This document shows, in pieces, positions 1-64,000 of a stretch of 64,000 nucleotides of DNA. Both the position numbers and the translations under genes were made by a program. The stretch covers positions 2,547-66,546 of the forward strand of contig CAZWYM010000002.1 of the NCBI GenBank assembly GCA_964638425.1, given 5' to 3'. How positions within the stretch are numbered: position 1 is the stretch's first letter; the number at the start of each line of letters is the position of its first letter. The DNA comes from an uncultured Candidatus Saccharibacteria bacterium. Its GTDB lineage: Bacteria > Patescibacteriota > Minisyncoccia > Phycocordibacterales > UBA918. A model generated the notes under the pieces. That model had not been told where the DNA came from and ran no database searches. It saw nothing but the letters and a program-made list of their open reading frames with translations.

Positions 1-562
1 CGTCTTTAACTCCTCCGAGTTCGAGTACAGTACGTACAGAACTTCCTGCAACGAGTCCACGGCCTGGTGCTGGCATAATCATTACCTCACTTGAAGAAAC
101 TTTAACGTTTACATCATGTGGAATATGCTGATGCTTGTTTAGTGGAATTTCGATAAGGTTCTTTCGCGCATTTCGTACCGCCTTTTCAATTGCAAGCTGT
201 GTGTCTCCAGCCTTTCCGATTCCTACTCCAACCTTGCCCTTTCGGTTACCAATCACAATCGCAACGCTAAAACTGAAGCGACGACCTCCGGCCATCACAC
301 GTGTTACACGTCGGATGCTGATAATTTTTTGATCGAATTCTGAACGTACACGTTCTTCTCTTCGAGGCGCTCGACGCGCTCGGCGTGGGTTTCGTCGACT
401 ATCTGCATCTGCACCACCACGATACGCACCCCGTCCGCTCGCTTCTGCCTTTACGGGAGTTGCCGCATCGCCAGCTGGTGCATCGGTAGTAGCGGTTGTT
501 TCTGCTACTACATCTGAAACTTCCGTTTCATTTATAGCTTCCTGCTGATTTGTTTCACTCAT
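1..562 (-). CDS. rpsE: 30S ribosomal protein S5, 3' end truncated by the window edge; N-terminal Ala/Thr-rich extension
   Basis: Hand translation of the minus strand from the ATG at 560-562 gives MSETNQQEAI...IISIRRVTRVMAGGRRFSFSVAIVIGNRKGKVGVGIGKAGDTQLAIEKAV, the S5 dsRBD/S5 motif. It sits next to rplR in the canonical spc order. Confidence 0.8.
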   Translation of the reverse strand, partial: MSETNQQEAINETEVSDVVAETTATTDAPAGDAATPVKAEASGRGAYRGGADADSRRNPRRARRAPRREERVRSEFDQKIISIRRVTRVMAGGRRFSFSVAIVIGNRKGKVGVGIGKAGDTQLAIEKAVRNARKNLIEIPLNKHQHIPHDVNVKVSSSEVMIMPAPGRGLVAGSSVRTVLELGGVKD

Positions 563-586
563 AGTATCTGTTATTTGTTTAATAAA

Positions 587-937
587 TTAAAATTCAAGAC
601 CTCCTTCACGCGCTCCTTCTGCGAGCGCAACAACTGCTCCTTGGTATCTGAAACCACCTCGGTCAAATACCACTTTGTTAATTCCCTTCTTTTTTGCTTC
701 AGTTGCAACAAGCTGTCCGATTTCCTTTGCTCGTTCAATCGCTGTCTTTGCCTTTGCCTTTCGTGTATCTGTCCCCACGAGCGTTACTCGCGCCTCATCG
801 TCAATGAGTTGTGCATACATGAAACGGTTGCTTCGAAAGACGGCAAGACGTGGGCATGCTGCAGTACCTTGTACCTTTGCACGAATACGTGCGTGGCGGC
901 GGGTTCGATTTGCTACTTTTTGTGATGTAATACTCAT
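587..937 (-). CDS. rplR: 50S ribosomal protein L18
   Basis: 116-aa ORF. The C-terminal ...KVVFDRGGFRYQGAVVALAEGAREGGLEF is typical of L18. Position is between S5 and L6. Confidence 0.9.
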   Translation of the reverse strand: MSITSQKVANRTRRHARIRAKVQGTAACPRLAVFRSNRFMYAQLIDDEARVTLVGTDTRKAKAKTAIERAKEIGQLVATEAKKKGINKVVFDRGGFRYQGAVVALAEGAREGGLEF

Positions 938-958
938 GATACGTTTCTAAGTGTCAGA

Positions 959-1495
959 CTATGCAACACCTTTCTTACCTTGCTTTCGAATAATATACTC
1001 ACCCTTGTAGTGAATACCCTTTCCTTTGTATGGTTCAGGCTTCTTCTTTTCGCGAATGTCAGCAGCAAATTGTCCAACAACTTCTTTGTCAATTCCTGTA
1101 ACCGTAATAACTCCCTTCTCTGCAGCAACCTGCACTCCCTCTGGAGCAATAAGCTCAACAGGGTGTGAGAAGCCAACTGCAAGTTTGATTTTATTCCCTT
1201 GTGCTTCAGCCTTATACCCAACTCCTTCAATTTCGAGAATCTTTGTGAAACCAACGGTCACTCCCGTTATCATGTTGTGTACATGTGCTGCGTATGTTCC
1301 CCAGAGTGCTTGTGAACTCTTTGTGTCCTTTGCTTTCGCAAGCGTGATTACTCCTCCATCAATCGTTATTGTAATATCACCCGTCACTGTCCGCGTGAGT
1401 TCACCCTTTGGTCCCTTAACCTTAAGTACACCATCAACAAGCGTCACTTCGACGTTTGCAGGGATCTGTACTGGTTGTTTTCCTAATCGACTCAT
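959..1495 (-). CDS. rplF: 50S ribosomal protein L6
   Basis: MSRLGKQPVQIPANVEVTL...KGKGIHYKGE matches the L6 family. Start trimmed to the internal ATG at 1493-1495. The track ORF starts further upstream and overlaps rpsH. Confidence 0.85.
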   Translation of the reverse strand: MSRLGKQPVQIPANVEVTLVDGVLKVKGPKGELTRTVTGDITITIDGGVITLAKAKDTKSSQALWGTYAAHVHNMITGVTVGFTKILEIEGVGYKAEAQGNKIKLAVGFSHPVELIAPEGVQVAAEKGVITVTGIDKEVVGQFAADIREKKKPEPYKGKGIHYKGEYIIRKQGKKGVA

Positions 1496-1505
1496 ATGTT
1501 TATAA

Positions 1506-1901
1506 TTACCAAATGATGAATAGCTCTTCTCCTCCAACGTTTTTCTCTCGCGCCTGTTCTCCGGTAAGAATACCTGCTGGAGTTGAAAGAATTCTCTTTC
1601 CTTTTCCAAACTTTACAGGGAATATTTCAGAAACACTGAGATAGAGCCTTCGACCTGGCTTTGAAACGCGCTGTACACCTTGAATTTGATGCACTCCGTC
1701 TCCGTCGTACTTGAGTGTAATATCAAGTGTCTTCTTCACCTTCTTTCCATGCTTATCAACTTCTCCAACAAAACCTGCTTCTGCAAGCTTGTCTGCAATT
1801 GCATGCTTGAGCTTTGAGTATGGAATACTCACCTTTCCTTTACGTACCATTCCTGCATTTTTGAGCTGAATGATGAAATCTCCTACTGGGTCGTTTACCA
1901 T
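1506..1901 (-). CDS. rpsH: 30S ribosomal protein S8
   Basis: 131 aa with MVNDPVGDFIIQLKNA and a C-terminal ...ILSTPAGILTGEQAREKNVGGEELFIIW, typical of S8. Confidence 0.9.
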   Translation of the reverse strand: MVNDPVGDFIIQLKNAGMVRKGKVSIPYSKLKHAIADKLAEAGFVGEVDKHGKKVKKTLDITLKYDGDGVHQIQGVQRVSKPGRRLYLSVSEIFPVKFGKGKRILSTPAGILTGEQAREKNVGGEELFIIW

Positions 1902-2080
1902 GATGATTTCTTAATACCTGGTATATGTCCTTCATGTGCTGCTTCACGGAAGCAAATACGGCACATGTCAAAGTCACGCATATAACCGCGCTTTCGTGCG
2001 CACTTAAAGCATCGACGTACTACCTGACTTTTGAATTTTGGCGTACGCATTGCACGCAAAATAACTGATTTTCTTGCCAA
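1895..2080 (-). CDS. rpsZ: 30S ribosomal protein S14 type Z (zinc-binding); apparent TTG start
   Basis: 61 aa ending ...CFKCARKRGYMRDFDMCRICFREAAHEGHIPGIKKSSW with a CxxC...CxxC zinc ribbon. The first codon is ttg. Overlaps rpsH by 7 nt. Confidence 0.85.
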   Translation of the reverse strand: MARKSVILRAMRTPKFKSQVVRRCFKCARKRGYMRDFDMCRICFREAAHEGHIPGIKKSSW

Positions 2081-2129
2081 TTTGATAGTTGGTTAGCCTC
2101 GGATACTCCTAGGCGTTGCTCATAATAAA

Positions 2130-2260
2130 TGTAACTGGTGAGCCGTTTCACTACGAATCAGTGACTACACTCTCCGTTCGCGGTACTCCCAAAGACTCGC
2201 TTTCCGTCACTTTTCTCATAGAAAAGTTTGATCGGCGCGTCTAGATTTACTCAAAATGAG
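2130..2260 (-). repeat. degenerate R1-like element 3' of the inserted gene 2380-2910
   Basis: ...ctccgttcgcggtactcccaaagactcgct-[acttttctc atag aaaagt]-ttgatcggcgcgtc; partial similarity only. Confidence 0.35.
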
Positions 2261-2330
2261 TAAAAACAAGAGAGTGTGCGAATATCGCTACAGGGAGGAA
2301 TATACCAAAATTAGGCTCTAAAGTCAATAA

Positions 2331-2363
2331 AAACCCCATTTCACAATTGTGAAATGGGGTTTA
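2331..2363. terminator. hairpin aaaccccatttcaca-attg-tgaaatggggttt 3' of gene 2380-2910
   Basis: Perfect 15-bp stem. Confidence 0.6.
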
Positions 2364-2379
2364 GGTTAGTGGAAAAGAA

Positions 2380-2910
2380 CTAGTGGCATATCTCAAACGC
2401 AATGCCGGTTCCGAAGTTCCAATATCCATTTTTCTTGTCCGGGCATGCAAGAAGCATTTTACATGCGTCAAATATAGTTGCGGTCAGGAAAGAGGGCCTA
2501 TTTTCAGCGGTTTTAATCGGTTTATGAAAAGCAACCACACTTTCAAGTCGTTGCCTTTTGAACTCATCCGGAGAAAATTTCTCCAAAATAAGACACGCTG
2601 CTTCGGCATTGAGCCTCGTCCACTTCATTTTTTCAGCTTTGGCACAGATATTCTCTGTCTCATGTTCACTGACAATGTGTGGGGACACTCTCAGAATCCC
2701 AATGTCGACAATTCGCCCTGAACTTGGAATAAAGTCTGGTGAGTTGAGAATACTTTTTGCAGATTCACTTAAAGTAATGCCATTTCGTTCAAGCCGGTCT
2801 ATCCAGTCAGGGCCTGATGTTCCGTCCGTAACGAAAGTTGCGAAAATTACATTAAATGCGTCCGATTCTAAGTACTGATTTCTATGTGTGCCTACAATGT
2901 CTGTGTTCAT
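2380..2910 (-). CDS. hypothetical protein (176 aa) inserted between rpsZ and rplE; no recognisable family
   Basis: Strong SD (aaggaggg) upstream of the ATG at 2908-2910. Flanked by perfect hairpins at 2331-2363 and 3057-3086 and by R1-family copies. Confidence 0.5.
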   Translation of the reverse strand: MNTDIVGTHRNQYLESDAFNVIFATFVTDGTSGPDWIDRLERNGITLSESAKSILNSPDFIPSSGRIVDIGILRVSPHIVSEHETENICAKAEKMKWTRLNAEAACLILEKFSPDEFKRQRLESVVAFHKPIKTAENRPSFLTATIFDACKMLLACPDKKNGYWNFGTGIAFEICH

Positions 2911-3056
2911 ACTTCCCTCCTTACCCTCATGGGGTTTCCAAATCCTCTAATCCGAGGCGGAACTGTGTGCTTTTTGAGCCACAGCACGATACCAAAGAAC
3001 CTACTTATGGCCATAATTTTAACATAAAATACTACGATGTCAAATTGCCACGCAAC

Positions 3057-3086
3057 TAAAATCCCGAGTATATAACTCGGGATTTT
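3057..3086. terminator. hairpin aaaatcccgagt-atataa-ctcgggatttta between rplE and gene 2380-2910
   Basis: Perfect 12-bp stem with A/T flanks. Confidence 0.6.
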
Positions 3087-3146
3087 ATAGAAAGTTTTAT
3101 CGTATTCAATTACTTAGTCTTCTTCTCTGATTCCTTTTGGAGGGGA

Positions 3147-3235
3147 AGGGTCAAGTTGCTAATTCGCTACGCTTATAAGTAAGCACTTCCTCCCCGGACT
3201 CGCCACTTTTGCATTAGTAATAGCAAAAGTATGGC
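3147..3235 (-). repeat. R1 structured-repeat copy H (sense on the minus strand, 3' of rplE)
   Basis: ttgctaattcgctacgcttataagtaagcacttcctccccggactcgcc-[acttttgc attagtaat agcaaaagt]-atggctccgtctc. Confidence 0.6.
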
Positions 3236-3289
3236 TCCGTCTCTTTCCATTGCCGAACGAGAAACTGTTCTCATTCTAAAAATAGTAAA

Positions 3290-3823
3290 CTATTTTTGCA
3301 ATGGCAAGCCAATATGTCGTAAGAATGCTTCTGCTTCCTTCTTTGTCTTTGCTGTTGTTACGATAGTGATTCCAAAACCAAACACATCTTTGATGTCTTC
3401 GTCAGCTGTTTCTGGGAAAATAGTATGTTCCTTAATACCAAGTGTGTAGTTCCCCATTTCATCGATAGCACTTACCTTGAGTCCTCGGAAGTCTCGTGTT
3501 TGTGGAAGTGAGAGATGAATGAGCTTGTGGAGGAAGTCGTGCATTCGTGGACCACGGAGTGTTGCTTGGTATCCAATGATTTCACCTTCACGAAGTTTGA
3601 ATGAAGCAATTGATTGCTTCGCTGGTCGCGGAGCTGCCTTTTGACCAGTAATTTGCGCAAGTCGATTCTGAATAAGCGCAATCTTTTGCTTATCTTGAAT
3701 TTTTCCAACACCAGTACCAACCACAACCTTCACGATGCGTGGCGCTTGCATTTTATTCGTGTATCCAAGCTCTCCCTTGAGTGCTTCGTACGTTCCGTTT
3801 AATGTTTCTTTCATTGATTTCAT
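3290..3823 (-). CDS. rplE: 50S ribosomal protein L5
   Basis: 177-aa ORF with L5-like sequence ...IVKVVVGTGVG...GNYTLGIKEHTIFPE. Lies between L24 and the S14 side of the cluster. Confidence 0.9.
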   Translation of the reverse strand: MKSMKETLNGTYEALKGELGYTNKMQAPRIVKVVVGTGVGKIQDKQKIALIQNRLAQITGQKAAPRPAKQSIASFKLREGEIIGYQATLRGPRMHDFLHKLIHLSLPQTRDFRGLKVSAIDEMGNYTLGIKEHTIFPETADEDIKDVFGFGITIVTTAKTKKEAEAFLRHIGLPLQK

Positions 3824-3853
3824 ACGACCAAAATTATTATCCTTGTATCCAAA

Positions 3854-4171
3854 CTATATCTTTACTCCTGAAGGGCGTGCGACACGTACCTTCTTTGCTG
3901 TTGCTCCTTCTCCCTCAACAACATATCCTACACGGACCGCCTTTCCTGTCTTTGCATCCTTAAGTGCAACGTTTGATGATGGGAATGGCATTGGCTTTGC
4001 AACAATTTGTCCTTGTGAACCTCGTCGCTTTGCTTTCTGGTGTCGGCTAACGATATTTACACCCTCAACAAGTACTTCATGCTTCTTTGGGAACGCACGA
4101 ATAACAGTACCGGTCTTCCCTCGGTCCTTTCCTGCTGTAACGATGATTGTATCTCCTTTTTTAATCTTCAT
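3854..4171 (-). CDS. rplX: 50S ribosomal protein L24
   Basis: 105 aa; MKIKKGDTIIVTAGKDRGKTGTV is the KOW motif. Confidence 0.9.
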   Translation of the reverse strand: MKIKKGDTIIVTAGKDRGKTGTVIRAFPKKHEVLVEGVNIVSRHQKAKRRGSQGQIVAKPMPFPSSNVALKDAKTGKAVRVGYVVEGEGATAKKVRVARPSGVKI

Positions 4172-4192
4172 ATATAAATAATTAGAATATGC

Positions 4193-4564
4193 TTAGACGA
4201 CCTCTGGTGCGAGCGACACGATTTTCTGATAGCCCGCCTCTCCTAATTCTCGAGGAATTGGACCAAACACACGGTTTGCCTTTGGTTCCTTTTTCTCCTT
4301 ATCAACGAGTACAACTGCATTATCATCGAAGCTTACGTATGAACCATCCTTTCGTCGGAATGCCTTTCTCTGTCGTACCACAACTCCGTAACAGATATCC
4401 TTCTTCTTTACTTGCTTTCGTGGTTCTGCTGTCTGGATTGAGAGAACAACGAGTTCACCGAGTTCTGCATATCGCTTCTTTGAACCTCCAAGCACCTTGA
4501 ACACTCGGCCTATCTTTCCTCCTGAATTGTCAGTTATTTTGACTATTGATTGTGGTTGAATCAT
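4193..4564 (-). CDS. rplN: 50S ribosomal protein L14
   Basis: 123 aa; MIQPQSIVKITDNSGGK...VVRQRKAFRRKDGS is typical of L14. Confidence 0.9.
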   Translation of the reverse strand: MIQPQSIVKITDNSGGKIGRVFKVLGGSKKRYAELGELVVLSIQTAEPRKQVKKKDICYGVVVRQRKAFRRKDGSYVSFDDNAVVLVDKEKKEPKANRVFGPIPRELGEAGYQKIVSLAPEVV

Positions 4565-4584
4565 ATAAAAATTTTATGAAGTGA

Positions 4585-4851
4585 TTAGCTCTTCACAAGT
4601 TCAAAGTGCTTTCTCTTTGAAAGCGGTCTTGTTTCTCTAATTTCGACCTTATCTCCCTCCTTTGCTGTATTTCCCTTGTCATCTACAAGAAACTTCTTTG
4701 TTCGTCGCATGAACTTCTTGTACTTTGGGTGCATAACGTAACGTTCAACAGCAACGGTGATGGTGTCCTGCATTTTTGTCGCGACAACGGTACCACGAAG
4801 GACCCGTCCATTCGAGAGTGTTGTTTCTGTTGTTGTTTTTTCTGTTGCCAT
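4585..4851 (-). CDS. rpsQ: 30S ribosomal protein S17
   Basis: 88 aa; LRGTVVATKMQDTITVAVERYVMHPKYKKF is typical of S17. Confidence 0.9.
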   Translation of the reverse strand: MATEKTTTETTLSNGRVLRGTVVATKMQDTITVAVERYVMHPKYKKFMRRTKKFLVDDKGNTAKEGDKVEIRETRPLSKRKHFELVKS

Positions 4852-4878
4852 AATAATATGTTTTATAAATACTACTTG

Positions 4879-5073
4879 TTATGCTGCCCTTGTTCGTGCG
4901 TTGAGCAGTGTGAGTGCTCGTGCAATCTCTCGACGTGTATCTCTCACTGCGTGCGAATTTCGCGCACCTGCTCCAGCTGTTCCGAAGCGCATCTTCTGTA
5001 GTTCGTCTCTCTTTTCTGCAATAAATGCGAGGAGATCGGCGTCGTTTTTTTGTTGTAATTCAGATATTTTCAT
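4879..5073 (-). CDS. rpmC: 50S ribosomal protein L29
   Basis: 64 aa; MKISELQQKNDADLLAFIAEKRDELQKMRF is typical of L29. Confidence 0.8.
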   Translation of the reverse strand: MKISELQQKNDADLLAFIAEKRDELQKMRFGTAGAGARNSHAVRDTRREIARALTLLNARTRAA

Positions 5074-5084
5074 ATTTGTATGTA

Positions 5085-5519
5085 TTACACTCGAGTTTCC
5101 TCACGAGTAACTACCTTCGCCTTGAGTGGGAGCTTTGCAGTTGCCTTTCTAAGCGCCTCTCGTGCGACAGCTTCGCTCACTCCATCGATTTCAAAGAGAA
5201 CACGTCCTGGTCGAACATCGAAGATAAAGTGATCAGGATCCCCCTTTCCTTTACCCATACCTACTTCTGCAGGCTTCTTTGTAACTGGCTTGTCTGGGAA
5301 GATACGAATCCAAATCTTGCCTGTCTTGCCAAGTGTTCGAGAAATAACACGTCGCGCAGCCTCAATTTGATTTGATTTCACTCGAGATTGTGTTTGTGCC
5401 TTAAGTCCGAATGCTCCAAAAGAAACAGTCGTACCTCGAGTCTCAGGTGCATTAAGTCGATCGACGTGCTTTCGATCTGTTTGCCACTTTCGGTGTTTTA
5501 CTTTTTTAGGAAATAACAT
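5085..5519 (-). CDS. rplP: 50S ribosomal protein L16
   Basis: 144 aa; [14 protein letters not shown]...GMGKGKG is typical of L16. Confidence 0.9.
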
Positions 5520-5530
5520 ACAAAATTTGA

Positions 5531-6253
5531 TTATGCGCTTCGGCTTCGGTTACGACGATCCGTTTGTGTTGCCTGCTCTTCAGCATTTGCCTTTCGGTCA
5601 GTGAAGATGTCGCCACGGTAAATCCATACTTTCACACCAATAGCTCCATACGGGAGTGTTGCAGTCTCACGTGCAAAATCAATATCTGCGCGGAGTGTCT
5701 GGAGAGGAATACGTCCTTTCTTAGTCTCTTCCTTTCGAGCCATTTCAGCACCACCGAGGCGTCCTGAGGCAATAATACGGACACCCTTCACGTCTCTGTT
5801 TGCCATTACCTTCTCTGCGGTCATCTTCATGACGCGTCGGAATGGCATACGCTTCTCGAGACCTTCAACAACCATTTGTCCAACGATTGAAGCACTCGTC
5901 TCTGGTGAACGTACTTCTTCAATATCAATTTTCACTTCTGGCTGAACCTCGAGTTTAAGCGTACGGAGGAGCATATCAATCTCCTTTTTGAGCTTTGTTG
6001 CTCCTTCACCACTTCGTCCAATGATGAGCCCTGGTCGTGATGAACTAATGATGATACGGAAAATCTTCTCGTTTCGTTCAATCTCAACATTAGCAATGTG
6101 CATGTTACGAAGCTTCTTCGTAAGATACTTTCGCACAGCGCCATCAGTACGGATATACTCCCGATATTTCTTAGGATCAGCAGCGAACCATCGTGACTTC
6201 CAGTCACGGATGACTCCGAGGCGTTGTACGTATGGGTGTGCGACGTGTGTCAT
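5531..6253 (-). CDS. rpsC: 30S ribosomal protein S3
   Basis: 240 aa with KH domain and S3 C-terminal motif ...RIIASGRLGGAEMARKEETKKGRIPLQTLRADIDFA. Confidence 0.9.
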   Translation of the reverse strand: MTHVAHPYVQRLGVIRDWKSRWFAADPKKYREYIRTDGAVRKYLTKKLRNMHIANVEIERNEKIFRIIISSSRPGLIIGRSGEGATKLKKEIDMLLRTLKLEVQPEVKIDIEEVRSPETSASIVGQMVVEGLEKRMPFRRVMKMTAEKVMANRDVKGVRIIASGRLGGAEMARKEETKKGRIPLQTLRADIDFARETATLPYGAIGVKVWIYRGDIFTDRKANAEEQATQTDRRNRSRSA

Positions 6254-6271
6254 GGTATTAAATAGTTAAAA

Positions 6272-6595
6272 TTATTTTGTTCCTAACTCAACAGTTATGT
6301 GACTGTTTCGCTTGTTAATTCGAGCTGCTGTTCCTCGAGCGCGTGGCATAAATCGCTTGAAGATAATACCCTTATCAACTGCAACTCGCTTTACGATAAG
6401 TGCTGCTGTATCTGCGCCCTGTGACTTTGCATTTGCCTCAGCTGATTTGATGAGTTTTGCAAATGGCTCAGAAGCTCGTTTGTTTACAAACTTCAATGTT
6501 TCAAGAGCATTTTTAACACTCTTTCCACGAACAAGGTCAGCAATAAGCCGTACTTTACGTGGTGACTGTCGATAGTTTTTTAGAAAAGCTTTCAT
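6272..6595 (-). CDS. rplV: 50S ribosomal protein L22
   Basis: 107 aa; ...SPRKVRLIADLVRGKSV...KRFMPRARGTAARINKRNSHITVEL. Confidence 0.9.
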   Translation of the reverse strand: MKAFLKNYRQSPRKVRLIADLVRGKSVKNALETLKFVNKRASEPFAKLIKSAEANAKSQGADTAALIVKRVAVDKGIIFKRFMPRARGTAARINKRNSHITVELGTK

Positions 6596-6615
6596 AATTC
6601 AAAATGTGGAACTGA

Positions 6616-6954
6616 CTATTTTTTATCACCTGAACTCTTTGCTGCCTTTGCTGCTGCAACTTCAGCCTCCTTTCGCTTTGTTTCAAGCTCCTTCTGCATC
6701 TTACCTCCGTGTCGAATAAACTTCTTCGTAGGAGAAAATTCACCAAGTCGGTGACCTACCATTTCTTCAACAACAAGGACTTCAACGTGCGTCTTGCCAT
6801 TATGTACACCGAACTTGAATCCAACCATTTCTGGTGAAATTACTGAAGCGCGATCCCACACTTTAACAACCGCAGTATCTGCTGGCTTCTTGTCTTGAAT
6901 TTTCTTCAAGATTTTTGGGTTGATATATGGTCCTTTATATAGTGATCGTGACAT
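6616..6954 (-). CDS. rpsS: 30S ribosomal protein S19 with a Lys/Ala-rich C-terminal extension
   Basis: 112 aa; ...FGVHNGKTHVEVLVVEEMVGHRLGEFSPTKKF... Confidence 0.9.
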   Translation of the reverse strand: MSRSLYKGPYINPKILKKIQDKKPADTAVVKVWDRASVISPEMVGFKFGVHNGKTHVEVLVVEEMVGHRLGEFSPTKKFIRHGGKMQKELETKRKEAEVAAAKAAKSSGDKK

Positions 6955-7278
6955 AAAACAATAAGGCGCAGTTTGCGCATAAAAAGGTTGCTCGATTTGA
7001 TAGAAAACACCCTTCCAACAAAGAAATCTGCTGGAAATGCGTGTTCTATGTGAGAACCTCGTGTAATAACAGGTAACGGCCAGTCTTAAACGAAGTGCCC
7101 ACAGAATCTACTAATTGCGTTGCATCACCTGCCAGGGATCTGCAATCGCGGAGGTTCTGGAACGAGGGCTATAGTACGCGAAACAAGAAAGATTGTCAAT
7201 GACTTACGCTCATACTTTCGCAGAAATAAAAAAAGAACCCGACATTGTCGAGTTCTGTATGCCCTAAGGGCGATTCGA

Positions 7279-8076
7279 TTAGGAACTTGGTGCTGATGTC
7301 CAGGAAATTGCCCTATGGATTGGCGCGCTGCTTTTGATTAGCTTTACGACGATTTCAGGACACTTCTGTGGATCATACTTCACAATAACCTTCTGGTTGG
7401 CTGAACCTGGAAAGGCGACCGCTCGAATTGACTTTGTAAGCGTCTTCTTCGATTTAGCAGCGTTTTCAAGAACTAAAGCAGTTATGTATGCTCCGAGGCT
7501 CGTCTGCTCTTCCTTTAAACCAATTGAAATAGCCCTATTATGAGTCGCCATTTCCAGAAAAGGGGTCAAATCAGGTTTTATAATTAAATGAAACTGTGGA
7601 TATGAATTTCTGGCAAATGTTTCTTTTGCCAGAAAACTAGCCGTGACACTTTCAGGAATTTTAATACTATCCTTGTGACATTTTGCAACCCGAGATGCTG
7701 AGGGGAACACAATGACGAGAAGAGCATAGCCGTGCATTACCTTTAACTGATTTTCAGAATAAGGGACGTACATGAGGTCTACATTCTTTTTCAACTTTGA
7801 GTCGATGTGAAATAAACTCAACATCTCATCTATTGAGTGCATGTCTTCGCCAAATATCTCTTTTGCACGCCAGATTGGTGTACGCATTGCCTCGATACGT
7901 GACGCTTGTTCCTGCTCGACCAGAGCAACCTTTTTTGCTCTGCGTGTCGCTAATTTCGTGACAACAGCTTGCTTAATCCGGCTTGCACCAGCCCTAACTT
8001 TTGAGCGTACAGCCCCCCGTTTTGTTGTTGATGAAGTATTTCCTGTTTCTTTACTTTCTGCTTGTAAGCCAAACAT
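7279..8076 (-). CDS. hypothetical protein (265 aa) with a basic N-terminal region
   Basis: Long ORF with an ATG start. Co-oriented with the ribosomal cluster inside the rpsS-rplB insertion. No family recognised. Confidence 0.45.
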   Translation of the reverse strand: MFGLQAESKETGNTSSTTKRGAVRSKVRAGASRIKQAVVTKLATRRAKKVALVEQEQASRIEAMRTPIWRAKEIFGEDMHSIDEMLSLFHIDSKLKKNVDLMYVPYSENQLKVMHGYALLVIVFPSASRVAKCHKDSIKIPESVTASFLAKETFARNSYPQFHLIIKPDLTPFLEMATHNRAISIGLKEEQTSLGAYITALVLENAAKSKKTLTKSIRAVAFPGSANQKVIVKYDPQKCPEIVVKLIKSSAPIHRAISWTSAPSS

Positions 8077-8126
8077 TTCCTTCTCCTTCTGTGTTAAAGA
8101 CCAAAATCAGCGATTATTATACATTA

Positions 8127-8156
8127 GCATGTGGTTTTGTCAAAAAAACCACATGC
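8127..8156 (-). terminator. hairpin gcatgtggtttt-gtcaaa-aaaaccacatgc downstream of the 8195-8980 gene; a third direct copy of gcatgtggttttgc lies at 8163-8176
   Basis: Perfect 12-bp stem read directly from the sequence. Confidence 0.5.
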
Positions 8157-8194
8157 ATTTCTGCATGTGGTTTTGCTTTAAAGCTAAGAACAAA

Positions 8195-8980
8195 TTACTT
8201 AGTATGCCTTTTTTGTATAAAAATGGCATACGGAGGCTTCTGCTTTTCTGGATTCGGGTCAAACCCCCCAAGGGTGCACATGAGCGGGGCTATGGTACTC
8301 GACTTGGGACCAAATCCTCCGTTTTGGTGAATAAACACCGGGACACCATTCTTGTGTGCAACACACACCATGAAATGATAGTCTGACATACCACTATTTT
8401 GATACATGTCTGCAAGATCTTCTGCTGACCAGACACTATGTTTTTCTCTTTTCCCTATTTCAAGAAATGAATTGCCTTCAGACTGCAGCTTCTTATTACG
8501 ACGATATAGCTGCCGGTGTTGCTTGGAAACTCGGCGGGAGTGATACACTTTTGAATAGTAAAATAGACAGAGTGTGTCGCCAACTTTGATACGTTGTCCT
8601 GTATACGTAGTCATCAGTCCTTCAAATATGAAGTGCCGATTACTTGTACATTCTATGAACACACCCGTTTTCAAGTAGTGGGCAAAAACTGAGCAGTTGG
8701 TCACATACTTGCCGTAGTAGTTATCAAGATATATACGTATCCGTTCTGAGAGCTCTTTGTCACTAATGTAACCCTGAACACTCGTAGTCGAATCACCACT
8801 TCCTTGTTCAAGGTTATATAACAAACTATGGCTCGTAATGTTTCTAGCCATACGCCGTCCTACCCTATTACCACGCGCATCACGTATATGACTTCCATTG
8901 GAAACCAACTTGTGCAACGCGTGATGCCCACCAACCTCCCTTGCTTCCGTCACTAACACAGAGACATTTTGTGAGTACAT
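8195..8980 (-). CDS. putative LRAT/NlpC-P60-superfamily (permuted papain-like) domain protein
   Basis: H-box-like GGHHALHKLVSNGSHI about 80 aa upstream of an NCSVFAHY motif, comparable to the HWAIYVGDGYVVH ... NCEHFV spacing of LRAT/HRASLS enzymes. Start placed at the ATG at 8978-8980, which follows an aaggaag SD; the track ORF starts at an upstream TTG. Confidence 0.4.
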   Translation of the reverse strand: MYSQNVSVLVTEAREVGGHHALHKLVSNGSHIRDARGNRVGRRMARNITSHSLLYNLEQGSGDSTTSVQGYISDKELSERIRIYLDNYYGKYVTNCSVFAHYLKTGVFIECTSNRHFIFEGLMTTYTGQRIKVGDTLCLFYYSKVYHSRRVSKQHRQLYRRNKKLQSEGNSFLEIGKREKHSVWSAEDLADMYQNSGMSDYHFMVCVAHKNGVPVFIHQNGGFGPKSSTIAPLMCTLGGFDPNPEKQKPPYAIFIQKRHTK

Positions 8981-9174
8981 TCTACTTCCTTTCAATGAAC
9001 AATATTGAAAATATTATAACATATATTTTGAATAAAGCAAAAATACCCCAAGCGGGGGGTATTTTCTTTATGCATGATTCTTTTAATATACAGCTTGGGT
9101 CTCAAAATCTATTTTGAATAAGATTTTGAGACAGACTCAGAAAATATAATCGCTACGCTCTTTATTTTCTGGCC

Positions 9175-9270
9175 ACATGGTTCCGTCTTGGTTCTCGATA
9201 CGTACCTACCTTGAGGCAGGTACTAGAGAATAAAAAATACCTCGCATATGCGAGGTATTTTTTATTCTAC
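9175..9270 (-). repeat. R2 repeat copy 1 (two tandem hairpins, one a 44-bp palindrome at 9226-9269)
   Basis: About 90% identical to 14679-14793 and 15015-15133: acatggttccgtcttggttctcgatacgtacct..aggcaggtactagagaataaaaaatacctcgcatatgcgaggtattttttattct. Confidence 0.85.
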
Positions 9271-9274
9271 CTAC

Positions 9275-9392
9275 TTCGTCACGAATTGCTAAATAAAATA
9301 GCCACCTTGCGGTGGCTATTTTATTAATCATTCGCGACCCCGCCTCGCGGTGCGCCTCATTTTGAATGAGGCTCACAACGCTCCGGCTTGGC
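9275..9392 (-). repeat. R1 structured-repeat copy G (sense on the minus strand), with an extra hairpin at 9291-9325
   Basis: Contains ...tcgcgaccccgcctcgcgg-[gcctcattttgaatgaggc]-caacgctccggc, homologous to copies C, D and E. Confidence 0.7.
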
Positions 9393-9427
9393 GGACTGAA
9401 AATACATATGTATTTCCCTAACGTCCG

Positions 9428-9617
9428 CCACCCATAATCTTTCCTGGCTTGCGACGGGAAACAATGAATGTGTTTGAGTACTTCTTTGGACTTCGTGTCT
9501 TTTGACCCTTTCCAGTTGGACGTCCTTGCTTTGTTCGAGCATGTCGGTGTCCTCGTGGTGCGCGTCCTTCTCCTCCTCCGTATGGATGGTCTACTGCGTT
9601 TCGTGCACTTCCTCGTG
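9428..9617 (-). pseudogene. duplicated 3' fragment of rplB (last ~62 codons plus stop and 7 nt), no start codon
   Basis: Identical to 15135-15324 except 2 mismatches in ataatct versus attattt. The plus-strand track ORFs 9468-9662 and 15175-15375 translate identically over this stretch. Confidence 0.85.
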
Positions 9618-9636
9618 GGTTCTGTGGTTACGTATT

Positions 9637-11601
9637 TTACTGTAACTTTGCATGCTTCTTGAGATATTCATCAACTGTAATCACAAACTCTGCATGACTC
9701 CACACAAGAGGATCTGTGGAGAGATGCTCTCCGGTATATGGATGAATCTGTTCGGGAAGAATACCACTTGTTGTTGCCCTATCGCATACCCATAGCAAAA
9801 TTTCATGTGCTTTTTCCAAATCTTTTTTTGTTTTTGCCAAACGTATATTGTACCGAGCAATCCAAAGAGTTGTAATGCACCATGCATTTGGAGGCGCGTC
9901 GTTGCTAGTCTTAAAATATCGGTCTCCTTCATATCGCATATACCCTCCAAACGTTGTTGGTACTTTTAGTTTTTCGGTCATGTTTGTAAATGCTAACTGC
10001 ATTTTCTGATCATAAACGTCTAACACCCCGAATACAACTAGTCCAAAGAGACTGCTTATATCAACTGTTCCATCATACACAAGTCCTTTTTTTTCATGGC
10101 GCAAAGACTTAATAAAAGTTCCTGATGAAACATCAAATAGATAGGTTAAAATAGCAATTTTTATATGTTCTGCAATATCTCTATAACGTTTTGCATTATC
10201 GCGTTTTCCTAGGACTGCAGAAAGATCCGCCGCAGCACAGAGCGCTCCATACACCGAAGCGGCTGTGTATGTAGAAGAACCATATTTTTCTTCCCAAAGA
10301 TCGTAAGAATCCTTCGGCAATCCAGTTTCAGACTCCCTATACGTACACATGAAATCGGCTGCTGGTTCAATGAATGAATTATAGAGTGACTCAATAAACT
10401 CTAGATCTTTTGCATATACATAATGCTCTCCAAGCATATACAAAACTGTTGCCGTTTCGTCTTCCTGAATCGGCAATTTGAAAACACCATTTTGCAGCCA
10501 CGGATGCCATGAACTACCAAGAACTCCATCGACACGATACTTATGCATGAGATAACCATCTGTTTCTAACCGATCAGACATAAATGAAAAAAACCGTTGC
10601 GTGACATCAATATGCCCCGCTCGATCAAGTGCACCTGCAGTTATTGCGGCGTCGCGTGGCCAGACGTAGCTATACGTATCTCTCCCTTGGTTTAGGATAT
10701 CAGAATCTGATGAAGCTATGATTCCACCTCGATTATCTGTATGCATACGCATAATTACCAACGATCTTTTATAAAGTTGCTGGATATTTTTTTCGAATAT
10801 AGATAAATTGCGTGGTTCTTTTTCAGTCCACGCCTCCCAATATCGTTCGGTTGAAATCACGATTTCTGATGGTTTTGACTCAAGGATATGTTCGTGAATT
10901 CCATGCGCGTCATGTATTGATTTTGCTGCAACAACCCAGTAATAACATTCTGCACTTTGAGAACCCTTTGCTTCAAAAGTAAGCCCTAGCACAGAATCCA
11001 CCGATCCGTGTTCTATAGGATTTCGAGAAAGTATCCCGTCTTCAGCATCTTTGTACGTCCCCTGTTTTCCTTCAATATTAAAAAGTCCGACGCTATAATC
11101 TATAAACGCTATGTCGTTTATAGTTGCATGAATAAGAAAAGTATTATGCCCCTTATAGTGAACGATAGAACGTACCCGAGGATCATAAAACGCGGTATCT
11201 CCCCGTCTTGACTCTGAGATCCTAAACTCTTGCCCAAAAAAAATCTTTATCTCACGATTATAGTCACGTTCGTTGGTGATGATGACCTTCCGCAAAAAAA
11301 TATTTTTTTCATTGTGTACCACATCAGTAAAATGCAATCGAATTCCTTGTGTAGAGTTATACGCATCAATATCGCTTGATCCGGAAAATTCTGTATAGTT
11401 GATGTTTATGTTCCACGAATCATCGCTAAGCCATTTAATAGTACCGTCCACCCAGACACCTATTCGATGCACATACGAACCGCTTGCTCCACTCACATGA
11501 TTTGAATGCCCAACAAATGGGAAATAGAAATCACGGACTTGTCCTCGTCCATCAAGGCCAATGAGTAGACTGCCGTTTCCAATCGTAATTGCTCGAGACA
11601 T
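9637..11601 (-). CDS. glycoside hydrolase family 15-like (glucoamylase/glucodextranase-type), N-terminal beta-sandwich plus (alpha/alpha)6 domain
   Basis: 654 aa; YSYVWPRDAA motif and GH15 architecture. Confidence 0.65.
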   Translation of the reverse strand: MSRAITIGNGSLLIGLDGRGQVRDFYFPFVGHSNHVSGASGSYVHRIGVWVDGTIKWLSDDSWNININYTEFSGSSDIDAYNSTQGIRLHFTDVVHNEKNIFLRKVIITNERDYNREIKIFFGQEFRISESRRGDTAFYDPRVRSIVHYKGHNTFLIHATINDIAFIDYSVGLFNIEGKQGTYKDAEDGILSRNPIEHGSVDSVLGLTFEAKGSQSAECYYWVVAAKSIHDAHGIHEHILESKPSEIVISTERYWEAWTEKEPRNLSIFEKNIQQLYKRSLVIMRMHTDNRGGIIASSDSDILNQGRDTYSYVWPRDAAITAGALDRAGHIDVTQRFFSFMSDRLETDGYLMHKYRVDGVLGSSWHPWLQNGVFKLPIQEDETATVLYMLGEHYVYAKDLEFIESLYNSFIEPAADFMCTYRESETGLPKDSYDLWEEKYGSSTYTAASVYGALCAAADLSAVLGKRDNAKRYRDIAEHIKIAILTYLFDVSSGTFIKSLRHEKKGLVYDGTVDISSLFGLVVFGVLDVYDQKMQLAFTNMTEKLKVPTTFGGYMRYEGDRYFKTSNDAPPNAWCITTLWIARYNIRLAKTKKDLEKAHEILLWVCDRATTSGILPEQIHPYTGEHLSTDPLVWSHAEFVITVDEYLKKHAKLQ

Positions 11602-11606
11602 GGTGC

Positions 11607-11975
11607 TTAAATGATATACAGCTGCAATCGTGAAGCAACAACAGCATGTGCAGTACGTGGTTTCTTTGATTTTCGGAGTGTTGATGCAAGTTCCACATCC
11701 TCGAGGACATGCTCAATCCAATCAGCAAAATCATTTTTTTCTTTTGAGACGTGATGTGCAAAAATTGATTCATCCATTGATTCAAGTGCGTCTTTGAGCT
11801 CAATAAGATTTGAAAGAATGCGACCGTCATTGACCCAAAAAGACTCTTCGAGTTTTGTATGTACGAGAGGTTTTTTTGTTTTTGGCGTCGATACTTTTTT
11901 GCGAGCCACTTTTTGCATAACTGTAGCTACTCTTGTAAGTGCTTTTTTTACTGGGGCTATTTTTTTTGTTTTCAT
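11607..11975 (-). CDS. hypothetical protein with a basic N-terminus (122 aa) inside the alpha-glucan cassette
   Basis: ORF tightly packed between the GH15 and GH57 genes, 6-nt and 22-nt gaps. Confidence 0.4.
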   Translation of the reverse strand: MKTKKIAPVKKALTRVATVMQKVARKKVSTPKTKKPLVHTKLEESFWVNDGRILSNLIELKDALESMDESIFAHHVSKEKNDFADWIEHVLEDVELASTLRKSKKPRTAHAVVASRLQLYII

Positions 11976-11996
11976 AAGAACTAAATGAACTGAGTG

Positions 11997-13331
11997 TTAA
12001 AACGTACGAGACCGCATACGTTTGCGAATAAGTTGGATGCGTACAAAGAGTTTTTGAATGATCGTGTGCAACCATCTCCACACACGAGCATATAGACTTT
12101 TTTCTACTAATTCCAACTTTTCTTTTTTCCTGCGCAAAGTTTGCGATACTCTTAATTGTAAATCACTTACGGCATTCATGAAAGCGATATACGCATCATA
12201 CGGGGATTCGTACGGACTAAAGTACGCATGGACATCTCCATCTTGGAACCATTTGGTACACATATAATAAAAATGATCTGAGGTTTGCAACTTTCTCCAT
12301 GTCTCAACCAGTGTTGTATCTCCAGTACGTAAGACGTTTGCTTCCATGGCATAAATTGTAGAAATAGCGTCTCGTTGAATATCATTACCTACCCAAGCAG
12401 TAAGATCTCGGTCAGTATCTGCCCAAGTCAGAATGTGTGGCACATCAAATTCACCAACATGGTCGTGTGCCTGCACTGTCTCACTCGCAGTCCTAAAACC
12501 CGTATCTCCGTGTGCAAGAATTTTTTCAGGGAGTGCGTCGAGGAAACGGAAAATTCCTGTATCTTCCCACTGATGTTCACCAAACGTCTCAAAGTCCATG
12601 AAAAGATTGATTGTTTGTCCGTCTCCATGATGTGCATGAAGCCATGTAGCATAGGTCTCTGCTCTGAGTGGATACCCTTCCCACCCTTTGTTGCCAAAGC
12701 GAAAGGCAATATCATCAGAAAGTTTATAGTTCTTTAGTAGAACTTTAAGAGTTGAGCACCCTTTTGGTTGATAGACATAATTTGGACTTCGCCATCCAAG
12801 AACAGGATCCCACCCTTCAGCCATAATACCGAGATACCCATTATCTTCACACCATTTTGCAAGTGCGTTCGTATATGAAAGTTCGGTGTTGCGAAATACC
12901 CGAGGTGTATATCCAAATAGTTTTTGAATTTTTTGCTTATGTAGTTCAACCTGACTTTCAAATTCGGATCGAGAATAAAAAAATGCGAGCGAATGATAGT
13001 AGGTATCGGCGAGTATCTCTACCCTTCCTGTTGCGACAAGAGCCTGAAATGCCTGAAGTACTTCAGGCATGTAGGTTTCAAACTGATCAAGTACCGTCCC
13101 AGAAAACGAAAGTGAAAAGCGAAATTCAGGATGCCTTGCAAGAAGTTCTCCAAGGATTTTGGTCGTAGGAATATAAGACTTTGCTGCCACTTTTCTAAGC
13201 ACTTTTTCATTATTAAGTTCAGTCTCGTCATTCGCATTAAAATATTCCGCATCATTTCCAATATCAAAAACCTTATACCGCTTAATTCGATGCGGTTGGT
13301 GAACATGGAAATAGGGGCAAATAGTAAGCAT
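11997..13331 (-). CDS. glycoside hydrolase family 57-like (alpha-amylase/branching-enzyme type)
   Basis: 444 aa; N-terminal ...ICPYFHVHQPHR (GH57 region-I HQP motif), overall GH57-like. Confidence 0.65.
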   Translation of the reverse strand: MLTICPYFHVHQPHRIKRYKVFDIGNDAEYFNANDETELNNEKVLRKVAAKSYIPTTKILGELLARHPEFRFSLSFSGTVLDQFETYMPEVLQAFQALVATGRVEILADTYYHSLAFFYSRSEFESQVELHKQKIQKLFGYTPRVFRNTELSYTNALAKWCEDNGYLGIMAEGWDPVLGWRSPNYVYQPKGCSTLKVLLKNYKLSDDIAFRFGNKGWEGYPLRAETYATWLHAHHGDGQTINLFMDFETFGEHQWEDTGIFRFLDALPEKILAHGDTGFRTASETVQAHDHVGEFDVPHILTWADTDRDLTAWVGNDIQRDAISTIYAMEANVLRTGDTTLVETWRKLQTSDHFYYMCTKWFQDGDVHAYFSPYESPYDAYIAFMNAVSDLQLRVSQTLRRKKEKLELVEKSLYARVWRWLHTIIQKLFVRIQLIRKRMRSRTF

Positions 13332-13339
13332 AAAATATA

Positions 13340-14557
13340 CTACCTCTTAAAGAACATCAAAGCCAATAATTTCCGGTAGAGAATTACTACCTTATCAGCT
13401 GCTCGTCGCCATGTAAGTCTATGTAGCTCCTTTCTTCCTTCATCAGCGAGTTGCTTATTCAAAACTGGATAGGCAAGCGCTGCAATAATTTTATTTGCCA
13501 TATCATCGATATCCCAAAAATCAACCTTAAGTGCATGTGTAAGCACTTCCGCAACGCCAGATTGCTTTGAAATCAGTACGGGGGTACCATGTTGTAGCGA
13601 TTCGAGAGGGACAAGTCCAAACGGCTCAGACACTGACGGCATAACAAGGAGATCTGCTGCCTGATACATCCGGTCACGGTCTTCGTCCCACAGCGCTCCT
13701 GCAAAAATAACATTTTTTGACAGCCCGAGAGTGCCAACCAAATGCATGATTTGATGTTCCATGTCTCCCCACCCAGAAATAACAAAGATGATGCTGGAAT
13801 CATAGTCTACAACTTTTCTCGCCGCATGTATAAAATAGTCGACACCTTTCTGAATCGTTATGCGACCGTTATAAAAAACTATTTTTTTTCCTTGGATTTT
13901 TAGTTCACTGAGCACTGGCGGAAAAACGGGCGGATCATACTGCTTGATTCCATTATGCACAACAGCTACCTTCTCCGGGTCAGTACCATACTTCTTAATG
14001 ACAAGATCTCTTGTGTAATTGCTAATTGCGACCACTGAGTCTGCCACATTGAACGCATATCGTTCTACAGCATAAATCTCAGAATCTACATTGTCGGAGC
14101 CAGCTTGATCAAATGATGTTGCATGCACATGGAGTACTAAAGGTTTCCCTGTTGCGAGTTTTGCAGCAACCCCAGCTAAATAGGATGTCCAGTCATGTGC
14201 ATGGATGATATCGAACTGTTCAAGAAACGCTATCTCATACGCCGCATCGGCATATCGATACACTTCATCTATTATTTTCCTAGAGAAACGTATCCGTTCA
14301 CCACTTGGTGAAAAATATTCTATAAACGACTGGGAGTGTTGGTAGGGGAGAAGTGATGAAGGAAATACGTGTATTTTTGCTGGAGTTTTGTTAGCGAAAA
14401 TAAATTTGTGACTACCGATTGTTGGCTGTTCGCGAGGCAACACAAAAATAATTTCGAGTCCAAGCTCTATGAGTTCCTCAGTAAGCCCGTGGCATGCCAC
14501 ACCGAGTCCTCCATTTTTCATGGGTGGATAATCCCATCCAAATGTCAATATTCTCAT
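13340..14557 (-). CDS. GT-B glycosyltransferase, glycogen/alpha-glucan synthase-like (GT4/GT5)
   Basis: 405 aa; MRILTFGWDYPPMKNGGLGVACHGLTEEL resembles the GlgA KxGGL-type N-terminus. C-terminal half is GT1-domain-like. Confidence 0.65.
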   Translation of the reverse strand: MRILTFGWDYPPMKNGGLGVACHGLTEELIELGLEIIFVLPREQPTIGSHKFIFANKTPAKIHVFPSSLLPYQHSQSFIEYFSPSGERIRFSRKIIDEVYRYADAAYEIAFLEQFDIIHAHDWTSYLAGVAAKLATGKPLVLHVHATSFDQAGSDNVDSEIYAVERYAFNVADSVVAISNYTRDLVIKKYGTDPEKVAVVHNGIKQYDPPVFPPVLSELKIQGKKIVFYNGRITIQKGVDYFIHAARKVVDYDSSIIFVISGWGDMEHQIMHLVGTLGLSKNVIFAGALWDEDRDRMYQAADLLVMPSVSEPFGLVPLESLQHGTPVLISKQSGVAEVLTHALKVDFWDIDDMANKIIAALAYPVLNKQLADEGRKELHRLTWRRAADKVVILYRKLLALMFFKR

Positions 14558-14678
14558 GTATATGTCAGAACATTCTGCACAAATAAGTTTTGCACAATGC
14601 TACTCAAATATTATTATACAGACAAATCGTTATATGAGAAATAATTGCATTCTGGCATACTGATAAGCAAAAACATGA

Positions 14679-14793
14679 CTCCGCTCCGTGCGACATGGTT
14701 CCGTCTTGGTTCTCGATACGTACCTGCCTCAAGGCAGGTACTAGAGAATAAAAAATACCTCGCATATGCGAGGTATTTTTTATTCTCTATCGA
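14679..14793 (-). repeat. R2 repeat copy 2 (46-bp perfect palindrome at 14744-14788)
   Basis: See R2 copy 1. Ends with tattctctatcga, which equals the last codons plus stop of rplB. Confidence 0.85.
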
Positions 14794-14799
14794 CCACGT

Positions 14800-14895
14800 C
14801 ACGAGTTACTAAATTCGCTTCGCTCATTAAGTACTCGCGACCCCACCTCGCTCGTTTTTGTCTCCTTATGGTCGACAAAACATCGCTCCGGTTTG
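14800..14895 (-). repeat. R1 structured-repeat copy C (sense on the minus strand)
   Basis: The reverse complement reads aaccggagcgatg-[ttttgtc gaccataaggaga gacaaaa]-aacgagcgag-gtggggtcgcgagta-cttaatgagcgaagcgaatttag. Confidence 0.8.
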
Positions 14896-15014
14896 TAAGC
14901 AGGTCGGGAGCAAAGCCTTTTGTATCTACCGACTTCGTCACTGGTTTCTAAGTAAAATAATTGCAGAGCAATCATTTCGCTAAGAACCATCGACCCCGAC
15001 TCACCTGTCGTACT

Positions 15015-15133
15015 CGCTCCGCTCCGTGCGACATGGTTCCGTCTTGGTTCTCGATACGTAACTGCCTCAAGGCAGTTACTAGAGAATAAAAAATACCTCA
15101 CACATGTGAGGTATTTTTTATTCTCTATCGAGA
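15015..15133 (-). repeat. R2 repeat copy 3, immediately 3' of rplB; its palindrome at 15081-15126 overlaps the rplB TAG stop at 15125-15127
   Basis: Same structure as copies 1 and 2, with compensatory substitutions: cctcGcaTatgCgagg becomes cctcAcaCatgTgagg, and gtacCtgcc..ggcagGtac becomes gtaActgcc..ggcagTtac. Confidence 0.85.
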
Positions 15134-15985
15134 ACCACCCATTATTTTTCCTGGCTTGCGACGGGAAACAATGAATGTGTTTGAGTACTTCTTTGGACTT
15201 CGTGTCTTTTGACCCTTTCCAGTTGGACGTCCTTGCTTTGTTCGAGCATGTCGGTGTCCTCGTGGTGCGCGTCCTTCTCCTCCTCCGTATGGATGGTCTA
15301 CTGCGTTTCGTGCACTTCCTCGTGTCTTTGGTCGCACACCTCGTTGTCGTGCGCGCCCTGCCTTACCGAGAGTAATCAAACGATATTCTTCGTTTGAAAC
15401 TTCACCGATAGTTGCCCAACAGGTGCTGAGAATTCGTCGAATTTCAGATGAAGGCATCTTCACGAGTGTGTACCCTGCGTCTTGTGCAACAACTTCAGCC
15501 TTATTTCCTGCAGACCGCGCGATTCGTGCACCTGCTCCTGGCTTAAGCTCGATTGCAAAAACAAAGGTACCTACTGGGATATTCCCAAGCGGTAGACGAT
15601 TTCCTGACTTTGGCTTTGCTGTTTCTGAAACAATAAATTCATCTCCCTTTACCATCCCCTTTGGTGCGAGAACGTATCTTCGTTCACCATCCTTAAAGAG
15701 AACGAGTGCGATGAATCCTGAACGGAATGGATCGTATTCAATTGATTCTACAATCGCAGGAATATCCTTTTTATTGTAGACAAAATCTACTTCACGGTAT
15801 GTACGCTTATGTCCACCTCCTCGGTAGAGATTTGTAGTACGTCCTGTGCTATTTCGTCCTCCAGTACTTCTTCGTCCTTGTGTAAGACTCTTGAGTGGGG
15901 CGTTTTTCTTTGTCGTGAGGACTTCTCGGTATGACACTACGGTCATTCCACGTCGTCCCGCTGATGTTGGTTTATATTTTTTCAC
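15125..15985 (-). CDS. rplB: 50S ribosomal protein L2; apparent GTG start
   Basis: 286 aa; ...GRNSTGRTTNLYRGGGHKRTYR...HPYGGGEGR... are L2 signatures. Confidence 0.9.
   Translation of the reverse strand: MKKYKPTSAGRRGMTVVSYREVLTTKKNAPLKSLTQGRRSTGGRNSTGRTTNLYRGGGHKRTYREVDFVYNKKDIPAIVESIEYDPFRSGFIALVLFKDGERRYVLAPKGMVKGDEFIVSETAKPKSGNRLPLGNIPVGTFVFAIELKPGAGARIARSAGNKAEVVAQDAGYTLVKMPSSEIRRILSTCWATIGEVSNEEYRLITLGKAGRARQRGVRPKTRGSARNAVDHPYGGGEGRAPRGHRHARTKQGRPTGKGQKTRSPKKYSNTFIVSRRKPGKIMGGSR
15135..15324 (-). repeat. native rplB 3' segment that forms the 190-bp direct repeat with 9428-9617
   Basis: Direct comparison of the two stretches. Confidence 0.9.
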
Positions 15986-16005
15986 GTTATTATCATTACT
16001 AACTA

Positions 16006-16377
16006 TTAAACCAACTCAATGCGATCTCCTTTTTTGAGATACACATACGCTTTTCGTAAACCGCTTTCCATCATATCTCGACCGCGTGAACGCGACATGG
16101 AGTGGCGAGGTTGTTTGTTCACAATGTGTACCCGAACTGGTGTCACATTATAAAGTGCTTTGATTGCATCACGTACTTCAAACTTTGTTGCCCCCTTCTT
16201 GATTTCAAATGTATACACATTCTTATCTGAGAGAAGAGCAGCTTTTTCTGTAATACGTGGCTTGATGATGACCGAAGTGACACTTGTGGTGTTGATTCGT
16301 GCAGGCTTTGAAGCCTTCACTACCGCAACATCAGCAGAGGTGTTTTCTGGGGTATCTTTCTTTCCAAAAATTCCCAT
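16006..16377 (-). CDS. rplW: 50S ribosomal protein L23
   Basis: 123 aa; ...KNVYTFEIKKGATKFEVRDAIKALYNVTPVRVHIVN. Confidence 0.85.
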   Translation of the reverse strand: MGIFGKKDTPENTSADVAVVKASKPARINTTSVTSVIIKPRITEKAALLSDKNVYTFEIKKGATKFEVRDAIKALYNVTPVRVHIVNKQPRHSMSRSRGRDMMESGLRKAYVYLKKGDRIELV

Positions 16378-16378
16378 A

Positions 16379-17113
16379 TTACTTATTGACCGTCATAGCC
16401 TTACGTGCCGTTTTGGTCACTACTCTCGTTTCAAGAATTTTGAGTGATTCCTCAGGCTTTGCGACTACAACATACTTATAGGTGAGTAATTCAACTGGAT
16501 TTACATCCTTAACATTCACTACGTGGATGTTACCGAAATTGCGGAAGCTTAATTCTGCATTCTCGTTTCGTCCATCAAGGATAACGAGTGTTGCATTTGT
16601 CTTCTTTGTTGCAATTTCTTTCTTCCCTGTTATTGCGCTCATAGAAGCAATAAACTTTTGCGCATCACTTGTCTTTGGCTTTGTAAAATCAAGTGTGTCG
16701 ACGAAGATGATAGCGTCATGAGCAAACTTTTGTGAAAGTACACAAGCGAGTGCCTTTGAACGCACGTTCTTGTTTATCTTTCGTGTATAGTCTCTCTCAT
16801 TTCGTGGTCCGTGAGCAACACCTCCTCCACTCCAAATTGGTGAACGAGATGAACCATGTCGAGCACGTCCTGTACCCTTTTGCTTCCATGGCTTTTTTCC
16901 TCCTCCGCGTACCTCGCTTCGGTTCTTAGTATGCGCTGTGTTTGAGCGGGCATTACCCTGCATACTTACCACAACGTCATGTACGAGGTCAGCATTCCAT
17001 GCAACTCCGAAGATTTTTTCTGAGAGCGCAATGTGAGAAACTTCTTTTCCTGCTTGCGAATATACATTCGCTTCAAGAGTGATAGGTGCTTTCGCTTTTA
17101 TTTTCTTTTCCAT
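16379..17113 (-). CDS. rplD: 50S ribosomal protein L4
   Basis: 244 aa; ...RGGGKKPWKQKGTGRARHGSSRSPIWSGGGVAHGP. Confidence 0.9.
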   Translation of the reverse strand: MEKKIKAKAPITLEANVYSQAGKEVSHIALSEKIFGVAWNADLVHDVVVSMQGNARSNTAHTKNRSEVRGGGKKPWKQKGTGRARHGSSRSPIWSGGGVAHGPRNERDYTRKINKNVRSKALACVLSQKFAHDAIIFVDTLDFTKPKTSDAQKFIASMSAITGKKEIATKKTNATLVILDGRNENAELSFRNFGNIHVVNVKDVNPVELLTYKYVVVAKPEESLKILETRVVTKTARKAMTVNK

Positions 17114-17116
17114 ATG

Positions 17117-17737
17117 CTATACGCTACGTACTTCTACTAAGGTTCCTCGTCGACCTGGTACCGCACCCCGTACGAGAAGAATGTTTTCTTCCTTATTGAC
17201 TGCGATAACCTTTAAATTTTTAACCGTGATTCGGTCAGCTCCCATACGTCCTGCCATACGTGTACCTTTGAATACACGCTGTGGTCCAGTTGCTCCAATA
17301 GAACCTGGTGTACGAAGCGTGTGCTTCATACCGTGACTTCCAGGACCTCCACGGAAACCGTGACGCTTAACTCCTCCCTGGAATCCCTTTCCTTTTGAGA
17401 TTGCTGAGACGAGTACGAGATCACCTTCTGCGAAGATTGATACGTCAATTGATGCATCTTTCTCGAGTGTTGGTAATGTCTCCTTTACTCCTGTACGTGC
17501 TCGGAACTCTACAACGTGCTTGAATGCACCGCCGAGGTGTCCTGTTTGTGCTTTGTTGACTCGATGAGCCTTTTGCTCACCTGAAGCAATCTGAACTGCT
17601 TCGTATCCATCCTTCTCCTTTGTCTTCACCTGCGTTACTTTCGCAGGAGTAACTCGGAGAATAGTCACTGGATGCGCTACACCCTGAGCATCAAATACTT
17701 GGGTCATGCGCTCTTTTGTTCCGAGTATAAACTTCAT
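17117..17737 (-). CDS. rplC: 50S ribosomal protein L3
   Basis: 206 aa; ...KGKGFQGGVKRHGFRGGPGSHG... Confidence 0.9.
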   Translation of the reverse strand: MKFILGTKERMTQVFDAQGVAHPVTILRVTPAKVTQVKTKEKDGYEAVQIASGEQKAHRVNKAQTGHLGGAFKHVVEFRARTGVKETLPTLEKDASIDVSIFAEGDLVLVSAISKGKGFQGGVKRHGFRGGPGSHGMKHTLRTPGSIGATGPQRVFKGTRMAGRMGADRITVKNLKVIAVNKEENILLVRGAVPGRRGTLVEVRSV

Positions 17738-17933
17738 CTAATTCGAAACTAACTAATAAATTGCTTTCATGACCGAGGTAATAACAAAACCGCGATTTTT
17801 ACATACGCAGACACAAGGTCCGCATATAAAAATCGCGGTTTTGTGCCCATTGGTCTCTCCCCTGTGGAGGTACGTAGGTCTTTAAAAAGCTAGGAGGAGT
17901 ATACCTTGATTTGCCAAAATTGCAAATTGGTCT

Positions 17934-18776
17934 TCATTTAATAAAAATTCCGGTGCGAAGTTCTTCCATTGCCATTTGAAGCTCTTCGTCAGTGTTCATG
18001 ACGATTGGACCAGCCCAGCTGATACTTTCATGAAGTGGCTTCCCTCCGATGAGGAGAAACCGTGCGCCGTCTTTGCCCCCTGCACAGGTGAAATCAAAAT
18101 CATTGGTAAGGAGACCAATCTCACCTTCCCCGAGCCACAGCTCTGTTCTATCGTCACGGACTGATACACGCCCCTCAAATACGTACACAAAAAATGTATC
18201 TTCTCGGTTTGTTGGTAACGAGAATTGCGTGCGTTCTCCGAGTGTTATGTCGAGATATGTCGGAGCTACCATAAGATCTTGGACAGGACCTTTAATACCG
18301 TGGTATTCACCCGCAATAACCCTCACTTCGCTCCCATCGCCATGCACCGTCTTAATCTCGGTACTCTTAATTTCTTGGTAGCGTGGTGCCATCATTTTGT
18401 GTGTTGCGGGAAGATTGACCCAAAGTTGGAAACCCTGAACCCCTTCTTCATGCACAACCGGCATCTCTTCATGAATAAGCCCACTTCCGGCAGTCATCCA
18501 CTGAACTTCGCCAGTCTTAATACTCCCTTCATTTCCCATACTGTCTTTATGGTGTACCTCTCCTTTCAATATATAGGTAACCGTTTCAATACCGCGGTGA
18601 GGGTGCTTAGGAAATCCGTGCATATACGCATCCGCGTCAGTGTTACTAAAATCATCAAAAAGGAGAAACGGGTCAAAGAGTTTTGCGAGTTCAGGTCCAC
18701 CAAATCCACGATTGAGATGTACTCCAGCACCTTCGAGAGTTGGTGTGGTTTTGTATGTCTTCAGTATTTTCCTCAT
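17934..18776 (-). CDS. pirin-family cupin protein (quercetin 2,3-dioxygenase-like), inserted between rplC and rpsJ
   Basis: 280 aa; GFPKHPHRGIETVTYILKGEVHHKDSMGN carries the pirin HxH...E...H metal site. Confidence 0.75.
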   Translation of the reverse strand: MRKILKTYKTTPTLEGAGVHLNRGFGGPELAKLFDPFLLFDDFSNTDADAYMHGFPKHPHRGIETVTYILKGEVHHKDSMGNEGSIKTGEVQWMTAGSGLIHEEMPVVHEEGVQGFQLWVNLPATHKMMAPRYQEIKSTEIKTVHGDGSEVRVIAGEYHGIKGPVQDLMVAPTYLDITLGERTQFSLPTNREDTFFVYVFEGRVSVRDDRTELWLGEGEIGLLTNDFDFTCAGGKDGARFLLIGGKPLHESISWAGPIVMNTDEELQMAMEELRTGIFIK

Positions 18777-18872
18777 AACAGTAGGACTACTATAGCAAAT
18801 ATTCTCACATTGAGTGCATTAAGCCCTTGTGGTATGCTCCGCGTAGATATATTTGTACCTGAGGAGGTCATC

Positions 18873-19136
18873 ATGCGTATTTCAAGATCAAGAATCATAC
18901 TCTTACTTGGTGCTGTCATGTCATCGACAATGACGATACCAATTTTTGAATTACAATTAGAAAGAGAAGCGACGCGAATGCGGTCATGTGGTATTAAACT
19001 ACCAAAACGACTTCATTCTGTTCCAAAAGCATTTCAAAACAGATTGCTCTCCCTTGGAAACAAGCGGAGACATTCGGGGCATCGTGAAAGTAATGCACGT
19101 ATGTCGACACGTGGTAAACGTGGCGGGCGTAGGTAA
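18873..19136 (+). CDS. small protein (87 aa) with an Arg/Lys-rich C-terminus
   Basis: Strong SD gaggagg at 18861-18867, 5 nt before the ATG at 18873. Followed by two intrinsic-terminator hairpins. Confidence 0.4.
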   Translation: MRISRSRIILLLGAVMSSTMTIPIFELQLEREATRMRSCGIKLPKRLHSVPKAFQNRLLSLGNKRRHSGHRESNARMSTRGKRGGRR

Positions 19137-19140
19137 TATA

Positions 19141-19169
19141 AAATCCGTACACAATGTGTACGGATTTTT
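19141..19169. terminator. hairpin aaatccgtacaca-atg-tgtacggattttt (bidirectional)
   Basis: Perfect 13-bp stem plus T tract, 3' of both rpsJ (-) and the small ORF (+). Confidence 0.6.
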
Positions 19170-19183
19170 GTGTGTTACACAAC

Positions 19184-19212
19184 AAAACCCGCAGGCGAAG
19201 CCTGCGGGTTTT
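19184..19212. terminator. hairpin aaaacccgcaggc-gaa-gcctgcgggtttt
   Basis: Perfect GC-rich stem flanked by A and T tracts. Confidence 0.65.
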
Positions 19213-19239
19213 GTATACACACTGATGACAACTAATAAC

Positions 19240-19602
19240 CTACATCATCTTCACGTCAATCGAAACTCCAGATGGAAGTGAAAGGTTTGTGAGTGCTTCA
19301 ATTACTTTTGCACCCGGATTCATAATATCGATAACACGCTTGTGCATTCGCATTTCGAACTGTTCTCGCGCATCCTTGTAGACGAATGACGAGCGGTTCA
19401 CCGTGTATTTCTTGATTTCTGTAGGAAGCGGGATAGGACCGATAACCTTTGCATCGAAACGCAACGCGGTATCAATTATCTGCTTCACAGAAGAATCGAG
19501 GATTTTGTGCTCATACGCACGCACTCGAATCCGGAGCTTCTGGATTTCTCCAGAAACATCTTTCTTCACTTTCTTTGGTTCAGCTTTTGCTTTAGTTGTC
19601 AT
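19240..19602 (-). CDS. rpsJ: 30S ribosomal protein S10
   Basis: 120 aa; ...KLRIRVRAYEHKILDSSVKQIIDTALRFDAKVIGPIPLPT. Confidence 0.9.
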   Translation of the reverse strand: MTTKAKAEPKKVKKDVSGEIQKLRIRVRAYEHKILDSSVKQIIDTALRFDAKVIGPIPLPTEIKKYTVNRSSFVYKDAREQFEMRMHKRVIDIMNPGAKVIEALTNLSLPSGVSIDVKMM

Positions 19603-19632
19603 AGTACTGTGTAATGCTTCTAAATAATAGTG

Positions 19633-20823
19633 TTAGGCAACAATCTTTGTTACCACTCCAGCTCCAACAGTTCGCCCTCCTTCACGGATAGCAAAGTTCT
19701 GTTGTTCTTCGAGTGCTACTGGAGCTACGAGCTTCACTTTGAATTTCGCAGTATCCCCTGGCATAACCATCTCTACACCTTCAGCAAGAGTAACTTCTCC
19801 TGTTACGTCAGTTGTACGGATATAGAATTGAGGCTTGTATCCAGTAAAGAATGGTGTGTGTCGTCCTCCTTCATCCTTTGAAAGTACGTATACTTCTGCT
19901 TCAAAGTCTGTGTGTGGAGTAACTGAGTTCTTTGCTGCAAGAACCTGACCTCGGTGTACATCTTCCTTCTTTGTACCACGGAGGAGGATACCTGCGTTGT
20001 CTCCAGCTTGTGCAGCGTCAAGTTGTTTGTTGAACATTTCAACTCCGGTAACAGTTGTTGCCATAGTATCCTTGATACCAACAATTTGAACTTCTTCACC
20101 AACCTTTACGCGCCCTCGTTCTACACGACCAGTTACCACGGTACCTCGTCCTTCAATTGAGAAGATGTCCTCAATAGGCATAAGGAATGGCTTGTCGAGA
20201 TCACGAACTGGCATTGGGAAGTATGAATCCATTGCATCAACGAGTTCGAGTACCTTTGTACCCCATTCGCTTGATGGATCTTCAAGTGCCTTAAGACCTG
20301 AACCCTTAATAACAGGAGCCTTCGCACCATCGAAGCCGTTCTTTGTGAGAAGTTCACGAAGTTCTTCTTCAACGAGCTCAATCATTTCAGCGTCGTCAAC
20401 CATATCGCACTTGTTAAGGAATACGATGATGTTTGGTACACCAACCTGCTTTGCAAGGAGAACGTGCTCACGTGTTTGTGGCATCGCTCCGTCTGTTGCA
20501 GCAACCACGAGAACAGCACCGTCCATCTGTGCGGCACCAGTAATCATGTTCTTGATGTAGTCTGCGTGTCCTGGCGCATCAATGTGTGCGTAGTGACGGT
20601 TTGGAGTCTCGTACTCAGAGTGTGAGAGAGAAATAGTAATACCTCGTGCCTTTTCTTCTGGTGCCTTATCGATGTCATCTACACCTTTAACTGATGCACC
20701 ATATCCATTTCCCTTAGCGTTAAGCACGGTAAGGATTGCAGCGGTGAGCGTTGTCTTTCCATGGTCTACGTGACCAATAGTTCCAACGTTTACGTGCGGC
20801 TTTGAACGATCAAATTCTGCCAT
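19633..20823 (-). CDS. tuf: elongation factor Tu (start trimmed to [26 protein letters not shown])
   Basis: [15 protein letters not shown] and NKCD GTPase motifs. 396 aa from the ATG at 20821-20823. Confidence 0.95.
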
Positions 20824-21174
20824 AGTATTAAAACTAACTATTAGATAATAATTCCGCACACTGCAATCCTCTTTCATAAAAAATAAAAGAAGCACGATGA
20901 GTACACACAGGGAAGGGCGCGAGAACGCTGCCTTACCTCTGATACTTATCGTTGCATGTCAAAAAGAGCAAAAACTCCCTCAATCAGAGTCCAAAGAGAC
21001 CTGACGCGGTGACCGCAATAGTACAAGAATGCCCATATTTTTGCAAGCGGGGCGGAGACCATCTTTCGGTGACTTGTGTTTTAAATATTATGTGGTACTG
21101 TCCACACAGAAACACACCTGTGCATTTGTCACTGTTCTTTATCAAACATTCCCTACGTAAAGGAGAAAAGCATC

Positions 21175-21570
21175 ATGCCTACTGAAATACATGAGAATTT
21201 TAGGCTTAAAATCGACACAATTTGTAAAGTACCAATATTTGTCACCCCTGTAGCTGACTCACTTGTTACCAAAAAGTGGGATGCCCATGGTCCTACCATT
21301 CATCTTCAAGTGGTTAATGAGGCGGGATCCCTCTTTCATGTAAGTGACTTAGAAAAGATGTGTCTCAATAGACAGGACTTGAAATGCATCCTCGATTTGT
21401 GTGAACGACGCCCACTCCTCCTCTGCAGGACCTTTCTTACCGGCGGGAATTCTGCATGCACACGATTTCATCGGAAGTATTGGCATATTGATGGTCAGGG
21501 ACTCATACATATATCGTTCATTCTTCATGAAGAGAAAGAACCTATACTCGAAGGCGACCCGCGCGCATAG
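21175..21570 (+). CDS. hypothetical protein (131 aa) inserted between fusA and tuf on the opposite strand
   Basis: SD aaaggagaaaag before the ATG at 21175. Followed by the terminator at 21588-21627. Confidence 0.4.
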   Translation: MPTEIHENFRLKIDTICKVPIFVTPVADSLVTKKWDAHGPTIHLQVVNEAGSLFHVSDLEKMCLNRQDLKCILDLCERRPLLLCRTFLTGGNSACTRFHRKYWHIDGQGLIHISFILHEEKEPILEGDPRA

Positions 21571-21587
21571 ACTATGTTCTTTTCACC

Positions 21588-21627
21588 AAAAACCCCATTT
21601 GCGGATGCAAATGGGGTTTTATTTTTT
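21588..21627 (+). terminator. hairpin aaaaccccatttgc-ggat-gcaaatggggtttt plus T tract
   Basis: Perfect stem followed by ttattttttc. Confidence 0.65.
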
Positions 21628-21649
21628 CTAGGCTTCCTCAATATCTTTC

Positions 21650-21745
21650 AGCGTCAGGTTTCTAAACTCACCACGTTCGTTAAGAACCTCCTGCCCGGCC
21701 TCACGGTTTCGTCTCCTTGCGGTCGACGAAACATCGTTCCGGCTT
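21650..21745 (-). repeat. R1 structured-repeat copy D (sense on the minus strand, 3' of fusA)
   Basis: The reverse complement reads agccggaacgatg-[tttcgtc gaccgcaaggaga gacgaaa]-ccgtgag-gccgggcaggaggtt-cttaacgaacgtggtgagtttagaaacctgacg. Confidence 0.8.
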
Positions 21746-21888
21746 TTGTCAAGGACTGAAGAAGCTTACGCTTCTTCTTCAATATCCTTCCCTCCTTACA
21801 GGAGCAGTACACCTTGTGGATATTTTGTTTCGTTAGGATTCACAAAATACCTCACAAGCTCGGTAAAAGATATATCGAAGCAATAACT

Positions 21889-21916
21889 AAAAATGCACCC
21901 TCTCGGGTGCATTTTT
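21889..21916 (-). terminator. hairpin aaaaatgcaccc-tctc-gggtgcattttt immediately 3' of fusA
   Basis: Perfect stem with A/T tracts, 3 nt from the fusA stop. Confidence 0.65.
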
Positions 21917-21918
21917 AG

Positions 21919-24096
21919 TTATTCTTCGGTTTCTATATCTTTTACCCCTCTCGCCTTCTTGATTTCGATTGCCACGTTTGGTGGTACAACATCGTAATGA
22001 TCAAATTCCATCGTCATGTTTGCTCGTCCTTCAGTCATTGAGCGAAGTGCTGTGGTATACCCAAACATTTCTGAAAGTGGCACTTTCGCATGAACTACAC
22101 GTACAAGGTCTCGGTCTTCCATACCCTCCACGAGTCCACGCTTTGAACTAATGTTTCCGTTTACGTCACCCATGAACTTCTCTGGGGTAGTAACCTCTAC
22201 CTTCATGATTGGTTCAAGGAGGACCGCACCTGCCTTTTGAGCTGCTTCCTTAAATGCATGAATACCTGCAAGACGGAATGCAATTTCGCTTGAGTCTACA
22301 TCGTGGTAGCTACCATCGAAGAGTTCGACTGAAACGTCCTCCATTTTGTACCCAGCCACAAATCCTCGTGCCATTGCCTCCTTACATCCCTTCATAACAG
22401 CTGGGATAAATTCGTTTGGAATAACTCCTCCCTTAATGTTATTAACGAATTCGAAGTGATCTTCACGAGTGATGTTTTTCGCAAGTGACTTTCCTTCTTC
22501 GAGTTCAAGCGGTTCAAGTGGTTTAATTCGAATCTTCACGTGACCGTACTGACCACGACCTCCTGATTGCTTAACATACTTGTATTCAGCTTCAGCTGAA
22601 TGTTGAATTGTTTCTCGGTATGCTACCTGTGGCTTACCTACGTTTGCTTCAACACCGAACTCTCGCTTCATTCGGTCTACGAGAATTTCGAGGTGAAGTT
22701 CACCCATACCTGCAATAATCGTTTCTCCAGTCTCTTCATCGCTCGAAATTTTGAATGTTGGGTCTTCATCTGAAAGCTTCTTCATAGCCATACCCATTTT
22801 TTCTTGGTCGTTCTTTGTCTTTGGCTCGATACGCATTGCAACCACTGGTTCAGGGAAGACAATTTGTTCAAGTGCAATTGGATGATTTTCATCACAGAGA
22901 GTGTGTGAAGTTTTTACATCCTTAAGACCTACTCCTGCAGCAATTTCACCAGCGTATACCTCTTCGACTTCTGTTCGTTTATCTGCCATGAGTCGTACGA
23001 TACGTCCGAGTCGCTCTTTCTGCCCTGTTGTTGAGTTGTAGATGTAGCTTCCTGCCTTCACTGTACCTGAGTACACACGGAAGAATGTAAGCTGTCCTAC
23101 GAATGGGTCTGTCTGGAGTTTAAATGCTAGCGCACAGAATGGTGATGCGTCATCAGCAATTCGAGTTTCTTCAACATCAGTGTCTGGATTCGTTCCCTTA
23201 ATAGCAGGGAGATCAACTGGAGATGGAAGGTAGTCAACAACGGCATCGAGTACACGTTGTACTCCCATGTTCTTGAGTGCAGAACCAGTCATCACAGGGA
23301 AAATTTTGTTTGCAATCACCGCCTTTCGAAGTGTCTTTTGAAGCTCTTCATAGCTTGGTTCAACACCTTCAAGATATGCATTCATTTGTGCATCGTCATG
23401 TTCCACAATTCGTTCAACAAGTTCACCGTGATACTTTTCTGCATCAGCACGAAGCTCATCTGGAATTTCAACTTCCACTACCTTCATTCCCATTTCTCCT
23501 TCAAATACATACGCCTTCATCTTGAGAAGGTCGACAACTCCCTTGAGGTTTTCTTCACTTCCCCATGGAATTTGGTATCGCACTGCCTTTGGAGAAAGGC
23601 GTGAAAGAATTGAAGCATATGAACGCTCAAAATCTGCTCCTGTTCGGTCCATCTTATTGATGAAACAAATTCGTGGAACTCCAGCTTCGTCAGCGTATCT
23701 CCAGTTTGTTTCTGATTGTGGCTCTACACCTGCTACTCCGTCGAATACGACGATAGCACCATCAAGCACGCGCATCGAACGCTTTACTTCTGCGGTAAAG
23801 TCGATGTGTCCAGGAGTATCGATGATGTTAAAAGTATATTTAAAATCATCATTATTTCGGTCTGCAATGAGTGATGGAGTCCAGTTACATGAAATCGCTG
23901 CAGCAGTAATAGTAATACCTCGTTCTCGTTCCTGCTCCATCCAGTCAGTTACGGTTGCGCCATCGTGCACCTCTCCGATTTTGTGACTCATTCCTGTATA
24001 AAAGAGTACGCGCTCAGAAGTTGTGGTTTTACCCGCGTCTACGTGAGCAACGATACCGAAGTTTCGAAGCTTATGAAGTGGAAATGCTCGTGCCAT
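21919..24096 (-). CDS. fusA: elongation factor G
   Basis: 725 aa; N-terminal AHVDAGKTTT..., DTPGHIDF and NKMDR G-domain motifs. Confidence 0.95.
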   Translation of the reverse strand: MARAFPLHKLRNFGIVAHVDAGKTTTSERVLFYTGMSHKIGEVHDGATVTDWMEQERERGITITAAAISCNWTPSLIADRNNDDFKYTFNIIDTPGHIDFTAEVKRSMRVLDGAIVVFDGVAGVEPQSETNWRYADEAGVPRICFINKMDRTGADFERSYASILSRLSPKAVRYQIPWGSEENLKGVVDLLKMKAYVFEGEMGMKVVEVEIPDELRADAEKYHGELVERIVEHDDAQMNAYLEGVEPSYEELQKTLRKAVIANKIFPVMTGSALKNMGVQRVLDAVVDYLPSPVDLPAIKGTNPDTDVEETRIADDASPFCALAFKLQTDPFVGQLTFFRVYSGTVKAGSYIYNSTTGQKERLGRIVRLMADKRTEVEEVYAGEIAAGVGLKDVKTSHTLCDENHPIALEQIVFPEPVVAMRIEPKTKNDQEKMGMAMKKLSDEDPTFKISSDEETGETIIAGMGELHLEILVDRMKREFGVEANVGKPQVAYRETIQHSAEAEYKYVKQSGGRGQYGHVKIRIKPLEPLELEEGKSLAKNITREDHFEFVNNIKGGVIPNEFIPAVMKGCKEAMARGFVAGYKMEDVSVELFDGSYHDVDSSEIAFRLAGIHAFKEAAQKAGAVLLEPIMKVEVTTPEKFMGDVNGNISSKRGLVEGMEDRDLVRVVHAKVPLSEMFGYTTALRSMTEGRANMTMEFDHYDVVPPNVAIEIKKARGVKDIETEE

Positions 24097-24276
24097 ATGT
24101 AATGTATTAATAAATTAAAATAAACTGAACCGGTGACTTCCCTAATTACTGTGAAAAACACAGGAGGGTCTGGGGCTAAGTGGCGTTACTATACGGTATT
24201 TACCTCTATTCGGCAATACGCATTGCTATTCAATTCTCCCTCTCACATGTCAATAAAAGCCGGCTATAATACATGC

Positions 24277-25281
24277 ATGAAATATACGTATGTTTCTTTC
24301 CTATTTCTAATGACTCTTTTCAGTCACACCGTCTCTGCAGAAGAATTAAATGCAGGGTTTGTTCAGGGTCTTTGGTATTCAAATGAGCACGTTTTCGTTG
24401 ACACCCCAACACGTGTCTACGTTGCGCTCCGAAACAACACCGAACACGACCTCACCGGAACGGTACTCTTTACCGATAATGGTAAGCGTATTGGATCATC
24501 GTATGTAAGTACCCTCTCGGGGAGACTTGTCGAGGCTTGGGTGGACTGGGTTCCGACCTACGGGGAACACAAAATAACCGCATATGTGAGTGATGCCGAA
24601 CTTCATGTTATTGGAAAAGGAAAGGAATCAATAGATATGACGAGTATCGTTGCGGAAGATACGCTTCTGGTTGATTATGATACCGACCATGATGGCATTG
24701 GAAATGAAACGGATACCGACGATGATAACGACACAGTATCTGATCTCGAAGAACAATCGCGAGGAACCAACCCCGTTGTCGCCAATCCGCAAGAAAAAAA
24801 GGCTGACGTTGCTGAAGAACCAGCCAAAGTAAACACGGTTCAGGCGGAACCTTCACCTTCAAACAACGAAACGTCCGGGCAAGGACTCGAACGATTTGTT
24901 GAAAACCCTACCGCAGACGCACTCCTGAGTGGTCTCACCTCAAAGGTAGAGCAAGCAAAGGAGTCCCTCGATACCTACCGCAAGGAACGTAATGAAGCAC
25001 AAGATACACCTTCGATAACTTCAGAAGAACCCGAAACGAAGCTGGGTACATACACAGAGAATGCCACCATTACTCGAACAAAAATTGAAACGAAGAATAG
25101 TTTCCTTAGTTCATTTGTGTCAGGAATGGCTGCGATCCTCCAAAAAATATACACCCTCTTCCTCTGGATACTCTCAAAAATACTTTCATCCCCTTCACTT
25201 CTTGAACTCGCTTTGCTGTTAAGCATTCTCTACACCCTGTACCGCGTCGCGCGCGGGTTTGGAAGACGACCAAATATGTAG
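24277..25281 (+). CDS. secreted/membrane-anchored protein with signal peptide, acidic DxDxDGxxN Ca-binding-like repeat and a C-terminal TM segment
   Basis: MKYTYVSFLFLMTLFSHTVSA signal peptide; DYDTDHDGIGNETDTDDDNDTVSD; hydrophobic C-terminus. The start is ambiguous (24247 or 24277). TATAAT at 24265-24270 sits 6 nt before 24277. Confidence 0.5.
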   Translation: MKYTYVSFLFLMTLFSHTVSAEELNAGFVQGLWYSNEHVFVDTPTRVYVALRNNTEHDLTGTVLFTDNGKRIGSSYVSTLSGRLVEAWVDWVPTYGEHKITAYVSDAELHVIGKGKESIDMTSIVAEDTLLVDYDTDHDGIGNETDTDDDNDTVSDLEEQSRGTNPVVANPQEKKADVAEEPAKVNTVQAEPSPSNNETSGQGLERFVENPTADALLSGLTSKVEQAKESLDTYRKERNEAQDTPSITSEEPETKLGTYTENATITRTKIETKNSFLSSFVSGMAAILQKIYTLFLWILSKILSSPSLLELALLLSILYTLYRVARGFGRRPNM

Positions 25282-25303
25282 CCTTATGCTACACTATTCG
25301 CCT

Positions 25304-25654
25304 ATGAATACATACAAAGGAAGCTGTCACTGCGGTGCGGTAACGTACACCGTGAATGCAGATATTGAAAACGCAATTGATTGCAACTGCTCACACTGTT
25401 CGCGTAAGGGAATGTTACTCAGTTTTATCCCAGGGGAAGAGTTTACTCTCCTATCAGGCGAGGAAAATCTCACTGATTATTTATTCAATAAGAAATACAT
25501 CCACCACCTTTTCTGTAAGACATGTGGTGTGCAATCATTTGCACGAAGTATGAATAGCGAGGGGAAGGAAACGATTGCGCTCAACGTGCGCACCCTCCAC
25601 GACTTTGATTTGGAAGCACTGACTCTAATCAAAGCAGACGGAAAACATTCGTAA
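25304..25654 (+). CDS. GFA-family zinc protein (glutathione-dependent formaldehyde-activating enzyme/CENP-V-like)
   Basis: MNTYKGSCHCGAVTYTV...DCNCSHCSRKG...FCKTCG cysteine motifs. Confidence 0.6.
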   Translation: MNTYKGSCHCGAVTYTVNADIENAIDCNCSHCSRKGMLLSFIPGEEFTLLSGEENLTDYLFNKKYIHHLFCKTCGVQSFARSMNSEGKETIALNVRTLHDFDLEALTLIKADGKHS

Positions 25655-25687
25655 TTGTAATCATCTAAAATTCAAAGAAATACCGCG

Positions 25688-25720
25688 TCCTTTGAGAGAC
25701 GCGGTATTTTCTAACCTGAA
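25688..25720. terminator. hairpin aaataccgcgtc-ctttgagag-acgcggtatttt (bidirectional)
   Basis: Perfect 12-bp stem between convergent genes. Confidence 0.6.
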
Positions 25721-26028
25721 ACTGAAAAGCCTGCCTTATGTGCGCCTGTTGCAATCACCTGTTTTGCACCATCTACATCAGACGCATATATTCGCAGTTC
25801 TTGAATAGATATATTATCTCGCACTGACAAGAGAAGACTTCCTTCACCTATTGTGATTTTTACCCGCCGCTGTCCTTTCGTATTGGGAAGTCCTGATTTT
25901 ATGAAGCCAACAGAAATTTTGGTGACGTACGCACTCCCATCTGCAATATCTGCAATTATTACAGCCGCAGGAATGCAGGTGGTGTGACTCCCACTAAACT
26001 TTCCGCCATTTCGTGAATGCTTTGACAT
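25711..26028 (-). CDS. hypothetical protein (105 aa), possibly beta-helical (bactofilin-like Gly/Val periodicity); weak call
   Basis: ORF with ATG but no clear SD. Overlaps the hairpin by a few nt. Confidence 0.3.
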   Translation of the reverse strand: MSKHSRNGGKFSGSHTTCIPAAVIIADIADGSAYVTKISVGFIKSGLPNTKGQRRVKITIGEGSLLLSVRDNISIQELRIYASDVDGAKQVIATGAHKAGFSVSG

Positions 26029-26142
26029 CGTTGCATTTTACACCACTGTTCTAAATACAATGAGTGCTAATAATAACCTTGCTTAAGAACTCGCTTTGGT
26101 AAATCACATTCTTGAGGAGAGAACGCGAAGAAAGCCCCGAAT

Positions 26143-26199
26143 TTTTGCGAGCCGTACTAGACGTACGGTGAACAAAAATTCGGGGCTTTCGACAAAGTT
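26143..26199 (-). terminator. long compound hairpin aaagccccgaatttttg ... acaaaaattcggggcttt enclosing ccgtac-tag-acgtacgg, about 120 nt 3' of rpsG
   Basis: Read directly; about 17-bp outer stem plus an inner palindrome. Confidence 0.5.
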
Positions 26200-26317
26200 A
26201 TCTTCCGAGAATGTGGTCTTTAGACGACAACTCGTGATATTTTTTCGCTTTGTCCTCAAAAATATCTACGAGTTCCTGTAAAAGTTTCGATATTGTCGCT
26301 ACGCTCTGTATCTCACT

Positions 26318-26791
26318 TTACCAGGCAAAATGGGCGAAAGCTCGGTTAGCCTCTGCCATCTTGTGTGTATCCTCTCGCTTCTTCACTGCTGCTCCTTCCT
26401 CACGTGCTGCGAGCATAAGCTCTGCTGCGAGTGACTTGAACATTGGTGTTCCCTTTTGCTTTCGTGCTGCTCCAATAATCCAACGGAGTGCAAGTGCGAG
26501 TCGTCGTTCTGGACGAACTTCACGTGGAACTTGGTAGTTTGCTCCACCAACTCGTCGTGAGCGGACTTCCATTTGTGGTCCCGCGTTACGGATTGCTGTT
26601 TCAAAAATCTCTACTGGGTCTCCACCTCCTTCCTTCGCGTTCTTAATTTCTTCAAATGCAGCGTATACAATCTTTCGCGCTGTCTCCTTCTGTCCATTTA
26701 CCATGATGTAGTTGATGAGACGTGACACATTTACTGAGTCATGTCGTTCATCTCCTCCTACTGGTGGTCGTCTTTTTATTGGTCGTCGCAT
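26318..26791 (-). CDS. rpsG: 30S ribosomal protein S7
   Basis: 157 aa; ...[24 protein letters not shown]... Confidence 0.9.
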
Positions 26792-26907
26792 ATATTTTTA
26801 TTGGTCGTCGCATATTGTGGCATTCTTTCGAATCCACTCTATAATCTTTAGCGACTATAAACTATTAATTAAATTAATTTTTGTTTGAGGCCTACTTTGT
26901 GTATAGT

Positions 26908-26942
26908 GACGTCGCATTTTCTTCTGTGTGAAGAAAATGCGA
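26908..26942 (-). terminator. hairpin gtcgcattttcttc-tgtgtg-aagaaaatgcgac between rpsL and rpsG (attenuator-like)
   Basis: Perfect 14-bp stem inside the 194-nt rpsL-rpsG spacer. Confidence 0.45.
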
Positions 26943-26985
26943 CGGACTCAGAAATTACAGTCGCTTGCGCTCGTTAATTTCTGGC

Positions 26986-27402
26986 CTATTTACCTGCTTT
27001 GGGCTTCTTCGCACCGTATCGTGATCGTGATACTCGTCGCTTATCTACACCTGTTGCGTCGTATTTTCCACGAACGATAGTGTAGTTAACACCGATGTCC
27101 TTCACACGTCCACCTCGTACAAGTACCACAGAGTGTTCCTGAAGGGTGTGTCCCTCACCTGGAATGTACGCGGTAATTTCCTGACCATTCGTGAGGCGTA
27201 CACGAGCAATCTTTCGAATAGCTGAGTTTGGCTTACGAGGAGTCTTTGTAGTTACACGAGTACACACACCACGCTTAAATGGTGAGTCATACTCGTTAGG
27301 ATGGTTAATGATCGAATTGAAACCAGAACGAAGCGCACCAGTTTTACTCTTGGTAGCGACGGTCTTTCGAGCCTTTTTTGTTAATTGATTGATTGTTGAC
27401 AT
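26986..27402 (-). CDS. rpsL: 30S ribosomal protein S12
   Basis: 138 aa; ...[53 protein letters not shown]... Confidence 0.95.
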
Positions 27403-27532
27403 TTCTTACGTAATTTATGTTCTCGAGATAGCGGAATGCTATTCACTAGAAAATCCGCTAAAACAGTGCCGATACTCTACTACAAGTAGCGAAATGTGCA
27501 AGTCCTTGGGAGGGCGAGTGCGCCTCAAACCC

Positions 27533-28159
27533 CTACACCATGAGGTGGTAAACCGTGAGCACCGCGGTAGAGAACGGTTGCCAAAGGATCTGCATAAAGA
27601 GGAATACGCAGAGGAAAAGCCCTAAAAACCCGAGGTTTTCCATGTATGTAGTAAACGCTCGATATTTATACTGAAGCCCCGTAGGGAGGAACGGAACAAT
27701 TATTTTTGAACCATCGAGGGGCGGGAATGGAATACTATTGAAAAGAGCCAAGAGAATATTGATAAATACAATATAGCTCGTCATTTCAACAAAAGATGCT
27801 GAAAGTCCGAGAACAGGGGCAAGTTTGATAATACCTGCAAAAATAAAGGCGAGGAGCAGATTGGCAAGAGGGCCTGCTGCAGCAACGATAGACTCCCCCC
27901 ATTTTGCATTCTGCAAATTGTACGGATTGTACGGAACTGGTTTAGCCCAACCGAATAGAAAATGCGCGCCAGTGAGGAAAAGTACTGCAGGAATAATCAC
28001 TGAACCAAGCGGGTCGAGGTGAATGAGTGGATTTGGGCTCAACCTTCCCGCCAATCGAGCAGTTGGGTCACCAAGCCAATTCGCAGCATACCCATGAGAC
28101 ACTTCATGCAACACAATTGAGAGAATGAGTATGATTATCGTAATGATGTCGGGAAGCAT
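27533..28159 (-). CDS. site-2 protease family (peptidase M50) membrane metalloprotease
   Basis: LHEVSHG (HExxH) and NSIPFPPLDGSK (LDG) motifs. Multiple TM helices. Confidence 0.7.
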   Translation of the reverse strand: MLPDIITIIILILSIVLHEVSHGYAANWLGDPTARLAGRLSPNPLIHLDPLGSVIIPAVLFLTGAHFLFGWAKPVPYNPYNLQNAKWGESIVAAAGPLANLLLAFIFAGIIKLAPVLGLSASFVEMTSYIVFINILLALFNSIPFPPLDGSKIIVPFLPTGLQYKYRAFTTYMENLGFLGLFLCVFLFMQILWQPFSTAVLTVYHLMV

Positions 28160-28176
28160 ATATTTTTAAAAAAAGA

Positions 28177-28371
28177 CTATTTATATTGAAAGAACAACAC
28201 AGTTGTAACAATGATGATACGAATAAACTCAATAGTAACTAGGGAGATGAACGTATACCCAATAAACGCGCTCAATCTCTTATAAAATCGGTCTGAAACG
28301 AGCCACCCCTTATATCCATATACGTCAGTATGAGATACATATTCTTTGATTCTACTGATGAGCTTTTGCAT
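28177..28371 (-). CDS. small hydrophobic protein (64 aa)
   Basis: ORF 18 nt upstream of the M50 gene. Weak call. Confidence 0.3.
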   Translation of the reverse strand: MQKLISRIKEYVSHTDVYGYKGWLVSDRFYKRLSAFIGYTFISLVTIEFIRIIIVTTVLFFQYK

Positions 28372-28503
28372 ATTTTTAGATATTTTTGATAACAGGAAAC
28401 CCTATTTACTTATATTCTACACGGATGCGAGGAAAAGCCAAAAACAAAACGTGGGTGGTGCTTCTTGCATATTAAGCTGGGTATGGTACGATAGCGCCCA
28501 CAT

Positions 28504-28746
28504 ATGGCACGAATCTGCGAAATAACAGGAAAGACATCTCAAGTCGGCGGACGGTACTCAAACCGTACTCGAGCAACACAATTTAACCCTTGTGGTAAAG
28601 TTCGACGCCAGCCAAATCTCCAAAAGAAGCGAATCTTTGTACCTGAAATTGGAAAAACTGTACTCGTTAATGTTTCAACAAAGGCACTTCGAACAATTGC
28701 AAAGAATGGTGCATTTGAAACACTCAAGAAAGCGGGTCTTATTTAA
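28504..28746 (+). CDS. rpmB: 50S ribosomal protein L28
   Basis: 80 aa; MARICEITGKTSQVGGRYSNRTRATQFNPCGK... Confidence 0.85.
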   Translation: MARICEITGKTSQVGGRYSNRTRATQFNPCGKVRRQPNLQKKRIFVPEIGKTVLVNVSTKALRTIAKNGAFETLKKAGLI

Positions 28747-29602
28747 ACCACACACGTACCCCATCTGATACTGAAAAAATACTGCCGTTATCGGCGGTAT
28801 TTTTTTGTACTATGTTTAACTGAGTGAAAAGATCGGTTACTTCTTTGTGAGGATGTCCGTATGTATTATCTTTCCCTACTGAAAAAATCCCATACATGGG
28901 CGCAACCGCACGCACAAATATTTCTGAAGAAGATGTCCGTGAACCGTGATGCCCTGCCTTAAGCACATCACTCTTGAGCGATGTGCTACTCACTTGCACG
29001 AGATATTCTTCAATACTCTGTGGTGAATCACCGGTAAATAGAAACTCGCTCTCTCCATACACGAGCTGACCAACGATAGATGAGGTATTACTCTCGAGTC
29101 CTCGAGGATCATGATCAGGAAATAAAATGTGAAATGTAGTACTGCCATTTGCACCTCTACCAAAATCAAAAACCTGCCCTCTCCGTGCATACACAATCTG
29201 TGCATGCTCATTGGTTACCTGTGACACAAACGCATCGAATGCAGGTGTGGCTCCAATATTTTCAGTCATGAGTATCGTGTGTACCCGGTAGCGTCTGAGG
29301 ACTTCAATGAGTCCACCAATATGATCGAGATCAGGGTGCGTTGCTACGACCATATCGATATCGCGGTCGAAAAAGCCCATCGACTGTTGGAGTCCTCGAA
29401 GCACCTGATTACTCTTACCTCCATCGATGAGTACTTGTGTTCCCGAAGGCGATTCAATAAAAATTGAGTCCCCCTGCCCTACATCAAAAAAAGTAACCTG
29501 AAGTAGCCCATCGGTTTCTTGCCCACGGAGAACGAGAGCCACTATCAAAACAATACCGAGAGTAACGAGTGCGAAAATACTCAGAATTTTCAGGCTCCGC
29601 AT
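28739..29602 (-). CDS. metallo-beta-lactamase-fold protein with an N-terminal TM helix, ComEC C-terminal-domain-like
   Basis: HPDLDHIGG (HxHxDH) motif. Lies downstream of the ComEC membrane-domain ORF on the same strand, separated from it by the SOD-like gene. Confidence 0.65.
   Translation of the reverse strand: MRSLKILSIFALVTLGIVLIVALVLRGQETDGLLQVTFFDVGQGDSIFIESPSGTQVLIDGGKSNQVLRGLQQSMGFFDRDIDMVVATHPDLDHIGGLIEVLRRYRVHTILMTENIGATPAFDAFVSQVTNEHAQIVYARRGQVFDFGRGANGSTTFHILFPDHDPRGLESNTSSIVGQLVYGESEFLFTGDSPQSIEEYLVQVSSTSLKSDVLKAGHHGSRTSSSEIFVRAVAPMYGIFSVGKDNTYGHPHKEVTDLFTQLNIVQKNTADNGSIFSVSDGVRVWFK
28774..28806. terminator. hairpin aaaaaatactgccg-ttat-cggcggtattttttt
   Basis: Perfect stem plus T tract after rpmB. 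Also 3' of the minus-strand MBL gene. Confidence 0.65.
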
Positions 29603-29693
29603 ACCCCTATTGTATCCTAATTTATTGATCGTGTGCGGTTGAGAAAACGAGTGGTATACTGTACTTTCATTTACTCATGATTTCATACATTTT

Positions 29694-30290
29694 ATGCACA
29701 CATACACTCCAAAAGCATTTACTCTCCCGGAACTTCCAGGGCTATCAGAAAAACAAATTAAAGCTCACTTAGGGCTTTATGAGGGTTATGTAAAACACGT
29801 TAATCTCCTTCGTGAACAAATCGCTGAATTAACAACTCTCGACAAAGAAAAATACGCATACGCGATAATGGAAACTCGACGACGACTCGGATTTGAGTTT
29901 AATGGTATGCGTATGCACGAGTACTACTTTACCCAACTAGAAGGTGGCGCGACTGCACTTAACGCTGAATCAGCATTTGGAAAATCGGTGAGCGAAAAGT
30001 ATGGTTCTGTAGAAAACTTCATTTCCCACTTCACACAAGTCGGAATGAGTCGAGGAATTGGATGGTCAGTACTCTACGCAGACCCGAGCGAGAACACTAT
30101 TCATACTGCATGGGTAGCTGATCATGAATTAGGACAGCTTGGAGGGTTACCTATCATCCTTGCAATGGATATGTGGGAGCATGCATTTATGGTTGATTAC
30201 CTTCCTGCAGAGAAGAAAAATTACATTGAAGCATTCTTGAAGAATCTTAACTGGAGTGTCGTTGAAAAAAGATTTGACACCACCGCATAA
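29694..30290 (+). CDS. Fe/Mn superoxide-dismutase-family protein with a divergent N-terminus
   Basis: C-terminal DMWEHAFMVDY and MHEYYF metal-ligand regions, 198 aa. The N-terminal HHxKHH motif is replaced by KAHLGLYEGYV. Confidence 0.6.
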   Translation: MHTYTPKAFTLPELPGLSEKQIKAHLGLYEGYVKHVNLLREQIAELTTLDKEKYAYAIMETRRRLGFEFNGMRMHEYYFTQLEGGATALNAESAFGKSVSEKYGSVENFISHFTQVGMSRGIGWSVLYADPSENTIHTAWVADHELGQLGGLPIILAMDMWEHAFMVDYLPAEKKNYIEAFLKNLNWSVVEKRFDTTA

Positions 30291-31916
30291 TTAACGAAAT
30301 GGAAGTGGGCCACGAATCCCCTCTGAAGTGCTTTGCACTTCAGAGGGGATTTCGGTACCTACTTCTTTTTCAGTAACAATCACCCAGTCATCATAGCCAT
30401 CAGCTACTTGAGTACCGGTGAGTCTTTTTTGAGTCTGCGACTTGAAGATACAAAACAACCCTACCGCAATCCCTGCATACAGACACAAGACAATCCAAAA
30501 TGGAAATGCATCTATCTGAAACGATGCAAACGGAAGCCTGCCAAAAAATTCAGCCACGGTAATGATGTATCCGAGTGTGAGGTATGCGACATACCCAACT
30601 CCCATTCCAAGGAATCCGGAAAATATGCCAACAACACCGGTGAGAAAAGTAAAAAACATAGCGATAGGAACCATCGGAAGAACGAGCACATTCACGAGCA
30701 CTGAAACGATAGAAAGTGTCCCCATTTGGAAAAGGAGGAGTGGTAAAACGAATATCTGTGTTGCGAGGGTTGCGGTAACAAATCCTCGTACTCCCAAAAA
30801 AGACGGGATGCGGGTGAGCTTTGATTCAAGAAAAGGAGAAAGCAAGATGAGTCCAAGCGTTGCGAGGAATGAGAGTTGGAAACCAGGATCGTGTACGAGG
30901 AGATATGGATTAAGCAGTAACATCCCGACTCCTGTAATCATAAGTGCACGGAGCACTGCATACACCCTTCCCGAGCTTCTCGCGACGATAAGCAACCCCG
31001 CCATAACGGAAGCACGTACAACCGTTGCAGACAAACCAACAAGTATCGCAAAGAGAATGATAATACCAATCCCCATTATCATGCGTACTTTGGGAACAAA
31101 TAAAAATGAGAGGGCGAACATTACCCCTTCAACAACGAGCATAATGTTGTACCCAGAGAGAACAACAATATGAATAATTCCTGTCTCCCGAAAAACATCT
31201 TCAAGGTCTTTACCAATTGCTCGCTTCACTCCGAGGAGTACTCCCTCACCCAAACCTGCTTGTGGCTCAGGAATTATTTCCTCAATCTCTTTTTCAAAAT
31301 AATCCTTTCCTTTAAATACATACCCAAGGAGCGTTCCTTGTTCTTCCTCAGTAATAGATATTTTTGCATATGAAACAACGTACTCCACACCGCGCGCCTT
31401 TAGAAAGCCAGGGTAATCAAAAACCCGACCCGTATCTGTGTCGAATGCTTTCGGGGGTTCAATGCTCCCCGTTACCGAAATGGTGTCGCCATACGAAACG
31501 TCCGTGGAGTACAGACTGAACCGATCAACGGAAACGAGGATGCGTTCTGATTCGTCACCACCTATATCAATTGGGTCAACATAGAGGTGAGCGGTTGTCT
31601 CTCGCACTTCTGGTTCACTCACAACGACTGCTTGGAAGGTATGTTGCTCTCCTGCATATTCTTGAAATGTCGATGGGGACATTTCACTCACCTGTAGCCG
31701 AAGCATGCCGAGTGCGCACGTGAGAGACATTACTCCCACAACAAAGAGAATCGATTGTGACCTAGGGGTACTCCCCCGCACCTGCCATGCAATGAAGCAC
31801 GCAAGCCCAATGACAGCGAGCGCGAGTATTTCGGGGAAGTTGATATTAAAAAATGAGCGGAAGAAAATACCGCTCGCAACGCCAACCCCGCCAATATAAA
31901 AAAGTATTCCCTGCAT
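30291..31916 (-). CDS. comEC: ComEC/Rec2 N-terminal part (DUF4131 plus competence channel domain), no MBL domain
   Basis: Polytopic membrane protein with a ComEC-like core. Start placed at the ATG 31914-31916; the track ORF begins at an upstream ttg. Confidence 0.7.
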   Translation of the reverse strand: MQGILFYIGGVGVASGIFFRSFFNINFPEILALAVIGLACFIAWQVRGSTPRSQSILFVVGVMSLTCALGMLRLQVSEMSPSTFQEYAGEQHTFQAVVVSEPEVRETTAHLYVDPIDIGGDESERILVSVDRFSLYSTDVSYGDTISVTGSIEPPKAFDTDTGRVFDYPGFLKARGVEYVVSYAKISITEEEQGTLLGYVFKGKDYFEKEIEEIIPEPQAGLGEGVLLGVKRAIGKDLEDVFRETGIIHIVVLSGYNIMLVVEGVMFALSFLFVPKVRMIMGIGIIILFAILVGLSATVVRASVMAGLLIVARSSGRVYAVLRALMITGVGMLLLNPYLLVHDPGFQLSFLATLGLILLSPFLESKLTRIPSFLGVRGFVTATLATQIFVLPLLLFQMGTLSIVSVLVNVLVLPMVPIAMFFTFLTGVVGIFSGFLGMGVGYVAYLTLGYIITVAEFFGRLPFASFQIDAFPFWIVLCLYAGIAVGLFCIFKSQTQKRLTGTQVADGYDDWVIVTEKEVGTEIPSEVQSTSEGIRGPLPFR

Positions 31917-31917
31917 A

Positions 31918-32610
31918 CTACTTTCGCCACTCAGCAATCAGTGCCGTTTCTTCTTCCTTTGAAAAAACTTTCTTATATTTTGATTTTTCACCTTTCACAC
32001 GAGCTTCGCATTCCGCCCATGTCGCATGCGATGCGACAACGCCAGACACGAGTGATACATATGCGTACGCCTTCCCCTTTTTAGACGAAGACGAAGAAAC
32101 CGCACGTGCCTTAGGCATACCTTTAAGGAACTCTGTGTACTCCATCTCGTTCCCCTGAAAGAGGGTTACCTTTTCCTTTCCCGCAAAGCCATTTGCAATC
32201 ATATCTACCCGCTCATTAAGAGCGATTCCTTGATGTGCGCGTACGTGCTCCCATGTTGTCGTATGCTTTTTTGAAACACGAAGGAGCTCTTCCCAGAGAT
32301 CTTTATTAAGAACCTCTTTCTTCTGCGTTGTCTGCCACCCATTTCGTTCCCACCCAAATACCCAGCCAGTGATGCCACGAATAACATATTGAGAATCTGT
32401 CTTTATCGTCACCTTTGATTTTTGGGAAAGCGCATCGAGTCCGCGAATCGCTGCAGTAAGTTCCATACGATTATTTGTGGTGTGCGTAGCAGAGTCACCA
32501 AGCTCGGTAACTATGCCATTCTTACCCTGCTCAAGAATAACCGTCCCCCACCCTCCAGGACCTGGGTTTCCGATTGCACTTCCATCACAATAGACTATTA
32601 CCTCGTTCAT
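31918..32610 (-). CDS. rnhA: ribonuclease HI with a C-terminal hybrid-binding (Cauli_VI-like) domain
   Basis: N-terminal VIVYCDGSAIGNPGPGGWGTV ... TDSQYVI ... VRAHQGIALNERVDMIAN is the RNase H fold. The C-terminal YAYVSLVSGVVASHATWAECEARVKGEKSKYKKVFSKEEE resembles an HBD. Confidence 0.75.
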   Translation of the reverse strand: MNEVIVYCDGSAIGNPGPGGWGTVILEQGKNGIVTELGDSATHTTNNRMELTAAIRGLDALSQKSKVTIKTDSQYVIRGITGWVFGWERNGWQTTQKKEVLNKDLWEELLRVSKKHTTTWEHVRAHQGIALNERVDMIANGFAGKEKVTLFQGNEMEYTEFLKGMPKARAVSSSSSKKGKAYAYVSLVSGVVASHATWAECEARVKGEKSKYKKVFSKEEETALIAEWRK

Positions 32611-32750
32611 TTACCTGAGTATACCACTCAAAGAAATTTGTATCAGCTGGTTAGACACGACAAATTGTGTTGCGTTTTTTAAAAAAAGTAGCATACTCGA
32701 ATATGGTTCCTCCGTGTGGGGGTGTTTTTTAAAAAGAGAGGAGATGTACC

Positions 32751-33296
32751 ATGAGTAACGAACCGTTATTACGTCGATTGGGGGTTGCAAAAACAAATGA
32801 CGCAAGGTGGCGCATATTTTTCGCAACAACGAATGTTTGCATCCAGGATAGAGTGTTGTACTGCATCCTCCAAAACAGTCAAGACAACGTGGAAAGATGG
32901 AGGGTATTTGATAACACATTCCATAAAGATTTGCAGGAGAAAGCCTTGATTGCAATTCTTATTGATGCAACATTTAGGGGTGACCTGAAACAAATGTGGC
33001 TAGTACATGAATGTGCATCACCTCCAGAACTAAAGGCACTTGCGCAAGCATACATCTATTTACTGGAACATCTTCCCGGTAACACAACTGATGAAAGCAT
33101 CAAATCTGAAAGTGCCCAAGAAAATGTGTTCACAAACGAAAATGTATTACATCGCGAAGCGAAATTTGCAAAAGTACTGAGTGATCCTACTGCATCTCCA
33201 AGTTCCTTATATGAAGTATTTTTTTACACGGTAAGCGATTCAAGAAAAAGGCAAGCATTTCTAAGAGCGCTCAAACAAAAGCCGGTAACAATGTAG
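32751..33296 (+). CDS. hypothetical protein (181 aa)
   Basis: SD gagaggag before the ATG at 32751. A terminator follows. Confidence 0.4.
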   Translation: MSNEPLLRRLGVAKTNDARWRIFFATTNVCIQDRVLYCILQNSQDNVERWRVFDNTFHKDLQEKALIAILIDATFRGDLKQMWLVHECASPPELKALAQAYIYLLEHLPGNTTDESIKSESAQENVFTNENVLHREAKFAKVLSDPTASPSSLYEVFFYTVSDSRKRQAFLRALKQKPVTM

Positions 33297-33303
33297 CTTC
33301 GAT

Positions 33304-33337
33304 CTCTCAACCGCATCACTCTGTGATGCGGTTTTTT
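33304..33337 (+). terminator. hairpin ccgcatcac-tctg-tgatgcgg plus T7; 34/34 identical to 34029-34062
   Basis: Exact repeat seen directly in the sequence. Confidence 0.7.
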
Positions 33338-33414
33338 ATTGACTTGAAAAAGCGCATATGGTTTCATTCAGAAAGCACTCATTCTTGTTCATCGAAAATT
33401 TAAGGAGAACTACC

Positions 33415-34020
33415 ATGCAGAGGAGTATTTTTGTGTTACTTATCTTGTACGCCCTATTACCTCGACTCACCTTAGCAGAGGACTTGTCTCAACCATGCAA
33501 CACTTTTAACCCAGAGGCACAAACTTTCACCCCGTGCATTCCTGGAAATGAAATTGATGTTCGTAATGTATCTCAAGAGCTTCGCGAGCAAGGAATCACT
33601 CCCGACTCAGAAATTTTTGCTTCTGTATTAAAAGGACATGAGTATGTTATTACAAATTTGCAAATGCAGTTATCTCTCAGTTACACACCGGAAACAGGCT
33701 TCCACACGACCGTTAAAACACCGCGAGCACTCGAATTGATTCACGATTATTTCTTTCTTATATTAAATAGTTTTGCAGTAATTTCAGGGCTTATCACAAC
33801 GAGTCGGTGGTGGATACGTCCATTCTCTCTTGGACTCAGTATCTTAGTACCAATTTTTGGAGTCATCCAATTTATACGCGGGTACTCACTGTATTGGTTC
33901 CCTGTTGTTCCAATCGCTCTTGTCTCAATTTGTCTTGAATTTATTGTGTACCTTATATCCAGAGAGAAAAGGCCGGAAATCATAAGTCTAGTATCAAAAA
34001 TCAGACTGATAAAATGGTAA
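33415..34020 (+). CDS. membrane protein with signal peptide and C-terminal TM helices (201 aa)
   Basis: SD taaggagaac before the ATG at 33415. Flanked by the identical hairpins. Confidence 0.45.
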   Translation: MQRSIFVLLILYALLPRLTLAEDLSQPCNTFNPEAQTFTPCIPGNEIDVRNVSQELREQGITPDSEIFASVLKGHEYVITNLQMQLSLSYTPETGFHTTVKTPRALELIHDYFFLILNSFAVISGLITTSRWWIRPFSLGLSILVPIFGVIQFIRGYSLYWFPVVPIALVSICLEFIVYLISREKRPEIISLVSKIRLIKW

Positions 34021-34028
34021 ATATTCTT

Positions 34029-34062
34029 CTCTCAACCGCATCACTCTGTGATGCGGTTTTTT
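34029..34062 (+). terminator. second identical copy of the ccgcatcactctgtgatgcggttttttt hairpin
   Basis: Exact repeat. Confidence 0.7.
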
Positions 34063-34077
34063 TAAATGATATCGACT

Positions 34078-34250
34078 AGCGTCAGGTTTGTAATTCGCTA
34101 CGCTCATATTCCGACTTACAGTCGCAGTACACCTTTCGCAGAAATTGCTCAAGGTCTTGCGAAGCTCAAAGTATTCGCTTCTCACCTCCCCGGTCTCATT
34201 CATTTCGCCATTATGAATAGGCGAAATATCATTCCGACTCATAGTCGATA
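34078..34250 (-). repeat. R1 structured-repeat copy F (longer variant, sense on the minus strand, 3' of recJ)
   Basis: cgtcaggtttgtaattcgctacgctcat ... ctcacctccccggtctc-[atttcgcc attatgaatag ggcgaaat]-atcattccgactcat. Confidence 0.65.
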
Positions 34251-34276
34251 TCATTTAAAAAATAAAACAATTCATT

Positions 34277-35998
34277 TTAAATGACATCGACTATGCGTAA
34301 TCTTGTCTCAAGTCTTCCCATAAAAAATGAACGCTCAATATGTGCAAGGAGGGTAACTGATTTCCCCGCCTCGGGGAGAACAGCAAAATCAGTCGGCAGT
34401 TTAAAAAAACAAATAGCATCAAACCGTTTGTTCTTTGTAATGATTTTAAGTTTTGTGTGATTTTTTGTTTTCCCAAAAATCGAAACATCTTGCGGAATCA
34501 CATCTTGTATTTCAAAAAGTGGCTTTGGGTTCCCAATACCAAATGGAGCGAGCGAATCGAGTGTTCGGAGAAGTCCGTCATCAACATCGTCCATGGTAAT
34601 TCGCGCGTCTATTGGTTGTCCCTGACTCGGAACAAACGCATCAGTCTTGAGTGATTCGTAAGCGGTAATGAGTGCTTCTGAAAGTGTGTGTATCCCCTCA
34701 TGACTCACCGAGAAACCTCCCGACGCGTGATGCCCCCCGAATGTGAGAAATGAGTCTGGGGTTGCCTCCATGAGTTCAACAATACTAATAGTCCCTTCAC
34801 TACGACAGGAACCTTTGATGATTCCTTTACCGTCGCGACCCCAGAGAAACGCGGGGCGATTAAATTCTTCCGCAAGAGAGTTCGCAACGAGTCCAACGAG
34901 TGACGGACGCCATTCTGGATTTCCCATGACAATGACGTGAGGGAGTTCTTCAAGAGCGCTCATCCGTTTCTTTGCCTCTTTAACCATACTTGCTACAACC
35001 CCCTTTCTTTCATTGTTAAGTTTTTCGAGATGGAGAACATGTCCTCCAGCCTCAACTTCGTCACGTGTGCGTAACATATGAAAAGCGTTCTCAGGAGTAT
35101 CCATGCGTGACGCTGCATTAATGCGTGGGGCGATGGTAAAACCGATATCATCTTCAGTGAGATGCCTCTGGCTACCACCCGCCTTTCGTAAAAGATGTTG
35201 CAACCCAGGTCGCCCAGACTTCCGCAACACCGACAAACCAAAACGAGCGAGGACCCGATTCTCGTTGGTGAGAGGAACCATATCGGCGACTGTTGCAAGG
35301 GCAACGAGGTCGAGCCACCACTTCTCCATACCATCCTTCAGTGTAATCTGCCCGCTTATTTTCCCTTTTTCAAGAATTGCCTGAACGAGCTTAAACGCAA
35401 CAGTTGTTCCACAAATACCATTAAACGGGTACGCATCATCTCGTTTTGGGTTGATGACAGCAAAGGCGGGAGGGAGCGTTTCACTCGGTTCGTGGTGATC
35501 GGTAACAATAACATCAATACCTAGTGCATTTGCAGCAGAAACAGCATCGTGGTCAGTAATCCCACAATCAACCGTAATAATGAGTGATGCGTTTCGCTCC
35601 TTAAACTGTGGAACGGAATCTGCATTAAATCCGTACCCTTCTTCATGTCGATGGGGAATATAATTTTCAAAATTTAGATACCCGATTGCAGTAAAGAAGT
35701 CATGGAGAAGTACTCCTCCAGGAATTCCATCACAATCATAATCGGTATAAATGACGATATGCTCGTCATTAAGAAACGCTCTCAAGATTCTTTCGGTCGC
35801 CTTCTCCATATCGGTAAGGAGAAAGGGGCTATGCAAATCTGTCTCATAGTTCGGAGCCATGAAAGCGCGCGCTCGTACTCCGTCGGTGATTCCTCTATTA
35901 AAGAGAAGTTGCTGTGTGAGTGGTGTGTACTCAGTAAGTTCTTGCGCAACAGACTCCGGGAGTGTTGGCGAGAGAGTGTATGTCCGCGATGTCGCCAT
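34277..35998 (-). CDS. recJ: single-stranded-DNA-specific exonuclease RecJ (DHH/DHHA1)
   Basis: 573 aa; DYDCDGI, DHH-type motifs and a C-terminal OB-like region. Confidence 0.8.
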   Translation of the reverse strand: MATSRTYTLSPTLPESVAQELTEYTPLTQQLLFNRGITDGVRARAFMAPNYETDLHSPFLLTDMEKATERILRAFLNDEHIVIYTDYDCDGIPGGVLLHDFFTAIGYLNFENYIPHRHEEGYGFNADSVPQFKERNASLIITVDCGITDHDAVSAANALGIDVIVTDHHEPSETLPPAFAVINPKRDDAYPFNGICGTTVAFKLVQAILEKGKISGQITLKDGMEKWWLDLVALATVADMVPLTNENRVLARFGLSVLRKSGRPGLQHLLRKAGGSQRHLTEDDIGFTIAPRINAASRMDTPENAFHMLRTRDEVEAGGHVLHLEKLNNERKGVVASMVKEAKKRMSALEELPHVIVMGNPEWRPSLVGLVANSLAEEFNRPAFLWGRDGKGIIKGSCRSEGTISIVELMEATPDSFLTFGGHHASGGFSVSHEGIHTLSEALITAYESLKTDAFVPSQGQPIDARITMDDVDDGLLRTLDSLAPFGIGNPKPLFEIQDVIPQDVSIFGKTKNHTKLKIITKNKRFDAICFFKLPTDFAVLPEAGKSVTLLAHIERSFFMGRLETRLRIVDVI

Positions 35999-36047
35999 AG
36001 TAAGCTCATTTTAGCACAGACGCCTCCGTCGCGGGAACTATGATAAA

Positions 36048-36467
36048 ATGACCGCTATGAATGATATTTTTGAAAAAATAATCACAGGGGAAATACCTGC
36101 GGATATTGTGTATGAGGACGATATTGTTATCGCCTTCCTAGATATTAGGCCAGTACGAAAGGGCCATACGCTCATTGTTCCTAAAGTGAAGTGTGAAAAT
36201 ATATTTGATGCGGAGCCTGAAGTGCTTGCACACATGATAACTACTGCACAAAAAATTGCCCGAACCCTCCCCAAAACTGTTGGCGCAAAGGGAGTAAACA
36301 TCCTCATGAATAACGGGCACGAAGCAGAGCAAGAAGTACCCCATGCTCACATGCACGTCATCCCCCGATTTGTAAAAGGAGAAGCGTTTGTTCCACCACA
36401 GCACGAAACGTATTCTGGTGAGGAGAGTTCGACACTCCGCGAAAAAATAAAATCAGCACTTGCGTAA
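36048..36467 (+). CDS. HIT-family (histidine triad) protein
   Basis: HAHMHVIPR histidine triad. Confidence 0.8.
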   Translation: MTAMNDIFEKIITGEIPADIVYEDDIVIAFLDIRPVRKGHTLIVPKVKCENIFDAEPEVLAHMITTAQKIARTLPKTVGAKGVNILMNNGHEAEQEVPHAHMHVIPRFVKGEAFVPPQHETYSGEESSTLREKIKSALA

Positions 36468-36480
36468 CAAGTGCTGATTT
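36442..36480. terminator. hairpin aaaatcagcacttg-cgtaa-caagtgctgatttt overlapping the HIT stop (bidirectional with NUDIX)
   Basis: Perfect 14-bp stem. Confidence 0.55.
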
Positions 36481-36486
36481 TATTTT

Positions 36487-36960
36487 TTAATTGGCAGTAG
36501 CGGGGGTATTCCAATCCATTTTCTCAATACTTACCCCATCATCGTTAAACCAAACTTTTCCAAATATTTTTTCTCCTTGAAGCGCTCTTGGTAGCCAGTG
36601 CGGGTCGTCCGCCCACATTTTTTCGTACGGAATATCTGTGTACGGAAACCATGCAGGTTTCATTTCTTCTGTCTCAACAGGATCTCCTTCCCATACCTTA
36701 ATGAAATAGGTGTGGACGATAAGGTGCTTACCGTCTTTAAAGATGAACTCCACAATTCCAACTTTTTCTAAGTCACACTCCTGAACCATGACCCCAGACT
36801 CCTCAGCGATTTCACGCACCATTCCAACTTCAACACTCTCATTTTCCTCAAGCTTACCTCCAAATCCATTCCAGTTTCCTTCTCCAAATCCACGCTTCTT
36901 CATAGCGAGACAAATTTCCTTTTCTTTAAGCAAAAATCCTAACGTAAGCACTTTTTTCAT
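36487..36960 (-). CDS. NUDIX hydrolase
   Basis: Perfect Nudix box G-KLEEN-E-SVEVGMV-RE-I-AEE-SGV. Confidence 0.75.
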   Translation of the reverse strand: MKKVLTLGFLLKEKEICLAMKKRGFGEGNWNGFGGKLEENESVEVGMVREIAEESGVMVQECDLEKVGIVEFIFKDGKHLIVHTYFIKVWEGDPVETEEMKPAWFPYTDIPYEKMWADDPHWLPRALQGEKIFGKVWFNDDGVSIEKMDWNTPATAN

Positions 36961-37137
36961 AATTGTATTTCCATATTTATAAAATAATGGATTTGAGGGC
37001 AGTTCGAGGTGAGAAGCGAATACTTGAAGCTTCGCAAGACCTTGAGCGAATTCTGCGAAAGGTGTACAGCTTCTGTAAGAAGAGAGCTCACTCGCGTCTC
37101 TTTAACTTCAAAGCAACAAAGAAATGCTTTACATGCA

Positions 37138-38271
37138 TTATTTTAAAAGTGCATCGATGCCTGGCAAGGTTCGCTTCTCCAAAAATTCAAGCATTGCTCC
37201 GCCTGCGGTTGAGATAAAGCCAAACGAATCTGAAAGTCCGAGTGACTCAATTGCTGCAACGGTGTCGCCTCCGCCAACAATAGAAAACGCGTCACTCTCT
37301 GCAATGAGCTTTGCACACGCTTTTGTTGCTCCATCATATCCCCCCTCATAATTTCCTAATGGACCATTCCAGAGAATCGTCTTCGCACTCTTAATGTACG
37401 GAGCAAGCATCTCAACAGATTGAAGCCCCACATCGAGAATCTTCTCATCTTTTGCAACATCCTCTACTGAAGCTTGCCGTGATGTGTCACCCTTTACCGC
37501 AACAACATCAGTCGGGAATAAAATATTATCTTTTTTAATGAGCGGGCTCTGCGACAAATCAACATCAGAAAGAAGTGATTCTCCAACTTCATATCCCTTT
37601 CCCTTCAAAAAATCATTTGCGAGTGCCCCGCCAATAAATGCATTCGTATACGAATGTGCGTACGCTTCAATAAGCGGAGCCTTTGTCTCAAATTTTGCTC
37701 CTCCCAAAATAAAGAGTGACGGATGTTCTGGAGAAAGAGCTTTTTGCAAACCATTGAACTCTTCCATGAAGGTAATTCCGGCAAAGCTTGGAAGAAATTT
37801 TGAGATACCTACAATTGAAGCGTGCGCTCGGTGTGAAACAGCAAAAGCATCATTTACGAAGAAGTCTGCATACGATGCGAGAGTTTGCGCAAATTTTTCA
37901 TCGTTTAATTCTTCTTCCTTATGTGAACGGACGTTCTCAAGGAGAATTGCTGACCCCTCTTTCATATGGGCAATCTTCCCAAGAACCTCTTCTCCTATTA
38001 CTCCCCCAACGTAGGTCACCGGGATATATTTTTCGAGAGAAGCAAGAAGTGGGAGCGTCGTGTTTTTTGGGTCTCTTCCAACATGGGTAAGGATAATAAC
38101 CCGTGCCCCACGTTCAATAAGGTACTTAATTGTTGGGATAGCGCGAATAACTCTAAAATCATTAGTGACCACCCCATCCTTAATAGGAACATCTAGCGAG
38201 ACCCGAACTAACACACGCATCCCGAAAATGTCGGTAAGCTCCTCCACTGAACGGAGTGTTGGGTTACTCAT
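37138..38271 (-). CDS. pgk: phosphoglycerate kinase
   Basis: 377 aa, PGK family throughout. Overlaps tpiA by 4 nt. Confidence 0.9.
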   Translation of the reverse strand: MSNPTLRSVEELTDIFGMRVLVRVSLDVPIKDGVVTNDFRVIRAIPTIKYLIERGARVIILTHVGRDPKNTTLPLLASLEKYIPVTYVGGVIGEEVLGKIAHMKEGSAILLENVRSHKEEELNDEKFAQTLASYADFFVNDAFAVSHRAHASIVGISKFLPSFAGITFMEEFNGLQKALSPEHPSLFILGGAKFETKAPLIEAYAHSYTNAFIGGALANDFLKGKGYEVGESLLSDVDLSQSPLIKKDNILFPTDVVAVKGDTSRQASVEDVAKDEKILDVGLQSVEMLAPYIKSAKTILWNGPLGNYEGGYDGATKACAKLIAESDAFSIVGGGDTVAAIESLGLSDSFGFISTAGGAMLEFLEKRTLPGIDALLK

Positions 38272-39038
38272 ATATTTTTTACCGATTTTACAATCTGAGT
38301 AAATTCACCAGCTCGAAGGCTCGCTCCCCCAACAAGGAAACCATCAATCATTCCTTGAGAAAATAATTCCCGTGAATTTTTTTCATTCACCGAACCTCCA
38401 TAAATAATACGAACCTTCTGAGCAAAGTTTCTCCCGTACATGTCTGAAAGAACCTTTTCAATAAAGAGTTTCATCTCATGAACATCTTCAGCGGTTGCTG
38501 TGTCCCCGGTTCCAATTGCCCAAATAGGCTCATACGCAATAACAATCTGTGCTAGTTTTGCTTTCGAAATATTTGCGAGCCCCTTTCTGATTTGCATCTC
38601 AATATGCGTGAGGTAGTGTCCTCCAGTATCGCGCTTAATTTCTCCAACACATACTACTCCCGTGAGTCCTGCCTTAATTGTTGCTACAAGCTTTTTATTT
38701 ATGACTTCATCGGTCTCACCATCCCTTCTTCGTTCTGAGTGACCAAGTATTATATGAGTAACACCAAAACTCTGGAGCATTGAATGTGAAATTTCACCAG
38801 TAAAGCTTCCGAGTTTTTCGTAATAGACGTTTTGCGCACCAAGAGCAAATGCGTTCCCGCCATTTCTAATTTTTGCCGCATGCTCAAGATATACATACGG
38901 GGGAGCGACAACTACTTCAACATCGGTAACTTTATTTAAGTGCTTCTTTAAGTCTGTTAAAAGTTTACTGCTCAAGGTCGCTGACTGTGGGTTCATTTTC
39001 CAGTTCCCAATAATGAGCGGTGGTATACCAATTTTCAT
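38268..39038 (-). CDS. tpiA: triosephosphate isomerase
   Basis: 256 aa, TIM family (...AYEPIWAIGTG..., GGASL). Confidence 0.9.
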   Translation of the reverse strand: MKIGIPPLIIGNWKMNPQSATLSSKLLTDLKKHLNKVTDVEVVVAPPYVYLEHAAKIRNGGNAFALGAQNVYYEKLGSFTGEISHSMLQSFGVTHIILGHSERRRDGETDEVINKKLVATIKAGLTGVVCVGEIKRDTGGHYLTHIEMQIRKGLANISKAKLAQIVIAYEPIWAIGTGDTATAEDVHEMKLFIEKVLSDMYGRNFAQKVRIIYGGSVNEKNSRELFSQGMIDGFLVGGASLRAGEFTQIVKSVKNI

Positions 39039-39167
39039 AATACCTTTATTTTATCATGTCAGTACAAAAACCACGATTTGATGGAGTGTGCTCATTCGTC
39101 CAGCGATTTGCCCTGAGGCAGAACAAATCGGGACATACATTCGCAATAGTCGCTACAGTTCCTTTGC

Positions 39168-40625
39168 TTATTCAATCTCGCGCCACTCGATGAATTCGTA
39201 GGTATCAGAAACGGTAGGGGTGAGCGGTGGCGGGTCTGCTACAAGTTTACGGTCGTATGAATTCGTTCGTGTATTAAAACCAGACGTAAAGACTCCTCCA
39301 GAAGTCCATTTCGTCCCCTCACGACCGTTCGAAACAATAGTTCCATTCACGGTAAGCGACGTTCGGGTTACATACGGATCGAGCGCATCGGGCAACCCTT
39401 GATTTCCTCCCGTTGAACTACAGTCATTTGTACAATAGTGATTTCTACCAAATCTACCGTTTTGAGCAACAAAAATCCCATTGAGTGTCAATGTTGCAGG
39501 GACCACAAGTCCCACAAGGACATCTTGTTCAGCAATTGCAAGAAGCCCTGAAGTTGCATTTGCATAGGTGATATTATCGTTGAGGATTATTGACGGACTT
39601 ACTCCTACAGTGTCGACATCTGCTGCTGCGATAGTAACTCTCCCTCTTACGACACCTTCTAGCCATACCTTATCTTCAACAAAGATAATTGAACAACTTG
39701 TTGGTATCACGTAGTTCGCAAGAAACGTACTTGCACTGATGACATGTCGCTCCTGGACCCATCCGGCCTCAGTGGTGTACCCCCAGTATAAAGTTGTCCC
39801 AGTCACTCGATACACATCGATGGTTCCATTTGTTTTAAACACTACTCGATACCCAGATGCACCTGACGGGCCAATGTATTGACCTCCACCTGACTGAGCT
39901 TTTACCTGCATTGCAGAAAGATCAACCGTTAAACCGGTAAAATTTATAGGAGTTGAGGGGAAATTCCAGAAACTACTGTTTGGTCCGCCACCATACACAC
40001 CATCTACGGTTGCTCCGGTTGCTCCAGGTGAACATGATATTGAACCGTCACACACCCAGTTTTCTTGCCCGCTCGTTACCGTTGAAAGGTTGGTACCATC
40101 CATTCGAATGACTCCATTTGAGTGGTACGGACCAATAATGGTTCTGTCAGCGCCTGCCCATACATTTGAATTAATGATATAGGCATACTCTGAAACGGTT
40201 GGTTGTGCGTACCTCCCATACACTGTTCGGGTTATATTAGGATTGTCATAGGTATGTCCTGTTGAGGTGATATCGATTGCGTACGCACTTCCGCATGCCG
40301 TAGAACTCGCTATAGAAAGTGAGAACTCTCCAATGTCTGTCCCCTCAGGATCTGTATATACGTGCACGTATGGACCTGCAGTTGTGGTTCCATTGGTCAC
40401 ATTTCCGGGGTAGTGTGCCAAAAACCACTTATAGTAATCAAGTCCAGCTTCAGCAATGTTGAGCGCTTGCTCTTTACTATATTTTGCTTTGGTAACATGC
40501 GACTGCGTTACCACATAGCCGACAAAGGCTGCAGTCATAGTAAAAAAGATTGCACCAAAGACAAGGACAAGGACAAGAAGATACCCTGATGCTTTCTGTT
40601 GTGTCGTTGGTTCCATACTATTCAT
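39168..40625 (-). CDS. large pilus-associated protein with N-terminal TM (PilX-like, no E+5)
   Basis: 485 aa; N-terminal ...ASGYLLVLVLVFGAIFF. Ends the pilB-pilC-pilin operon and overlaps the upstream prepilin gene by 8 nt. Confidence 0.45.
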   Translation of the reverse strand: MNSMEPTTQQKASGYLLVLVLVFGAIFFTMTAAFVGYVVTQSHVTKAKYSKEQALNIAEAGLDYYKWFLAHYPGNVTNGTTTAGPYVHVYTDPEGTDIGEFSLSIASSTACGSAYAIDITSTGHTYDNPNITRTVYGRYAQPTVSEYAYIINSNVWAGADRTIIGPYHSNGVIRMDGTNLSTVTSGQENWVCDGSISCSPGATGATVDGVYGGGPNSSFWNFPSTPINFTGLTVDLSAMQVKAQSGGGQYIGPSGASGYRVVFKTNGTIDVYRVTGTTLYWGYTTEAGWVQERHVISASTFLANYVIPTSCSIIFVEDKVWLEGVVRGRVTIAAADVDTVGVSPSIILNDNITYANATSGLLAIAEQDVLVGLVVPATLTLNGIFVAQNGRFGRNHYCTNDCSSTGGNQGLPDALDPYVTRTSLTVNGTIVSNGREGTKWTSGGVFTSGFNTRTNSYDRKLVADPPPLTPTVSDTYEFIEWREIE

Positions 40626-41235
40626 TTTTTAAGTTTCGAAGTGACGCACTCGACCGAAGCATGTACTGCCCAGGGTCGCGAATTGGATCTATATTTACAA
40701 TAACACTTACCTGCACGTATCGGATATCAGTCACTGTTGATGTCCCAGTCGCCGGCAAACCATTTTCATCATAGTATACAAAAATAGGAATGTTCTGGAG
40801 TTGATTCTGCACATATTCAGATATAGTCGATGTTGATTCAGGTGTTGAGGTGCTGTATACCGGTGGAGAACCAGTCGCATTAAATATTTTTTTATAGAGC
40901 GTCGTACTCGCAAGTGAGTACTCTACATACTCAACGCTATTATCCCGGTCAATATCACTATAAAAGCCCACTTTATTATTTTGCATAAGGACTAATGGAA
41001 ATGTTCCGCTATCAGAAAATGTCATTTCTCGGAGGTCACGCACCATAAGCTCTGTCCCTCTTCGCGCGTGGTCAATCTGATACGACTGCGCAAGTGTGTA
41101 GGCATTGAGTCGATAAAATGTTGCAATGGTATCAAAGAGTGCAAGCATGATTATGGTAAAAAGTGCCACAATGACGAGTGACTCGACGAGTGAGAAACCT
41201 CTTTGTATATTCATTTTTTGAAAAAGTGAATTCAT
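40618..41235 (-). CDS. type IV prepilin-like minor pilin (205 aa)
   Basis: Class III signal ...QRG|FSLVESLVIVAL with Glu at +5. Confidence 0.6.
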   Translation of the reverse strand: MNSLFQKMNIQRGFSLVESLVIVALFTIIMLALFDTIATFYRLNAYTLAQSYQIDHARRGTELMVRDLREMTFSDSGTFPLVLMQNNKVGFYSDIDRDNSVEYVEYSLASTTLYKKIFNATGSPPVYSTSTPESTSTISEYVQNQLQNIPIFVYYDENGLPATGTSTVTDIRYVQVSVIVNIDPIRDPGQYMLRSSASLRNLKNE

Positions 41236-41239
41236 ATAA

Positions 41240-43000
41240 TTAAGGTTCTACGAGAGTTACGGTGAGTGACTGTGCCCCCTCGATCGCGACTCCTGATATC
41301 GTCTGTGTTGTATAGCCGGAACGACTGACAGTCACATCGTAGTCAGTCGCTGAAGAGAGCCCTGAATTGAAAAATGTCTGACCACACGTGGACGCTGTTT
41401 TTGTTTGGTCATAACCACTGCGGGTTACACGAACACTCGCCCCAGAAACAGGCGCTCCGGTAATATCAACAACACTCACTCGAACGGAGTAGGTTGTTGA
41501 AGGAACAAGTGTCACGGTAAGTGTATCGCTCACAGATGGATTAAGTGAGAACGGATTCGACGGACATGCTTCGTAAATATTGTATGCGCTCGTTCCAAGA
41601 ATAAAGGTATACCCATCCCATTCAAGATCGTTAATCTGACTTAAGCCACTTCCATCAGTAGTATTACTTGCACTATATTTATAAATTGACTCAAGGGCGA
41701 GTGTTGTACCGATTGTCTTAGTTCCCTGCAAAGCAAACGGCACACTCCCAATGCTTGGCTCTGTGATGATGTAGTTAATTCTCCAATCATCAAGTTGTGG
41801 TGAGTTATTTGGATTAGTAGAAGTAAGATTGCCCCGCAAACCGAGTGACGGATACGTTCCAACACTTAATCCAGAGATATCAATAAACGCAGAAGTGAAG
41901 CCTGCGCTATTCCCCGGCAAATCACTATCCGGTACTAAAGTACAAGTGCTTGTTCCTGTAATACTGCACACTTGAACGCTCACTGAAGTACTTGCAAGTA
42001 TAAGCTGTGTCCAGGTAACGGTATCCCAAGACGTAATGACGCTCGGTGTTGTTGAAACGGACTGAACGCTCCCCGCGGGTACATACGAACCAGACCCTCC
42101 GGCAAGAATTGCTTCGTTTGAAAAGAGGACCATGTCTGAAATACTTGCAACCTTATTCGAATTTTGGAATAAGTCTTCAAAGTATCCATCAGTAGAGGGG
42201 CCGATGGTACGAACAAGGAGGTCACTCAATTCATCAATCTGAAAATTCATTGTGGACACGGCCCCTTCAAGTACTGCAACATGAGATGTGGTTGGGTTCG
42301 GGTTACTCGTTGTCGCTGAATACGTCTGGTCAGTTGAGTACCCTGCTTTCGTAACAGTGATTTGATAATTTGCAGCTGCTGGCGCTCCCGAAAACATAAC
42401 GACTCCATCAACATTAGTAAACCGTGAAGTATTAATCGTTGTTGTCGTGGTGTCGTTATAGATATGAACCTCGGCACCAGAAACTGCTTGCACGCTTGCA
42501 TCAAACACATTCACGGTTAATGTTCCCCCTCCTGCAGTTGATTCGACTCCTGTTGGGACAATATTTGATAGGAGGAAAATAGTACTCGTACCGTTTGGTG
42601 TTGGCCATGAATATTCAATCTTCACCTGCTTGTAGTCGGCAACAATTCCATTTGCATCTGACCCTCCAAGACCATCGTCAGGTGAATCAATGTACTGGAT
42701 GAGGACGCGTTCATGAAAGATTACTCCATTAAGTGACGTTGTCGCATTTTGTGGGATAGCCCCGTTAGGAATACCCCCATCTGTTCCTATGGCATCGTAT
42801 GAAAGTGAGCGGATGTATTCGAGTCGCTCATTGGCAAGTGTCACTGCGCTTGTTGATTGTTTCGATGAACTGATGAGTTTTAGTGCGAACTGGACTGAGG
42901 TGAGTAACCCACCAAATACGAGCGCAACGAGCGCTGCGGTTACTACTAATTCGATGAGTGAAAATCCTCCCGTACGTTTTTTGGGATTTCCATACACCAT
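41240..43000 (-). CDS. giant type IV prepilin-like protein (586 aa) with a Thr/Ser-rich globular region
   Basis: ...KRTGG|FSLIELVVTAALVAL prepilin leader with E+5. Confidence 0.6.
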   Translation of the reverse strand: MVYGNPKKRTGGFSLIELVVTAALVALVFGGLLTSVQFALKLISSSKQSTSAVTLANERLEYIRSLSYDAIGTDGGIPNGAIPQNATTSLNGVIFHERVLIQYIDSPDDGLGGSDANGIVADYKQVKIEYSWPTPNGTSTIFLLSNIVPTGVESTAGGGTLTVNVFDASVQAVSGAEVHIYNDTTTTTINTSRFTNVDGVVMFSGAPAAANYQITVTKAGYSTDQTYSATTSNPNPTTSHVAVLEGAVSTMNFQIDELSDLLVRTIGPSTDGYFEDLFQNSNKVASISDMVLFSNEAILAGGSGSYVPAGSVQSVSTTPSVITSWDTVTWTQLILASTSVSVQVCSITGTSTCTLVPDSDLPGNSAGFTSAFIDISGLSVGTYPSLGLRGNLTSTNPNNSPQLDDWRINYIITEPSIGSVPFALQGTKTIGTTLALESIYKYSASNTTDGSGLSQINDLEWDGYTFILGTSAYNIYEACPSNPFSLNPSVSDTLTVTLVPSTTYSVRVSVVDITGAPVSGASVRVTRSGYDQTKTASTCGQTFFNSGLSSATDYDVTVSRSGYTTQTISGVAIEGAQSLTVTLVEP

Positions 43001-43002
43001 AA

Positions 43003-44229
43003 CTAGATACTATCCGATATCGAATAAATAGGAGCTATCATCGCAAGTGCGAAGAATCCCACTCCCGCACCGATGAGCACCATGAGGATAGGTTCAATAA
43101 TCGTCGACAGGTCTTTTGTCTTCTGGTCAATTTCACTCTCATAGAACTGGGCCATCTCTTCGAGCATATGAGAAATTTGCCCTGTTTCTTCCCCTACCGC
43201 AATCATTTCACCCACGAGTACTGGATAAAAATTCGTCCGTTCGATGAAGATTTCTGAAAGCGGTGTTCCTTTTTCAACACGCACGGCTGCCTCACCCAAA
43301 ATATCTTTGTAATATACGTTCTGTATAACGTCTTGTGTGATTTTAATAGAACTAATCACATCAACTCCAGCTTTCAAAAGTGATGAGAGTGAGCGTGCTG
43401 TACGGGCTGCATTTACCTCGCGCACGATAGTTCCAATGACAGGGATGCGCGTAATAGTAAAGTGCGACACTCGCTTCCCAATTTTTGTTCGAAGGATGGC
43501 AGCAATACCTGTTACCGAAATAAAAATTCCAAGAAGAACGAGGATGGAATGTTCACTCATGAAGGTGCTTGTCCAAATGAGAATTTTTGTCGTCATCGGA
43601 AGCTCAATATTCATTTTCGTAAAGGTTCCTGTAATGGAAGGTACGACATAAATCATCATAAGGACGGCAATAATCATCATCACTCCAATAACGATAGATG
43701 GATAAATCATTGCACCCTTAATTTTCTTTTTAAGGGTTGAGTTCCGTTCCATCTGAATACTGAGTGTCTCAAGCGCGCTCGATAGTTGTCCTCCTTCCTC
43801 CCCTGCACGCACCATTGCTACATACAAATCGGAAAAAACTTTCGGGAATGCTGCGAGTGCTTCATTGAAAGGCTTTCCTTTATTAATATCTTCACGCACT
43901 CCTTGCATGATTTCCTTAAGCTTCGGATTTTTTGACTGTCGCTCAATAACCGAGAGTGCTCGTGTGAGCGGGAGGCCTGCCTTCATCATCGATGAAAGGT
44001 TGCGGGTAAAGGTAACAAGCTCATCAGACTTTACCCGACCGAGCATAGAATTAAGCTTCTCAAGTTTAATGAGATTGCTTATCGAAAAACTTTTTGCGTC
44101 GGTAACACTCGAAACGGTATGTCCATTCTTTCGGGCAATCTCGTACACCGCATAGCGATCTACAGCCTCAACGGTTTCAGTAACCTTGACGCCATCTTTG
44201 TTTAATCCTGTGTATGTAAAATTTGCCAT
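43003..44229 (-). CDS. pilC: type IV pilus platform protein PilC/GspF
   Basis: 408 aa, GspF-family polytopic protein. Confidence 0.8.
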   Translation of the reverse strand: MANFTYTGLNKDGVKVTETVEAVDRYAVYEIARKNGHTVSSVTDAKSFSISNLIKLEKLNSMLGRVKSDELVTFTRNLSSMMKAGLPLTRALSVIERQSKNPKLKEIMQGVREDINKGKPFNEALAAFPKVFSDLYVAMVRAGEEGGQLSSALETLSIQMERNSTLKKKIKGAMIYPSIVIGVMMIIAVLMMIYVVPSITGTFTKMNIELPMTTKILIWTSTFMSEHSILVLLGIFISVTGIAAILRTKIGKRVSHFTITRIPVIGTIVREVNAARTARSLSSLLKAGVDVISSIKITQDVIQNVYYKDILGEAAVRVEKGTPLSEIFIERTNFYPVLVGEMIAVGEETGQISHMLEEMAQFYESEIDQKTKDLSTIIEPILMVLIGAGVGFFALAMIAPIYSISDSI

Positions 44230-44249
44230 ATGGTTTTGACGCGCCTTCT

Positions 44250-46001
44250 CTATTCTGAAATGACGCGGAGTACTTCTTCAATACTTGTCTGCCCCAAAGC
44301 AGCCTTATAAATACCATCCTCTGCCATGGTGAGCATGCCCTCTTTCCGTGCCTGCGCCTCAATCGCATCGGCGGTGCCTGATGCGAGAATTATTTCCTTA
44401 ATGGTTGGTGACACGTGGAGCACCTCATGAATACCAATTCGTCCCTTGTAGCCGTCATCTGCATCCGCACCTGATTTTGGGCGATAGAATGGAATGCTAT
44501 TCCATGTCGCATTGCTCTTTACAATATTTTCTTTTTTGAGGTCCTCCAAAATACGCTCGAGGTCAAGGTGTTTTGCGAGGTCATCTCGCTCGTTTTGTGA
44601 AAGTGTATACGCTTCTTTGTCTTCAGTAATCCTGCGGACGAGTCGCTGCCCCACCGCAACCCGAAGTGTCGACACGAGAAGGAATTTTTCAACTCCCATA
44701 TCGAGGAGACGCGCAACCGTTGCTGATGAAGAATTCGTGTGCACCGTCGCGAGTACGTTATGTCCAGTGAGCGCAGCATTGATTGCAAGACTTGCTGTTT
44801 CTTGGTCTCGAATTTCTCCAACCATAATGATGTCTGGGTCTTGGCGCATGAGTGAGCGCAAACCGTTTGCAAAAGAGAACCCAATTTCAGGGCGCACTTG
44901 TGTTTGGTTCACTCGAGGCATCTGATATTCAATCGGGTCTTCGATGGTAGAAATATTTACCTCTGGGGTATTCAAAATATCGAGTACCGTGTAGAGCGTC
45001 GTTGTCTTTCCTGATCCTGTTGGTCCGGTCACTAAAATAATTCCGGTTGTCTGCTTTGTAGCTGCATGAATACGCTCGAGTGCTTGTCCGTGGAAACCAA
45101 GCCCTTCGAGAGTAAATCCCGAGCGCCCTTCACGAAGGAGGCGCATTACAATCTTTTCTCCAAAGAAAATCGGAAGTACTGAAACACGGAAAGAAACTTT
45201 CTGACCATCCATATCCATTTTGAAGCGCCCGTCTTGTGGGAGGCGCTTTTCATCAAGCTTTAGATTTGAGAGAACCTTGATACGCGCAGAAATAGTTGAT
45301 GCAGCATGTTTTGGAAGTGACATTGCATCATGGAGAATACCGTCTATGCGATAGCGAACGAGAAGCTCATTCTCCATTGGCTCAATGTGGATATCGGAAG
45401 CACCTTGAATAATTGCGTGGCGAAGGAGTGTATCAACAATACGTACAACAGGGAGATCTTCAGCCATCTTCTTAAGGTCCTCCTCTGAAGCTTCGTCCCC
45501 ATTTCCCTCTTCGATAATCTTGAGTGCTGATGATTCTTTAACAATCAAATCTCCAAACTCATCTTTAAGTGTTTTTTGGTATTGAAGAAGTGAACTCTTC
45601 ATCGATTCAGAATCAGTGAGTCGTGGGAGAATCTTTAATCCAACCTTCTTTTTAATGAAGTCAATCGCTGGAAGGTCTGCAGTATCGAGCATTGCAACCT
45701 CAAGCGCTCCGTCTGATTTTTTAAAAGCAATAATGTTGTGTGTGCGGGCGACTGGCTCAGGGATGAGAGAGAGAATATCAAATGGAATTTTGATATCTTT
45801 GAGTGAGAGAAATGGAACACCGAGCACGTATGATTCAACTCTTCGCAAATCATCTTCAGAAATAACTCCACTCGAAATGAGCGCCTCTGCAAGCGAGCGT
45901 TTCTCTTCCACCGCAACTATTTCGGCAGCATCAATATCCTTTCTAGATACGAGTCCAGAATCAATAACAAATCGTTTGAGTTGTGTATCTTGTATACGCA
46001 C
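44250..46001 (-). CDS. pilB: type IV pilus assembly ATPase PilB/GspE; apparent GTG start
   Basis: 583 aa; Walker A GPTGSGKTTT. GspE N-terminal domain. Confidence 0.85.
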   Translation of the reverse strand: MRIQDTQLKRFVIDSGLVSRKDIDAAEIVAVEEKRSLAEALISSGVISEDDLRRVESYVLGVPFLSLKDIKIPFDILSLIPEPVARTHNIIAFKKSDGALEVAMLDTADLPAIDFIKKKVGLKILPRLTDSESMKSSLLQYQKTLKDEFGDLIVKESSALKIIEEGNGDEASEEDLKKMAEDLPVVRIVDTLLRHAIIQGASDIHIEPMENELLVRYRIDGILHDAMSLPKHAASTISARIKVLSNLKLDEKRLPQDGRFKMDMDGQKVSFRVSVLPIFFGEKIVMRLLREGRSGFTLEGLGFHGQALERIHAATKQTTGIILVTGPTGSGKTTTLYTVLDILNTPEVNISTIEDPIEYQMPRVNQTQVRPEIGFSFANGLRSLMRQDPDIIMVGEIRDQETASLAINAALTGHNVLATVHTNSSSATVARLLDMGVEKFLLVSTLRVAVGQRLVRRITEDKEAYTLSQNERDDLAKHLDLERILEDLKKENIVKSNATWNSIPFYRPKSGADADDGYKGRIGIHEVLHVSPTIKEIILASGTADAIEAQARKEGMLTMAEDGIYKAALGQTSIEEVLRVISE

Positions 46002-46195
46002 AATAAAATCTCTTTCTGGAGCAATGTAGGCTGTGCGTCGTCTTCCGTAATGTCAAAATGCAACAACTCTCACTTCGAAAAATGCAATTTCATTTTCCTC
46101 TCTCCAAAATGTATACACACAGTATATCATCCACACTCTCGCAATAATATATCGAGATGTTTAGAATAAAATTTTTATAACTCCACAAAAAAAAT

Positions 46196-46226
46196 AAAAC
46201 CCGCAATGCATTGCATTGTGGGTTTT
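46196..46226 (-). terminator. hairpin aaaacccgcaatgc-att-gcattgtgggtttt 3' of the sleB-like gene
   Basis: Near-perfect stem with flanking A/T tracts. Confidence 0.55.
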
Positions 46227-46228
46227 AG

Positions 46229-46768
46229 TTAAGCGCGATCTTTATAAAAAATTTGTCCTTGTGTCAGTGTTTGCACACTCACCGTTGGTACAAGCTTTTT
46301 AAAGTAGGCATTTGGTTTGATCGTTTTTGCGTGGTACGAATGTGCGCCAAATGTCGGATCGTCCCAGACTCCCTTTTTATACTCAAGGAGATACTGATAC
46401 GCCTCCCCATAGATCTCACGGTAGAGCTTTCTATCTTTCGGCTCATTCGGGAGATTATCATCTACCCAGGAAAATAAGTATTTGCCTGAAGACTTACTTT
46501 GCTGATAGACAATAGCTTCTATGGTTTTGGGAAACCTCCTATCTTCAAGCCGATTGAAGACTACTGCTGTTACTGTACGCCAGCCATACTCTTTCTTATC
46601 ATTTGAATTAGCTGGTGGACGAAGCCCCCGAGCTTCATGGTAAATATTGAGGGACAGAACCTCCACATCATTAGGATTTATTTCTACTTCTTCAGTTTTA
46701 CTATAAAAAAACTTAAAAAGTGCTAAAATCACTATGATTAAAGCTATTCTTGTCTTAAAAGACTTCAT
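46229..46768 (-). CDS. cell-wall hydrolase SleB-family (Hydrolase_2) protein with signal peptide
   Basis: NIYHEARGL...AVVFNRLEDRRFPKTIEAIVYQ matches the IYfEARGE...VaqVilNRv..fP motif. Confidence 0.65.
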   Translation of the reverse strand: MKSFKTRIALIIVILALFKFFYSKTEEVEINPNDVEVLSLNIYHEARGLRPPANSNDKKEYGWRTVTAVVFNRLEDRRFPKTIEAIVYQQSKSSGKYLFSWVDDNLPNEPKDRKLYREIYGEAYQYLLEYKKGVWDDPTFGAHSYHAKTIKPNAYFKKLVPTVSVQTLTQGQIFYKDRA

Positions 46769-47187
46769 TTTTCACCTCTCAAAGAACAATAATGTCAATA
46801 TTATATCATTATTCCTAGTACTGTCAATTATATTACTTATTATACGTTGTATTTGCTCAAAATTGGGCGAAAAAGTACGCATTCTGCTCAATTTCTGGGT
46901 GTTTTGACATTTCCCAAAATCTACATATACTATAATATATGACTGAACGTCGGCTTTACCAGCCGGCATTTTTTAATTCAAAAAAGGCAACACGCCCTAT
47001 TTTGATTGAAACAGCATATATATTAGTAGCCATAATTGAGGAATACCTCAAAATATTGGCGAGCCGTGGATTTAGGTGCAGTTCAAGACGAAACAAGATT
47101 TTTGTACGAGCCTTACTCATTGTAAGGTGAGAAAGAAATCGAAGTTTCACCGCAGAAATGCGCTAAACGCACGACTCGCCCCTGATT

Positions 47188-48402
47188 ATGTTTGATTTAA
47201 AAGTTATACACTCCGTCCTAGACCAAATGGAAGATGAGCGAGGCATCAGCCGAGCGAAAATGATTGATGCAATTGAGCAAGCGCTTGCAACTGCATACAA
47301 AAAGGAATTCGGAAAACGAGGGCAAATTATTCGTGCCCACTTCGACCTTACTTCAGGTGACACTGTTTTTAACCAGATTAAGATTGTCGCTGATGATACA
47401 ACGGTCCGTGTTGAGGATCAGGTTGATCATGAACTTGAAGGTGACGAACGTCACGGAAGTGAAGCGCACGAAACTCCAACACTTGATGGTGACCTACGGG
47501 TTCGTTTTGATCCTGAGAAGCACATCCTTATCGAAACTGCTCGACTCATCAAGAAAGACGTTATGGTTGGTGATGAACTCGTGTTCCCTCTTGAACAGAA
47601 AGATGATTTTGGACGTATCGCAGCACAAACTGCAAAGCAAGTAATCATCCAAAAGATTCGAGAGGCAGAGAAAGAATCTGCGCTCAAAGAATTTGGACAG
47701 AAAGAAGGCGACATTATTATTGGTCACGTACAACGGTTTGAGCGAGGAAATCTCTACATCGACCTTGGTCGAGTTACAGGAGTAATGCCATACGACGAGC
47801 AAATCCCTGGAGAGCGTTTCCGACCAGGAGAGCGTGTTCGTGCACTTCTTGTCGCTGTAGAAGAAACGCCACGAGGAATTTTCCTTAAGCTTTCTCGTTC
47901 ACATCCTGACTTCCTTGCTAAACTCTTTGCAATCGAAGCGCCTGAACTTCAAAACGGTTCGGTTGAAATTAAAGCAATCGCTCGAGAAGCTGGTTCACGT
48001 TCAAAGGTTGCTGTCTTTGCACACGACTCACATATTGACCCAGTCGGTTCAATGGTGGGTCAACGCGGAGTACGCGTATCGACAGTAATGAGTGAACTCG
48101 GTGGAGAGAAAATTGATATTATCGAGTGGTCAGAAAGTCCACGTGACTTTATTGAGGATTCACTATCACCTGCACAAGTAATCGAAGTAAAGATTGTAAG
48201 TGAAGCTGGTGCAAAGACTGAGGATAACCGAGGTCATGCACTCGTCACGGTGGCAGCTGATCAGCAGTCACTCGCAATCGGACGAGGCGGACAGAATGTT
48301 CGTCTTGCAGCGAAGCTTACCGGTTGGAAAATTGACATTGTTTCAAGTGGCGAAGCAACACCAGCTGATGAAGCCGGGGCATCTTCGAAGGACGGAGAAT
48401 AA
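47188..48402 (+). CDS. nusA: transcription termination/antitermination factor NusA
   Basis: 404 aa; NusA N-terminal domain, S1 and KH regions. Confidence 0.85.
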   Translation: MFDLKVIHSVLDQMEDERGISRAKMIDAIEQALATAYKKEFGKRGQIIRAHFDLTSGDTVFNQIKIVADDTTVRVEDQVDHELEGDERHGSEAHETPTLDGDLRVRFDPEKHILIETARLIKKDVMVGDELVFPLEQKDDFGRIAAQTAKQVIIQKIREAEKESALKEFGQKEGDIIIGHVQRFERGNLYIDLGRVTGVMPYDEQIPGERFRPGERVRALLVAVEETPRGIFLKLSRSHPDFLAKLFAIEAPELQNGSVEIKAIAREAGSRSKVAVFAHDSHIDPVGSMVGQRGVRVSTVMSELGGEKIDIIEWSESPRDFIEDSLSPAQVIEVKIVSEAGAKTEDNRGHALVTVAADQQSLAIGRGGQNVRLAAKLTGWKIDIVSSGEATPADEAGASSKDGE

Positions 48403-48438
48403 TGCACGAGAACGATATTAGAAATATATAGATACACT

Positions 48439-48960
48439 ATGAATCTACTACACGATATCAAACCAGGTACACAAGAAGAAATGAACGTTATTGTTGAAAT
48501 CCCAAAGTTTTCTAAGAATAAGTACGAGATTGATAAAGAAACGGGGATTATCGCACTTGATCGTGTCATGCATACAGCACAAGACTACCCATTCGATTAT
48601 GGCTTTGTCCCGCAAACACTCTTCGATGATGGGGATGCGCTCGATGTGGTTCTCCTCACGACATACCCGCTTATGCCAGGAATTCTTGTTAAGGCACGTC
48701 CTGTTGCCATTATGGAGATGATTGATGGTGGAGACCGTGACGACAAGATTGTTGCTGTCCCAGTAAATGATCCACGATTTGCTGAAGTGCAAGACCTTGC
48801 TGACCTCAACAAGCACTTCATAAAGGAAATGGCTCACTTCTTTGAGACATACAAAAAAATTCAGAATAAAGAAGTTTCAGTTGGCGAATGGCACGGGAAA
48901 GATGCTGCAATGGCTGCATTCAAGAAAAGTGTCCAGATGTACACTGATAGCGCAAAATAA
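48439..48960 (+). CDS. ppa: inorganic pyrophosphatase (family I)
   Basis: 173 aa; ...IVEIPKFSKNKYEIDKETG...DGDALDVVLL... Confidence 0.9.
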   Translation: MNLLHDIKPGTQEEMNVIVEIPKFSKNKYEIDKETGIIALDRVMHTAQDYPFDYGFVPQTLFDDGDALDVVLLTTYPLMPGILVKARPVAIMEMIDGGDRDDKIVAVPVNDPRFAEVQDLADLNKHFIKEMAHFFETYKKIQNKEVSVGEWHGKDAAMAAFKKSVQMYTDSAK

Positions 48961-48984
48961 ACAAACCTCACTACACCTTGTGCA

Positions 48985-49018
48985 AAAACACCCGAGTCGA
49001 AACGACTCGGGTGTTTTA
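48985..49018 (+). terminator. hairpin aaaaacacccgagtcg-aa-acgactcgggtgtttt
   Basis: Perfect 15-bp stem plus T tract after ppa. Confidence 0.65.
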
Positions 49019-49060
49019 TACTAAAGGAGAAGCGAACATACACCGTTCTCCTTTTCAACA

Positions 49061-49684
49061 ATGCTCATTATGAAATTTTTACAATCACAACCTTTACATC
49101 TAACGTTTATTTTTATCGGGCTCTTTTTTGTTTACAGTACGGTGCTTGCACAAGATGCAACAACAAGCGAAGAGGCGATGCCTGCCGAAAACCGCACAGA
49201 GCGAATTGAAGAACGTACTGCTCTGAGAAACGAACGACGCACTACACTTCGTATTGAGCTACAAGAAAGAATCATTAACCTCACAAGTAATGTCACCGCT
49301 CGTCTTACTGCAGGAATACATCGAATGACCAATATCAGTGACCGTCTTAATAGTCGAATTGGTAAGATGAAATCAGCAGGAATAGATACAAGCGCTGCAG
49401 AAGCAAAACTTATTGAAGCAAACAATGCTCTCATTGGTGCACAGAATGCACTTCACGATATTGAACCCATTCGAAATGCGTTAACAAGCGATACGCCCAA
49501 AGAACGGTACCTAAAAATTCGAAGTGAGTTTCTTATTGTTCGTGAATATCTTATTCAGACAAGAACCCATCTCCAAGAGACGGTCACATTGCTTAAGGGG
49601 GCACAAGGTGGCTTTAGTCAGACAAGCACCACCAACGGAGTAGCAACGACTACAGCAACAACAAGTAACGCGAGCAACGAATAA
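49061..49684 (+). CDS. secreted coiled-coil protein (207 aa)
   Basis: Signal-peptide-like N-terminus. Start uncertain (49061 or 49070). Confidence 0.4.
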   Translation: MLIMKFLQSQPLHLTFIFIGLFFVYSTVLAQDATTSEEAMPAENRTERIEERTALRNERRTTLRIELQERIINLTSNVTARLTAGIHRMTNISDRLNSRIGKMKSAGIDTSAAEAKLIEANNALIGAQNALHDIEPIRNALTSDTPKERYLKIRSEFLIVREYLIQTRTHLQETVTLLKGAQGGFSQTSTTNGVATTTATTSNASNE

Positions 49685-49696
49685 CAAAAATAATTT

Positions 49697-50062
49697 ATGA
49701 ATGAAATGCAACAAAATGGAGAAGAAAAACCTCAATCACTTCTTATTCCTGCATCTCCGCACCACTTTCCCATCGGCCCCATCCTTGGTGTGCTTCTCAT
49801 TATGGTTGTTCTCTCTATAAGTGGGCTTTATATTTGGGGAAGTATGCTCAGCAAGGAGGCGCCACAGACAACCGAACCTCCGATTGTAAACCACGAACCA
49901 GAGACACCGCGAGCTATTGTTGATACACAAATACTCGAAACCTTAAGTCCCTCTGACGACCTTAATGCTATTGAAGCGGATATTTCGAGCACCAATTTAG
50001 ATTCACTCGATACCGACATCACTGCAATCGATACTGAGTTAAACGCTGCGCTCCCCGAATAG
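49697..50062 (+). CDS. hypothetical single-TM protein (121 aa)
   Basis: ORF with an ATG start, 13 nt after the preceding gene. Confidence 0.35.
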   Translation: MNEMQQNGEEKPQSLLIPASPHHFPIGPILGVLLIMVVLSISGLYIWGSMLSKEAPQTTEPPIVNHEPETPRAIVDTQILETLSPSDDLNAIEADISSTNLDSLDTDITAIDTELNAALPE

Positions 50063-50151
50063 TCTAACCACACCACCCTTCCCTTGATTGCTATACGCAT
50101 CAAGGGATTTTTGTTGCAAATATAACTATCCCATGTACACTAGTCACCGTT

Positions 50152-51288
50152 ATGCAAAAAGATATCTTAGAAAAAATTACTATAGAAAAAAAGCCAGGTT
50201 CCCTTGTTGTGATTACGGGTGAATTACCATTTTCAGAGCTCGAGAAACACCGAGAAGCTGCTGTTTCAGCAATTTCAAAGAATGTAGATATTGATGGTTT
50301 CCGAAAAGGTCATGTCCCGGAAATGATGCTTATTCGTAAAGTGGGTGAAATGGCGATTCTTACTGAAATGGCAGAACGAGCACTTTCACATTCATACCCA
50401 GAAATAGTTACCCACCACTCACTCGACATTATTGGATACCCACAAATTGGTATCACAAAACTCGCAAAGGATAACCCACTTGGTTTCACTATTAGTGTCG
50501 CTGTCGTACCTGAAACAACACTTCCTGACTACCAAATGATTGCAAAAGAAACGAACGCTGAAAAGGAATCAAAGGATGTTACCGACGAAGAAGTGACAAA
50601 TCAAATTACAGAAATCTTGCGACAAAAGGCAGCATATGAGCGTCTCCAAGAAAATGCAAAACAAAATGGAGAAACGCCTGTAGAGCATGTTCATTCAGAA
50701 GACTGTGACCATGATCATGAGCACACGCACGATGAGCCTATCGAAGATATCAAAGACCTCCCTCTCCCTGAGCTTACTGATGCATTCGTTGCAACGCTTG
50801 GAACTCCTGGTCAGTTTTCTACTGTTGAAGAATTCAAAAATAAAATCAAGGAACACATTACCCTCGAAAAAGCTCGTGACGTAGACTCACGACACCGCGC
50901 AAAAATAACTGACAGTATCGTAGAAAAAACAGTTGTTGAACTCCCGCAGGTAATGCTCGACGCAGAGATAAATCAAATGCTCGCACAAATGGAAGAAGAC
51001 CTAAAGCGAGCACAGCTCAGCATGGATGATTACCTTGGTCATATTAAGAAAACAAAGGAGGAACTTACAAAAGAATGGCTTCCGAGTGCTGAGAAGCGAG
51101 CAAAGCTCCAACTCGTACTCAACGAAATTGCAAAGAAAGAGCAGATAACTCCTGATGCAAGTATGGTTGACCATGAGGTATCTCACCTTCTTGAACAGTA
51201 TAAGGATGCTGATGAAAAACGGGTACGTGTGTATGTCACATCGGTACTCACCAACGAAGCAGTACTCAAGAAACTTGAAGAAATGTAA
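50152..51288 (+). CDS. tig: trigger factor (short form, no obvious PPIase domain)
   Basis: N-terminal ribosome-binding signature GFRKGHVP. Confidence 0.75.
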   Translation: MQKDILEKITIEKKPGSLVVITGELPFSELEKHREAAVSAISKNVDIDGFRKGHVPEMMLIRKVGEMAILTEMAERALSHSYPEIVTHHSLDIIGYPQIGITKLAKDNPLGFTISVAVVPETTLPDYQMIAKETNAEKESKDVTDEEVTNQITEILRQKAAYERLQENAKQNGETPVEHVHSEDCDHDHEHTHDEPIEDIKDLPLPELTDAFVATLGTPGQFSTVEEFKNKIKEHITLEKARDVDSRHRAKITDSIVEKTVVELPQVMLDAEINQMLAQMEEDLKRAQLSMDDYLGHIKKTKEELTKEWLPSAEKRAKLQLVLNEIAKKEQITPDASMVDHEVSHLLEQYKDADEKRVRVYVTSVLTNEAVLKKLEEM

Positions 51289-51292
51289 TATC

Positions 51293-51326
51293 AAAAAATC
51301 CGAGGCATATGCCTCGGATTTTTATT
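51293..51326. terminator. hairpin aaaaaatccgaggc-atat-gcctcggatttttatt (bidirectional)
   Basis: Perfect stem with flanking A and T tracts between convergent genes. Confidence 0.65.
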
Positions 51327-51339
51327 ATTTCAATCTACC

Positions 51340-51816
51340 TTATAAGGCGATTGAACCAGAAGAGTCTTTTTCAAGAGCCTCATCCTTTGTGGTGGTTACC
51401 TTACAGGTATCCTTTACCGTCTTCTTAAATGCGTCCCATGCCGCTTTTCTATCTTTTTTCAATTCAACATGTGCTGTTTTTTTATCTGCTTTCCATTCTT
51501 TCCATGCGGTAGCTACTCCAGACTTTTGTGCTGTTTTGTCAGTAAGTCCCCACGCTGCCTTCAAAGCAGTTTTTCGCTCGCCGAGTGCTGTGACAATAGC
51601 GGTATTAAAATCACCCCATCCACTAAGGATTGCGGTTTCTCTCGTTTCAATTGCAGTCTGCACACAACTTACATCTACTGATGTACTTGGGGTAGTGCTT
51701 GCGTTCTCGTGACCGTGCCCAGAGTGCGCTAAAGCAAATGAGCTTGAGAGCAATAGCATTGCTGCAAGTACTCCTGTATGTAATGCGACGTGAACTAACT
51801 TGGTTGTATTTGTCAT
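51340..51816 (-). CDS. secreted hypothetical protein (158 aa) inserted between tig and clpP
   Basis: Signal peptide MTNTTKLVHVALHTGVLAAMLLLSSSFALA. Confidence 0.4.
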   Translation of the reverse strand: MTNTTKLVHVALHTGVLAAMLLLSSSFALAHSGHGHENASTTPSTSVDVSCVQTAIETRETAILSGWGDFNTAIVTALGERKTALKAAWGLTDKTAQKSGVATAWKEWKADKKTAHVELKKDRKAAWDAFKKTVKDTCKVTTTKDEALEKDSSGSIAL

Positions 51817-51987
51817 GATTCTAAATATTACTAAATAAACACATCAAAAAGGTCGTCCCGTAGGGGACGACCTCCATTACTACTTTTATACCATACTTAC
51901 GTGTGCTTGGTGCTGACCAGTGTGGAAAAACATCACGCGGTGTCGTCACTGGAAACTCTCCCCCGGTTTTGGTACTATCATAAGCAT

Positions 51988-52590
51988 ATGCAATCAAAAG
52001 AATCACAAATAAATAGCTACCTCGTCCCAATGGTTATCGAAAAGACCCAGGCTGGAGAACGTGCTTTCGACATATTTTCTCGACTCCTCAAAGAACGTAT
52101 CATTTTCGTTACTGGAGGTATAGATGACCACATGGCAAATCTTATTGTTGCGCAACTTCTCTTCCTTGAAGCTGAAGACCCAAAAAAGGATATTTTCATG
52201 TATGTTAATTCCCCAGGAGGTTCTGTAAGTGCAGGACTTGGTATTGTCGACACTATGAATCACATCAAGCCTGATGTCGCTACTGTTTGTGTTGGTCTCG
52301 CTGCATCAATGGGTTCTATCATCCTCTCACAGGGAGCGAAAGGAAAGCGAAGTATCCTGCCTAATGCAGAAGTTATGATTCACCAACCATGGGGAGGAAC
52401 ACAGGGCCAAGCGACTGATATTGAAATTACCGCTCGCCATATTCTCCGTACACGAGATACCCTCAACAAAATGCTCGCTAAGGCAGCAGGTAAGCCACTT
52501 GCGCAAATTGAAAAAGACACTGACCGAGATTTCTTCATGACTGCTGAAGAAGCAAAGAAATATGGCTTAGTCGATACTATTCTAAAATAG
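51988..52590 (+). CDS. clpP: ATP-dependent Clp protease proteolytic subunit
   Basis: ...[18 protein letters not shown]...AASMGS...MIHQP... The Ser-His-Asp triad context is present. Start trimmed to the ATG at 51988. Confidence 0.9.
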
Positions 52591-52600
52591 TATCGACTAA

Positions 52601-52695
52601 GAGCCGGAGCGATGTGAACCCTATTAATAATGGGTGAACCAGCGAGGCCGGGGAGAAACCACTTATGAACGAAGTGAATTAGTGAGTTGACCCTG
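52601..52695 (+). ncRNA. R1 structured-repeat copy A (plus sense, 3' of clpP); putative ncRNA or 3'UTR element
   Basis: gagccggagcgatgtga-[accc tattaataat gggt]-gaaccagcgag-gccggggagaaacc-acttatgaacgaagtgaattag. It is flanked by the clpP stop-overlapping palindrome (52559-52600) and by the terminator at 52746-52775. Confidence 0.6.
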
Positions 52696-52745
52696 GTCGA
52701 TACCATCCTTAAGTAGTCTATGCCTTTTTAAGCTCAAACAACGTC

Positions 52746-52775
52746 CCTCTTCGGGACGTTGTTTTGTATTCGACA
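52746..52775 (+). terminator. hairpin aaacaacgtccc-tcttc-gggacgttgtttt
   Basis: Perfect stem plus T tract upstream of rny. Confidence 0.6.
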
Positions 52776-52859
52776 CACCCCTATTATTCTGTTACTGTAT
52801 GAAAGTCGACACAGAAATGAAAGACTTCGACATTGTCCACTATAAGTAATCAGAAAAGT

Positions 52860-54383
52860 ATGCCAATCGAAATGATTTTTGCCCTCGTGGCAGGAGTACT
52901 CGGCATCGCTTTAGGATATTATCTCAGATACATACACGCACTCAGTAAGAAAGAATCAATTGAAATCTCAATTAAAGAACGTGTTGTTGAAGCAGAAGAA
53001 AAGGCTATAAAGATAATTGAACGAGCAGAAGCAAAGTCCGAGACGCTCGAAAAAGAGAAAAAACAAGAGTTTAAAGAACTTGAAGAGAAGTTAGGAAAGA
53101 CCGAGGAACGACTTATCCGTAAGGAGGAACTACTCGATAAACGCCAGATTGACGTCGATTCACAAATTGAATCAGTTCGAGAGAAGATTGAGCAAATAAA
53201 AGACATCAAAACACGGCTCGATGAGCGGGAAAAGAGTATTGATGTACAAATCGAAACCGTTGCAGGCCTTTCAAAGGATGATGCATATGAACGACTCGTG
53301 AGTATCGTTGAAAAGGAGCGAGAACTCGATATTCTTGGACGACTCCAAAAACTGCAAGTTCGCGGTGACGAACAATTTGATGAACAAGCAAAAAATATCC
53401 TTACCTCAGCAATTCACCGCATTGGGAACACCCTTCGCGTTGATATCATGAGTTCAACCATTGAGCTCCCGAGTGATGAGATGAAAGGAAAAATTATTGG
53501 AAAGGAAGGAAGAAATGTCCGTGCATTTGAGCGCGCAACGGGAGTAGATGTACTCATTGATGATACTCCTGGGCACATTACCCTCTCATCATTTGACCCT
53601 GTTCGTCGAGAAATAGCTCGAGTTGCTCTCGAAACACTTCTCAGTGACGGGCGTATCCAGCCTGCGAAAATTGAAGAAGTTGTCGAAAAAGCACGAGCAG
53701 AGGTGGGCACCATCGTAAAGAAGATGGGAGAAAAGGCTGCGTATGAAGCAGGTGTTGCAAATCTACATCCAGATCTCGTGAAGATTCTTGGACGACTCCA
53801 CTTCCGCACAAGTTACGGACAGAATGTTCTCTGGCACTCTGTAGAAATGGCACACATTGCTGCCATCATTGCAGAAGAAATTGGTGCAGACGTTGCTGTC
53901 GCTCGCGCTGGCGCTCTCCTTCATGACATTGGTAAGACAGTGAGTCAGGAAGTACAGGGTACTCACGTAGAAATTGGTATCCGCATCCTCGAGAAATACG
54001 ATGTTGATGAAAAAGTCATCATCGCAATGCGTGCACACCACGAGGAATATCCATATGACACCCCTGAGTCAATCATCGTACAAGTAGCTGACGCTATTTC
54101 AGGAGGTCGCCCAGGTGCACGTCGTGATTCAATCGAGAATTACATTAAACGACTTAAAGAGCTTGAAGATCTTGCTCTCTCAATACCTGGTGTTGAGAAG
54201 GCGTTTGCCATCCAAGCAGGACGTGAGGTACGTGTCATCGTCAATCCAGAAAAGATAACCGACTTAGAAGCGCTCAATTTGGCGCGAAGTCTCGCAACCG
54301 ATATTGAGGAAAAGCTTAGATATCCTGGAGAAATTAAGGTGAATGTTATACGGGAATCTCGTGCTATAGAGTACGCCCGGTAA
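52860..54383 (+). CDS. rny: ribonuclease Y
   Basis: N-terminal TM, coiled coil, KH (GKIIGKEGRNVRAFE) and HD (LLHDIGK) domains. Start trimmed to the ATG at 52860. Confidence 0.8.
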   Translation: MPIEMIFALVAGVLGIALGYYLRYIHALSKKESIEISIKERVVEAEEKAIKIIERAEAKSETLEKEKKQEFKELEEKLGKTEERLIRKEELLDKRQIDVDSQIESVREKIEQIKDIKTRLDEREKSIDVQIETVAGLSKDDAYERLVSIVEKERELDILGRLQKLQVRGDEQFDEQAKNILTSAIHRIGNTLRVDIMSSTIELPSDEMKGKIIGKEGRNVRAFERATGVDVLIDDTPGHITLSSFDPVRREIARVALETLLSDGRIQPAKIEEVVEKARAEVGTIVKKMGEKAAYEAGVANLHPDLVKILGRLHFRTSYGQNVLWHSVEMAHIAAIIAEEIGADVAVARAGALLHDIGKTVSQEVQGTHVEIGIRILEKYDVDEKVIIAMRAHHEEYPYDTPESIIVQVADAISGGRPGARRDSIENYIKRLKELEDLALSIPGVEKAFAIQAGREVRVIVNPEKITDLEALNLARSLATDIEEKLRYPGEIKVNVIRESRAIEYAR

Positions 54384-54396
54384 GCCACCTAGCTTA

Positions 54397-54439
54397 AGAA
54401 TAAAGCGCTATTACTATAGGTAATAGCGCTTTATTCTTT
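54397..54439 (+). terminator. hairpin aagaataaagcgctattac-tatag-gtaatagcgctttattctt
   Basis: Perfect 19-bp stem after rny. Confidence 0.6.
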
Positions 54440-54640
54440 ATTCCTTACAGGAACCCTCCACTCATTGGATTTTATTCATTCTTCATAAAATCTCAATGAG
54501 TCTTGCGAAAGTGTCCCGCACTTTCTCACCTCGTATCTGAGCCCCTTTTGTGTTTACCTTAGAAATTTTTGCAGAGAAACTTCCATGCAAAGGGCGAGTG
54601 GAAAAAATTACAACACACATAATTACACTCCGGTAGTATA

Positions 54641-54668
54641 TTGCACAACTGAAACCGTACTATATAAT
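54641..54668 (+). promoter_or_regulatory. sigma70-like promoter TTGCAC-16-TATAAT upstream of hup
   Basis: -35 at 54641-54646, -10 at 54663-54668. The leader to hup would be about 140 nt. Confidence 0.4.
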
Positions 54669-54806
54669 TGTTTGTAGCCACATTTTGGCATCACGTGCAT
54701 TGCACAAGTAGGACTTACGCATTTGGACGCAGTTCCAAAAAAGAAATGCCCCAAACGCGCAAGTCCTAAAATCATTAATCGCCATTAGTACATCATTTCA
54801 TATACT

Positions 54807-55079
54807 ATGAACAAGGCAGACATAATTGATAAAGTACACGAGGTTGTAGGAGGAACTCGAGCAGATGCAGAACGAGCAGTTGAAACAGCGATCGATTGTA
54901 TCGTTGATTCTTTGAAGAAAGGAAAGGAAGTATCAATCGCAGGATTGGGTATTTTCTCTTCAAAGACTCGAAACGCTCGAACAGGACGTAACCCACGTAC
55001 TGGTGAATCAATCGATATCCCAGCTATGCGAGTTCCAAAGTTCCGTGCAGCAAAGGCACTTAAGGATGCAGTAAAATAA
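54807..55079 (+). CDS. hup: DNA-binding protein HU
   Basis: 90 aa; ...GLGIFSSKTRNARTGRNPRTGESIDIPAMRVPKFRAAKALKDAV. Confidence 0.85.
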   Translation: MNKADIIDKVHEVVGGTRADAERAVETAIDCIVDSLKKGKEVSIAGLGIFSSKTRNARTGRNPRTGESIDIPAMRVPKFRAAKALKDAVK

Positions 55080-55092
55080 ATCTCTCCTTTAT

Positions 55093-55128
55093 AAAAAATC
55101 CCGCAAGCAAATGCTTGCGGGATTTTTT
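55093..55128 (+). terminator. hairpin aaaaaatcccgcaagc-aaat-gcttgcgggatttttt
   Basis: Perfect stem plus T tract after hup. Confidence 0.7.
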
Positions 55129-55337
55129 ATATCCACATCTACTCCACATATTTCAATTTTTATAACTAGTGATACAATAATGGAGTAGCGGAGGTATTAA
55201 CTTGGTTTCATGTACACCAAGTCAACGTTACATACAAAGAGGTATAGAATGTTTAGTTCTATGTCTCACCACAACAAAAGCCCCACGCGAGGGGCTTTTG
55301 TGTTGTATAAAATTAGAAATTTTATACAACACAAAAG

Positions 55338-55430
55338 AAACGAGCGATGTGAGGGACTATTCATAATGTCCCGAACCAGCGAGTTCGGGTAGGTAAATCT
55401 TATGAGCGAAGCGAATTAGATTTGGACGCT
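55338..55430 (+). ncRNA. R1 structured-repeat copy B (plus sense, 3' of hup), sandwiched between two long hairpins
   Basis: aaacgagcgatgtga-[gggac tattcataat gtccc]-gaaccagcgag-ttcgggtaggtaaat-cttatgagcgaagcgaattag. Stem nucleotides are compensatory relative to copy A. Confidence 0.6.
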
Positions 55431-55616
55431 TTGTGTTTTAGAGTGATTCAATATCACTCTAAAACACAAAAGCCGACCTTGTCAGATGTTTTTCCGCAAA
55501 GCAGGAAAAAGATCAACAAGGTGTACCGTCCCTGTAAGGGAATTTTGTGTTGGGGGCTTGCGCAGGTAGACTCCCCTTGATACGCTCAACTAAGGTATAC
55601 ACTACGAGGAGTTCTT

Positions 55617-55832
55617 ATGGAAAACGCATGTGAAAATCCAGCACAATCTATTATTGATTGGATCAAAAGTCCTGAAGGAGAAAAACGATTTAAGGAAGCA
55701 ATGGCGGAAGTAAAGAAAGTGAGCACGGAGCTCAATGAAGCAAGGATGCTCACGCCAGAGCTACTCAACGCACCTATGGGTCCTCCAGGTGGCAGTTGGT
55801 CAAACTATTGGGCGGTCAGAAGAACCGCCTAG
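55617..55832 (+). CDS. small hypothetical protein (71 aa)
   Basis: SD aggag before the ATG. Terminator at 55840-55876. Confidence 0.35.
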   Translation: MENACENPAQSIIDWIKSPEGEKRFKEAMAEVKKVSTELNEARMLTPELLNAPMGPPGGSWSNYWAVRRTA

Positions 55833-55839
55833 CACTTAC

Positions 55840-55876
55840 AATCCCCTATCAAGAATTACTTGATAGGGGATTTTTT
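55840..55876 (+). terminator. hairpin aatcccctatcaag-aattact-tgataggggatttttt
   Basis: Perfect stem plus T tract. Confidence 0.65.
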
Positions 55877-56053
55877 AAATCGAAACTTACAGTTTCAGTA
55901 CACCTTGCGGGTACTTTGCTACATTACATTCGCAAAGATACCACGCAAGGTCTTCGATTCCTCAAGTACGATGCCCCGCGGAATCGTCCCGCTTTTTGAC
56001 CAATTTTAATTATGACTGAAAGGAATTAGAAAAATGGAAATACTCTTGTGGTG

Positions 56054-56130
56054 CTAATTCACTACGTTCATAAGAACGCTGGACGCGACTCGCAGGCCCA
56101 GAGGGTCCCCTGCTCCGTCGTTCGATTCCT
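56054..56130 (-). repeat. R1 structured-repeat copy I (sense on the minus strand, 3' of tRNA-Gly-UCC)
   Basis: The reverse complement ends ...cagcgttcttatgaacgtagtgaattagcac. The 5' end is degenerate and includes the inverted copy of the tRNA 3' end. Confidence 0.55.
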
Positions 56131-56153
56131 CTTGCTCGCTACAAATACGCAAC

Positions 56154-56187
56154 AACGCCGACACTTTCGTGTCGGCGTTGGCGTTTT
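56154..56187 (-). terminator. hairpin aacgccgacac-tttc-gtgtcggcgtt plus T tract, immediately 3' of tRNA-Gly
   Basis: Perfect 11-bp stem. Confidence 0.6.
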
Positions 56188-56189
56188 TG

Positions 56190-56260
56190 TGCGAGCAAGA
56201 GGAATCGAACCCCCATCCACTGCTTGGAAGGCAGTTGTTTTACCACTAAACTATGCTCGC
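56190..56260 (-). tRNA. tRNA-Gly (anticodon UCC), no encoded CCA
   Basis: Folded by hand: acceptor gcgagca/tgctcgc, D arm gttt/aaac, anticodon stem actgc/gcagt with loop cTTCCaa, T loop ttcgatt. Confidence 0.8.
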
Positions 56261-56345
56261 GGTATTGATAAGTCCCGTACTTATCCCGGATGATTCTATC
56301 ATAAACCGTTCCTCAATTAAAGCCCATGTTACAATCAGAGTCGAT

Positions 56346-57497
56346 ATGGGAATTTTTGACATTTTTACCAACTTTTTAACGAGTGTATTCATTGGGTATC
56401 TCGCATTTACCAATACCCTCGCGGAGAAAATCGAATCGTACCTTCCAGAACAAGATGCGGTAGAAATTGCAACTGCTCCCGAAGTCCCTCCGGCTGAACA
56501 AACGCTCTCAAAGCTCACTGAGCTCTCTAAAACCCTTGCACACGGCGTCCCCCGCATACTCCTTGAGCATGCTGAGTACCAACGCGCAGCAATTTATGCG
56601 AGTACCCGTGATGATGAGCCTGTCGATCTTTCAGGAAAATCACTCGACGCTATCGTTCGTGACGCCCTCGTAAATATTTACTGCCAATACAAAACAGATA
56701 GATACATCCGGACAACAACCGGTACTGGATTCTTTATAAATCAGAAAGGGGTCATCATTACCAATGCACACGTTGCTCAATTCCTACTCCTAAAAGACGC
56801 AAAGAGTTCTGTTAATGATGTTGAGTGTGTTATTCGTTCAGGCGAACCTGCAGAAGCAAAATATAATGCTGAGTTACTCTACATATCTCCAACATGGATT
56901 TTTGAGAACGCAGACCTTATCACCGACGAATCTCCACGAGGTACCGGAGAACGAGACTACGCACTACTCTATGTCTCAAAGACTCTCGATGGGTCACCTC
57001 TTCCTGCACACTTCCCCGTCATTCCTGTTGCAGTAGACCTTCTTTCACGAGAGAGCGCGGGCGCAAAAGTCCTTACTGCTGGATACCCTGCTGAGGCACT
57101 CATGCGAAACGGGGCTGATGCAAAACTTAATCCCGTTCTCGCTGCAACTACTGTAGGAACACTCTATACCTTCGGGAGTAACTACGCTGATATCTTTTCA
57201 ATCTCTGAATCACCGGTCGGCGAGCAAGGGGCTTCTGGTGGACCTATCGTGGCTGAGAAAGATTCTACTGCTATTGGCCTTATCGTAACAAAGGGTGACG
57301 AGGAGACCGAAGGAGCGCACAGCCTCAGAGCTCTCACCCTTTCATATATCAATAGAACAATGACTGAAGAGACAGGATTCTCACTCATACAAAATATGCA
57401 AGGCGATATTGCCTACCGTGCTGGTATCTTTAAAGAGGCAATGGTTCCCTTTCTCGCTCAAATCCTCGCAGACGAACTAAGTACAGGAAACGATTAA
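56346..57497 (+). CDS. trypsin-like (S1/S1C) serine protease with an N-terminal TM segment
   Basis: GTGFFI..TNAHV (His), GASGGPIV (Ser). Start placed at the ATG at 56346 so it does not overlap the tRNA. Confidence 0.6.
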   Translation: MGIFDIFTNFLTSVFIGYLAFTNTLAEKIESYLPEQDAVEIATAPEVPPAEQTLSKLTELSKTLAHGVPRILLEHAEYQRAAIYASTRDDEPVDLSGKSLDAIVRDALVNIYCQYKTDRYIRTTTGTGFFINQKGVIITNAHVAQFLLLKDAKSSVNDVECVIRSGEPAEAKYNAELLYISPTWIFENADLITDESPRGTGERDYALLYVSKTLDGSPLPAHFPVIPVAVDLLSRESAGAKVLTAGYPAEALMRNGADAKLNPVLAATTVGTLYTFGSNYADIFSISESPVGEQGASGGPIVAEKDSTAIGLIVTKGDEETEGAHSLRALTLSYINRTMTEETGFSLIQNMQGDIAYRAGIFKEAMVPFLAQILADELSTGND

Positions 57498-57528
57498 AAA
57501 AACCGCACGCAGAGCGTGCGGTTTTTTT
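57496..57528. terminator. hairpin aaaaaaaccgcacgc-aga-gcgtgcggttttttt (bidirectional)
   Basis: Perfect stem with A7/T7 flanks. Confidence 0.7.
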
Positions 57529-57544
57529 AATCGTTGGTCATATA

Positions 57545-58906
57545 TTATCCTTCAAATATTGGAGTTGCTACTGGGGCTTCCGAAACTTCCTCTGTACTCG
57601 TTGCGGACTCTTCGGGTTGCGCTTGCTCTTCGGTTGGATTCTCTTCAGTATTTTCAGACTCACTCTTAACACGAATGTGTTGCGTCATTGCTTCAATATC
57701 AGTTGCAAGAGCACGTGCTTCTATAAGGTATGATTCTGCTTCTTCCACACGAGGTACTGAGAGCGTCGTTGATGCGTTTGTAAGGAGACCATCGATCTGG
57801 AGAAGCCCTTCTGCAACCTTGTCATGAAGTCCATCATCTCCTTCCATTGCCTCAATTCTGAGACCTACCTCAGTCGCAATATTTCCTATTTCACTGTATT
57901 CCTTTTGAGCGAGTACTACTCGTTCCTCTGTACTGAGTATGACAGGTACTAGGGTTTCTAGTGTTACTGATTCTCGAATATCAATATCCGTCATAAATAC
58001 AATAAGTTTTTGGATGAGACCAAGCGTTGTTGTTAAGTCAGTAACGGCTGCCTCAGCTTCACCTTCATGCTTCCCTTTTGCTTCAAGGATGAGTCGATCA
58101 ATATCACTCAATCTTCGCTCAATATCATGAATTTCCTCACTGCTTGCAGAAAGTTTAATAGTTTCAAACAATTCATACACTCGTGTTGTCTCTAGCTCAA
58201 CCTTAGCAACAAGTCCATCAAAGGACGGCGCACTAGTCTCTTGGTTCGAAACAACCTCCTCTCGAGCCTCATTCACCACAGTTAGGAGTCCTTCGATGAG
58301 AGAAGCGTTCTCAGTACTTTCTTCTCCACCAAGCACCGCTGATTGCACCTCGAGTGACGAATTGAATGCAATCTCAGCGATTGCAGCTCCATCAGCATCC
58401 TGCGCACGAAGTTCACTGAGTCCGTGTTGCACAGCTTGCGTATGTTCCTTCACTGTCGCTGCAAGTTGTGTTTTTACCTCTTCGGTAAGCTTCCCTTCAC
58501 TTGAAAGTACTCGAGCCTCTGCAATACGACGTTCCATTAATTTTGTATCAAATTCAATCTTCTCATATGGAGTTGACGCAAGTTTTTCTTGGATAGCTTC
58601 ATTAAAGCCAGTCTTCACAAGATAGAGTGGGTCACCTGGAACAGACTTTTCAGCGATAAATGGAGCAATAATTAAAATAGCAACAAGAAGTCCTCCTGCA
58701 ATACGCGCATGAAATGCATTAAAATGAACCGCAATAAAAGATTCTGAAGGGATACTTTCGCGAAGGTCAGCTTGCGTCAAAATTTGCTTTGGAAGTGGAT
58801 GATACTCCATGTACGACAAAACACGTTCACGAAGCTCGCGTCGTTCAGAAACTTTCAGGTTTATTTTTTCTGCGTATTTTTTTAAATCAGTATCAAAAGA
58901 TTTCAT
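57545..58906 (-). CDS. putative anti-sigma factor (cytoplasmic N-domain, single TM, acidic extracytoplasmic domain)
   Basis: Overlaps the upstream ECF sigma gene by 4 nt. Membrane topology inferred from the hydrophobic segment LLVAILIIAPFIA. Confidence 0.45.
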   Translation of the reverse strand: MKSFDTDLKKYAEKINLKVSERRELRERVLSYMEYHPLPKQILTQADLRESIPSESFIAVHFNAFHARIAGGLLVAILIIAPFIAEKSVPGDPLYLVKTGFNEAIQEKLASTPYEKIEFDTKLMERRIAEARVLSSEGKLTEEVKTQLAATVKEHTQAVQHGLSELRAQDADGAAIAEIAFNSSLEVQSAVLGGEESTENASLIEGLLTVVNEAREEVVSNQETSAPSFDGLVAKVELETTRVYELFETIKLSASSEEIHDIERRLSDIDRLILEAKGKHEGEAEAAVTDLTTTLGLIQKLIVFMTDIDIRESVTLETLVPVILSTEERVVLAQKEYSEIGNIATEVGLRIEAMEGDDGLHDKVAEGLLQIDGLLTNASTTLSVPRVEEAESYLIEARALATDIEAMTQHIRVKSESENTEENPTEEQAQPEESATSTEEVSEAPVATPIFEG

Positions 58907-59559
58907 ATATTTGAATTCAACCGCCTGTTCTCTGCTTCATCCTCTGCCTTCTGAATTGTTTCCTTAAGGATTTTCAGTCCGCGATGGATGCGTACCGAGA
59001 CAACGTTCTCGGACTCCTCGATGAGTCCGCTTATCTCCTTTGGTCCCAATCCATCTACAAATCTGAGGATGAGGACTTCTCGGTAGACGAGAGGTAGCTC
59101 TTTCATAAGTTCGCTTGCCTTTTCTGCATCGAGTGCAAAGGTAAGCTCCTCAATACCGCCTCCATGAAGCTCGGGAAATGATCCTTCATCAGTCCCCTCT
59201 TCTGCAAGCAACGTGTCGAGAGAAAACTCCTTTCTCCTGCGGTACTCGTCAATAACAAGGTTGTTCATGACCTTGTAGAGAAATGGTTTGTACGAATCAA
59301 TCTCATGTCCTGCTCGTAGATAACTCCACGCCTTCGTAAAGGTGTCATGCACAATCTCTACTGCCCGTTCTCGGTCAGAGAGTCTGTATATTGCATGACG
59401 AAACAATGCATTAGAATATTCGTCAAATGCTTTCAAAAAACGCTCCTCGTGGCCTTCCACGATAGAGGCATTACCTGCTTTCCTTTTTGCCTTTTTTGGA
59501 TCTGTGGCCATGTGGAAACCATTATAAGCGATGACGGTCAAAAAACCCACTTCTTTCAT
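58903..59559 (-). CDS. ECF-type RNA polymerase sigma-70 family factor
   Basis: 218 aa, sigma-70 region 2/4-like (..FTKAWSYL.., C-terminal HTH). Confidence 0.65.
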   Translation of the reverse strand: MKEVGFLTVIAYNGFHMATDPKKAKRKAGNASIVEGHEERFLKAFDEYSNALFRHAIYRLSDRERAVEIVHDTFTKAWSYLRAGHEIDSYKPFLYKVMNNLVIDEYRRRKEFSLDTLLAEEGTDEGSFPELHGGGIEELTFALDAEKASELMKELPLVYREVLILRFVDGLGPKEISGLIEESENVVSVRIHRGLKILKETIQKAEDEAENRRLNSNI

Positions 59560-59620
59560 GAATTAACATGTACATACCCCTAAATATATAAAGGGTACGG
59601 TTTTAAGCCGTATTTTATCT

Positions 59621-60541
59621 CTACAACCAGCGCGTACGGAGGAAATGAACAGTCCCCACAACTGCAGTTACGATAATGAGGAGAACAATCCAAAATCCAA
59701 ACGGATTATTTCCAAACGGGATAATGACATTCATACCAAAGAGCGATGAAACGAGGGTTGGTATGGTGAGGACAATCGTGAGAGCGGTGAGTGTTCTAAT
59801 GGTGCTGTTCAAATTTTGTGTAAGGATTGCCTCACTTGCACCTCGAATGTTTTGAATTGTCTTTAAAATTGCCTTTGATGAATCGACGAGCTGGTTGTAC
59901 CCAATGAGCAAGTCTTCGAGAAGTTCCAAATCTTCACTAAAAAGCTGAATGTAGTTACCTTTTGTAAGTTGGTGAAGCCAAGCATTCGTCGGTGTAAGCG
60001 CTGCGATAGTTTCGTTTAGTTCCTGCTCGAAAAACACAAGTCGCTGTATTTCATTAGCTCCAATAGTACGCACCTTACCCATGTCTCGGTATACCATTCT
60101 TCGGGTACGTGTAAGCTTCTTTTCGTATGTTCCCATGAGCTCCTCTAGGAATTCAAGAAATAGCTTTGTTTTTTGTGTAGTAGAAAAACTTCTCTTCCCT
60201 TGAATAAACTTGTTGAGAAATGGCACTTCCCTTTCAGCAATAGTAATGAGAAACGTCTTCCCGAGAACAATGAGGAGTGGTGCAGTATCAATATCAAAAT
60301 CTTTCACATCGTATGGATACCGTGTAAAGAAGTATGAAACACCATCCTCCTGTTCAAAGCGCGGTACCTCAAAAAAGTCTTTAATATCCTCAATAATTGA
60401 GTCATCAAGCTTGTATTTTTCAATAATACTTTGAAGTTCTTCCTCACTTGAAGCCACCATATGAGTCCAGCTATTTGGCTTTGAGCTCGGGAGTGTTTGG
60501 AGTTCACTCTCCTCTGTTTCTTTGTAGTAGTGCGTAATCAT
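59621..60541 (-). CDS. corA: CorA-family Mg2+/Co2+ transporter
   Basis: C-terminal two TM helices with FGMN (GMN signature). Confidence 0.75.
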   Translation of the reverse strand: MITHYYKETEESELQTLPSSKPNSWTHMVASSEEELQSIIEKYKLDDSIIEDIKDFFEVPRFEQEDGVSYFFTRYPYDVKDFDIDTAPLLIVLGKTFLITIAEREVPFLNKFIQGKRSFSTTQKTKLFLEFLEELMGTYEKKLTRTRRMVYRDMGKVRTIGANEIQRLVFFEQELNETIAALTPTNAWLHQLTKGNYIQLFSEDLELLEDLLIGYNQLVDSSKAILKTIQNIRGASEAILTQNLNSTIRTLTALTIVLTIPTLVSSLFGMNVIIPFGNNPFGFWIVLLIIVTAVVGTVHFLRTRWL

Positions 60542-60885
60542 TTGCGGATTATAACAGACTTGAGTTATTCAGTCTCGCATTTTTTGCATTAGGGTGGTAT
60601 TATCGTGGTCACGAAATGAGGAATTCCTGGTTTCGTAAGTGAGGAGGTGTATCTTCGCCTATTGGCTCGATACATTCCCTCCCCGCTCAAGGTGTGTGAA
60701 ATCGGGGTGTATGTTCCATACAACCCTTCTTCGCTCGGACATAGTGGTAGTGTACGCGGTTTGGGGTTCTTTAAGGTGTCTTTGTTACTGATTCTCGTCC
60801 TTGTCTGGGTCGGGGTGTAAGCAAGTAGCTTTCACCCCCGAGCTCAAAGATTAAATGCAAAATAATTTGCGCTTATCTTCTCGCT

Positions 60886-60956
60886 CGGGGTGTAGCATAG
60901 TGGTAGTGTACGCGGTTTGGGACCGTGTGGTCCGGGTTCGATTCCCGGCTCCCCGA
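60886..60956 (+). tRNA. tRNA-Pro (anticodon UGG); acceptor stem has one U-U mismatch; no encoded CCA
   Basis: Hand fold: cggggtg-ta-gcat-agtggta-gtgt-a-cgcgg-tTTGGga-ccgtg-tggt-ccggg-ttcgatt-cccgg-ctccccg-a. Confidence 0.6.
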
Positions 60957-61072
60957 CCCAGATCAGGACGAAGACACCTTAAAGAACCAACAATCTTGGA
61001 GATTGTTGCGGTTTTCGAAGAAAAGTGTGGTCCGGGTCTTGCGATAGTCACCCAGACTATCTCACCCGTTCT

Positions 61073-61126
61073 CCCCGACAAATACGAAAAGACCGCCAAC
61101 TGGCGGTCTTTTCGTATTTGTCGGGG
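61073..61126. terminator. very long perfect hairpin ccccgacaaatacgaaaagaccgcc-aac-ggcggtcttttcgtatttgtcgggg (25-bp stem)
   Basis: Read directly from the sequence. Confidence 0.55.
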
Positions 61127-61320
61127 AATCGAAAATGTCTGAGTATATCGCAACAAGCCTGTGGCGAAGTGAAAAGGGAAAGATTCCCAATGTATGTGGC
61201 TATTTCTATATTACTAGCCACATTACTAAGTAATGTCCTTTATAACAGTGACATTCTCAAAAATAGGAGTATTATCGTGCACAGATTTGTTTCTCAAATA
61301 TTTTGACTAAGGGGGATCTG

Positions 61321-61509
61321 ATGAAAATGAAATACTTTGTTTCATATGTTACCAAACATGGTGACGAACCTTATGTATTTCTAAACTCGACAATAGAAAC
61401 TGAGGGTGAAATATCAACTGCAGATATTCAGAATTTCGAAAAGAAAGTTCGTTCTATTCGAGCAATAGACAAAGCGCAGGTCCTATTCTTTAATAAGATA
61501 GCTGGCTAA
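61321..61509 (+). CDS. small hypothetical protein (62 aa)
   Basis: SD taaggggga 6 nt before the ATG at 61321. Followed by the terminator at 61524-61556. The track ORF starts at an upstream ttg. Confidence 0.35.
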   Translation: MKMKYFVSYVTKHGDEPYVFLNSTIETEGEISTADIQNFEKKVRSIRAIDKAQVLFFNKIAG

Positions 61510-61523
61510 AAGCCATACATTTC

Positions 61524-61556
61524 AAGCCTTTGTTCCATGTGGAACAAAGGCTTTTT
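61524..61556. terminator. hairpin aagcctttgttcca-tg-tggaacaaaggcttttt; its stem contains one GTTCCA-NN-TGGAAC repeat unit
   Basis: Perfect 14-bp stem. Confidence 0.6.
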
Positions 61557-61595
61557 GTTTCACGTGGAACAAAATATACCTGTTCCACGTGGAAT

Positions 61596-61991
61596 CTATT
61601 CAAAAACCACATTATCAAGCATATGCACCTGCGCAAACTTTCTACGTGGAACTAAACGTACGGTAAGAATATCAATCTGAAATTCCCCAGTATATTTCCT
61701 ATCTGCAAGCCATGATTGAATTGTATTCTTCAACCTCCTTATCTTCTCATTATGCACATTCTCCTCAGGTCGCCACGTTTCATGTGAAACAGCATACTTT
61801 AATTCCTGTGTTGTTTCATATGAAACGGTTTTTACCTCGATAAAGTGAATTTTTCTTGTTTCACGTGCAACAATATCAATTTCCCCGTATTTCTTAAGGT
61901 AATTTCGGTCAATAATTTCATACCCATTAGAAACAAGCCATTTTGCTCCCAGATCCTCACCAATTTTTCCTATTTCGTTATGTTTAGCCAT
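61596..61991 (-). CDS. YraN-family (UPF0102) putative endonuclease
   Basis: ...GEDLGAKWLVSNGYEIIDRNYLKKYGEIDIVARETRKIHFIEVKT matches the YraN core (GEDLA..G..I..RN.R...GEIDLIA....VFVEVK). Confidence 0.65.
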   Translation of the reverse strand: MAKHNEIGKIGEDLGAKWLVSNGYEIIDRNYLKKYGEIDIVARETRKIHFIEVKTVSYETTQELKYAVSHETWRPEENVHNEKIRRLKNTIQSWLADRKYTGEFQIDILTVRLVPRRKFAQVHMLDNVVFE

Positions 61992-62281
61992 GTCGCTTCA
62001 TGTGGAACTATATAACAGAAGATACATTCATGCCAGTGTTTCACGTGAAACAATAACAAATATAATATATTGCGATATAATCGTTGATCTGTATGTTATT
62101 AGCCATTTTTTAAGGACATATTTATTAAAATTTTTGTCCTTTATACACATATCAACTCGTTTATCCCCAGTTATCCACCATGTGGATTTCTAGTAGAGGA
62201 TTTGTCTTTTATGGGGTAGGGGGATCGAAAGCTTACTTGAACAAAATCGAAACCTGACGGTTACTAATAACCAGTACTTGG

Positions 62282-62375
62282 TGTCAGGTTTCTAAGTTCG
62301 TTACACTCACTAAGAACCTCCTACCCGACCTCGCGGTTTCGCCATAAATTATAGGCGAAACATCGCTCCGGTTCA
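62282..62375 (-). repeat. R1 structured-repeat copy E (sense on the minus strand, 3' of tRNA-Gly-GCC), with an extra 3' hairpin at 62249-62290
   Basis: The reverse complement reads aaccggagcgatg-[tttcgcc tataatttatg ggcgaaa]-ccgcgag-gtcgggtaggaggtt-cttagtgagtgtaacgaacttagaaacctgaca. Confidence 0.8.
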
Positions 62376-62383
62376 CAAAACTA

Positions 62384-62411
62384 AAAAACACTGCGTAGGC
62401 AGTGTTTTTCT
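62384..62411 (-). terminator. hairpin aaaaaacactgc-gtag-gcagtgtttttc 3' of tRNA-Gly-GCC
   Basis: Perfect stem with A/T tracts. Confidence 0.6.
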
Positions 62412-62421
62412 TTACGTTTTG

Positions 62422-62492
62422 TGCGGCCAGGGGTAATCGAAACCCCGACTAATCCTTGGCAAGGACTCGTTATACCACTTAACCATGGCCGC
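62422..62492 (-). tRNA. tRNA-Gly (anticodon GCC), no encoded CCA
   Basis: Hand fold: gcggcca-tg-gtta-agtggta-taac-g-agtcc-tTGCCaa-ggatt-agtc-ggggt-ttcgatt-acccc-tggccgc-a. Confidence 0.8.
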
Positions 62493-62699
62493 ATGTATTA
62501 CTTCCGGAAGAAGTGACTAGGATTATAGTATTTATATGAGGGGAGTGCAATGTGGAAGGAGGGACTCGTCCCGCTTTTTCTAATTCGTTTCACTCATAAG
62601 TGCCCCCTGCCCGGAGGGACTCGAATTCTACAAATTCTGTTCAGGTTGTATGAAATTTATTCAAAATTTCGACAACCACTTCGGGTCCCTACGCATACA

Positions 62700-62735
62700 A
62701 ATTGAAAAAGACCCCATGAAGGGGTCATTTTCAAT
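62700..62735 (-). terminator. hairpin attgaaaaagacccc-atga-aggggtcattttcaat 3' of tRNA-Arg
   Basis: Long stem read directly. Confidence 0.5.
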
Positions 62736-62738
62736 TTG

Positions 62739-62810
62739 TGCACCCGGAGGGACTCGAACCCCCGACGACTGATCCGAAGTCAGTAATGATATCCACTTCA
62801 CCACGGGTGC
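62739..62810 (-). tRNA. tRNA-Arg (anticodon UCG), no encoded CCA
   Basis: Hand fold: gcacccg-tg-gtga-agtggata-tcat-t-actga-cTTCGga-tcagt-cgtc-ggggg-ttcgagt-ccctc-cgggtgc-a. Confidence 0.75.
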
Positions 62811-62873
62811 GGTGACGACTGGGATATCATACGTTCAAGAAGGCGAAATTGCAACGATTTTCTGCTACAATCT

Positions 62874-64000
62874 ATGCATATGATTGTCCGAAGTGAAATA
62901 CCAAAAGAAGTCCAGCATGTTGCAGATACTCTCGAACATCGAGGTTTTGAGGCGTATCTCGTAGGTGGTTGTGTCCGCGACTTACTCATTGGGAAGACTC
63001 CGAAAGACTGGGACATCACTACTGATGCACATCCAACTGAAATCGAGAGCTTGTTTCCTGATACATATCTCAACAATGACTTTGGAACAGTGGGTGTTGT
63101 TAATAAGGAAACAGAGAATGAGGCACTTCGAATAGTTGAAGTAACACCATTTCGAACAGAATCAGAATATTCTGATTCACGTCGACCAGATTCAGTTTCA
63201 TTTGGAGTTTCTCTCGCAGAGGATTTGAAGCGAAGAGATTTTACAGTAAACGCCATCGCCTACCGACTTAAGGATGAAAAAATAGTAGATCTCTTTGAAG
63301 GGGAGGGGGATATTAAACACAGACGCCTTCGAGCGGTTGGTGAGGCTACTGAACGTTTTAAGGAAGATGCGCTTCGCATGATGCGTGCAGTACGTCTTGC
63401 AGTTGAACTTGATTTTGTTATTGAAGGGGAAACGATGCGTGCAATTTCTGAAAATAGCGCTAACTTAGAACGAATTTCAAAGGAGCGTATTCGAGACGAA
63501 TTCATTCGTATCTTGAATTCGAAACAACCAATGCAGGGGATTATTTTCTTAGAAAAGCTGGGTCTTCTTCAGTATATTGCCCCAGATTTACTCACAGGTA
63601 TTGGTGTTGAGCAAAATCAAGCGCATGCATACGATGTATATGAGCACTTACTCCGCACTATGCAACACGCAGCGGATAAGGATTGGGATTTTGATATACG
63701 ACTTGCTGGTCTCTTCCATGATGTATCGAAGCCACACACAAGGCGGTGGTCTGATGAGAAAAAAGATTGGACATTCCACGGACATGAGGTGGTAGGTGCA
63801 AAAATGACCAAGAAGGCACTCCAAGACTTAAAATTCCCCCGAGAGAAAATCGAGCGCGTAGTGAAGCTTGTTCGGTGGCACATGTTTTTTAGTGACCCTG
63901 ACCAAGTGAGCCTTTCTGCGGTACGAAGAACTATTTCGAATGTTGGAGAAGAAAACATCTGGGACCTACTCAAACTTCGAAGATGCGACCGTATCGGAAC
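62874..64000 (+). CDS. cca: CCA-adding tRNA nucleotidyltransferase with C-terminal HD domain (3' end beyond the window)
   Basis: ...RGFEAYLVGGCVRDLLIGKTPKDWDITTDA... polymerase-beta head, then ...LFHDVSKP... HD region. Absent from the ORF track because there is no stop in the window. Confidence 0.8.
   Translation, partial: MHMIVRSEIPKEVQHVADTLEHRGFEAYLVGGCVRDLLIGKTPKDWDITTDAHPTEIESLFPDTYLNNDFGTVGVVNKETENEALRIVEVTPFRTESEYSDSRRPDSVSFGVSLAEDLKRRDFTVNAIAYRLKDEKIVDLFEGEGDIKHRRLRAVGEATERFKEDALRMMRAVRLAVELDFVIEGETMRAISENSANLERISKERIRDEFIRILNSKQPMQGIIFLEKLGLLQYIAPDLLTGIGVEQNQAHAYDVYEHLLRTMQHAADKDWDFDIRLAGLFHDVSKPHTRRWSDEKKDWTFHGHEVVGAKMTKKALQDLKFPREKIERVVKLVRWHMFFSDPDQVSLSAVRRTISNVGEENIWDLLKLRRCDRIG

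Follow-up and report, generated by a model that had tools for sequence, protein, structure and literature searches.

The str-S10-spc cluster of ribosomal-protein genes is normally unbroken. Here we report the analysis of this cluster in a 64,000-nt stretch of DNA (the window), whose source is assigned to a CPR genome of the Paceibacteria (Parcubacteria, Kaiserbacteria-like); the best rplB matches of the window are all Paceibacteria MAGs, with 60-91% identity. All 23 of 23 translation genes were found by NCBIfam equivalog matches on the minus strand and in canonical order, bearing out the arrangement rpsL-rpsG-fusA-tuf-rpsJ…rplR-rpsE given in a preliminary description of the locus, and non-ribosomal genes are indeed present at the five junctions that it listed, rpsG/fusA, fusA/tuf, rpsJ/rplC, rplB/rpsS and rplE/rpsZ. 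The comparison set comprised 80 species representatives picked by rplB similarity to the window and thus sampling one class, and the replication set comprised 80 metagenome loci; together they contain about 150 relatives with the five-junction architecture.

Seven predicted units with shared break points

The best explanation, to which we assign a probability of about 0.75 as a whole, is that the supercluster has been rebuilt into a chain of seven putatively autonomous units, with old and fixed break points, young and variable cargo, and layered events at rplB/rpsS. Promoters, terminators and unit boundaries are predictions from sequence and conservation, and genes and leaders named below lie on the minus strand unless stated otherwise. 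The units are rpsL (26986-27402); rpsG (26318-26791); fusA (21919-24096; TIGR00484, 1033.7 bits); tuf-rpsJ (19240-20823), with tuf at 19633-20823 and rpsJ at 19240-19602; rplC-rplD-rplW-rplB (15125-17737), with rplC at 17117-17737, rplD at 16379-17113, rplW at 16006-16377 and rplB at 15125-15985; rpsS…rplE (3290-6954), from rpsS (6616-6954) through rplV, rpsC, rplP, rpmC, rpsQ, rplN and rplX to rplE (3290-3823); and rpsZ…rpsE (1-2080), with rpsZ at 1895-2080, rpsH at 1506-1901, rplF at 959-1501, rplR at 587-937 and rpsE at 1-562. The window start cuts the reading frame of rpsE, which is incomplete. The genes of the rpsS…rplE unit are closely packed, and its internal junctions measure at most 181 nt in relatives. 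Between rpsL and rpsG, the previously described 194-nt spacer with a hairpin was recovered (26792-26985, minus strand), compared with 27-48 nt in three relatives; it contains an R-like half element resembling 9127-9173, a 14-bp hairpin (26911-26943) that lacks a U-tract, and 22 nt of the rpsG start duplicated in tandem.

In the 80 species-level relatives, only the same five junctions as in the window are open. Gaps above 150 nt were found at fusA/tuf in 29 of 30 loci, at rpsJ/rplC in 49 of 54, at rplB/rpsS in 48 of 49, at rplE/rpsZ in 27 of 28 and at rpsG/fusA in 4 of 5; gaps above 1 kb occur in 13-36 loci per junction, and sizes at the five junctions range from 9 to 6830 nt. The rplB/rpsS gap of the window measures 8.2 kb (6955-15124). 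The remaining 16 junctions are all at most 331 nt in the species representatives (tuf/rpsJ, at most 220 nt in 52 loci), and the five-junction pattern recurs in the 80 metagenome loci. Because these same five junctions alone are open in 80 relatives, the break points are an ancestral feature of the clade and not a recent one.

A rival reading, towards which the preliminary description leaned, takes the locus as the product of recent and ongoing fragmentation, in which repeats R1/R2, being mobile or recombinogenic, opened a contiguous cluster in this genome and imported genes. Two observations are in its favor: R copies and duplicated modules of the rplB flank stand on either side of the rplB/rpsS insert, with 96% identity between the D1 copies of the flank module and 98.9% between rplB and its copy rplB', and related cargo stands at differing junctions among genomes, as recombination among scattered R copies might bring about. 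However, nearly all 80 relatives also have these junctions open, each junction with conserved promoters and leaders, and we consider this reading improbable. The description had itself allowed that interruptions shared across the phylum would make the arrangement ancestral rather than dynamic; synteny comparison found them shared across the clade, so that the dynamic part is restricted to the cargo.

3'-end modules and 5' leaders

R is a genuine structured element of about 105 nt represented by 48 copies; compensatory changes affect 18 of its 22 pairs, and the paired fraction of cells is 91.5% versus 72% after shuffling. R-type elements in the window mark the 3' ends of rpsL, rpsG, fusA, rplB and rplE, not that of rpsJ, and R also occurs just 3' of other housekeeping genes. 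Copies stand at a fixed offset after rplB in 20 of 72 loci, after rplE in 8 of 42 (41-64 nt after the gene) and after fusA in 3 of 30, occupy orthologous positions in many species, and show a divergence similar to that of the neighboring genes. These fixed distances and the gene-like divergence argue against R1/R2 as the cause of insertion, as does the major hotspot rpsJ/rplC, where R follows rpsJ in none of 54 loci; nor was an integrase or transposase found among the window cargo and the cluster representatives scanned. R copies thus behave like conserved modules of the 3' end rather than like active mobile DNA, although copies that the junctions share could provide the homology by which cargo moves from one to another.

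The 3' end of most units is formed by an A/U-tract hairpin and/or a structured R element. The rplE copy of R lies about 40 nt 3' of the stop codon (3145-3250, plus strand, the one used to build the model; cmsearch 98.9 bits), and a terminator-like hairpin recognized by direct reading, AAAATCCCGAGT…ACTCGGGATTTT (3057-3086, minus strand), would close the rpsS-rplE unit. The fusA module (21648-21923) combines an R copy (21648-21752; cmsearch 95.9 bits), a hairpin element (21795-21861) with a copy at 55886-55952, and a predicted 19-bp A/U-tract terminator (21882-21923) overlapping the fusA stop codon. The rpsG module (26130-26305, minus strand) carries the R-loop motif AGCGTAGCGA (26296-26305) and a hairpin with 28-nt arms (26130-26190), and a predicted bidirectional terminator hairpin (19140-19168), which follows the plus-strand 100-aa ORF of the rpsJ/rplC gap, would also close tuf-rpsJ. 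Eight of nine long inverted repeats in positions 1-28000 (arms of 16-28 nt) are located within junctions; a simple terminator scan of the first 20 kb was weakly enriched, with 21 found versus 15.8 expected. As to the proposed insulation of the inserted genes by hairpins and R repeats, each junction does carry a terminator-like hairpin and/or R, with R lacking after rpsJ. Hairpin 17784-17844 was rejected as a terminator of the pirin gene, being downstream of the rplC promoter and inside a conserved 5' leader.

Sigma-70-type promoters followed by conserved 5' leaders of 150-230 nt were predicted for the tuf, rplC, rpsS and rpsZ units; leaders were demonstrated for these four, not for fusA or rpsG. 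Together with the hairpins and R elements, from which it had been predicted, they are consistent with a division of the cluster into many transcription units. The tuf leader of about 200 nt follows a promoter cTTGCAaaa…TGgTActAT (20824-21050) and is conserved in 40 of 49 loci by nhmmer. The promoter scan placed the other three promoters. The rpsZ site TTGACT-17-TATATT (2299-2327) and its leader (2081-2327) are conserved in two relatives, L003 and L009, by blastn and in 9 of 28 loci by nhmmer. The rpsS promoter TTGACA-17-TACTAT (7171-7199) precedes a structured leader (6955-7199) with the invariant loop GGCCGTTACC, conserved in 36 of 49 loci (nhmmer); its helix shows 92% pairing and numerous compensatory pairs, and the fold z-score is -2.58. 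Downstream of the rplC promoter TTGCAA-16-TATACT (17898-17925), a 155-nt structured leader (17738-17925) contains helices P0, P1 and P2/P3, where P2 is hairpin 17784-17844, followed by UUUUGUUAUU. This leader was found in 65 of 74 loci of relatives (nhmmer), and in 71 of 73 metagenome loci the motif precedes rplC by 68-339 nt. In its alignment 80.5% of cells are paired versus 73.5% after shuffling, with none of 500 shuffles as high, and the covariation score is 0.243 versus 0.132 for shuffled alignments, while slid partners do not exceed 0.108; P2 reaches 97% pairing and has 6 compensatory pairs, and folding a single sequence leads to the same model (z -5.19). The P2 hairpin and UUUUGUUAUU look like an attenuator. 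Neither the rplC nor the rpsS leader has an Rfam match. With break points, promoters and leaders kept clade-wide, the view of fragmentation as a recent, dynamic process is not upheld.

Cargo of the smaller junctions and its turnover

Three genes occupy rpsG/fusA: a DUF2103-like gene (25711-26028; 23.9 bits versus a cut-off of 22.4), a GFA gene (25259-25654, plus strand; E 2.9e-16) and a gene for a secreted Asp-rich protein (24133-25281, plus strand), whose true start is probably 24277, where the signal peptide begins; a predicted terminator lies at 25678-25709. Homologs of the Asp-rich protein are found ahead of fusA in L007, but downstream of rplB in L053, and a GFA homolog is upstream of fusA in L149. 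In fusA/tuf, an orphan ORF of 131 aa with an AAGGAG ribosome-binding site (21175-21570, plus strand; predicted terminator 21589-21620) has no family match and no homolog in the relatives' loci. The reported pirin and small basic protein between rpsJ and rplC were confirmed: the pirin gene (17934-18776, same strand as the ribosomal genes; Pfam Pirin and Pirin_C) is backed by two Logan contigs (L001 and L002), and the basic 100-aa ORF (18834-19136, plus strand), without a family match, is called as a gene in Logan assemblies. In rplE/rpsZ, an orphan gene of 176 aa (2380-2910; AAGGAGG ribosome-binding site) has a promoter-like site TTGACA-16-TAAAAT (3016-3043, promoter scan) and, downstream, a terminator-like perfect palindrome of 16+16 nt (2331-2362); it has no Pfam or NCBIfam match, and its sole homolog lies upstream of tuf in L080.

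Across the gaps, 386 ORFs fall into 308 families, 285 of them singletons; many short ORFs may be spurious and inflate the singleton count, and ORFs of at least 150 aa number 168 in 124 families. Cargo of the five junctions shows almost no homology among the 80 species; the relatives mostly lack the window cargo, and the junction occupied by related families can differ from genome to genome. The earlier proposal of hotspots for gene gain next to R1/R2 thus holds for the junctions as sites of turnover, not for R elements as the driving force, nor for the fragmentation as recent.

Alternatively, the cargo could consist of functional members of the ribosomal operons, such as ribosome-associated or co-regulated factors, rather than neutral passengers. 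In the window and in at least five other loci (L003, L009, L089, L139 and L165), the pirin gene is located after rpsJ and ahead of the rplC leader, on the strand of the ribosomal genes; a 105-aa DUF2103-like protein recurs in rplB/rpsS in 24 loci, and the window has its DUF2103-like gene in rpsG/fusA; and ORFs of at least 150 aa are mostly co-oriented with the ribosomal genes (117 versus 51 opposite). We find this unlikely for the cargo in general, given the predominance of singletons, the predicted promoters and terminators of the cargo genes themselves, and their recognizable functions, namely surface and peptidoglycan-binding proteins, toxins, PhoH/PIN proteins and glucan metabolism; moreover, the recurring DUF2103-like gene is on the strand opposite to the ribosomal genes, and the glucan cassette described below is located elsewhere in another genome. 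Since pirin and the 105-aa protein recur non-randomly, gap content may partly consist of selected residents.

Proposed layered events at the rplB/rpsS junction

The insert of about 8 kb, reported as two hypothetical genes and an alpha-glucan cassette, was confirmed in this composition. The cassette (9637-14640, including a promoter-like site at 14613-14640) encodes, by family match, GT4 (13340-14557), GH57 (11997-13331) and GH15 (9637-11601). A 122-aa DUF5752-like gene (11607-11975) within it had been overlooked previously. In the close relative L085 the cassette occupies this junction too (GH15 89% identical), and the more distant L086 has it at an unrelated locus, between rpmG and truB (75%); GH15 identity declines smoothly within Paceibacteria. 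The two cargo genes, of 265 aa (7279-8076; predicted terminator at 7234-7256 and a perfect promoter, TTGACA-16-TATAAT, at 8116-8143) and 266 aa (8195-8995), are missing from all 80 relatives and L085; as both lack family matches, the label 'LRAT-like' given to one of them was not confirmed.

Behind the cassette lies rplB' (9413-9617), a pseudogene that repeats the final 190-204 nt of rplB; its identity to 15135-15324 is 98.9%, and it ends in …MGGGR*, as in the closest relative, L003; no such duplicate occurs in the 80 relatives or L085. It is followed by a third copy of the rplB 3'-flank module (9161-9396), with a palindrome (9227-9268) and an R copy (9275-9396; 45.3 bits), and by the R-loop motif AGCGTAGCGA (9150-9159). 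The other two copies, D1 (14679-14793 and 15017-15131), are 96% identical, each with a palindromic A-tract/U-tract hairpin of 48 nt (14742-14789 and 15080-15127), and are accompanied by R copies at 14795-14901 and 14934-15052; ORF 14799-15101 was rejected as a gene and is actually two R element copies.

Repeats of 115-204 nt in this region could mislead assemblers into fusing unrelated DNA, and the segment order across the rplB repeat has the window contig as its sole source. Misassembly, which the preliminary description had raised, was nevertheless effectively excluded, and a chimeric contig is very improbable: Logan contigs from three other runs (SRR12762276, SRR12762296 and SRR12762297) match window segments with 99.9-100% identity and end at 15295 and 9588, the points expected of a true repeat. 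Each break is 30 nt inside a 190-nt repeat copy, matching the expectation for a k=31 graph; contig L083, for example, terminates at 9588 within rplB'. In addition, L085 independently has rplB, cassette and rpsS on a single contig, and the architecture is common to 80 relatives.

For rplB/rpsS, we propose that a lineage-native alpha-glucan operon entered the junction in an event shared with the close relative, that a later recombination brought the two cargo genes behind a residual copy of the rplB 3' end, and that the rplB terminator/R module was duplicated in tandem. The 190-nt rplB copy would mark the later recombination as window-specific.

In the chain of autonomous units that we favor, the leaders would be putative autoregulatory sites bound by a ribosomal protein encoded downstream, with the rplC leader possibly acting as a terminator-type attenuator. 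The space between the 3' module of one unit and the promoter of the next would be selectively neutral, and the highly conserved flanking genes may anchor homologous recombination with DNA from relatives; accessory genes would therefore arrive and vanish quickly in these gaps.

Gene order and open junctions of the ribosomal cluster

The ribosomal-protein and elongation-factor genes named in a preliminary description of this DNA were all recovered by ORF listing and NCBIfam and Pfam scans. They lie on the minus strand in the order rpsL-rpsG-fusA-tuf-rpsJ-rplCDWB-rpsS-rplV-rpsC-rplP-rpmC-rpsQ-rplNXE-rpsZ-rpsH-rplFR-rpsE, which is that of the canonical str-S10-spc supercluster. The canonical contiguity, with str, S10, and spc operons free of foreign genes, is broken in the window, as it is in 80 relatives. 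As proposed earlier, non-ribosomal genes interrupt the cluster; they occupy five junctions, with one to six such genes (hereafter cargo) in each. The rpsG/fusA junction holds a DUF2103-like gene (25711-26028, minus strand), a GFA gene, and a gene for a secreted Asp-rich protein, whose true start is probably the signal-peptide Met at 24277. The fusA/tuf junction carries an orphan ORF (21175-21570) that is preceded by a good ribosome-binding site and has a terminator of its own, the rpsJ/rplC junction a pirin gene on the same strand as the ribosomal genes together with a 100-aa ORF, and the rplE/rpsZ junction an orphan gene (2380-2910). The 8.2 kb of the rplB/rpsS junction encode an alpha-glucan cassette of GT4, GH57, DUF5752-like, and GH15 proteins, the third of which had previously been overlooked, and two proteins without a family match; the label 'LRAT-like' once given to a hypothetical protein of this junction finds no support in Pfam or NCBIfam. 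Exact look-ups of the rplB and 266-aa protein sequences returned no record. The first 28 kb contain nine long inverted repeats, eight of them within the junctions, and the rpsL/rpsG spacer measures 194 nt in the window versus 27-48 nt in three relatives.

Two further features of the ribosomal genes were noted. The start of rpsG is preceded by a tandem 22-nt duplicate (26792-26840, minus strand), in which ATGCGACGACCAATAAAAA occurs twice with the upstream copy out of frame. Compared with their family models, S5, L23, L4, and S10 (1-562, 16006-16377, 16379-17113, and 19240-19602, respectively, all on the minus strand) have N-terminal extensions of ~73 (acidic and Ala/Thr-rich), ~30, ~27, and ~20 aa.

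The distribution of the interruptions was surveyed in the 80 GTDB species representatives whose rplB matched best (60-91% identity), all of them Paceibacteria/Parcubacteria MAGs (named Kaiserbacteria, Nomurabacteria, Paceibacterota, etc.). Window proteins were placed by tblastn in the 80 loci (rplB +/- 10 kb), every junction length was measured, and a junction was called open when its gap exceeded 150 nt. By this definition rpsJ/rplC is open in 49 of 54 loci (>1 kb in 36, maximum 6435 nt), rplB/rpsS in 48 of 49 (>1 kb in 36, maximum 6830 nt), rplE/rpsZ in 27 of 28 (>1 kb in 17), fusA/tuf in 29 of 30 (>1 kb in 13), and rpsG/fusA in 4 of 5. The remaining 16 junctions are all at most 331 nt in the 80 relatives. 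They include tuf/rpsJ and rpsQ/rplN, the operon boundaries of E. coli, which appear not to be kept here, being at most 220 nt and 94 nt, respectively, in all loci. An independent set of 80 metagenome loci showed the same pattern of open junctions, and the agreement of the two sets identifies the interruptions as a fixed, ancestral property of the clade. The synteny comparison that the preliminary description had suggested thus speaks against its view of the interruptions as recent and dynamic, since the same five junctions are open across the sampled clade. Among the relatives whose rplB is most distant (60-67% identity), rpsJ/rplC is often closed, and rplB/rpsS and rplE/rpsZ are mostly open, which hints at a stepwise opening of the junctions.

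Misassembly of the contig, the other explanation considered at the outset, would make the interruptions an artefact. The rpsJ-pirin-rplC…rplB segment and the glucan cassette are present, at 99.9-100% identity, in Logan assemblies of three further sequencing runs, whose contigs end at window positions 15295 and 9588, each position being exactly 30 nt into one copy of a 190-nt repeat. If that repeat truly exists twice, these are the points at which a k=31 graph has to break, so the stops fit a true repeat. In L085, a locus from a related organism, rplB, the cassette, and rpsS lie on one separate contig. The Logan break points and the L085 contig together make misassembly very unlikely, and we rejected it.

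In Gammaproteobacteria and Bacilli the supercluster is highly stable, and its rare changes are mostly insertions into the spaces between operons (Brandis 2021; Brandis et al. 2019, PMC6735719); 77 of 115 events were traced to gene insertions (Brandis 2021). The likeness to the present case is that a few genes enter inter-operon spaces and break the concatenation while the flanking order stays canonical. However, the insertions in those groups are rare, lineage-restricted, and located mostly at rpoBC/str and str/S10, whereas they are near-universal in the clade sampled here. The open sites (rpsG/fusA, fusA/tuf, rpsJ/rplC, rplB/rpsS, and rplE/rpsZ) lie inside the str, S10, and spc operons of model bacteria, and the classical S10/spc boundary rpsQ/rplN is closed (at most 94 nt). 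Unlike in Gammaproteobacteria and Bacilli, each new unit has its own predicted promoter and leader. A literature search found no description of this ribosomal-cluster architecture in CPR.

Candidate leader RNAs upstream of tuf, rplC, rpsS, and rpsZ

Using blastn and iterated nhmmer, we detected conserved non-coding DNA upstream of tuf in 40 of 49 loci, rplC in 65 of 74, rpsS in 36 of 49, and rpsZ in 9 of 28. Each of the four regions starts with a conserved -35/-10 pair, and sequence conservation thus predicts promoters ahead of all four genes. In the window, all on the minus strand, these are the tuf promoter and leader region with a conserved, putative GTTCTCG hairpin (20824-21050), the rplC promoter with a structured 155-nt leader (17738-17925, leader 17738-17892), the rpsS promoter with a structured leader (6955-7199), and the rpsZ promoter and leader region (2081-2327). 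Neither the leaders nor the R element described below matched Rfam 15 at the gathering score or at E up to 5. A search for a tRNA in the tuf leader found none, and a small ORF there was dismissed as its 53-aa translation looks non-coding.

The rplC leader has the consensus AGCUUUUAAAGACCUAYGU-[P1]-GACCAAUGGGCAC-[P2 AAACCGCG…[P3 GCGAGC UUGU GCUCGC]…CGCGGUUU]-UGUU…GGUC…AAAGC…UUUAUUAG…AUG. A four-helix model was evaluated on 51 sequences in a plain MAFFT alignment: paired cells make up 80.5% versus 73.5% after shuffling, with none of 500 shuffles reaching the observed level, and the covariation score is 0.243, compared with 0.132 after shuffling and at most 0.108 with slid partners. Helix P2, also found independently by RNAalifold, is 97% paired and shows double changes at six pairs; the minimum-energy fold of the window's rplC leader alone gives the same model (z -5.19). 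The hairpin at 17784-17844 had been read as the terminator of the pirin gene. This assignment was ruled out, since the hairpin corresponds to P2/P3: its place downstream of the promoter TTGCAA-16-TATACT, together with the UUUUGUUAUU that comes next, gives it the look of an attenuator. When public metagenomes were scanned with two invariant blocks of the rplC leader, at least 120 stretches were retrieved; among the matches listed, 73 loci had enough sequence, and in 71 of these rplC starts 68-339 nt downstream of the motif. Two metagenome loci, L106 and L133, have their best rpsJ match on the other side of the rplC leader, ~4.7 kb downstream of it rather than upstream, so the cluster may have been rearranged in some relatives.

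In the rpsS leader, the invariant loop GGCCGTTACC sits atop a helix of 17 bp, in which pairing reaches 92% and compensatory and G-U pairs are numerous. Judged from their sequences, the rplC and rpsS leaders are new candidate ribosomal-protein leaders, with which they share a conserved structured 5' UTR immediately upstream of a ribosomal-protein operon.

The S10 leader of E. coli mediates attenuation by L4, with an attenuator made up of a strong hairpin followed by a U-tract. The rplC leader also ends in a strong hairpin and a U-tract, but it is located after rpsJ and not before it. Among described candidates, an L4 leader upstream of rplC is restricted to Archaeoglobi, and an L2 leader precedes rplB-rpsS in Alphaproteobacteria; no CPR leader is listed (Eckert & Weinberg 2020, PMC7247131). 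The operon content downstream of the Archaeoglobi candidate, rplC-rplD-rplW-rplB, is equal to that found here. By analogy with the known systems, the leader RNAs of Paceibacteria may bind ribosomal proteins.

The R element at gene 3' ends

The short dispersed repeats, previously termed R1 and R2, form one structured family of ~105 nt with a 22-pair model, here called the R element. Among 15 copies, compensatory changes occur at 18 pairs, and 91.5% of cells are paired versus 72% in shuffles; for 48 copies collected by covariance-model search, the covariation score is 0.666, compared with 0.19 after shuffling and at most 0.13 with slid partners. There are 7 occurrences of the loop motif AGCGNAGCGA, where 0.29 would be expected; one of them follows rpsG, and a near-match follows rpsL. 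The copies of the window are located at 3145-3250, 9275-9396, 14795-14901, 14934-15052, 21648-21752, 34149-34247, 52594-52696, 55330-55432, 56040-56128, and 62278-62381. An ORF at 14799-15101 was discarded as a gene because it consists of two R copies.

In the loci compared, R follows the rplB stop codon at an offset of 67-74 nt (20 of 72 loci), rplE at 41-64 nt (8 of 42), and fusA at 11-54 nt (3 of 30), and was absent after rpsJ in all 54 loci. Further copies in the window follow clpP, recJ, the HU gene, and two tRNA-Gly genes. Every copy comes shortly after the 3' end of a housekeeping gene or tRNA and keeps one orientation relative to that gene, and the copies are orthologously conserved in relatives. 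R is therefore a conserved 3'-end module of housekeeping units that is not visibly mobile, and the comparison did not support the repeats as drivers of a recent fragmentation. As to the transcribed strand, the counts of G-U versus A-C pairs favour the antisense of the upstream gene (49 versus 12, mostly at two positions), and the sense strand is favoured by the folding energies of single sequences in 41 of 48 copies. Possible roles are those of a terminator helper, an RNA stabiliser, a block to antisense transcription, or a small RNA.

The REP/BIME sequences of enterobacteria are short (20-40 nt) extragenic palindromes with an associated RAYT transposase. Like them, R is multi-copy, extragenic, hairpin-forming, and located just 3' of transcription units. 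It differs in its length of ~105 nt, its three or four helices, its conserved loop motif, its fixed orientation to the upstream gene, and the orthology of its copies between species; no RAYT-type transposase was noticed within the window.

Several other repeats of the window were recorded alongside R. A hairpin element of ~65 nt is common to the fusA 3' region (21795-21861) and the region after tRNA-Gly and HU (55886-55952), with its stem kept by compensatory changes (CTTGTG/CACAAG versus CTTGCG/CGCAAG). The R region near recJ (34115-34188) takes part in a 74-nt inverted repeat with 37006-37079 (90.5% identical), and the gene at 33358-34020 is flanked by identical 35-nt terminator hairpins (33303-33337 and 34028-34062). 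The tRNA-Pro gene (60885-60960) has an exact 26-nt partial duplicate 156 nt upstream (copies at 60740-60765 and 60896-60921), which may be a footprint of integration at the tRNA.

Junction cargo and its arrival

At a minimum length of 70 aa, the gaps contain 386 ORFs, which fall into 308 families, and 285 of these families are singletons; when only ORFs of at least 150 aa are counted, there are 168 in 124 families. Nearly all gap ORFs are mutually unrelated, and few cargo genes of the window recur in relatives. The pirin gene occupies the same rpsJ/rplC junction in five loci (L003, L009, L089, L139, and L165). Homologs of the Asp-rich protein lie upstream of fusA in L007 and after rplB in L053, of the orphan protein 2380-2910 upstream of tuf in L080, and of the GFA protein upstream of fusA in L149. 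Families recurring in the gaps of relatives comprise a secreted paralog family (19 members, three different junctions), a peptidoglycan-binding acidic protein (14 members), PhoH/PIN proteins, and MazF toxins. Such variable, non-homologous content between conserved flanks in relatives and metagenome loci bears out the earlier suggestion that the junctions are hotspots for gene gain. The first interpretation of this DNA is supported for many predicted transcription units and for gene-gain hotspots, and is not supported for a recent fragmentation driven by the R repeats.

DUF2103-like proteins of ~105 aa recur in ribosomal junctions, and the window has one in rpsG/fusA. A 105-aa member is encoded on the opposite strand of rplB/rpsS in 24 relatives (L011, L013, L014, and 21 others). 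BLASTP found no pairwise homology between the window protein and this family; both match PF09876 weakly. Rather than cargo, these small proteins may be residents linked to the ribosome.

The rplB/rpsS junction retains traces of its history. A foreign origin of the cassette was rejected: the identity of GH15 homologs falls smoothly within Paceibacteria (89, 76, 75 … 57%), as for a cassette native to the lineage, and a GC content of 0.40-0.42 versus 0.44 nearby does not mark it as foreign. In the related locus L086 (GH15 75% identical), the four-gene cassette is located between rpmG and truB, and in L085 (89% identical) between rplB and rpsS, as in the window, indicating that the operon moved into the junction in a sub-clade.

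The cassette is followed by a 190-nt duplicate of rplB 3'-end sequence (9428-9617), 98.9% identical to 15135-15324, that ends in …GGGR before the stop, as in the closest relative; another copy of the rplB 3' flank and then two unknown genes follow it. The truncated copy rplB' (9413-9617, minus strand) occurred only in this genome among ~160 loci examined, and no comparable rplB duplicate was found in relatives. The 190-nt duplicate might have been the footprint of the cassette's arrival, but L085 has the cassette at this site and neither the duplicate nor the two unknown genes, which rules this out. Cassette DNA of L085 and the window is only ~80% identical, so the 98.9% identical duplicate marks a later event. 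We infer that DNA of a very close strain, beginning inside rplB and bearing its own junction cargo, would have been joined behind the cassette, by an illegitimate join on the rplB side and a homologous one on the rpsS side. A tandem duplication also affects the rplB terminator/R module (D1, two 115-nt copies at 14679-14793 and 15017-15131, 96% identical). Flanking direct repeats, as sought at hotspots, were present at one junction only, rplB/rpsS (the 190-nt and D1 copies).

Integration hotspots flanked by core genes, and homology-facilitated illegitimate recombination in natural transformation, have reportedly been described. The junctions resemble such hotspots in their invariant core flanks with variable gene content between them, and at one junction rplB' lies at the inner border of the added DNA, where a one-sided homologous anchor with an illegitimate join is expected to leave such a remnant. 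They differ in having no integrase, tRNA attachment site, or mobile-element genes, and in lying inside the most conserved bacterial gene cluster; the recombination mechanism is only presumed. No integrase or transposase was found among the window cargo and the gap families scanned, and there is no tRNA in 1-27402 that could provide a tRNA/tmRNA attachment site.

As an overall reading, to which we assign a probability of roughly 40%, Paceibacteria may have rewired the control of their ribosomal-protein genes. The universal cluster would be divided into insulated modules, each headed by an undescribed autoregulatory RNA leader and closed by R as a new class of structured 3'-end element. The rplC leader would probably sense L4 or another protein of its own operon, and the rpsS, tuf, and rpsZ leaders would have their own ligands. 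Insulation of this kind would allow the most conserved bacterial cluster to offer accessory genes several landing pads.

The S10-spc cluster is a textbook case of change-resistant gene order and underlies the '16 syntenic ribosomal proteins' used for phylogeny and genome binning of CPR. Here, a class-level CPR lineage keeps the gene order and has five fixed open sites with variable islands. Marker sets in these MAGs may consequently be split across contigs, and the Logan contigs in this study break at repeats, which is relevant to assembly and binning. Operon architecture can thus be rebuilt without loss of order. At least two candidate ribosomal-leader RNAs and one structured repeat are new, in organisms whose gene regulation is nearly unknown. 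The junctions also provide defined places to seek strain-specific accessory genes, such as those for surface proteins, toxins, and glycan metabolism, in uncultured episymbionts.

Follow-up and report, generated by a model that had tools for sequence, protein, structure and literature searches.

An alpha-glucan operon bounded by a duplicated rplB 3' end: a recombination scar at the rplB-rpsS gap of a paceibacterial genome

The E. coli elements e14 and phage 21, which are prophage-like and have an integrase gene of their own, sit in the 3' end of icd; they supply a substitute gene end on a scale of 100-200 nt and leave behind a displaced pseudo-3' fragment, with direct repeats at the flanks. Islands integrate in tRNA genes. 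Repetitive extragenic structured elements are exemplified by REP/BIME in E. coli and BOX in pneumococcus. Homology-facilitated illegitimate recombination, or 3'-end displacement, leaves orphan 3' fragments and, as displacement of C-terminal ends, has been proposed for Rhs loci and for the T6SS effector-immunity arrays of Vibrio cholerae (PMC5361080); that article cites de Vries & Wackernagel 2002, Prudhomme et al. 2002 and Jackson et al. 2009.

The locus described here belongs to a genome of the Paceibacteria (CPR) and lies in a stretch of 64,000 nucleotides (the window), in which segments 9428-9617 and 15135-15324, each 190 nt long, are identical at 188 of 190 positions, as the original prediction had stated. 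The two mismatches fall at 9436/15143 and 9439/15146, so that 9440-9617 matches its counterpart at 100% across 178 nt, and a search of the 64-kb window returned these two occurrences only. Every gene at the locus, and every feature given below, lies on the minus strand. The first copy in gene order, R(A) (15135-15324), lies within the full-length rplB (uL2, 286 aa; 15125-15985), which was identified from its open reading frame and translation and shares 96.5% amino acid identity with rplB of L090 (GCA_043719255.1), the closest relative, at 5.9% amino acid difference over six ribosomal proteins. The second copy, R(B) (9428-9617), recognized by the repeat match, its reading frame and comparison with L090, is an orphan 3' fragment of rplB. 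The rplB frame is kept through 9418-9617 to a stop codon of its own (9418-9420), an in-frame TAA stands four codons upstream, and the first start is an ATG five codons before the end. The fragment had been described as start-less, which it is, and as encoding ~62 residues, where we counted about 65. The true end of the repeat is ...ATGGGTGG, beyond which R(A) and R(B) diverge completely. R(A) passes into tail A (15125-15134; TTCTCGATAG, ...MGGSR-stop), a substitute tip unlike the L090 type, which restores a complete rplB and whose stop codon sits in the stem of the next palindrome, while R(B) passes into tail B (9418-9427; CGGACGTTAG, ...MGGGR-stop), which is identical to the real rplB tip in L090. 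Tips among relatives read MGG(K/G)R-stop. The full-length gene is the resident allele as far as 15135, followed by the replaced tip.

The nature of the intervening DNA was clarified by the relatives. In L090 the order is rplB-h266-h265-rpsS, with no glucan operon at the site; rplB there runs straight into the genes that in the window follow the fragment, and the intervening segment is an insertion relative to L090, as had been predicted. L090 positions 8660-9090, which comprise the rplB end and downstream non-coding DNA, align to window positions 9617-9188 at 91% identity; the orphan copy and its flank are therefore orthologous to a real rplB end. Next to them lie two ORFans resident in the rplB-rpsS gap, h266 (8195-8980; 261 aa from the ATG), whose homologue stands directly after rplB in L090, and h265 (7279-8076), with 32% amino acid identity to its L090 neighbour. 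Among 5.8 billion proteins h266 had 2 homologue clusters only, and it gave no match in Pfam, NCBIfam or PHROGs. As judged from the relatives and a promoter pattern, the variable gap is closed on its right by rpsS, which is preceded by a conserved region of its own and a promoter-like site (6616-7199; site at 7171-7199). In the more distant L083 and L174 the comparison of rplB-rpsS adjacency, which the original prediction had recommended, gave the order rplB, E (a structured element described below), promoter, operon and rpsS, with no rplB duplicate. Given the L090 layout on the one hand and that of L083 and L174 on the other, the window holds both gap contents in tandem, linked via the orphan rplB end. 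The gap spans 0.1-6.8 kb across 49 related species, rplB ends in a palindrome that resembles a terminator, and rpsS has a promoter-like site of its own. In Paceibacteria this gap, an operon boundary, is a hot spot for the insertion of genes, and the repeats are a recombination scar at that hot spot, not a self-mobile element.

Between the repeats lie the four co-oriented genes that had been listed, and Pfam matches agree with their assignments. They encode a glycogen-synthase-like GT4/GT5 glycosyltransferase (GT, 13340-14557; 405 aa; Glycos_transf_1, Glyco_transf_4 and Glyco_transf_5), whose matches to NCBIfam glgA-type models fall below the model cut-offs; a GH57 family alpha-glucan enzyme (11997-13331; 444 aa; PF03065, E = 1.6e-68); a small conserved operon protein (11607-11975; 122 aa; weak DUF5752 match in Pfam), present in the operon of most relatives; and a GH15 glucoamylase/oligosaccharide-amylase-like enzyme (9637-11601; 654 aa; PF00723; TIGR01577 at 345 bits, below cut-off), whose homologues number thousands. 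Co-oriented GT4/GT5, GH57 and GH15 genes in conserved order point to an operon of alpha-glucan (glycogen-like) metabolism. A promoter-like site (TTCTCA-16-TATAAT by sequence pattern; 14613-14640) precedes GT, the ~100 nt upstream of which are homologous in L083 and L174; the operon would have kept this promoter, and its transcript probably stops at the terminator of the displaced rplB end. About 60 loci share the gene order GT-GH57-(hyp)-GH15, with GH15 identities as low as 41%, and the usual place of the operon is between rpmG and truB (L084, L086, L176 and many metagenome loci), with a move elsewhere in others. Thus, what had been proposed as a mobile cassette is a deeply conserved core unit.

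The locus is like e14 and phage 21 in its housekeeping-gene 3' end, substitute gene end, displaced fragment and flanking direct repeats, and a site-specific system with the rplB terminus as attachment site had been among the original proposals; an integrative element of that kind would carry a substitute gene end. The insert is indeed bounded by direct repeats in the manner of attL and attR, the substitute tip keeps rplB intact, and L090 offers an empty site. The locus differs from those elements, however, in that no recombinase or phage gene was found among the proteins scanned, and in that L083 and L174 have the same cargo at this site without repeats. The four operon proteins, h266 and h265 gave no recombinase-family match in Pfam, NCBIfam or PHROGs, in a scan confined to these proteins; the remaining ORFs from rplW to rpsS are either ribosomal or spurious, and neither a tRNA nor a tmRNA was found at the operon or the site. 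Moreover, a 190-nt block of identity with an arbitrary start within a gene is unlike a core attachment site, and the cargo is a housekeeping operon with a different usual location. We regard such an element as exceedingly improbable here.

The repeats themselves carry information on their origin. The window lineage is set apart from L090 by 15 substitutions in this segment; R(A) and R(B) have all 15 in common, differ from each other at 2 sites, and are 82% identical to L083 and L174. Because the 15 differences are common to both, the two copies represent the resident allele and not reciprocal chimeras of donor and recipient. This bears on the Campbell-type integration that had been suggested, in which a non-replicating circle carrying an rplB 3' fragment, tail A, the E array and the operon would have entered by one homologous crossover within the 190-nt segment. 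Such an event would account for the duplication by topology with no extra assumptions, for direct repeats of exactly the size of the homology segment on both sides of the cargo, and for a left copy ending in the foreign tip and a right copy ending in the native one. Insertion duplications made with suicide plasmids have the same homology-sized repeats and may likewise be lost by recombination between them; a loss of this kind, which had been anticipated, would here give exactly the L090-type layout. A diverged donor predicts reciprocal chimeras, however, whereas 15 of 15 lineage differences are shared, so that the donor fragment would have to be ~99% identical to the resident yet bear a foreign tip, E array and operon, or conversion would have to have followed. 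Unlike the product of suicide-plasmid integration, the block has no vector backbone, and neither a replicon nor vector-like genes are present. Thus the flanking repeats fit this proposal, while the foreign rplB fragment that it requires is weakened, and we consider integration of a circle unlikely.

The operon appears to have a history different from that of its surroundings. Ribosomal proteins grouped the genomes as ((window, L090), (L083, L174)). The three-point branch of the window was 11.5% for ribosomal proteins (versus 3.1% and 3.5%) and 6.6% for GT plus GH57 (versus 4.6% and 7.6%); the window operon is thus closer to the L083 and L174 operons than the distance between the species would lead one to expect, an indication of transfer. 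With a branch of 6.6% against 11.5%, and no operon at this site in L090, the cargo derives from another lineage and is xenologous to the ribosomal backbone, by a relative-rate argument as distinct from a full phylogeny. Operon DNA is 80% identical to that of L083, no more than the flanking ribosomal genes are, so that the case for xenology depends on how fast the proteins evolved relative to one another; an acceleration of the ribosomal proteins on the stem of the window and L090 would undo it. The GC and tetranucleotide comparison that had been advised revealed only a mild deviation (GC 0.409 versus 0.434; tetranucleotide z about 2.5).

Operon distances that depart from the species tree also argue against an old arrangement kept uniform by conversion, in which the ancestor of the window and L090 would already have had rplB, operon, fragment and h266-h265, and L090 would have lost the operon by recombination between the repeats. 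The operon does follow rplB in three lineages (window, L083 and L174), L090, with rplB plus tail B, has the exact product of a repeat-by-repeat deletion, and both mismatches fall at the repeat's 3' edge, the place at which conversion tracts would stop. Yet conversion would have had to be continuous over about 14% DNA divergence without operon loss, the 5' end of the repeat shows no diverged edge, and the E arrays behind R(A) and R(B) differ from each other as much as between species; we rate this history as quite unlikely. In agreement with the original reading of the near-identity, the duplication event, or else the last homogenisation by gene conversion, is recent.

The best explanation, in which we place moderate confidence, is that a 5.7-kb block (15134-9618) recombined into the extreme 3' end of rplB through one homologous and one illegitimate joint. 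The block would comprise the substitute rplB tip, the E element array and GT-GH57-hyp-GH15, and the donor would have been a related Paceibacterium with the operon already directly after rplB, as in L083 and L174. The homologous joint would lie in the last bases of rplB, between 15147 and 15135, and the illegitimate joint would have fused DNA lying 20 nt beyond the GH15 stop with resident rplB sequence at a point 190 nt upstream of the homologous one. Equivalently, two gap alleles, one with the operon and one with h266-h265, both next to the same resident rplB, may have been joined by one illegitimate crossover. The resident rplB end, with its E element and terminator and with h266-h265, would have been displaced downstream as an orphan, rplB would have been left intact with one residue changed (GGGR to GGSR), and no element-encoded recombinase would have taken part. 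The anatomy of the locus, the gene orders of the relatives, the resident origin of both copies and the xenology of the operon are results of the comparison; the order of these steps and their enzymology are what we infer.

Block recombination of this kind would resemble the displacement proposed for Rhs and T6SS loci, in which the conserved 5' part of a gene serves as homology anchor, a new 3' tip and cargo arrive with the incoming DNA, and no dedicated recombinase is involved. In the window, too, the 5' part is retained ahead of a new tip and cargo, and the old 3' end, orphaned without a start, is shifted downstream with its former neighbours; as in those loci, repeated rounds would build arrays. 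The window differs in that the gene encodes an essential ribosomal protein and not a polymorphic toxin, only three codons were replaced, and the cargo is a metabolic operon. The orphan and the retained gene have 190 nt of resident sequence in common, which makes the outcome a duplication rather than a simple replacement. Entry of a linear fragment by a homologous joint at one end and an illegitimate joint at the other would not of itself duplicate 190 bp of the recipient, however; for that, a further copy of the chromosome, a template switch or a circular intermediate is needed. The donor is unsampled, tail A (MGGSR-stop) being unlike the L083 and L174 tips (...MANSGK-stop), and the D1 hairpins next to the incoming block are 84-96% like the resident D1, which is hard to square with a left part of wholly foreign origin unless the hairpins have been homogenised. 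At the illegitimate joint, within the junction spacer between the GH15 stop and the rplB fragment (9618-9636), possible ACCAMAGA microhomology is weak: ACCACAGA and ACCAAAGA, which adjoin the joint 9618/9617, match at 7/8 positions with a 3-nt gap.

The spacer was recovered in Logan assemblies of two separate sequencing runs, SRR12762296 and SRR12762276, whose contigs (L001 and L002) are 100% identical to 14722-9588 and 12200-9588, respectively. L001 begins at 14722, and both contigs end exactly 30 nt inside the repeat; since they cross into it, the junction of GH15 and the rplB fragment is present in the raw reads of separate runs, and contigs of three further runs confirm 9204 through rpsS. 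With the junction seen at 100% identity in two runs, the rearrangement exists under any topology. An assembly problem would instead require an L090-like chromosome (rplB-tail B-h266), the operon unit as a separate circle or tandem amplification, and a mis-threaded 178-nt exact repeat. Short-read graphs cannot order the two exits of such a repeat, the Logan contigs break there, and no independent contig reads from R into either tail, A or B, the tail order coming from the deposited assembly only. A 5.7-kb circle without replication genes would, however, be too scarce to assemble, the succession rplB, E, operon is the natural order in L083 and L174, and the deposited contig is 124 kb; we judge this alternative very unlikely.

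The R1 and R2 repeats flanking the operon are part of an undescribed structured RNA-like element, E. Behind the functional rplB lie D1c (15017-15131; repeat search families D1, I5 and I8), E(A1) (14929-15062; cmsearch 95.8 bits), E(A2) (14790-14910; 92.8 bits) and D1b (14679-14793; repeat search). D1c contains a terminator-like hairpin that forms a perfect palindrome (15080-15127), another hairpin (15058-15079) and the initial 41 nt of E(A1), and is 96% identical to D1b, which has hairpin 1 at 14742-14789, hairpin 2 at 14720-14741 and an E start truncated at 14679. Behind the orphan lie E(B) (9270-9406; 102.4 bits), the orthologue of the E after rplB in L090, and D1a (9161-9275; repeat search and cmsearch), with hairpin 1 at 9227-9268, hairpin 2 at 9202-9223 and the first part of an E copy that is degenerate (9091-9206); D1a likely serves as terminator of the glucan operon transcript. 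An integron-like cassette array with E as attC analogue was rejected, no integrase having been found and E not standing at the end of every cassette. Copies stand directly after rplB or other highly expressed genes only, not between genes in large gaps. The closest analogue of E and D1 is REP/BIME/BOX, from which E differs in its strong enrichment after ribosomal, other translation-related or highly expressed genes, in long near-invariant single-stranded motifs across species, and in matching no Rfam family. Like REP/BIME/BOX, E and D1 are modular intergenic hairpin units, often in tandem and in sense orientation after genes, with many copies per genome and stems preserved by compensatory changes.

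All genes at the locus are encoded on the minus strand and, in the order of transcription, tuf, rpsJ, a pirin gene, rplC, rplD, rplW and full-length rplB (15985-15125) are followed by a non-coding array (15131-14679), a four-gene alpha-glucan operon comprising GT (14557-13340), GH57 (13331-11997), a 122-aa hypothetical protein (11975-11607) and GH15 (11601-9637), a 19-nt spacer, a start-less rplB 3' fragment (9617-9418), a second non-coding array (9406-9091), the ORFans h266 (8980-8195) and h265 (8076-7279), and rpsS (6954-6616). The original prediction that near-identical 190-bp direct repeats of rplB bracket the glucan genes was confirmed: the copy in the full gene (15135-15324) and the copy in the orphan fragment (9428-9617) had 2 mismatches over 190 nt, both near the 3' edge, and shared 178 nt of perfect identity, with no further copy elsewhere within the 64-kb window. 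Both copies end in the shared bases ...ATGGGTGG, past which the real rplB continues with TTCTCGATAG (MGGSR*; tail A) and the fragment with CGGACGTTAG (MGGGR*; tail B). A reading of the final 27 nt of the copies as synonymous divergence was rejected, because comparison with the closest relative, L090 (GCA_043719255.1; 5.9% amino acid difference over six ribosomal proteins), puts the breakpoint after GGTGG; in the same comparison, the two mismatches upstream of this breakpoint are single substitutions.

By its rplB protein, the window belongs to the Paceibacteria (Kaiserbacteria-like Patescibacteria). The L090 locus reads tuf, rpsJ, pirin, rplC, rplD, rplW, rplB, h266 homologue, h265 homologue and rpsS, with no glucan operon between rplB and rpsS, so that the operon is an insertion relative to this layout, as predicted. 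Positions 8660-9090 of L090, which hold the authentic 3' end of rplB plus the non-coding DNA after it, were 91% identical to 9617-9188 of the window, and the L090 rplB tip is of the tail B type. Since the end of L090 rplB aligns to the fragment and its flank, the orphan and everything downstream of it represent the resident layout. Two further relatives, L083 and L174, carry rplC, rplD, rplW, rplB, GT-GH57-hyp-GH15, a small ORF and rpsS, without an rplB duplicate at either locus, and their GH15 proteins are 89% and 75% identical, respectively, to that of the window. All three operon-bearing loci (window, L083 and L174) share an arrangement in which the ~100 nt before GT form a homologous promoter region, itself preceded by a structured non-coding element, E, and a terminator. 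Thus, the window holds both gap contents in tandem, with the rplB fragment as the seam, and the pre-insertion (L090), donor-type (L083, L174) and merged (window) states are all at hand. Between the operon and rpsS of L174 and L175, we also observed a 219-aa ORF (L174:8783-9442) with a match to the RNA polymerase alpha C-terminal domain.

The junction itself was reproduced in independent assemblies. Logan assemblies of two sequencing runs matched 14722-9588 and 12200-9588 at 100% identity, both contigs ending exactly 30 nt inside the repeat, the behaviour expected of k=31 contigs, and three further runs reproduced the sequence from 9204 through the rpsS operon. Because Logan contigs from separate runs carry the GH15-to-rplB-fragment joint, the junction is physical; the assignment of tails to copies is that of the deposited contig, which is 124 kb long. 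An exact look-up of rplB returned no record, as Logan contigs break inside the repeat.

The two repeat copies had all 15 of their differences from L090 in common, and identity to L083 and L174 was 82% for each. Each thus represents the resident allele, and it follows that the copies were duplicated, or last converted, recently relative to the split between window and L090, in agreement with the original prediction of a recent event or ongoing gene conversion. An old duplication is argued against by the same observation, unless conversion has been continuous. The prediction of an insertion with a recombination scar, recent and losable, stood, while the mobility mechanisms proposed for it were not supported: simple Campbell-type integration of a circle carrying a foreign rplB fragment would leave reciprocal chimeras, yet both copies proved to be resident, and a site-specific system using the rplB terminus found no support, since neither the four operon proteins nor h266 and h265 matched a recombinase or phage family (Pfam, NCBIfam, PHROGs) and no tRNA or tmRNA gene that could act as an attachment site lies nearby.

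The most likely history combines a homologous left joint with an illegitimate right joint. The left joint would be a homologous crossover in the final bases of rplB, the left boundary of the foreign DNA lying in the rplB tip or the E array, and the right joint an illegitimate one connecting a point 20 nt beyond the GH15 stop to a position 190 nt upstream in the resident rplB. The duplication could have arisen in a replicative or two-chromosome event, or in two steps, in which homologous allele replacement came first and the operon and h266 alleles then underwent an illegitimate crossover. Such an event would follow the logic of homology-facilitated illegitimate recombination, or 3'-end displacement, a process known from Rhs and T6SS loci, where it leaves orphan 3' fragments behind (PMC5361080); it is a known type of event, unusually readable here since relatives keep both parental layouts. 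As a result, rplB would be intact with one residue changed, and the operon would be transcribed from its own promoter (14640-14613) and probably terminate at the rplB terminator that was shifted downstream (9268-9227). A single recombination between the direct repeats would remove the operon, leaving a locus like that of L090, and strains may therefore differ in glucan metabolism. The locus is a clean natural case in which a reduced CPR genome gained operon-sized DNA without mobile-element machinery, the anchor for recombination being an essential, conserved gene.

The cargo is a core alpha-glucan operon and not the mobile cassette originally envisaged. The order GT-GH57-(small protein)-GH15 is kept in ~60 loci, with GH15 identities down to 41%, and the usual context is aldolase, rpmG(-), operon, truB(-) (L084, L086, L176, L098-L109); aldolase, rpmG and truB were not found within the window. 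At two loci (L094 and L156) rpmG directly adjoins truB, and the operon is found ~5 kb off, past a DEAD-box helicase gene, which indicates that it has moved more than once. Composition, proposed as a check for foreign origin, deviated slightly (GC 0.409 vs 0.434; tetranucleotide z ~2.5), too mildly to decide the question, and was set aside as a test of origin. The ribosomal-protein tree was ((window, L090), (L083, L174)), with amino acid differences of 14.6% for window-L083, 14.9% for window-L174 and 6.6% for L083-L174, as against 11.2%, 14.2% and 12.3%, respectively, for GT+GH57; the three-point branch leading to the window was 11.5% for ribosomal proteins and 6.6% for GT+GH57, although between L083 and L174 evolution of the enzymes was ~1.9 times faster than that of the ribosomal proteins. 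The window operon is thus much closer to the L083 and L174 operons than the species distance allows which, together with its absence from the L090 site, indicates that the window lineage acquired it from a relative of the L083/L174 clade. The donor is not among the sampled genomes, because its rplB tip (MGGSR*) is unlike those of L083 and L174. Furthermore, the hyp+GH15 half of the L174 operon (L174:5763-8103) differed by 27-28% in amino acids from L083 and the window, compared with 12-14% for GT+GH57, a mosaic showing that the operon recombines between lineages.

The 115-nt repeats flanking the rplB copies (9161-9275, 14679-14793 and 15017-15131, minus strand), together with the adjoining sequences, are part of a modular non-coding element consisting of a terminator-like palindrome, a second hairpin and a core of ~135 nt, E, in which near-invariant motifs alternate with two variable hairpins (consensus CCAAGCCGGAGCG, hairpin, GAGGCGGGGUCGCGAGUACUUAG, hairpin, UUAGUAACUCGUGACG). 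From their position, the repeats R1 and R2 of the original prediction are probably E copies. Strong covariation supports a structured element: when 17 copies (14 loci) were aligned, compensatory changes were seen at 19 of the 26 predicted pairs and 94.5% of cells were paired, a value that fell to 25-44% when partners were slid; a G-U pair in 16 of the 17 sequences identifies the rplB strand as the strand of E. Across 1.33 Mb of loci centred on rplB, a covariance model detected 53 copies, most of them 60-350 nt past the rplB stop, and only 3 in 1.02 Mb of GH15-centred loci. The array after rplB comprises two full copies (14929-15062 and 14790-14910, minus strand) and a 41-nt truncated start of a third, and that after the fragment one full copy (9270-9406, minus strand) and one weak, degenerate copy (9091-9206, minus strand). 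Within the window E also follows fusA, rplE, clpP and the HU gene, the remaining copies lying at 62273-62390(-), 21645-21761(-), 52590-52700(+), 3140-3259(-) and 55321-55435(+), and among relatives it occurs at L039:10926-11061 and ~45 other loci. Across Paceibacteria, E lies in sense orientation shortly after rplB and after further highly expressed genes (fusA, rplE, clpP, HU, rpmG), often as tandem copies that follow a palindromic terminator. No Rfam family matched E, the only sub-threshold hits being terminator-like hairpins (Leu_leader, OrzO-P and others) with none over the core, and literature searches found no description of the motif.

Glucan genes adjoining rplB, or a second rplB fragment, were found in none of 80 species-representative loci (L003-L082). 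In the 49 that also hold rpsS, the rplB-rpsS gap ranged from 101 to 6830 nt (median 1830 nt), and its content was mostly unrelated from species to species. A terminator-like hairpin with a perfect palindrome closes rplB, and a promoter-like site lies within a conserved upstream region belonging to rpsS itself; together these make rplB/rpsS an operon boundary in this clade, and a hypervariable one. The "universal" ribosomal cluster of Paceibacteria is thus split at this point into separate transcription units, with the boundary as a hypervariable insertion site, which bears on marker-gene binning and synteny-based phylogenomics. In 26 of the 49 relatives the gap holds an opposite-strand gene for a conserved ~105-aa protein (MPKPRG.EHTTLTETA...MIAPGII...ELIISGQ.VQKVAVH...KPG; for example L011:10852+738..1058, L034:10858+67..387, L017, L031 and L039) that was not found in the window, L090, L083, L003 or L004. 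Nine of the 80 MAG contigs stop within 250 nt past rplB, suggesting that assembly breaks there. An apparent duplicate rplB in another MAG (L044 vs L045) was rejected as a redundant contig (99.8% identical).

Other parts of the ribosomal cluster vary as well. The pirin gene (17934-18776) lies between rpsJ and rplC, also in close relatives (L003, L009, L090), and in other species the interval extends to 4-6 kb, making it a second variable spot. The rplE-rpsH site is a third insertion point, where a 176-aa ORFan (2380-2910, minus strand) lies directly past the E copy at 3140-3259; it had no Pfam or PHROGs hit, and its match elsewhere reached just 36% (L080). Conserved from species to species, E is found precisely at the variable spots of the cluster, after rplB, rplE and fusA. 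It is conceivable, though we consider it very improbable, that the rplB tip and E array form a dedicated landing pad for the capture and swap of operons and ORFans in the CPR ribosomal cluster, where E would either supply the homology shared between species or be recognised by a recombinase encoded at another locus; in that scenario, a general gene-capture system would have left the 190-nt rplB repeats as one of its visible products. Literature searches found no account of insertions in the CPR ribosomal cluster. Among 5.8 billion proteins, h266 and h265 each had only two homologue clusters, and an h265 homologue (L093:1531-2283; 55% identity) lies directly after rplQ-rplM-rpsI, another ribosomal operon, so that these ORFans apparently travel alongside ribosomal gene clusters.

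Follow-up and report, generated by a model that had tools for sequence, protein, structure and literature searches.

The window, i.e., the whole 64-kb stretch of DNA that was analysed, belongs to a Patescibacteria (Paceibacteria/Kaiserbacteria-like) genome and carries the ribosomal protein gene rplB on its minus strand, and a long palindrome overlaps the stop codon of this gene. The palindrome is part of a repeat, R2, which occurs again further downstream. An earlier note took R2 for the native terminator of rplB, copied twice together with the end of the gene. The question raised by this locus is whether R2 is such a local terminator or one part of a larger unit with another origin.

Three copies of the R2 repeat

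The repeat of 115 nt was found in three copies, i.e., copy a (9161-9275), copy b (14679-14793), and copy c (15017-15131). Compared with the middle copy b, identity was 84% for copy a and 96% for copy c. A 26-mer and a 17-mer of the repeat were matched in the 64 kb at these three sites only (chance expectation 0 and 0.4), and related cores are dispersed beyond them. The palindrome is perfect in copy b with arms of 24+24 nt, and the arms are 21+21 nt in copy a and 23+23 nt around a 2-nt centre in copy c. The palindrome that the earlier note had described in three copies is real, with slightly longer arms, and the second hairpin of 9 bp adjoins it in every copy (Table 1).

Copies b and c are unlike at exactly 5 of the 115 positions. 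Four of these differences form two compensated pairs, i.e., G-C to A-T in the palindrome and C-G to A-T in the second hairpin, and the fifth lies at the palindrome centre. When five random substitutions were simulated, two or more compensated pairs arose by chance with p = 3.7e-5, which bears out the paired changes reported for both stems. Sequencing error, named in the note as a possible refutation, is ruled out for the second hairpin of copy c, whose variant also stands unchanged in two other species (L019 and L038). In copy a, the loop of this hairpin is exactly inverted relative to b and c. The second hairpin of copy a has one G-U pair on the minus (sense) strand and A-C on the other strand (-14.7 vs -10.0 kcal/mol).

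Misassembly is a well-known risk at palindromes and repeats, and contigs of independent short-read assemblies end at these repeats. It is nevertheless hardly credible that the repeats or their differences are artefacts of assembly or sequencing. Independent assemblies from other runs match the window exactly at 4400-9204, 9588-14722, and 15295-19405, base for base at all unique junctions. Since they agree up to the repeat edges, the repeat junctions are not an assembly artefact. The variant of copy c in other species, and the recurrence of the architecture in dozens of unrelated assemblies, also argue against this explanation. The exact R2 26-mer gave zero matches in the JGI metagenomes.

The palindrome, named T, has a core stem UACCUCGC/GCGAGGUA with the loop AUAU (UGUG in copy c), followed by UUUUUUAUU. 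As to the folding energy that the note proposed to check, the predicted energy of the full hairpin is -31 to -32.5 kcal/mol on either strand (z = -10 to -12). A stable G+C stem-loop stands directly before a U-tract, and the overlap with the rplB stop codon is as described, so that T has the anatomy of a bidirectional intrinsic terminator. Because the G+C core stem lies between an A-tract and a U-tract, T would most likely stop transcription of rplB and any convergent transcription. The palindromes were not called by a simple terminator scan, whose rules (longest stem, loop of 3-8 nt, T-run right after) exclude them by construction; the longest stem takes in the A/U tracts of T. Permissive Rfam scans of 8900-9700, of 14540-15200, and of the long-form unit of L019 gave weak, sub-threshold matches to terminator-type attenuators only.

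Two details of the earlier note were amended. A 23-bp A/U-rich stem was considered there unusually long, and it is not so in this DNA: perfect palindromes with arms of 12 nt or more number 28 in the window, compared with 0 in almost every shuffle, and the arms of several measure 19-27 nt. The motif ctctatcga was read as the last three codons plus stop of rplB; it comprises the stop, CGA as the last codon with one further base, and two bases of the 3'-UTR. In copy a, nothing but the TAG of this motif is shared.

A composite unit at the end of rplB

R2 is the 5' (front) module of a composite unit of roughly 230 nt, and R1 is its conserved core with two domains. The R2 module is a three-way junction in which the stem P0 encloses T and the second hairpin, H2. 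P0 is formed by the last rplB codons (X) and their complement (X'), which is contained in R2 and was overlooked in the earlier note. In the minimum-energy fold of 14925-15145 (minus strand), P0 was placed around T and H2, and Pa/P2 and P1 followed (-98.4 kcal/mol, z = -9.7). The X:X' run at the window rplB is 12 nt. In P1, a bulged A is conserved, a U-U mismatch is present, and the loop varies in length between about 10 and 45 nt; this fits an attC-type folded site and is not specific to it. The GA-flanked loop motif is GAGCGAAGCGAA.

Table 1. Positions of the R2 and R1 elements, their dispersed relatives, and neighbouring features in the window.
Feature	Position	Strand	Basis
Copy after rplE (L5); displaced native end LPLQKESEKKTK* behind the core	3146..3244	-	Covariance model
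R2a: T 9227-9268, H2 9202-9223 (loop inverted), X' 9189-9200, then core without P2	9161..9275	-	
Core a (R1); terminator-like hairpin 9292-9325 inside the P1 loop	9276..9390	-	Covariance model, 79.3 bits
rplB' stop, small hairpin, own complement GTCCGCC of the rplB' end GGCGGAC	9391..9420	-	Read from sequence
rplB': duplicate of the last 204 nt of rplB	9414..9617	-	178 nt identical, last 25 nt differ
Alpha-glucan gene block: GT4/GT5 glycogen-synthase-like, GH57, 122-aa protein, GH15 glucoamylase-like	9637..14557	-	
TTCTCA-16-TATAAT, resembling a promoter; lies between R2b and the first gene of the cassette	14613..14640	-	Consensus match only
R2b: T 14742-14789, H2 14720-14741, X' 14707-14718; the core that follows is cut off after its first ~29 nt	14679..14793	-	Sequence comparison
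Core b (R1)	14796..14895	-	Covariance model, 83.3 bits
Degenerate 5' module of next unit: gene-end-like GAAGTCGG-TAG, decayed H2, decayed complement	14896..14934	-	Read from sequence; intact counterpart in L003
Core c (R1): short stem Pa, hairpin P2, GGGG linker, long hairpin P1 with bulged A	14935..15046	-	Covariance model, 78.9 bits
X'(c): reverse complement of the rplB end, 3' strand of P0	15045..15056	-	Fold and own-species X:X' run
H2(c): 9-bp hairpin GTAACTGCC-TTGA-GGCAGTTAC	15058..15079	-	Identical in L019, L038; covaries in other species
T(c): palindrome opening with the rplB stop (TAG 15125-15127), putative bidirectional intrinsic terminator	15080..15127	.	-31.0 kcal/mol on either strand, z about -10
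X: last rplB codons (..GGT TCT CGA) and TA of the stop, 5' strand of P0	15126..15137	-	Minimum-energy pairing with 15045-15056
Copy between fusA and tuf	21649..21746	-	Covariance model
Partly decayed copy after recJ	34151..34241	-	Covariance model
Copy on the clpP 3' end, core 52600-52695	52566..52720	+	Covariance model
Copy downstream of the HU gene: 20-bp palindrome, then core	55295..55431	+	Covariance model
Copy after tRNA-Gly(GCC); CACAAAAC and GTTTTGTG either side of the tRNA terminator	62279..62375	-	Covariance model

The order of elements given in the earlier note is correct, i.e., rplB, R2, partial R1, R1, R2, cassette, rplB fragment, R1, and R2. The upstream flank of R2b, GTGGT-CGATAG, equals the rplB end minus one codon. 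R2a has no matching X upstream, and its core remnant resembles those of L005 and L089. The duplicated gene end rplB' encodes KIMGGGR*, compared with KIMGGSR* at the C-terminus of rplB. A diversity-generating retroelement was rejected as the source of this duplicate: rplB and rplB' differ in a cluster within the last 25 nt, with no specificity for adenine, and no reverse transcriptase was found.

The unit of R2 and R1 was found after rplB in about 20 related species. In 18 of them, a complement to the last rplB codons of that very species is found 52-63 nt past the stop. The X:X' runs had a mean of 10.9 nt within the own species and 7.1 nt in mismatched species pairs, with 11 different X sequences. 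A palindrome starting exactly at the stop codon was present in 17 of the 22 loci with a core, compared with 3 of the 41 loci without one.

These data bear on the reading that local rounds of duplication or insertion made two further copies of the native rplB terminator, together with a few bases of the gene end, and that the stability of the stem was selected. It is quite unlikely, although the stop overlap, the terminator anatomy, the flank retained by R2b, the duplicated 204-nt rplB fragment, and the restriction of the three R2 copies of the window to the rplB locus all agree with it. T, H2, X', and the core follow rplB in the related species with entirely unlike sequences, and homologous units follow other genes and tRNAs. 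Hence the module did not originate as a local feature of the rplB locus. X' and the start of the core, both contained in R2, would be needless for a terminator. Two close relatives (L089 and L090) have the same glucan block between rplB and rpsS, but they carry a single different unit, without duplicates and without rplB'. What stands of the claim is the overlap with the stop and the terminator anatomy. R2 as a free-standing terminator does not stand, because R2+R1 is also placed after rplB in other genomes and, with stems specific to the respective gene, after rplE, clpP, fusA, recJ, and many tRNAs.

The stems P0, T, and H2 of 18 species contain 697 Watson-Crick and 3 G-U pairs, i.e., 99% Watson-Crick pairing despite unlike sequences, and P0 and T form one continuous inverted repeat that is broken only by H2. 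This pairing, together with the inverted loop of copy a, makes arm-to-arm templating at the DNA level an equally good cause of the paired changes. The earlier claim that the structure is under selection holds in so far as it is conserved far beyond chance, but the paired changes alone are no proof of selection at the RNA level.

Intrastrand template switching and hairpin-templated repair could, if taken as the whole cause, copy changes between arms, flip loops, and extend palindromes into the coding end, with no selection on structure and with a core that adjoins by chance. The many long perfect palindromes of the window also agree with such dynamics. As a complete account it is very improbable, because it leaves unexplained the constant geometry (X' at a fixed distance range past the stop, the same core next), the anchoring at the stop only where a core is present, and the direct repeats behind the core that are described below. 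Palindrome dynamics are better regarded as a mechanism inside the preferred explanation, i.e., a miniature integrating element, than as a full alternative to it.

Dispersed copies and the origin of the unit

The core was searched with nhmmer and with a covariance model built from alignment A1. The model found 56 cores in 1.26 Mb of related loci. Nine of them lie within the window, i.e., about one per 7 kb. In RNAalifold analysis of the core, 14 of 17 pairs showed changes on both sides. In the alignment of the 56 cores, 94.3% of cells pair, compared with 67% in shuffles and 28-44% in slid controls, and double-change cells numbered 236 vs 66 in shuffles. Rfam 15 at gathering threshold gave four tRNAs only in the whole window and no family for the unit. 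This covariation marks the core as a strong candidate RNA (or single-strand DNA) family that would be new and is absent from Rfam.

The units form a multi-copy family that is widespread in Patescibacteria, and they are always co-oriented with the upstream gene. In the clpP copy, the last codons and the stop lie inside a 16-bp perfect stem, and a second LVDTILK* is found downstream with 6 synonymous differences. At both clpP and rplE, the displaced end behind the core still codes for the same residues, with synonymous differences. The direct repeats at protein genes measure 24 nt at clpP, 15-35 nt at rplE, and 115 and 204 nt at the window rplB; in L002, a perfect repeat of 32 nt (gene end, stop, and terminator) stands on either side of the unit. 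Translational bypass or splicing to the displaced end was rejected. Several displaced ends (L012, L020, and L058) are decayed, so recent insertion accounts for the coding sense retained elsewhere.

A metagenome scan with the type-2 core motif gave at least 120 loci, with 106 usable copies among the matches listed. For 61 of these 106 listed copies (58%), a co-oriented tRNA lies upstream within 260 nt, and the tRNAs represent 12 amino-acid types. Exact direct repeats of at least 18 nt, which begin a few bases from the TTGAC end of the core, were found in 29 of the 106. In the cases listed, the tRNA repeats start in the T-loop (CGATTCC..) and reach the 3' end of the tRNA. Among the matches listed, tandem arrays have repeats of 39-45 nt.

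Tandem arrays of units were also found after rplB in L005, L021, L031, and L040, and the second unit of L005 opens with the rplB end of another lineage. The presence of the unit at rplE is patchy (8 of 44 loci, plus two remnants), and in 80 relatives rplB and rpsS are separated by gaps that measure 105 nt at the least and more than 6.8 kb at the most. Both direct repeats of the target 3' end with a reconstituted target, as in integrative elements, and many dispersed extragenic hairpin copies, as in REP/BIME or MITEs, were thus found. Fixed family-wide terminal inverted repeats and a fixed-length target duplication were absent; the flanks are target-specific and the repeats measure 8-204 nt.

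The unit could be considered a vertically inherited functional RNA, e.g., a structured 3'-UTR, a small RNA derived from it, or an RNase III processing site. It would then be selected for its RNA fold and not mobile, with the gene-end duplicates as by-products. The strong covariation, the bulges, the purine-rich loops, some G-U pairs, and the constant orientation of the units point in this direction. So do the sense strand, which folds better in 43 of 48 cores, the G-U pair kept on the sense strand in copy a, and the perfect stems of 20 or more bp, which resemble RNase III substrates. G-U outnumbers A-C by 22 vs 12 in the cores and 18 vs 13 in P0, counts by which the strand is not fixed. We regard this explanation as unlikely. 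Target repeats starting at T-loops, tandem arrays, patchy presence, and gene ends of a foreign lineage are hard to derive from it, and the near absence of G-U pairs in P0, T, and H2 is atypical of selection on RNA. Moreover, with efficient termination at T, transcripts from the rplB promoter would seldom extend into X' and the core, which fits uneasily with an RNA role for P0.

The best-supported explanation, which we hold with moderate confidence, is that R2 is the front module of a gene-end unit that is a non-autonomous miniature integrating element, or the stacked remains of such elements. We infer that the direct repeats and the duplicated gene ends are the footprint of site-specific integration that regenerates the 3' end of the target. 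The unit would give the gene a replacement 3' end, i.e., last codons, stop, and terminator, and the displaced native end would stay behind the core as a direct repeat. The element may enter through recombination inside the gene-end sequence, and would probably do so as a small circle. Stacks of units, with the newest nearest the gene, would arise from repeated entry or from unequal recombination.

At rplB, R2c would head the unit attached to the gene, and R2b and R2a would be paralogous modules at the head of two truncated units downstream. R2b and R2a would bracket the degenerate unit and the block with the glucan genes, the rplB fragment, and unit a. X' of R2b and R2a matches the rplB end and not their own upstream flanks, so an extra assumption is required, i.e., that recent duplication or gene conversion has kept the two modules nearly identical. 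The inverted copy X' is also not accounted for by the att sites of ordinary integrases.

Recombinase domains (integrase, transposase, reverse transcriptase) were not found in the gap ORFs of the window by Pfam, PHROGs, and NCBIfam. The 25 most frequent Pfam families of 97 gap ORFs in the relatives were ordinary housekeeping genes, with no recombinase among them. An enzyme acting in trans might be encoded elsewhere in the genome. Two ORFs of 265 aa at 7279-8995 had no homologues in 80 related loci. Neither an empty and filled pair within one species nor a circular junction was seen, so mobility is deduced from footprints only. A phage origin was rejected: in IMG/VR, one core pattern gave two chance matches that failed the covariance model, and a second gave none.

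A more specific version is possible but doubtful. The elements, of about 170-250 nt and without genes, might move as a small and fully folded single-stranded circle (DNA or RNA-derived) in which X:X' rebuilds a double-stranded target end, in the way that CTX-phi attP(+) does so for dif. A host recombinase might then insert the circle into tRNA T-loops and into the last codons of essential genes and so restore the gene. Stacked units could serve as portable homology that breaks the S10 operon after rplB and moves the glucan block. No description of such an element was found in the literature.

The genomes of Patescibacteria (CPR) are small and are thought to be poor in repeats. Here, a folded unit stands at the density given above on essential genes and tRNAs, where it would rewrite last codons and supply terminators. 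It may explain why the junction of rplB and rpsS, universal elsewhere, is interrupted in this clade, and why the C-terminal tails of L2 and L5 are highly variable. It may also explain why assemblies of these genomes break at those ribosomal protein genes that serve as markers in phylogeny. If integration by a target-mimicking hairpin is true, it would be a new and very compact route to site-specific insertion.

Comparison with known systems

T resembles bidirectional intrinsic terminators in its G+C stem, its U-tract with a matching A-tract, its place just past the stop, and its equal stability on both strands. It differs from them in that it takes in the stop codon, is nested in the last-codon stem P0, and is always followed by H2, X', and the core.

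Group IIC introns are also found directly downstream of intrinsic terminators, and they also pair with the upstream target. Group II introns, including IIC, were rejected, because the units lack the 5' GUGYG, domain V, a reverse transcriptase, and an Rfam intron match, and are far too small; they also have target duplications on their flanks, and introns produce none. A group I intron was rejected as well: there is no Rfam match and no U-G at the supposed splice site, and target duplication is not a feature of introns.

REP/BIME, ERIC, Correia, and RUP elements are short, multi-copy, and hairpin-rich, and lie after genes, often on terminators, as the units do. Compared with REP and MITEs, the units have no fixed terminal inverted repeats or fixed target duplication, their ends are target-specific, and the last codons are replaced.

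As with integron attC and CTX-phi attP(+), tandem arrays occur, and the conservation of structure over sequence, a conserved bulged base, and a variable terminal loop would fit this type of site without being specific to it. The X:X' stem may re-form the target site as a duplex within one strand, a proposed parallel to attP(+). By inspection of the A1/A2 alignment consensus, no attC core sites (RYYYAAC/GTTRRRY) or dif-like 11-6-11 sites were recognised, and a link of the units to IntI or Xer would be conjectural.

Integrative elements at tRNAs and gene 3' ends, i.e., tyrosine-integrase islands and CIMEs, differ from the units in several points. The units are only about 170-250 nt, have no integrase nearby, carry the inverted target copy X', show RNA-like covariation in the core, and reach about one copy per 7 kb in the window. 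Shared with these elements are direct repeats of the target 3' end, which start at the T-loop for tRNAs, the rebuilding of the target by element sequence, tandem accretion, and patchy distribution. Overall, the unit appears to be a miniature integrating element that has not been described before, and in these ultra-small bacteria it is attached to housekeeping genes and tRNAs at their 3' ends.

R2 repeats and the unit that they begin

The R2 repeat, which contains a palindrome (T) and a second hairpin (H2), was recognized in three copies by sequence comparison (table). The earlier note's three-copy repeat with palindromes is thus real, with a repeated unit of 115 nt and the 9-bp H2 adjoining T in every copy. 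A 26-mer and a 17-mer from the unit occurred only at these three places in 64 kb, i.e., against chance expectations of 0 and 0.4. Independent short-read contigs of other sequencing runs were identical to the window over 9588-14722, 4400-9204, and 15295-19405, ending at the repeats, so the unique junctions are genuine. The bases ..ctctatcga had been read as three rplB codons plus stop; more exactly, they hold the stop, the last codon plus one base, and two untranslated bases.

On the minus strand, the order is X (end of rplB), T, H2, X' (its complement), and the start of the adjoining R1 repeat, here called the core. The first bases of T are the stop codon. In the minimum-energy fold of 14925-15145(-), the X:X' stem (P0) closes a junction holding T and H2, followed by two more domains (-98.4 kcal/mol, z = -9.7). 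Because the fold reproduces this architecture, R2 and R1 are one unit. In 18 species where rplB is followed by a core, the complement of the species' own last codons was found 52-63 nt beyond the stop, across 11 different X sequences. Complementary X:X' runs averaged 10.9 nt within species versus 7.1 nt in mismatched species pairs. The palindrome started exactly at the stop in 17 of 22 loci with a core versus 3 of 41 without one. The H2 stem was kept at 9 bp across many different sequences, and the predicted pairs of the 18 modules comprised 697 Watson-Crick pairs, three G-U pairs, and three single mismatches.

T is built like a bidirectional intrinsic terminator and is equally stable on either strand, from which we infer transcription termination at this site. 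A simple terminator scan did not call T, owing to the scan's own rules. The earlier reading of R2 was partly upheld, in that T is a putative terminator at the rplB stop, duplicated and conserved in structure. The object is larger: R2 forms the front part of a unit that is conserved and dispersed and that replaces gene ends.

Positions of features in the window
Feature	Position	Strand	Description
R2a	9161-9275		unit, 115 nt
R2b	14679-14793		unit, 115 nt
R2c	15017-15131		unit, 115 nt
Palindrome, copy a	9227-9268		arms 21+21 nt
Palindrome, copy b	14742-14789		arms 24+24 nt, perfect
Palindrome, copy c	15080-15127		arms 23+23 nt, 2-nt centre
X	15137-15126	minus	last rplB codons and TA of stop
X'	15056-15045	minus	exact complement of X
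rplB	15125-15985	minus	S10 operon
rpsS	6616-6954	minus	S10 operon
rplC	17117-17737
Pirin gene	17934-18776	minus	Pirin and Pirin_C domains
rpsJ	19240-19602
ORFs of ~265 aa	7279-8076, 8195-8995	minus	between R2a and rpsS
Loop motif, examples	14840-14855, 15000-15015
Second conserved module	21795-21861, 55886-55952	plus	CTTACAGnnnCAGTACACCTTGnGG, hairpin, CCnCnCAAG
Direct repeats, 35 nt	33303-33337, 34028-34062		perfect
Decayed core	34151-34241		after recJ
Long palindromes, examples	21882-21923, 36442-36488, 54396-54438, 55090-55131, 57489-57535, 61072-61127

The core and the cause of the paired changes

An alignment of 31 core copies gave a 3-bp stem (Pa), a hairpin with a covarying base (P2), and a long hairpin with a bulged A (P1), with changes on both sides in 14 of 17 pairs. 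By covariance model, 56 copies were found in 1.26 Mb of the window and its relatives. The nine in the window lie after rplE, rplB (two), its duplicated end rplB', fusA, recJ, clpP, the HU gene, and tRNA-Gly. On the model alignment, 94.3% of cells paired, versus 67% when shuffled and 28-44% when slid, and double-change cells numbered 236 versus 66; these figures lean high, since the sequences are related and were aligned to fit the structure. No Rfam family matched, and the literature searched gave no description of such an element.

The loop motif GA-[GCGnAGC]-GAA (GAGCGAAGCGAA, GGAGCGGAGCGAG) recurs in the P1 loop of some cores and in the P2 loop of others, and CTATTCCTAATG is common to type-2 P2 loops. 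These loop motifs are possible protein-binding or tertiary-contact candidates. The second conserved module is the counterpart of the middle domain in a longer unit form (loci L003, L019, and L027), and the short core may have arisen by deletion from a unit of ~300 nt.

Of the 115 positions, R2b and R2c disagree at five: four make two compensated pairs and one is the palindrome centre. The simulated probability of at least two compensated pairs from five random substitutions was 3.7e-5. The paired changes are far beyond chance, and selection at the RNA level is not their sole possible cause. The H2 loops of copies b and c are exactly inverted in copy a. Long perfect palindromes are a genome-wide trait: in 64 kb, 28 had arms of 12 nt or more, with several reaching 19-27 nt, versus none in nearly all shuffles. 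Along with the near-pure Watson-Crick module, these features are compatible with DNA-level templating of one arm by the other. Perfect palindromes that resemble terminators, with 19-27-nt arms, reach well past the A/U tracts and are common across the window; this unusual style suggests active palindrome homogenisation. The sense strand is favoured by its better fold in 43 of 48 cores and by the copy-a hairpin, which has G-U on the minus strand versus A-C on the plus strand (-14.7 versus -10.0 kcal/mol). Counts of G-U versus A-C gave no decision on strand.

The rplB-rpsS gap

The closest rplB relatives were Paceibacteria/Kaiserbacteria MAGs (Patescibacteria), with at most 91% amino-acid identity. 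In the window, rplB and rpsS lie 8.2 kb apart. Between them are the repeats and four alpha-glucan genes (GT4/5, GH57, a 122-aa protein, and GH15), along with two orphan ORFs and rplB', which duplicates 204 nt of the rplB end. Nearest to rplB is unit c, made up of X, T, H2, X', and core c, followed by a decayed module and core b, and then by R2b, which has the rplB end minus one codon before it and a core stopping after ~29 nt. Next come a promoter-like site, the glucan genes, and rplB', with 178 nt identical to rplB and its own different last codons. A small hairpin with matching complement precedes core a, and R2a, with a core lacking P2, is last. In R2b and R2a, X' matches the present rplB end rather than the flanks of these two copies. 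All three R2 copies are therefore most readily explained by recent duplication or gene conversion of a single module. Two related loci (L089 and L090) likewise have the glucan block between rplB and rpsS, each with a single unit unlike those of the window and without rplB', indicating that units turn over faster than the gene block.

The broken rplB-rpsS junction is the rule in the clade. Among 80 related genomes, the gap ranged from 105 to 6834 nt where rpsS lay inside the stored flank of up to 10 kb; in the remaining relatives rpsS was absent from that flank, and many contigs end directly after rplB. The gap genes are ordinary and vary from lineage to lineage, among them FtsK, SSB, EF-P, S6, sigma factors, and RecA. 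An ORF of ~105 aa with a weak match to DUF2103 (predicted metal-binding) lies on the opposite strand of the gap in 28 related loci, e.g., L010:11593-11913 (-), and is missing from the window. The two ~265-aa ORFs, seen in several independent sequencing runs, had no match in Pfam, PHROGs, or NCBIfam and no homologue among the 80 related rplB loci. The pirin gene between rpsJ and rplC is a further break in the normally contiguous S10 operon; independent contigs (L087 and L088) have it as well. In one MAG, JAWKSP01, the rplB end with two units was found both on a 1.6-kb contig and within a 623-kb contig (L043 and L044), which shows that the repeats produce duplicate marker-gene fragments in bins.

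Footprints at gene ends

Behind the core, the end of the target gene is found a second time. At clpP, the duplicate of the last seven codons and stop shows six differences, all of them synonymous, and the native terminator is next. At rplE in eight genomes, (T)LPLQK and the native tail follow ..TGAC, intact in some and decayed in others. At locus L002, the unit is flanked by a perfect 32-nt repeat that comprises gene end, stop, and terminator, and at locus L005 the second unit starts with an rplB end from a different lineage. Units are patchy among relatives, e.g., in 8 of 44 rplE loci, plus two remnants. The type-2 core motif was found at at least 120 loci in a metagenome scan. Among the matches listed, 61 of 106 usable copies lie just 3' of a co-oriented tRNA gene (12 amino-acid types), and in 29 of the 106 an exact repeat of 18 nt or longer begins no more than a few bases from the core end. 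In the cases listed in full, the repeat extends from the T-loop to the tRNA 3' end. Tandem arrays among these copies have repeats of 39-45 nt. These footprints are classic marks of site-specific insertion at a gene 3' end with the end regenerated.

The L2 C-terminal tails vary widely in close relatives (MGGKR, MGGGR, MGGSR, MANSGK, MRSGK, MTSRK, and others; loci L002-L081), and L5 tails continue after LPLQK with 0-20 varied residues; such variety is expected if gene ends are repeatedly replaced. Near recJ, the 35-nt repeats, each a terminator hairpin (TCTCTCAACCGCATCACTCTGTGATGCGGTTTTTT), are ~725 nt apart with a small ORF between them and directly adjoin the decayed core. This arrangement resembles a further insertion with a duplicated terminator at its borders.

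The unit is probably a miniature integrating element. These elements are tiny, and no recombinase was found in domain searches of the window's gap ORFs or among the 25 most frequent families in 97 gap ORFs of relatives. Ordinary att sites have no counterpart to the inverted copy X'. The unit thus lacks the recombinase typical of elements integrating at gene 3' ends, and its consensus shows none of the core sites of folded single-strand sites. In its working, it resembles both more clearly than it belongs to any known family.
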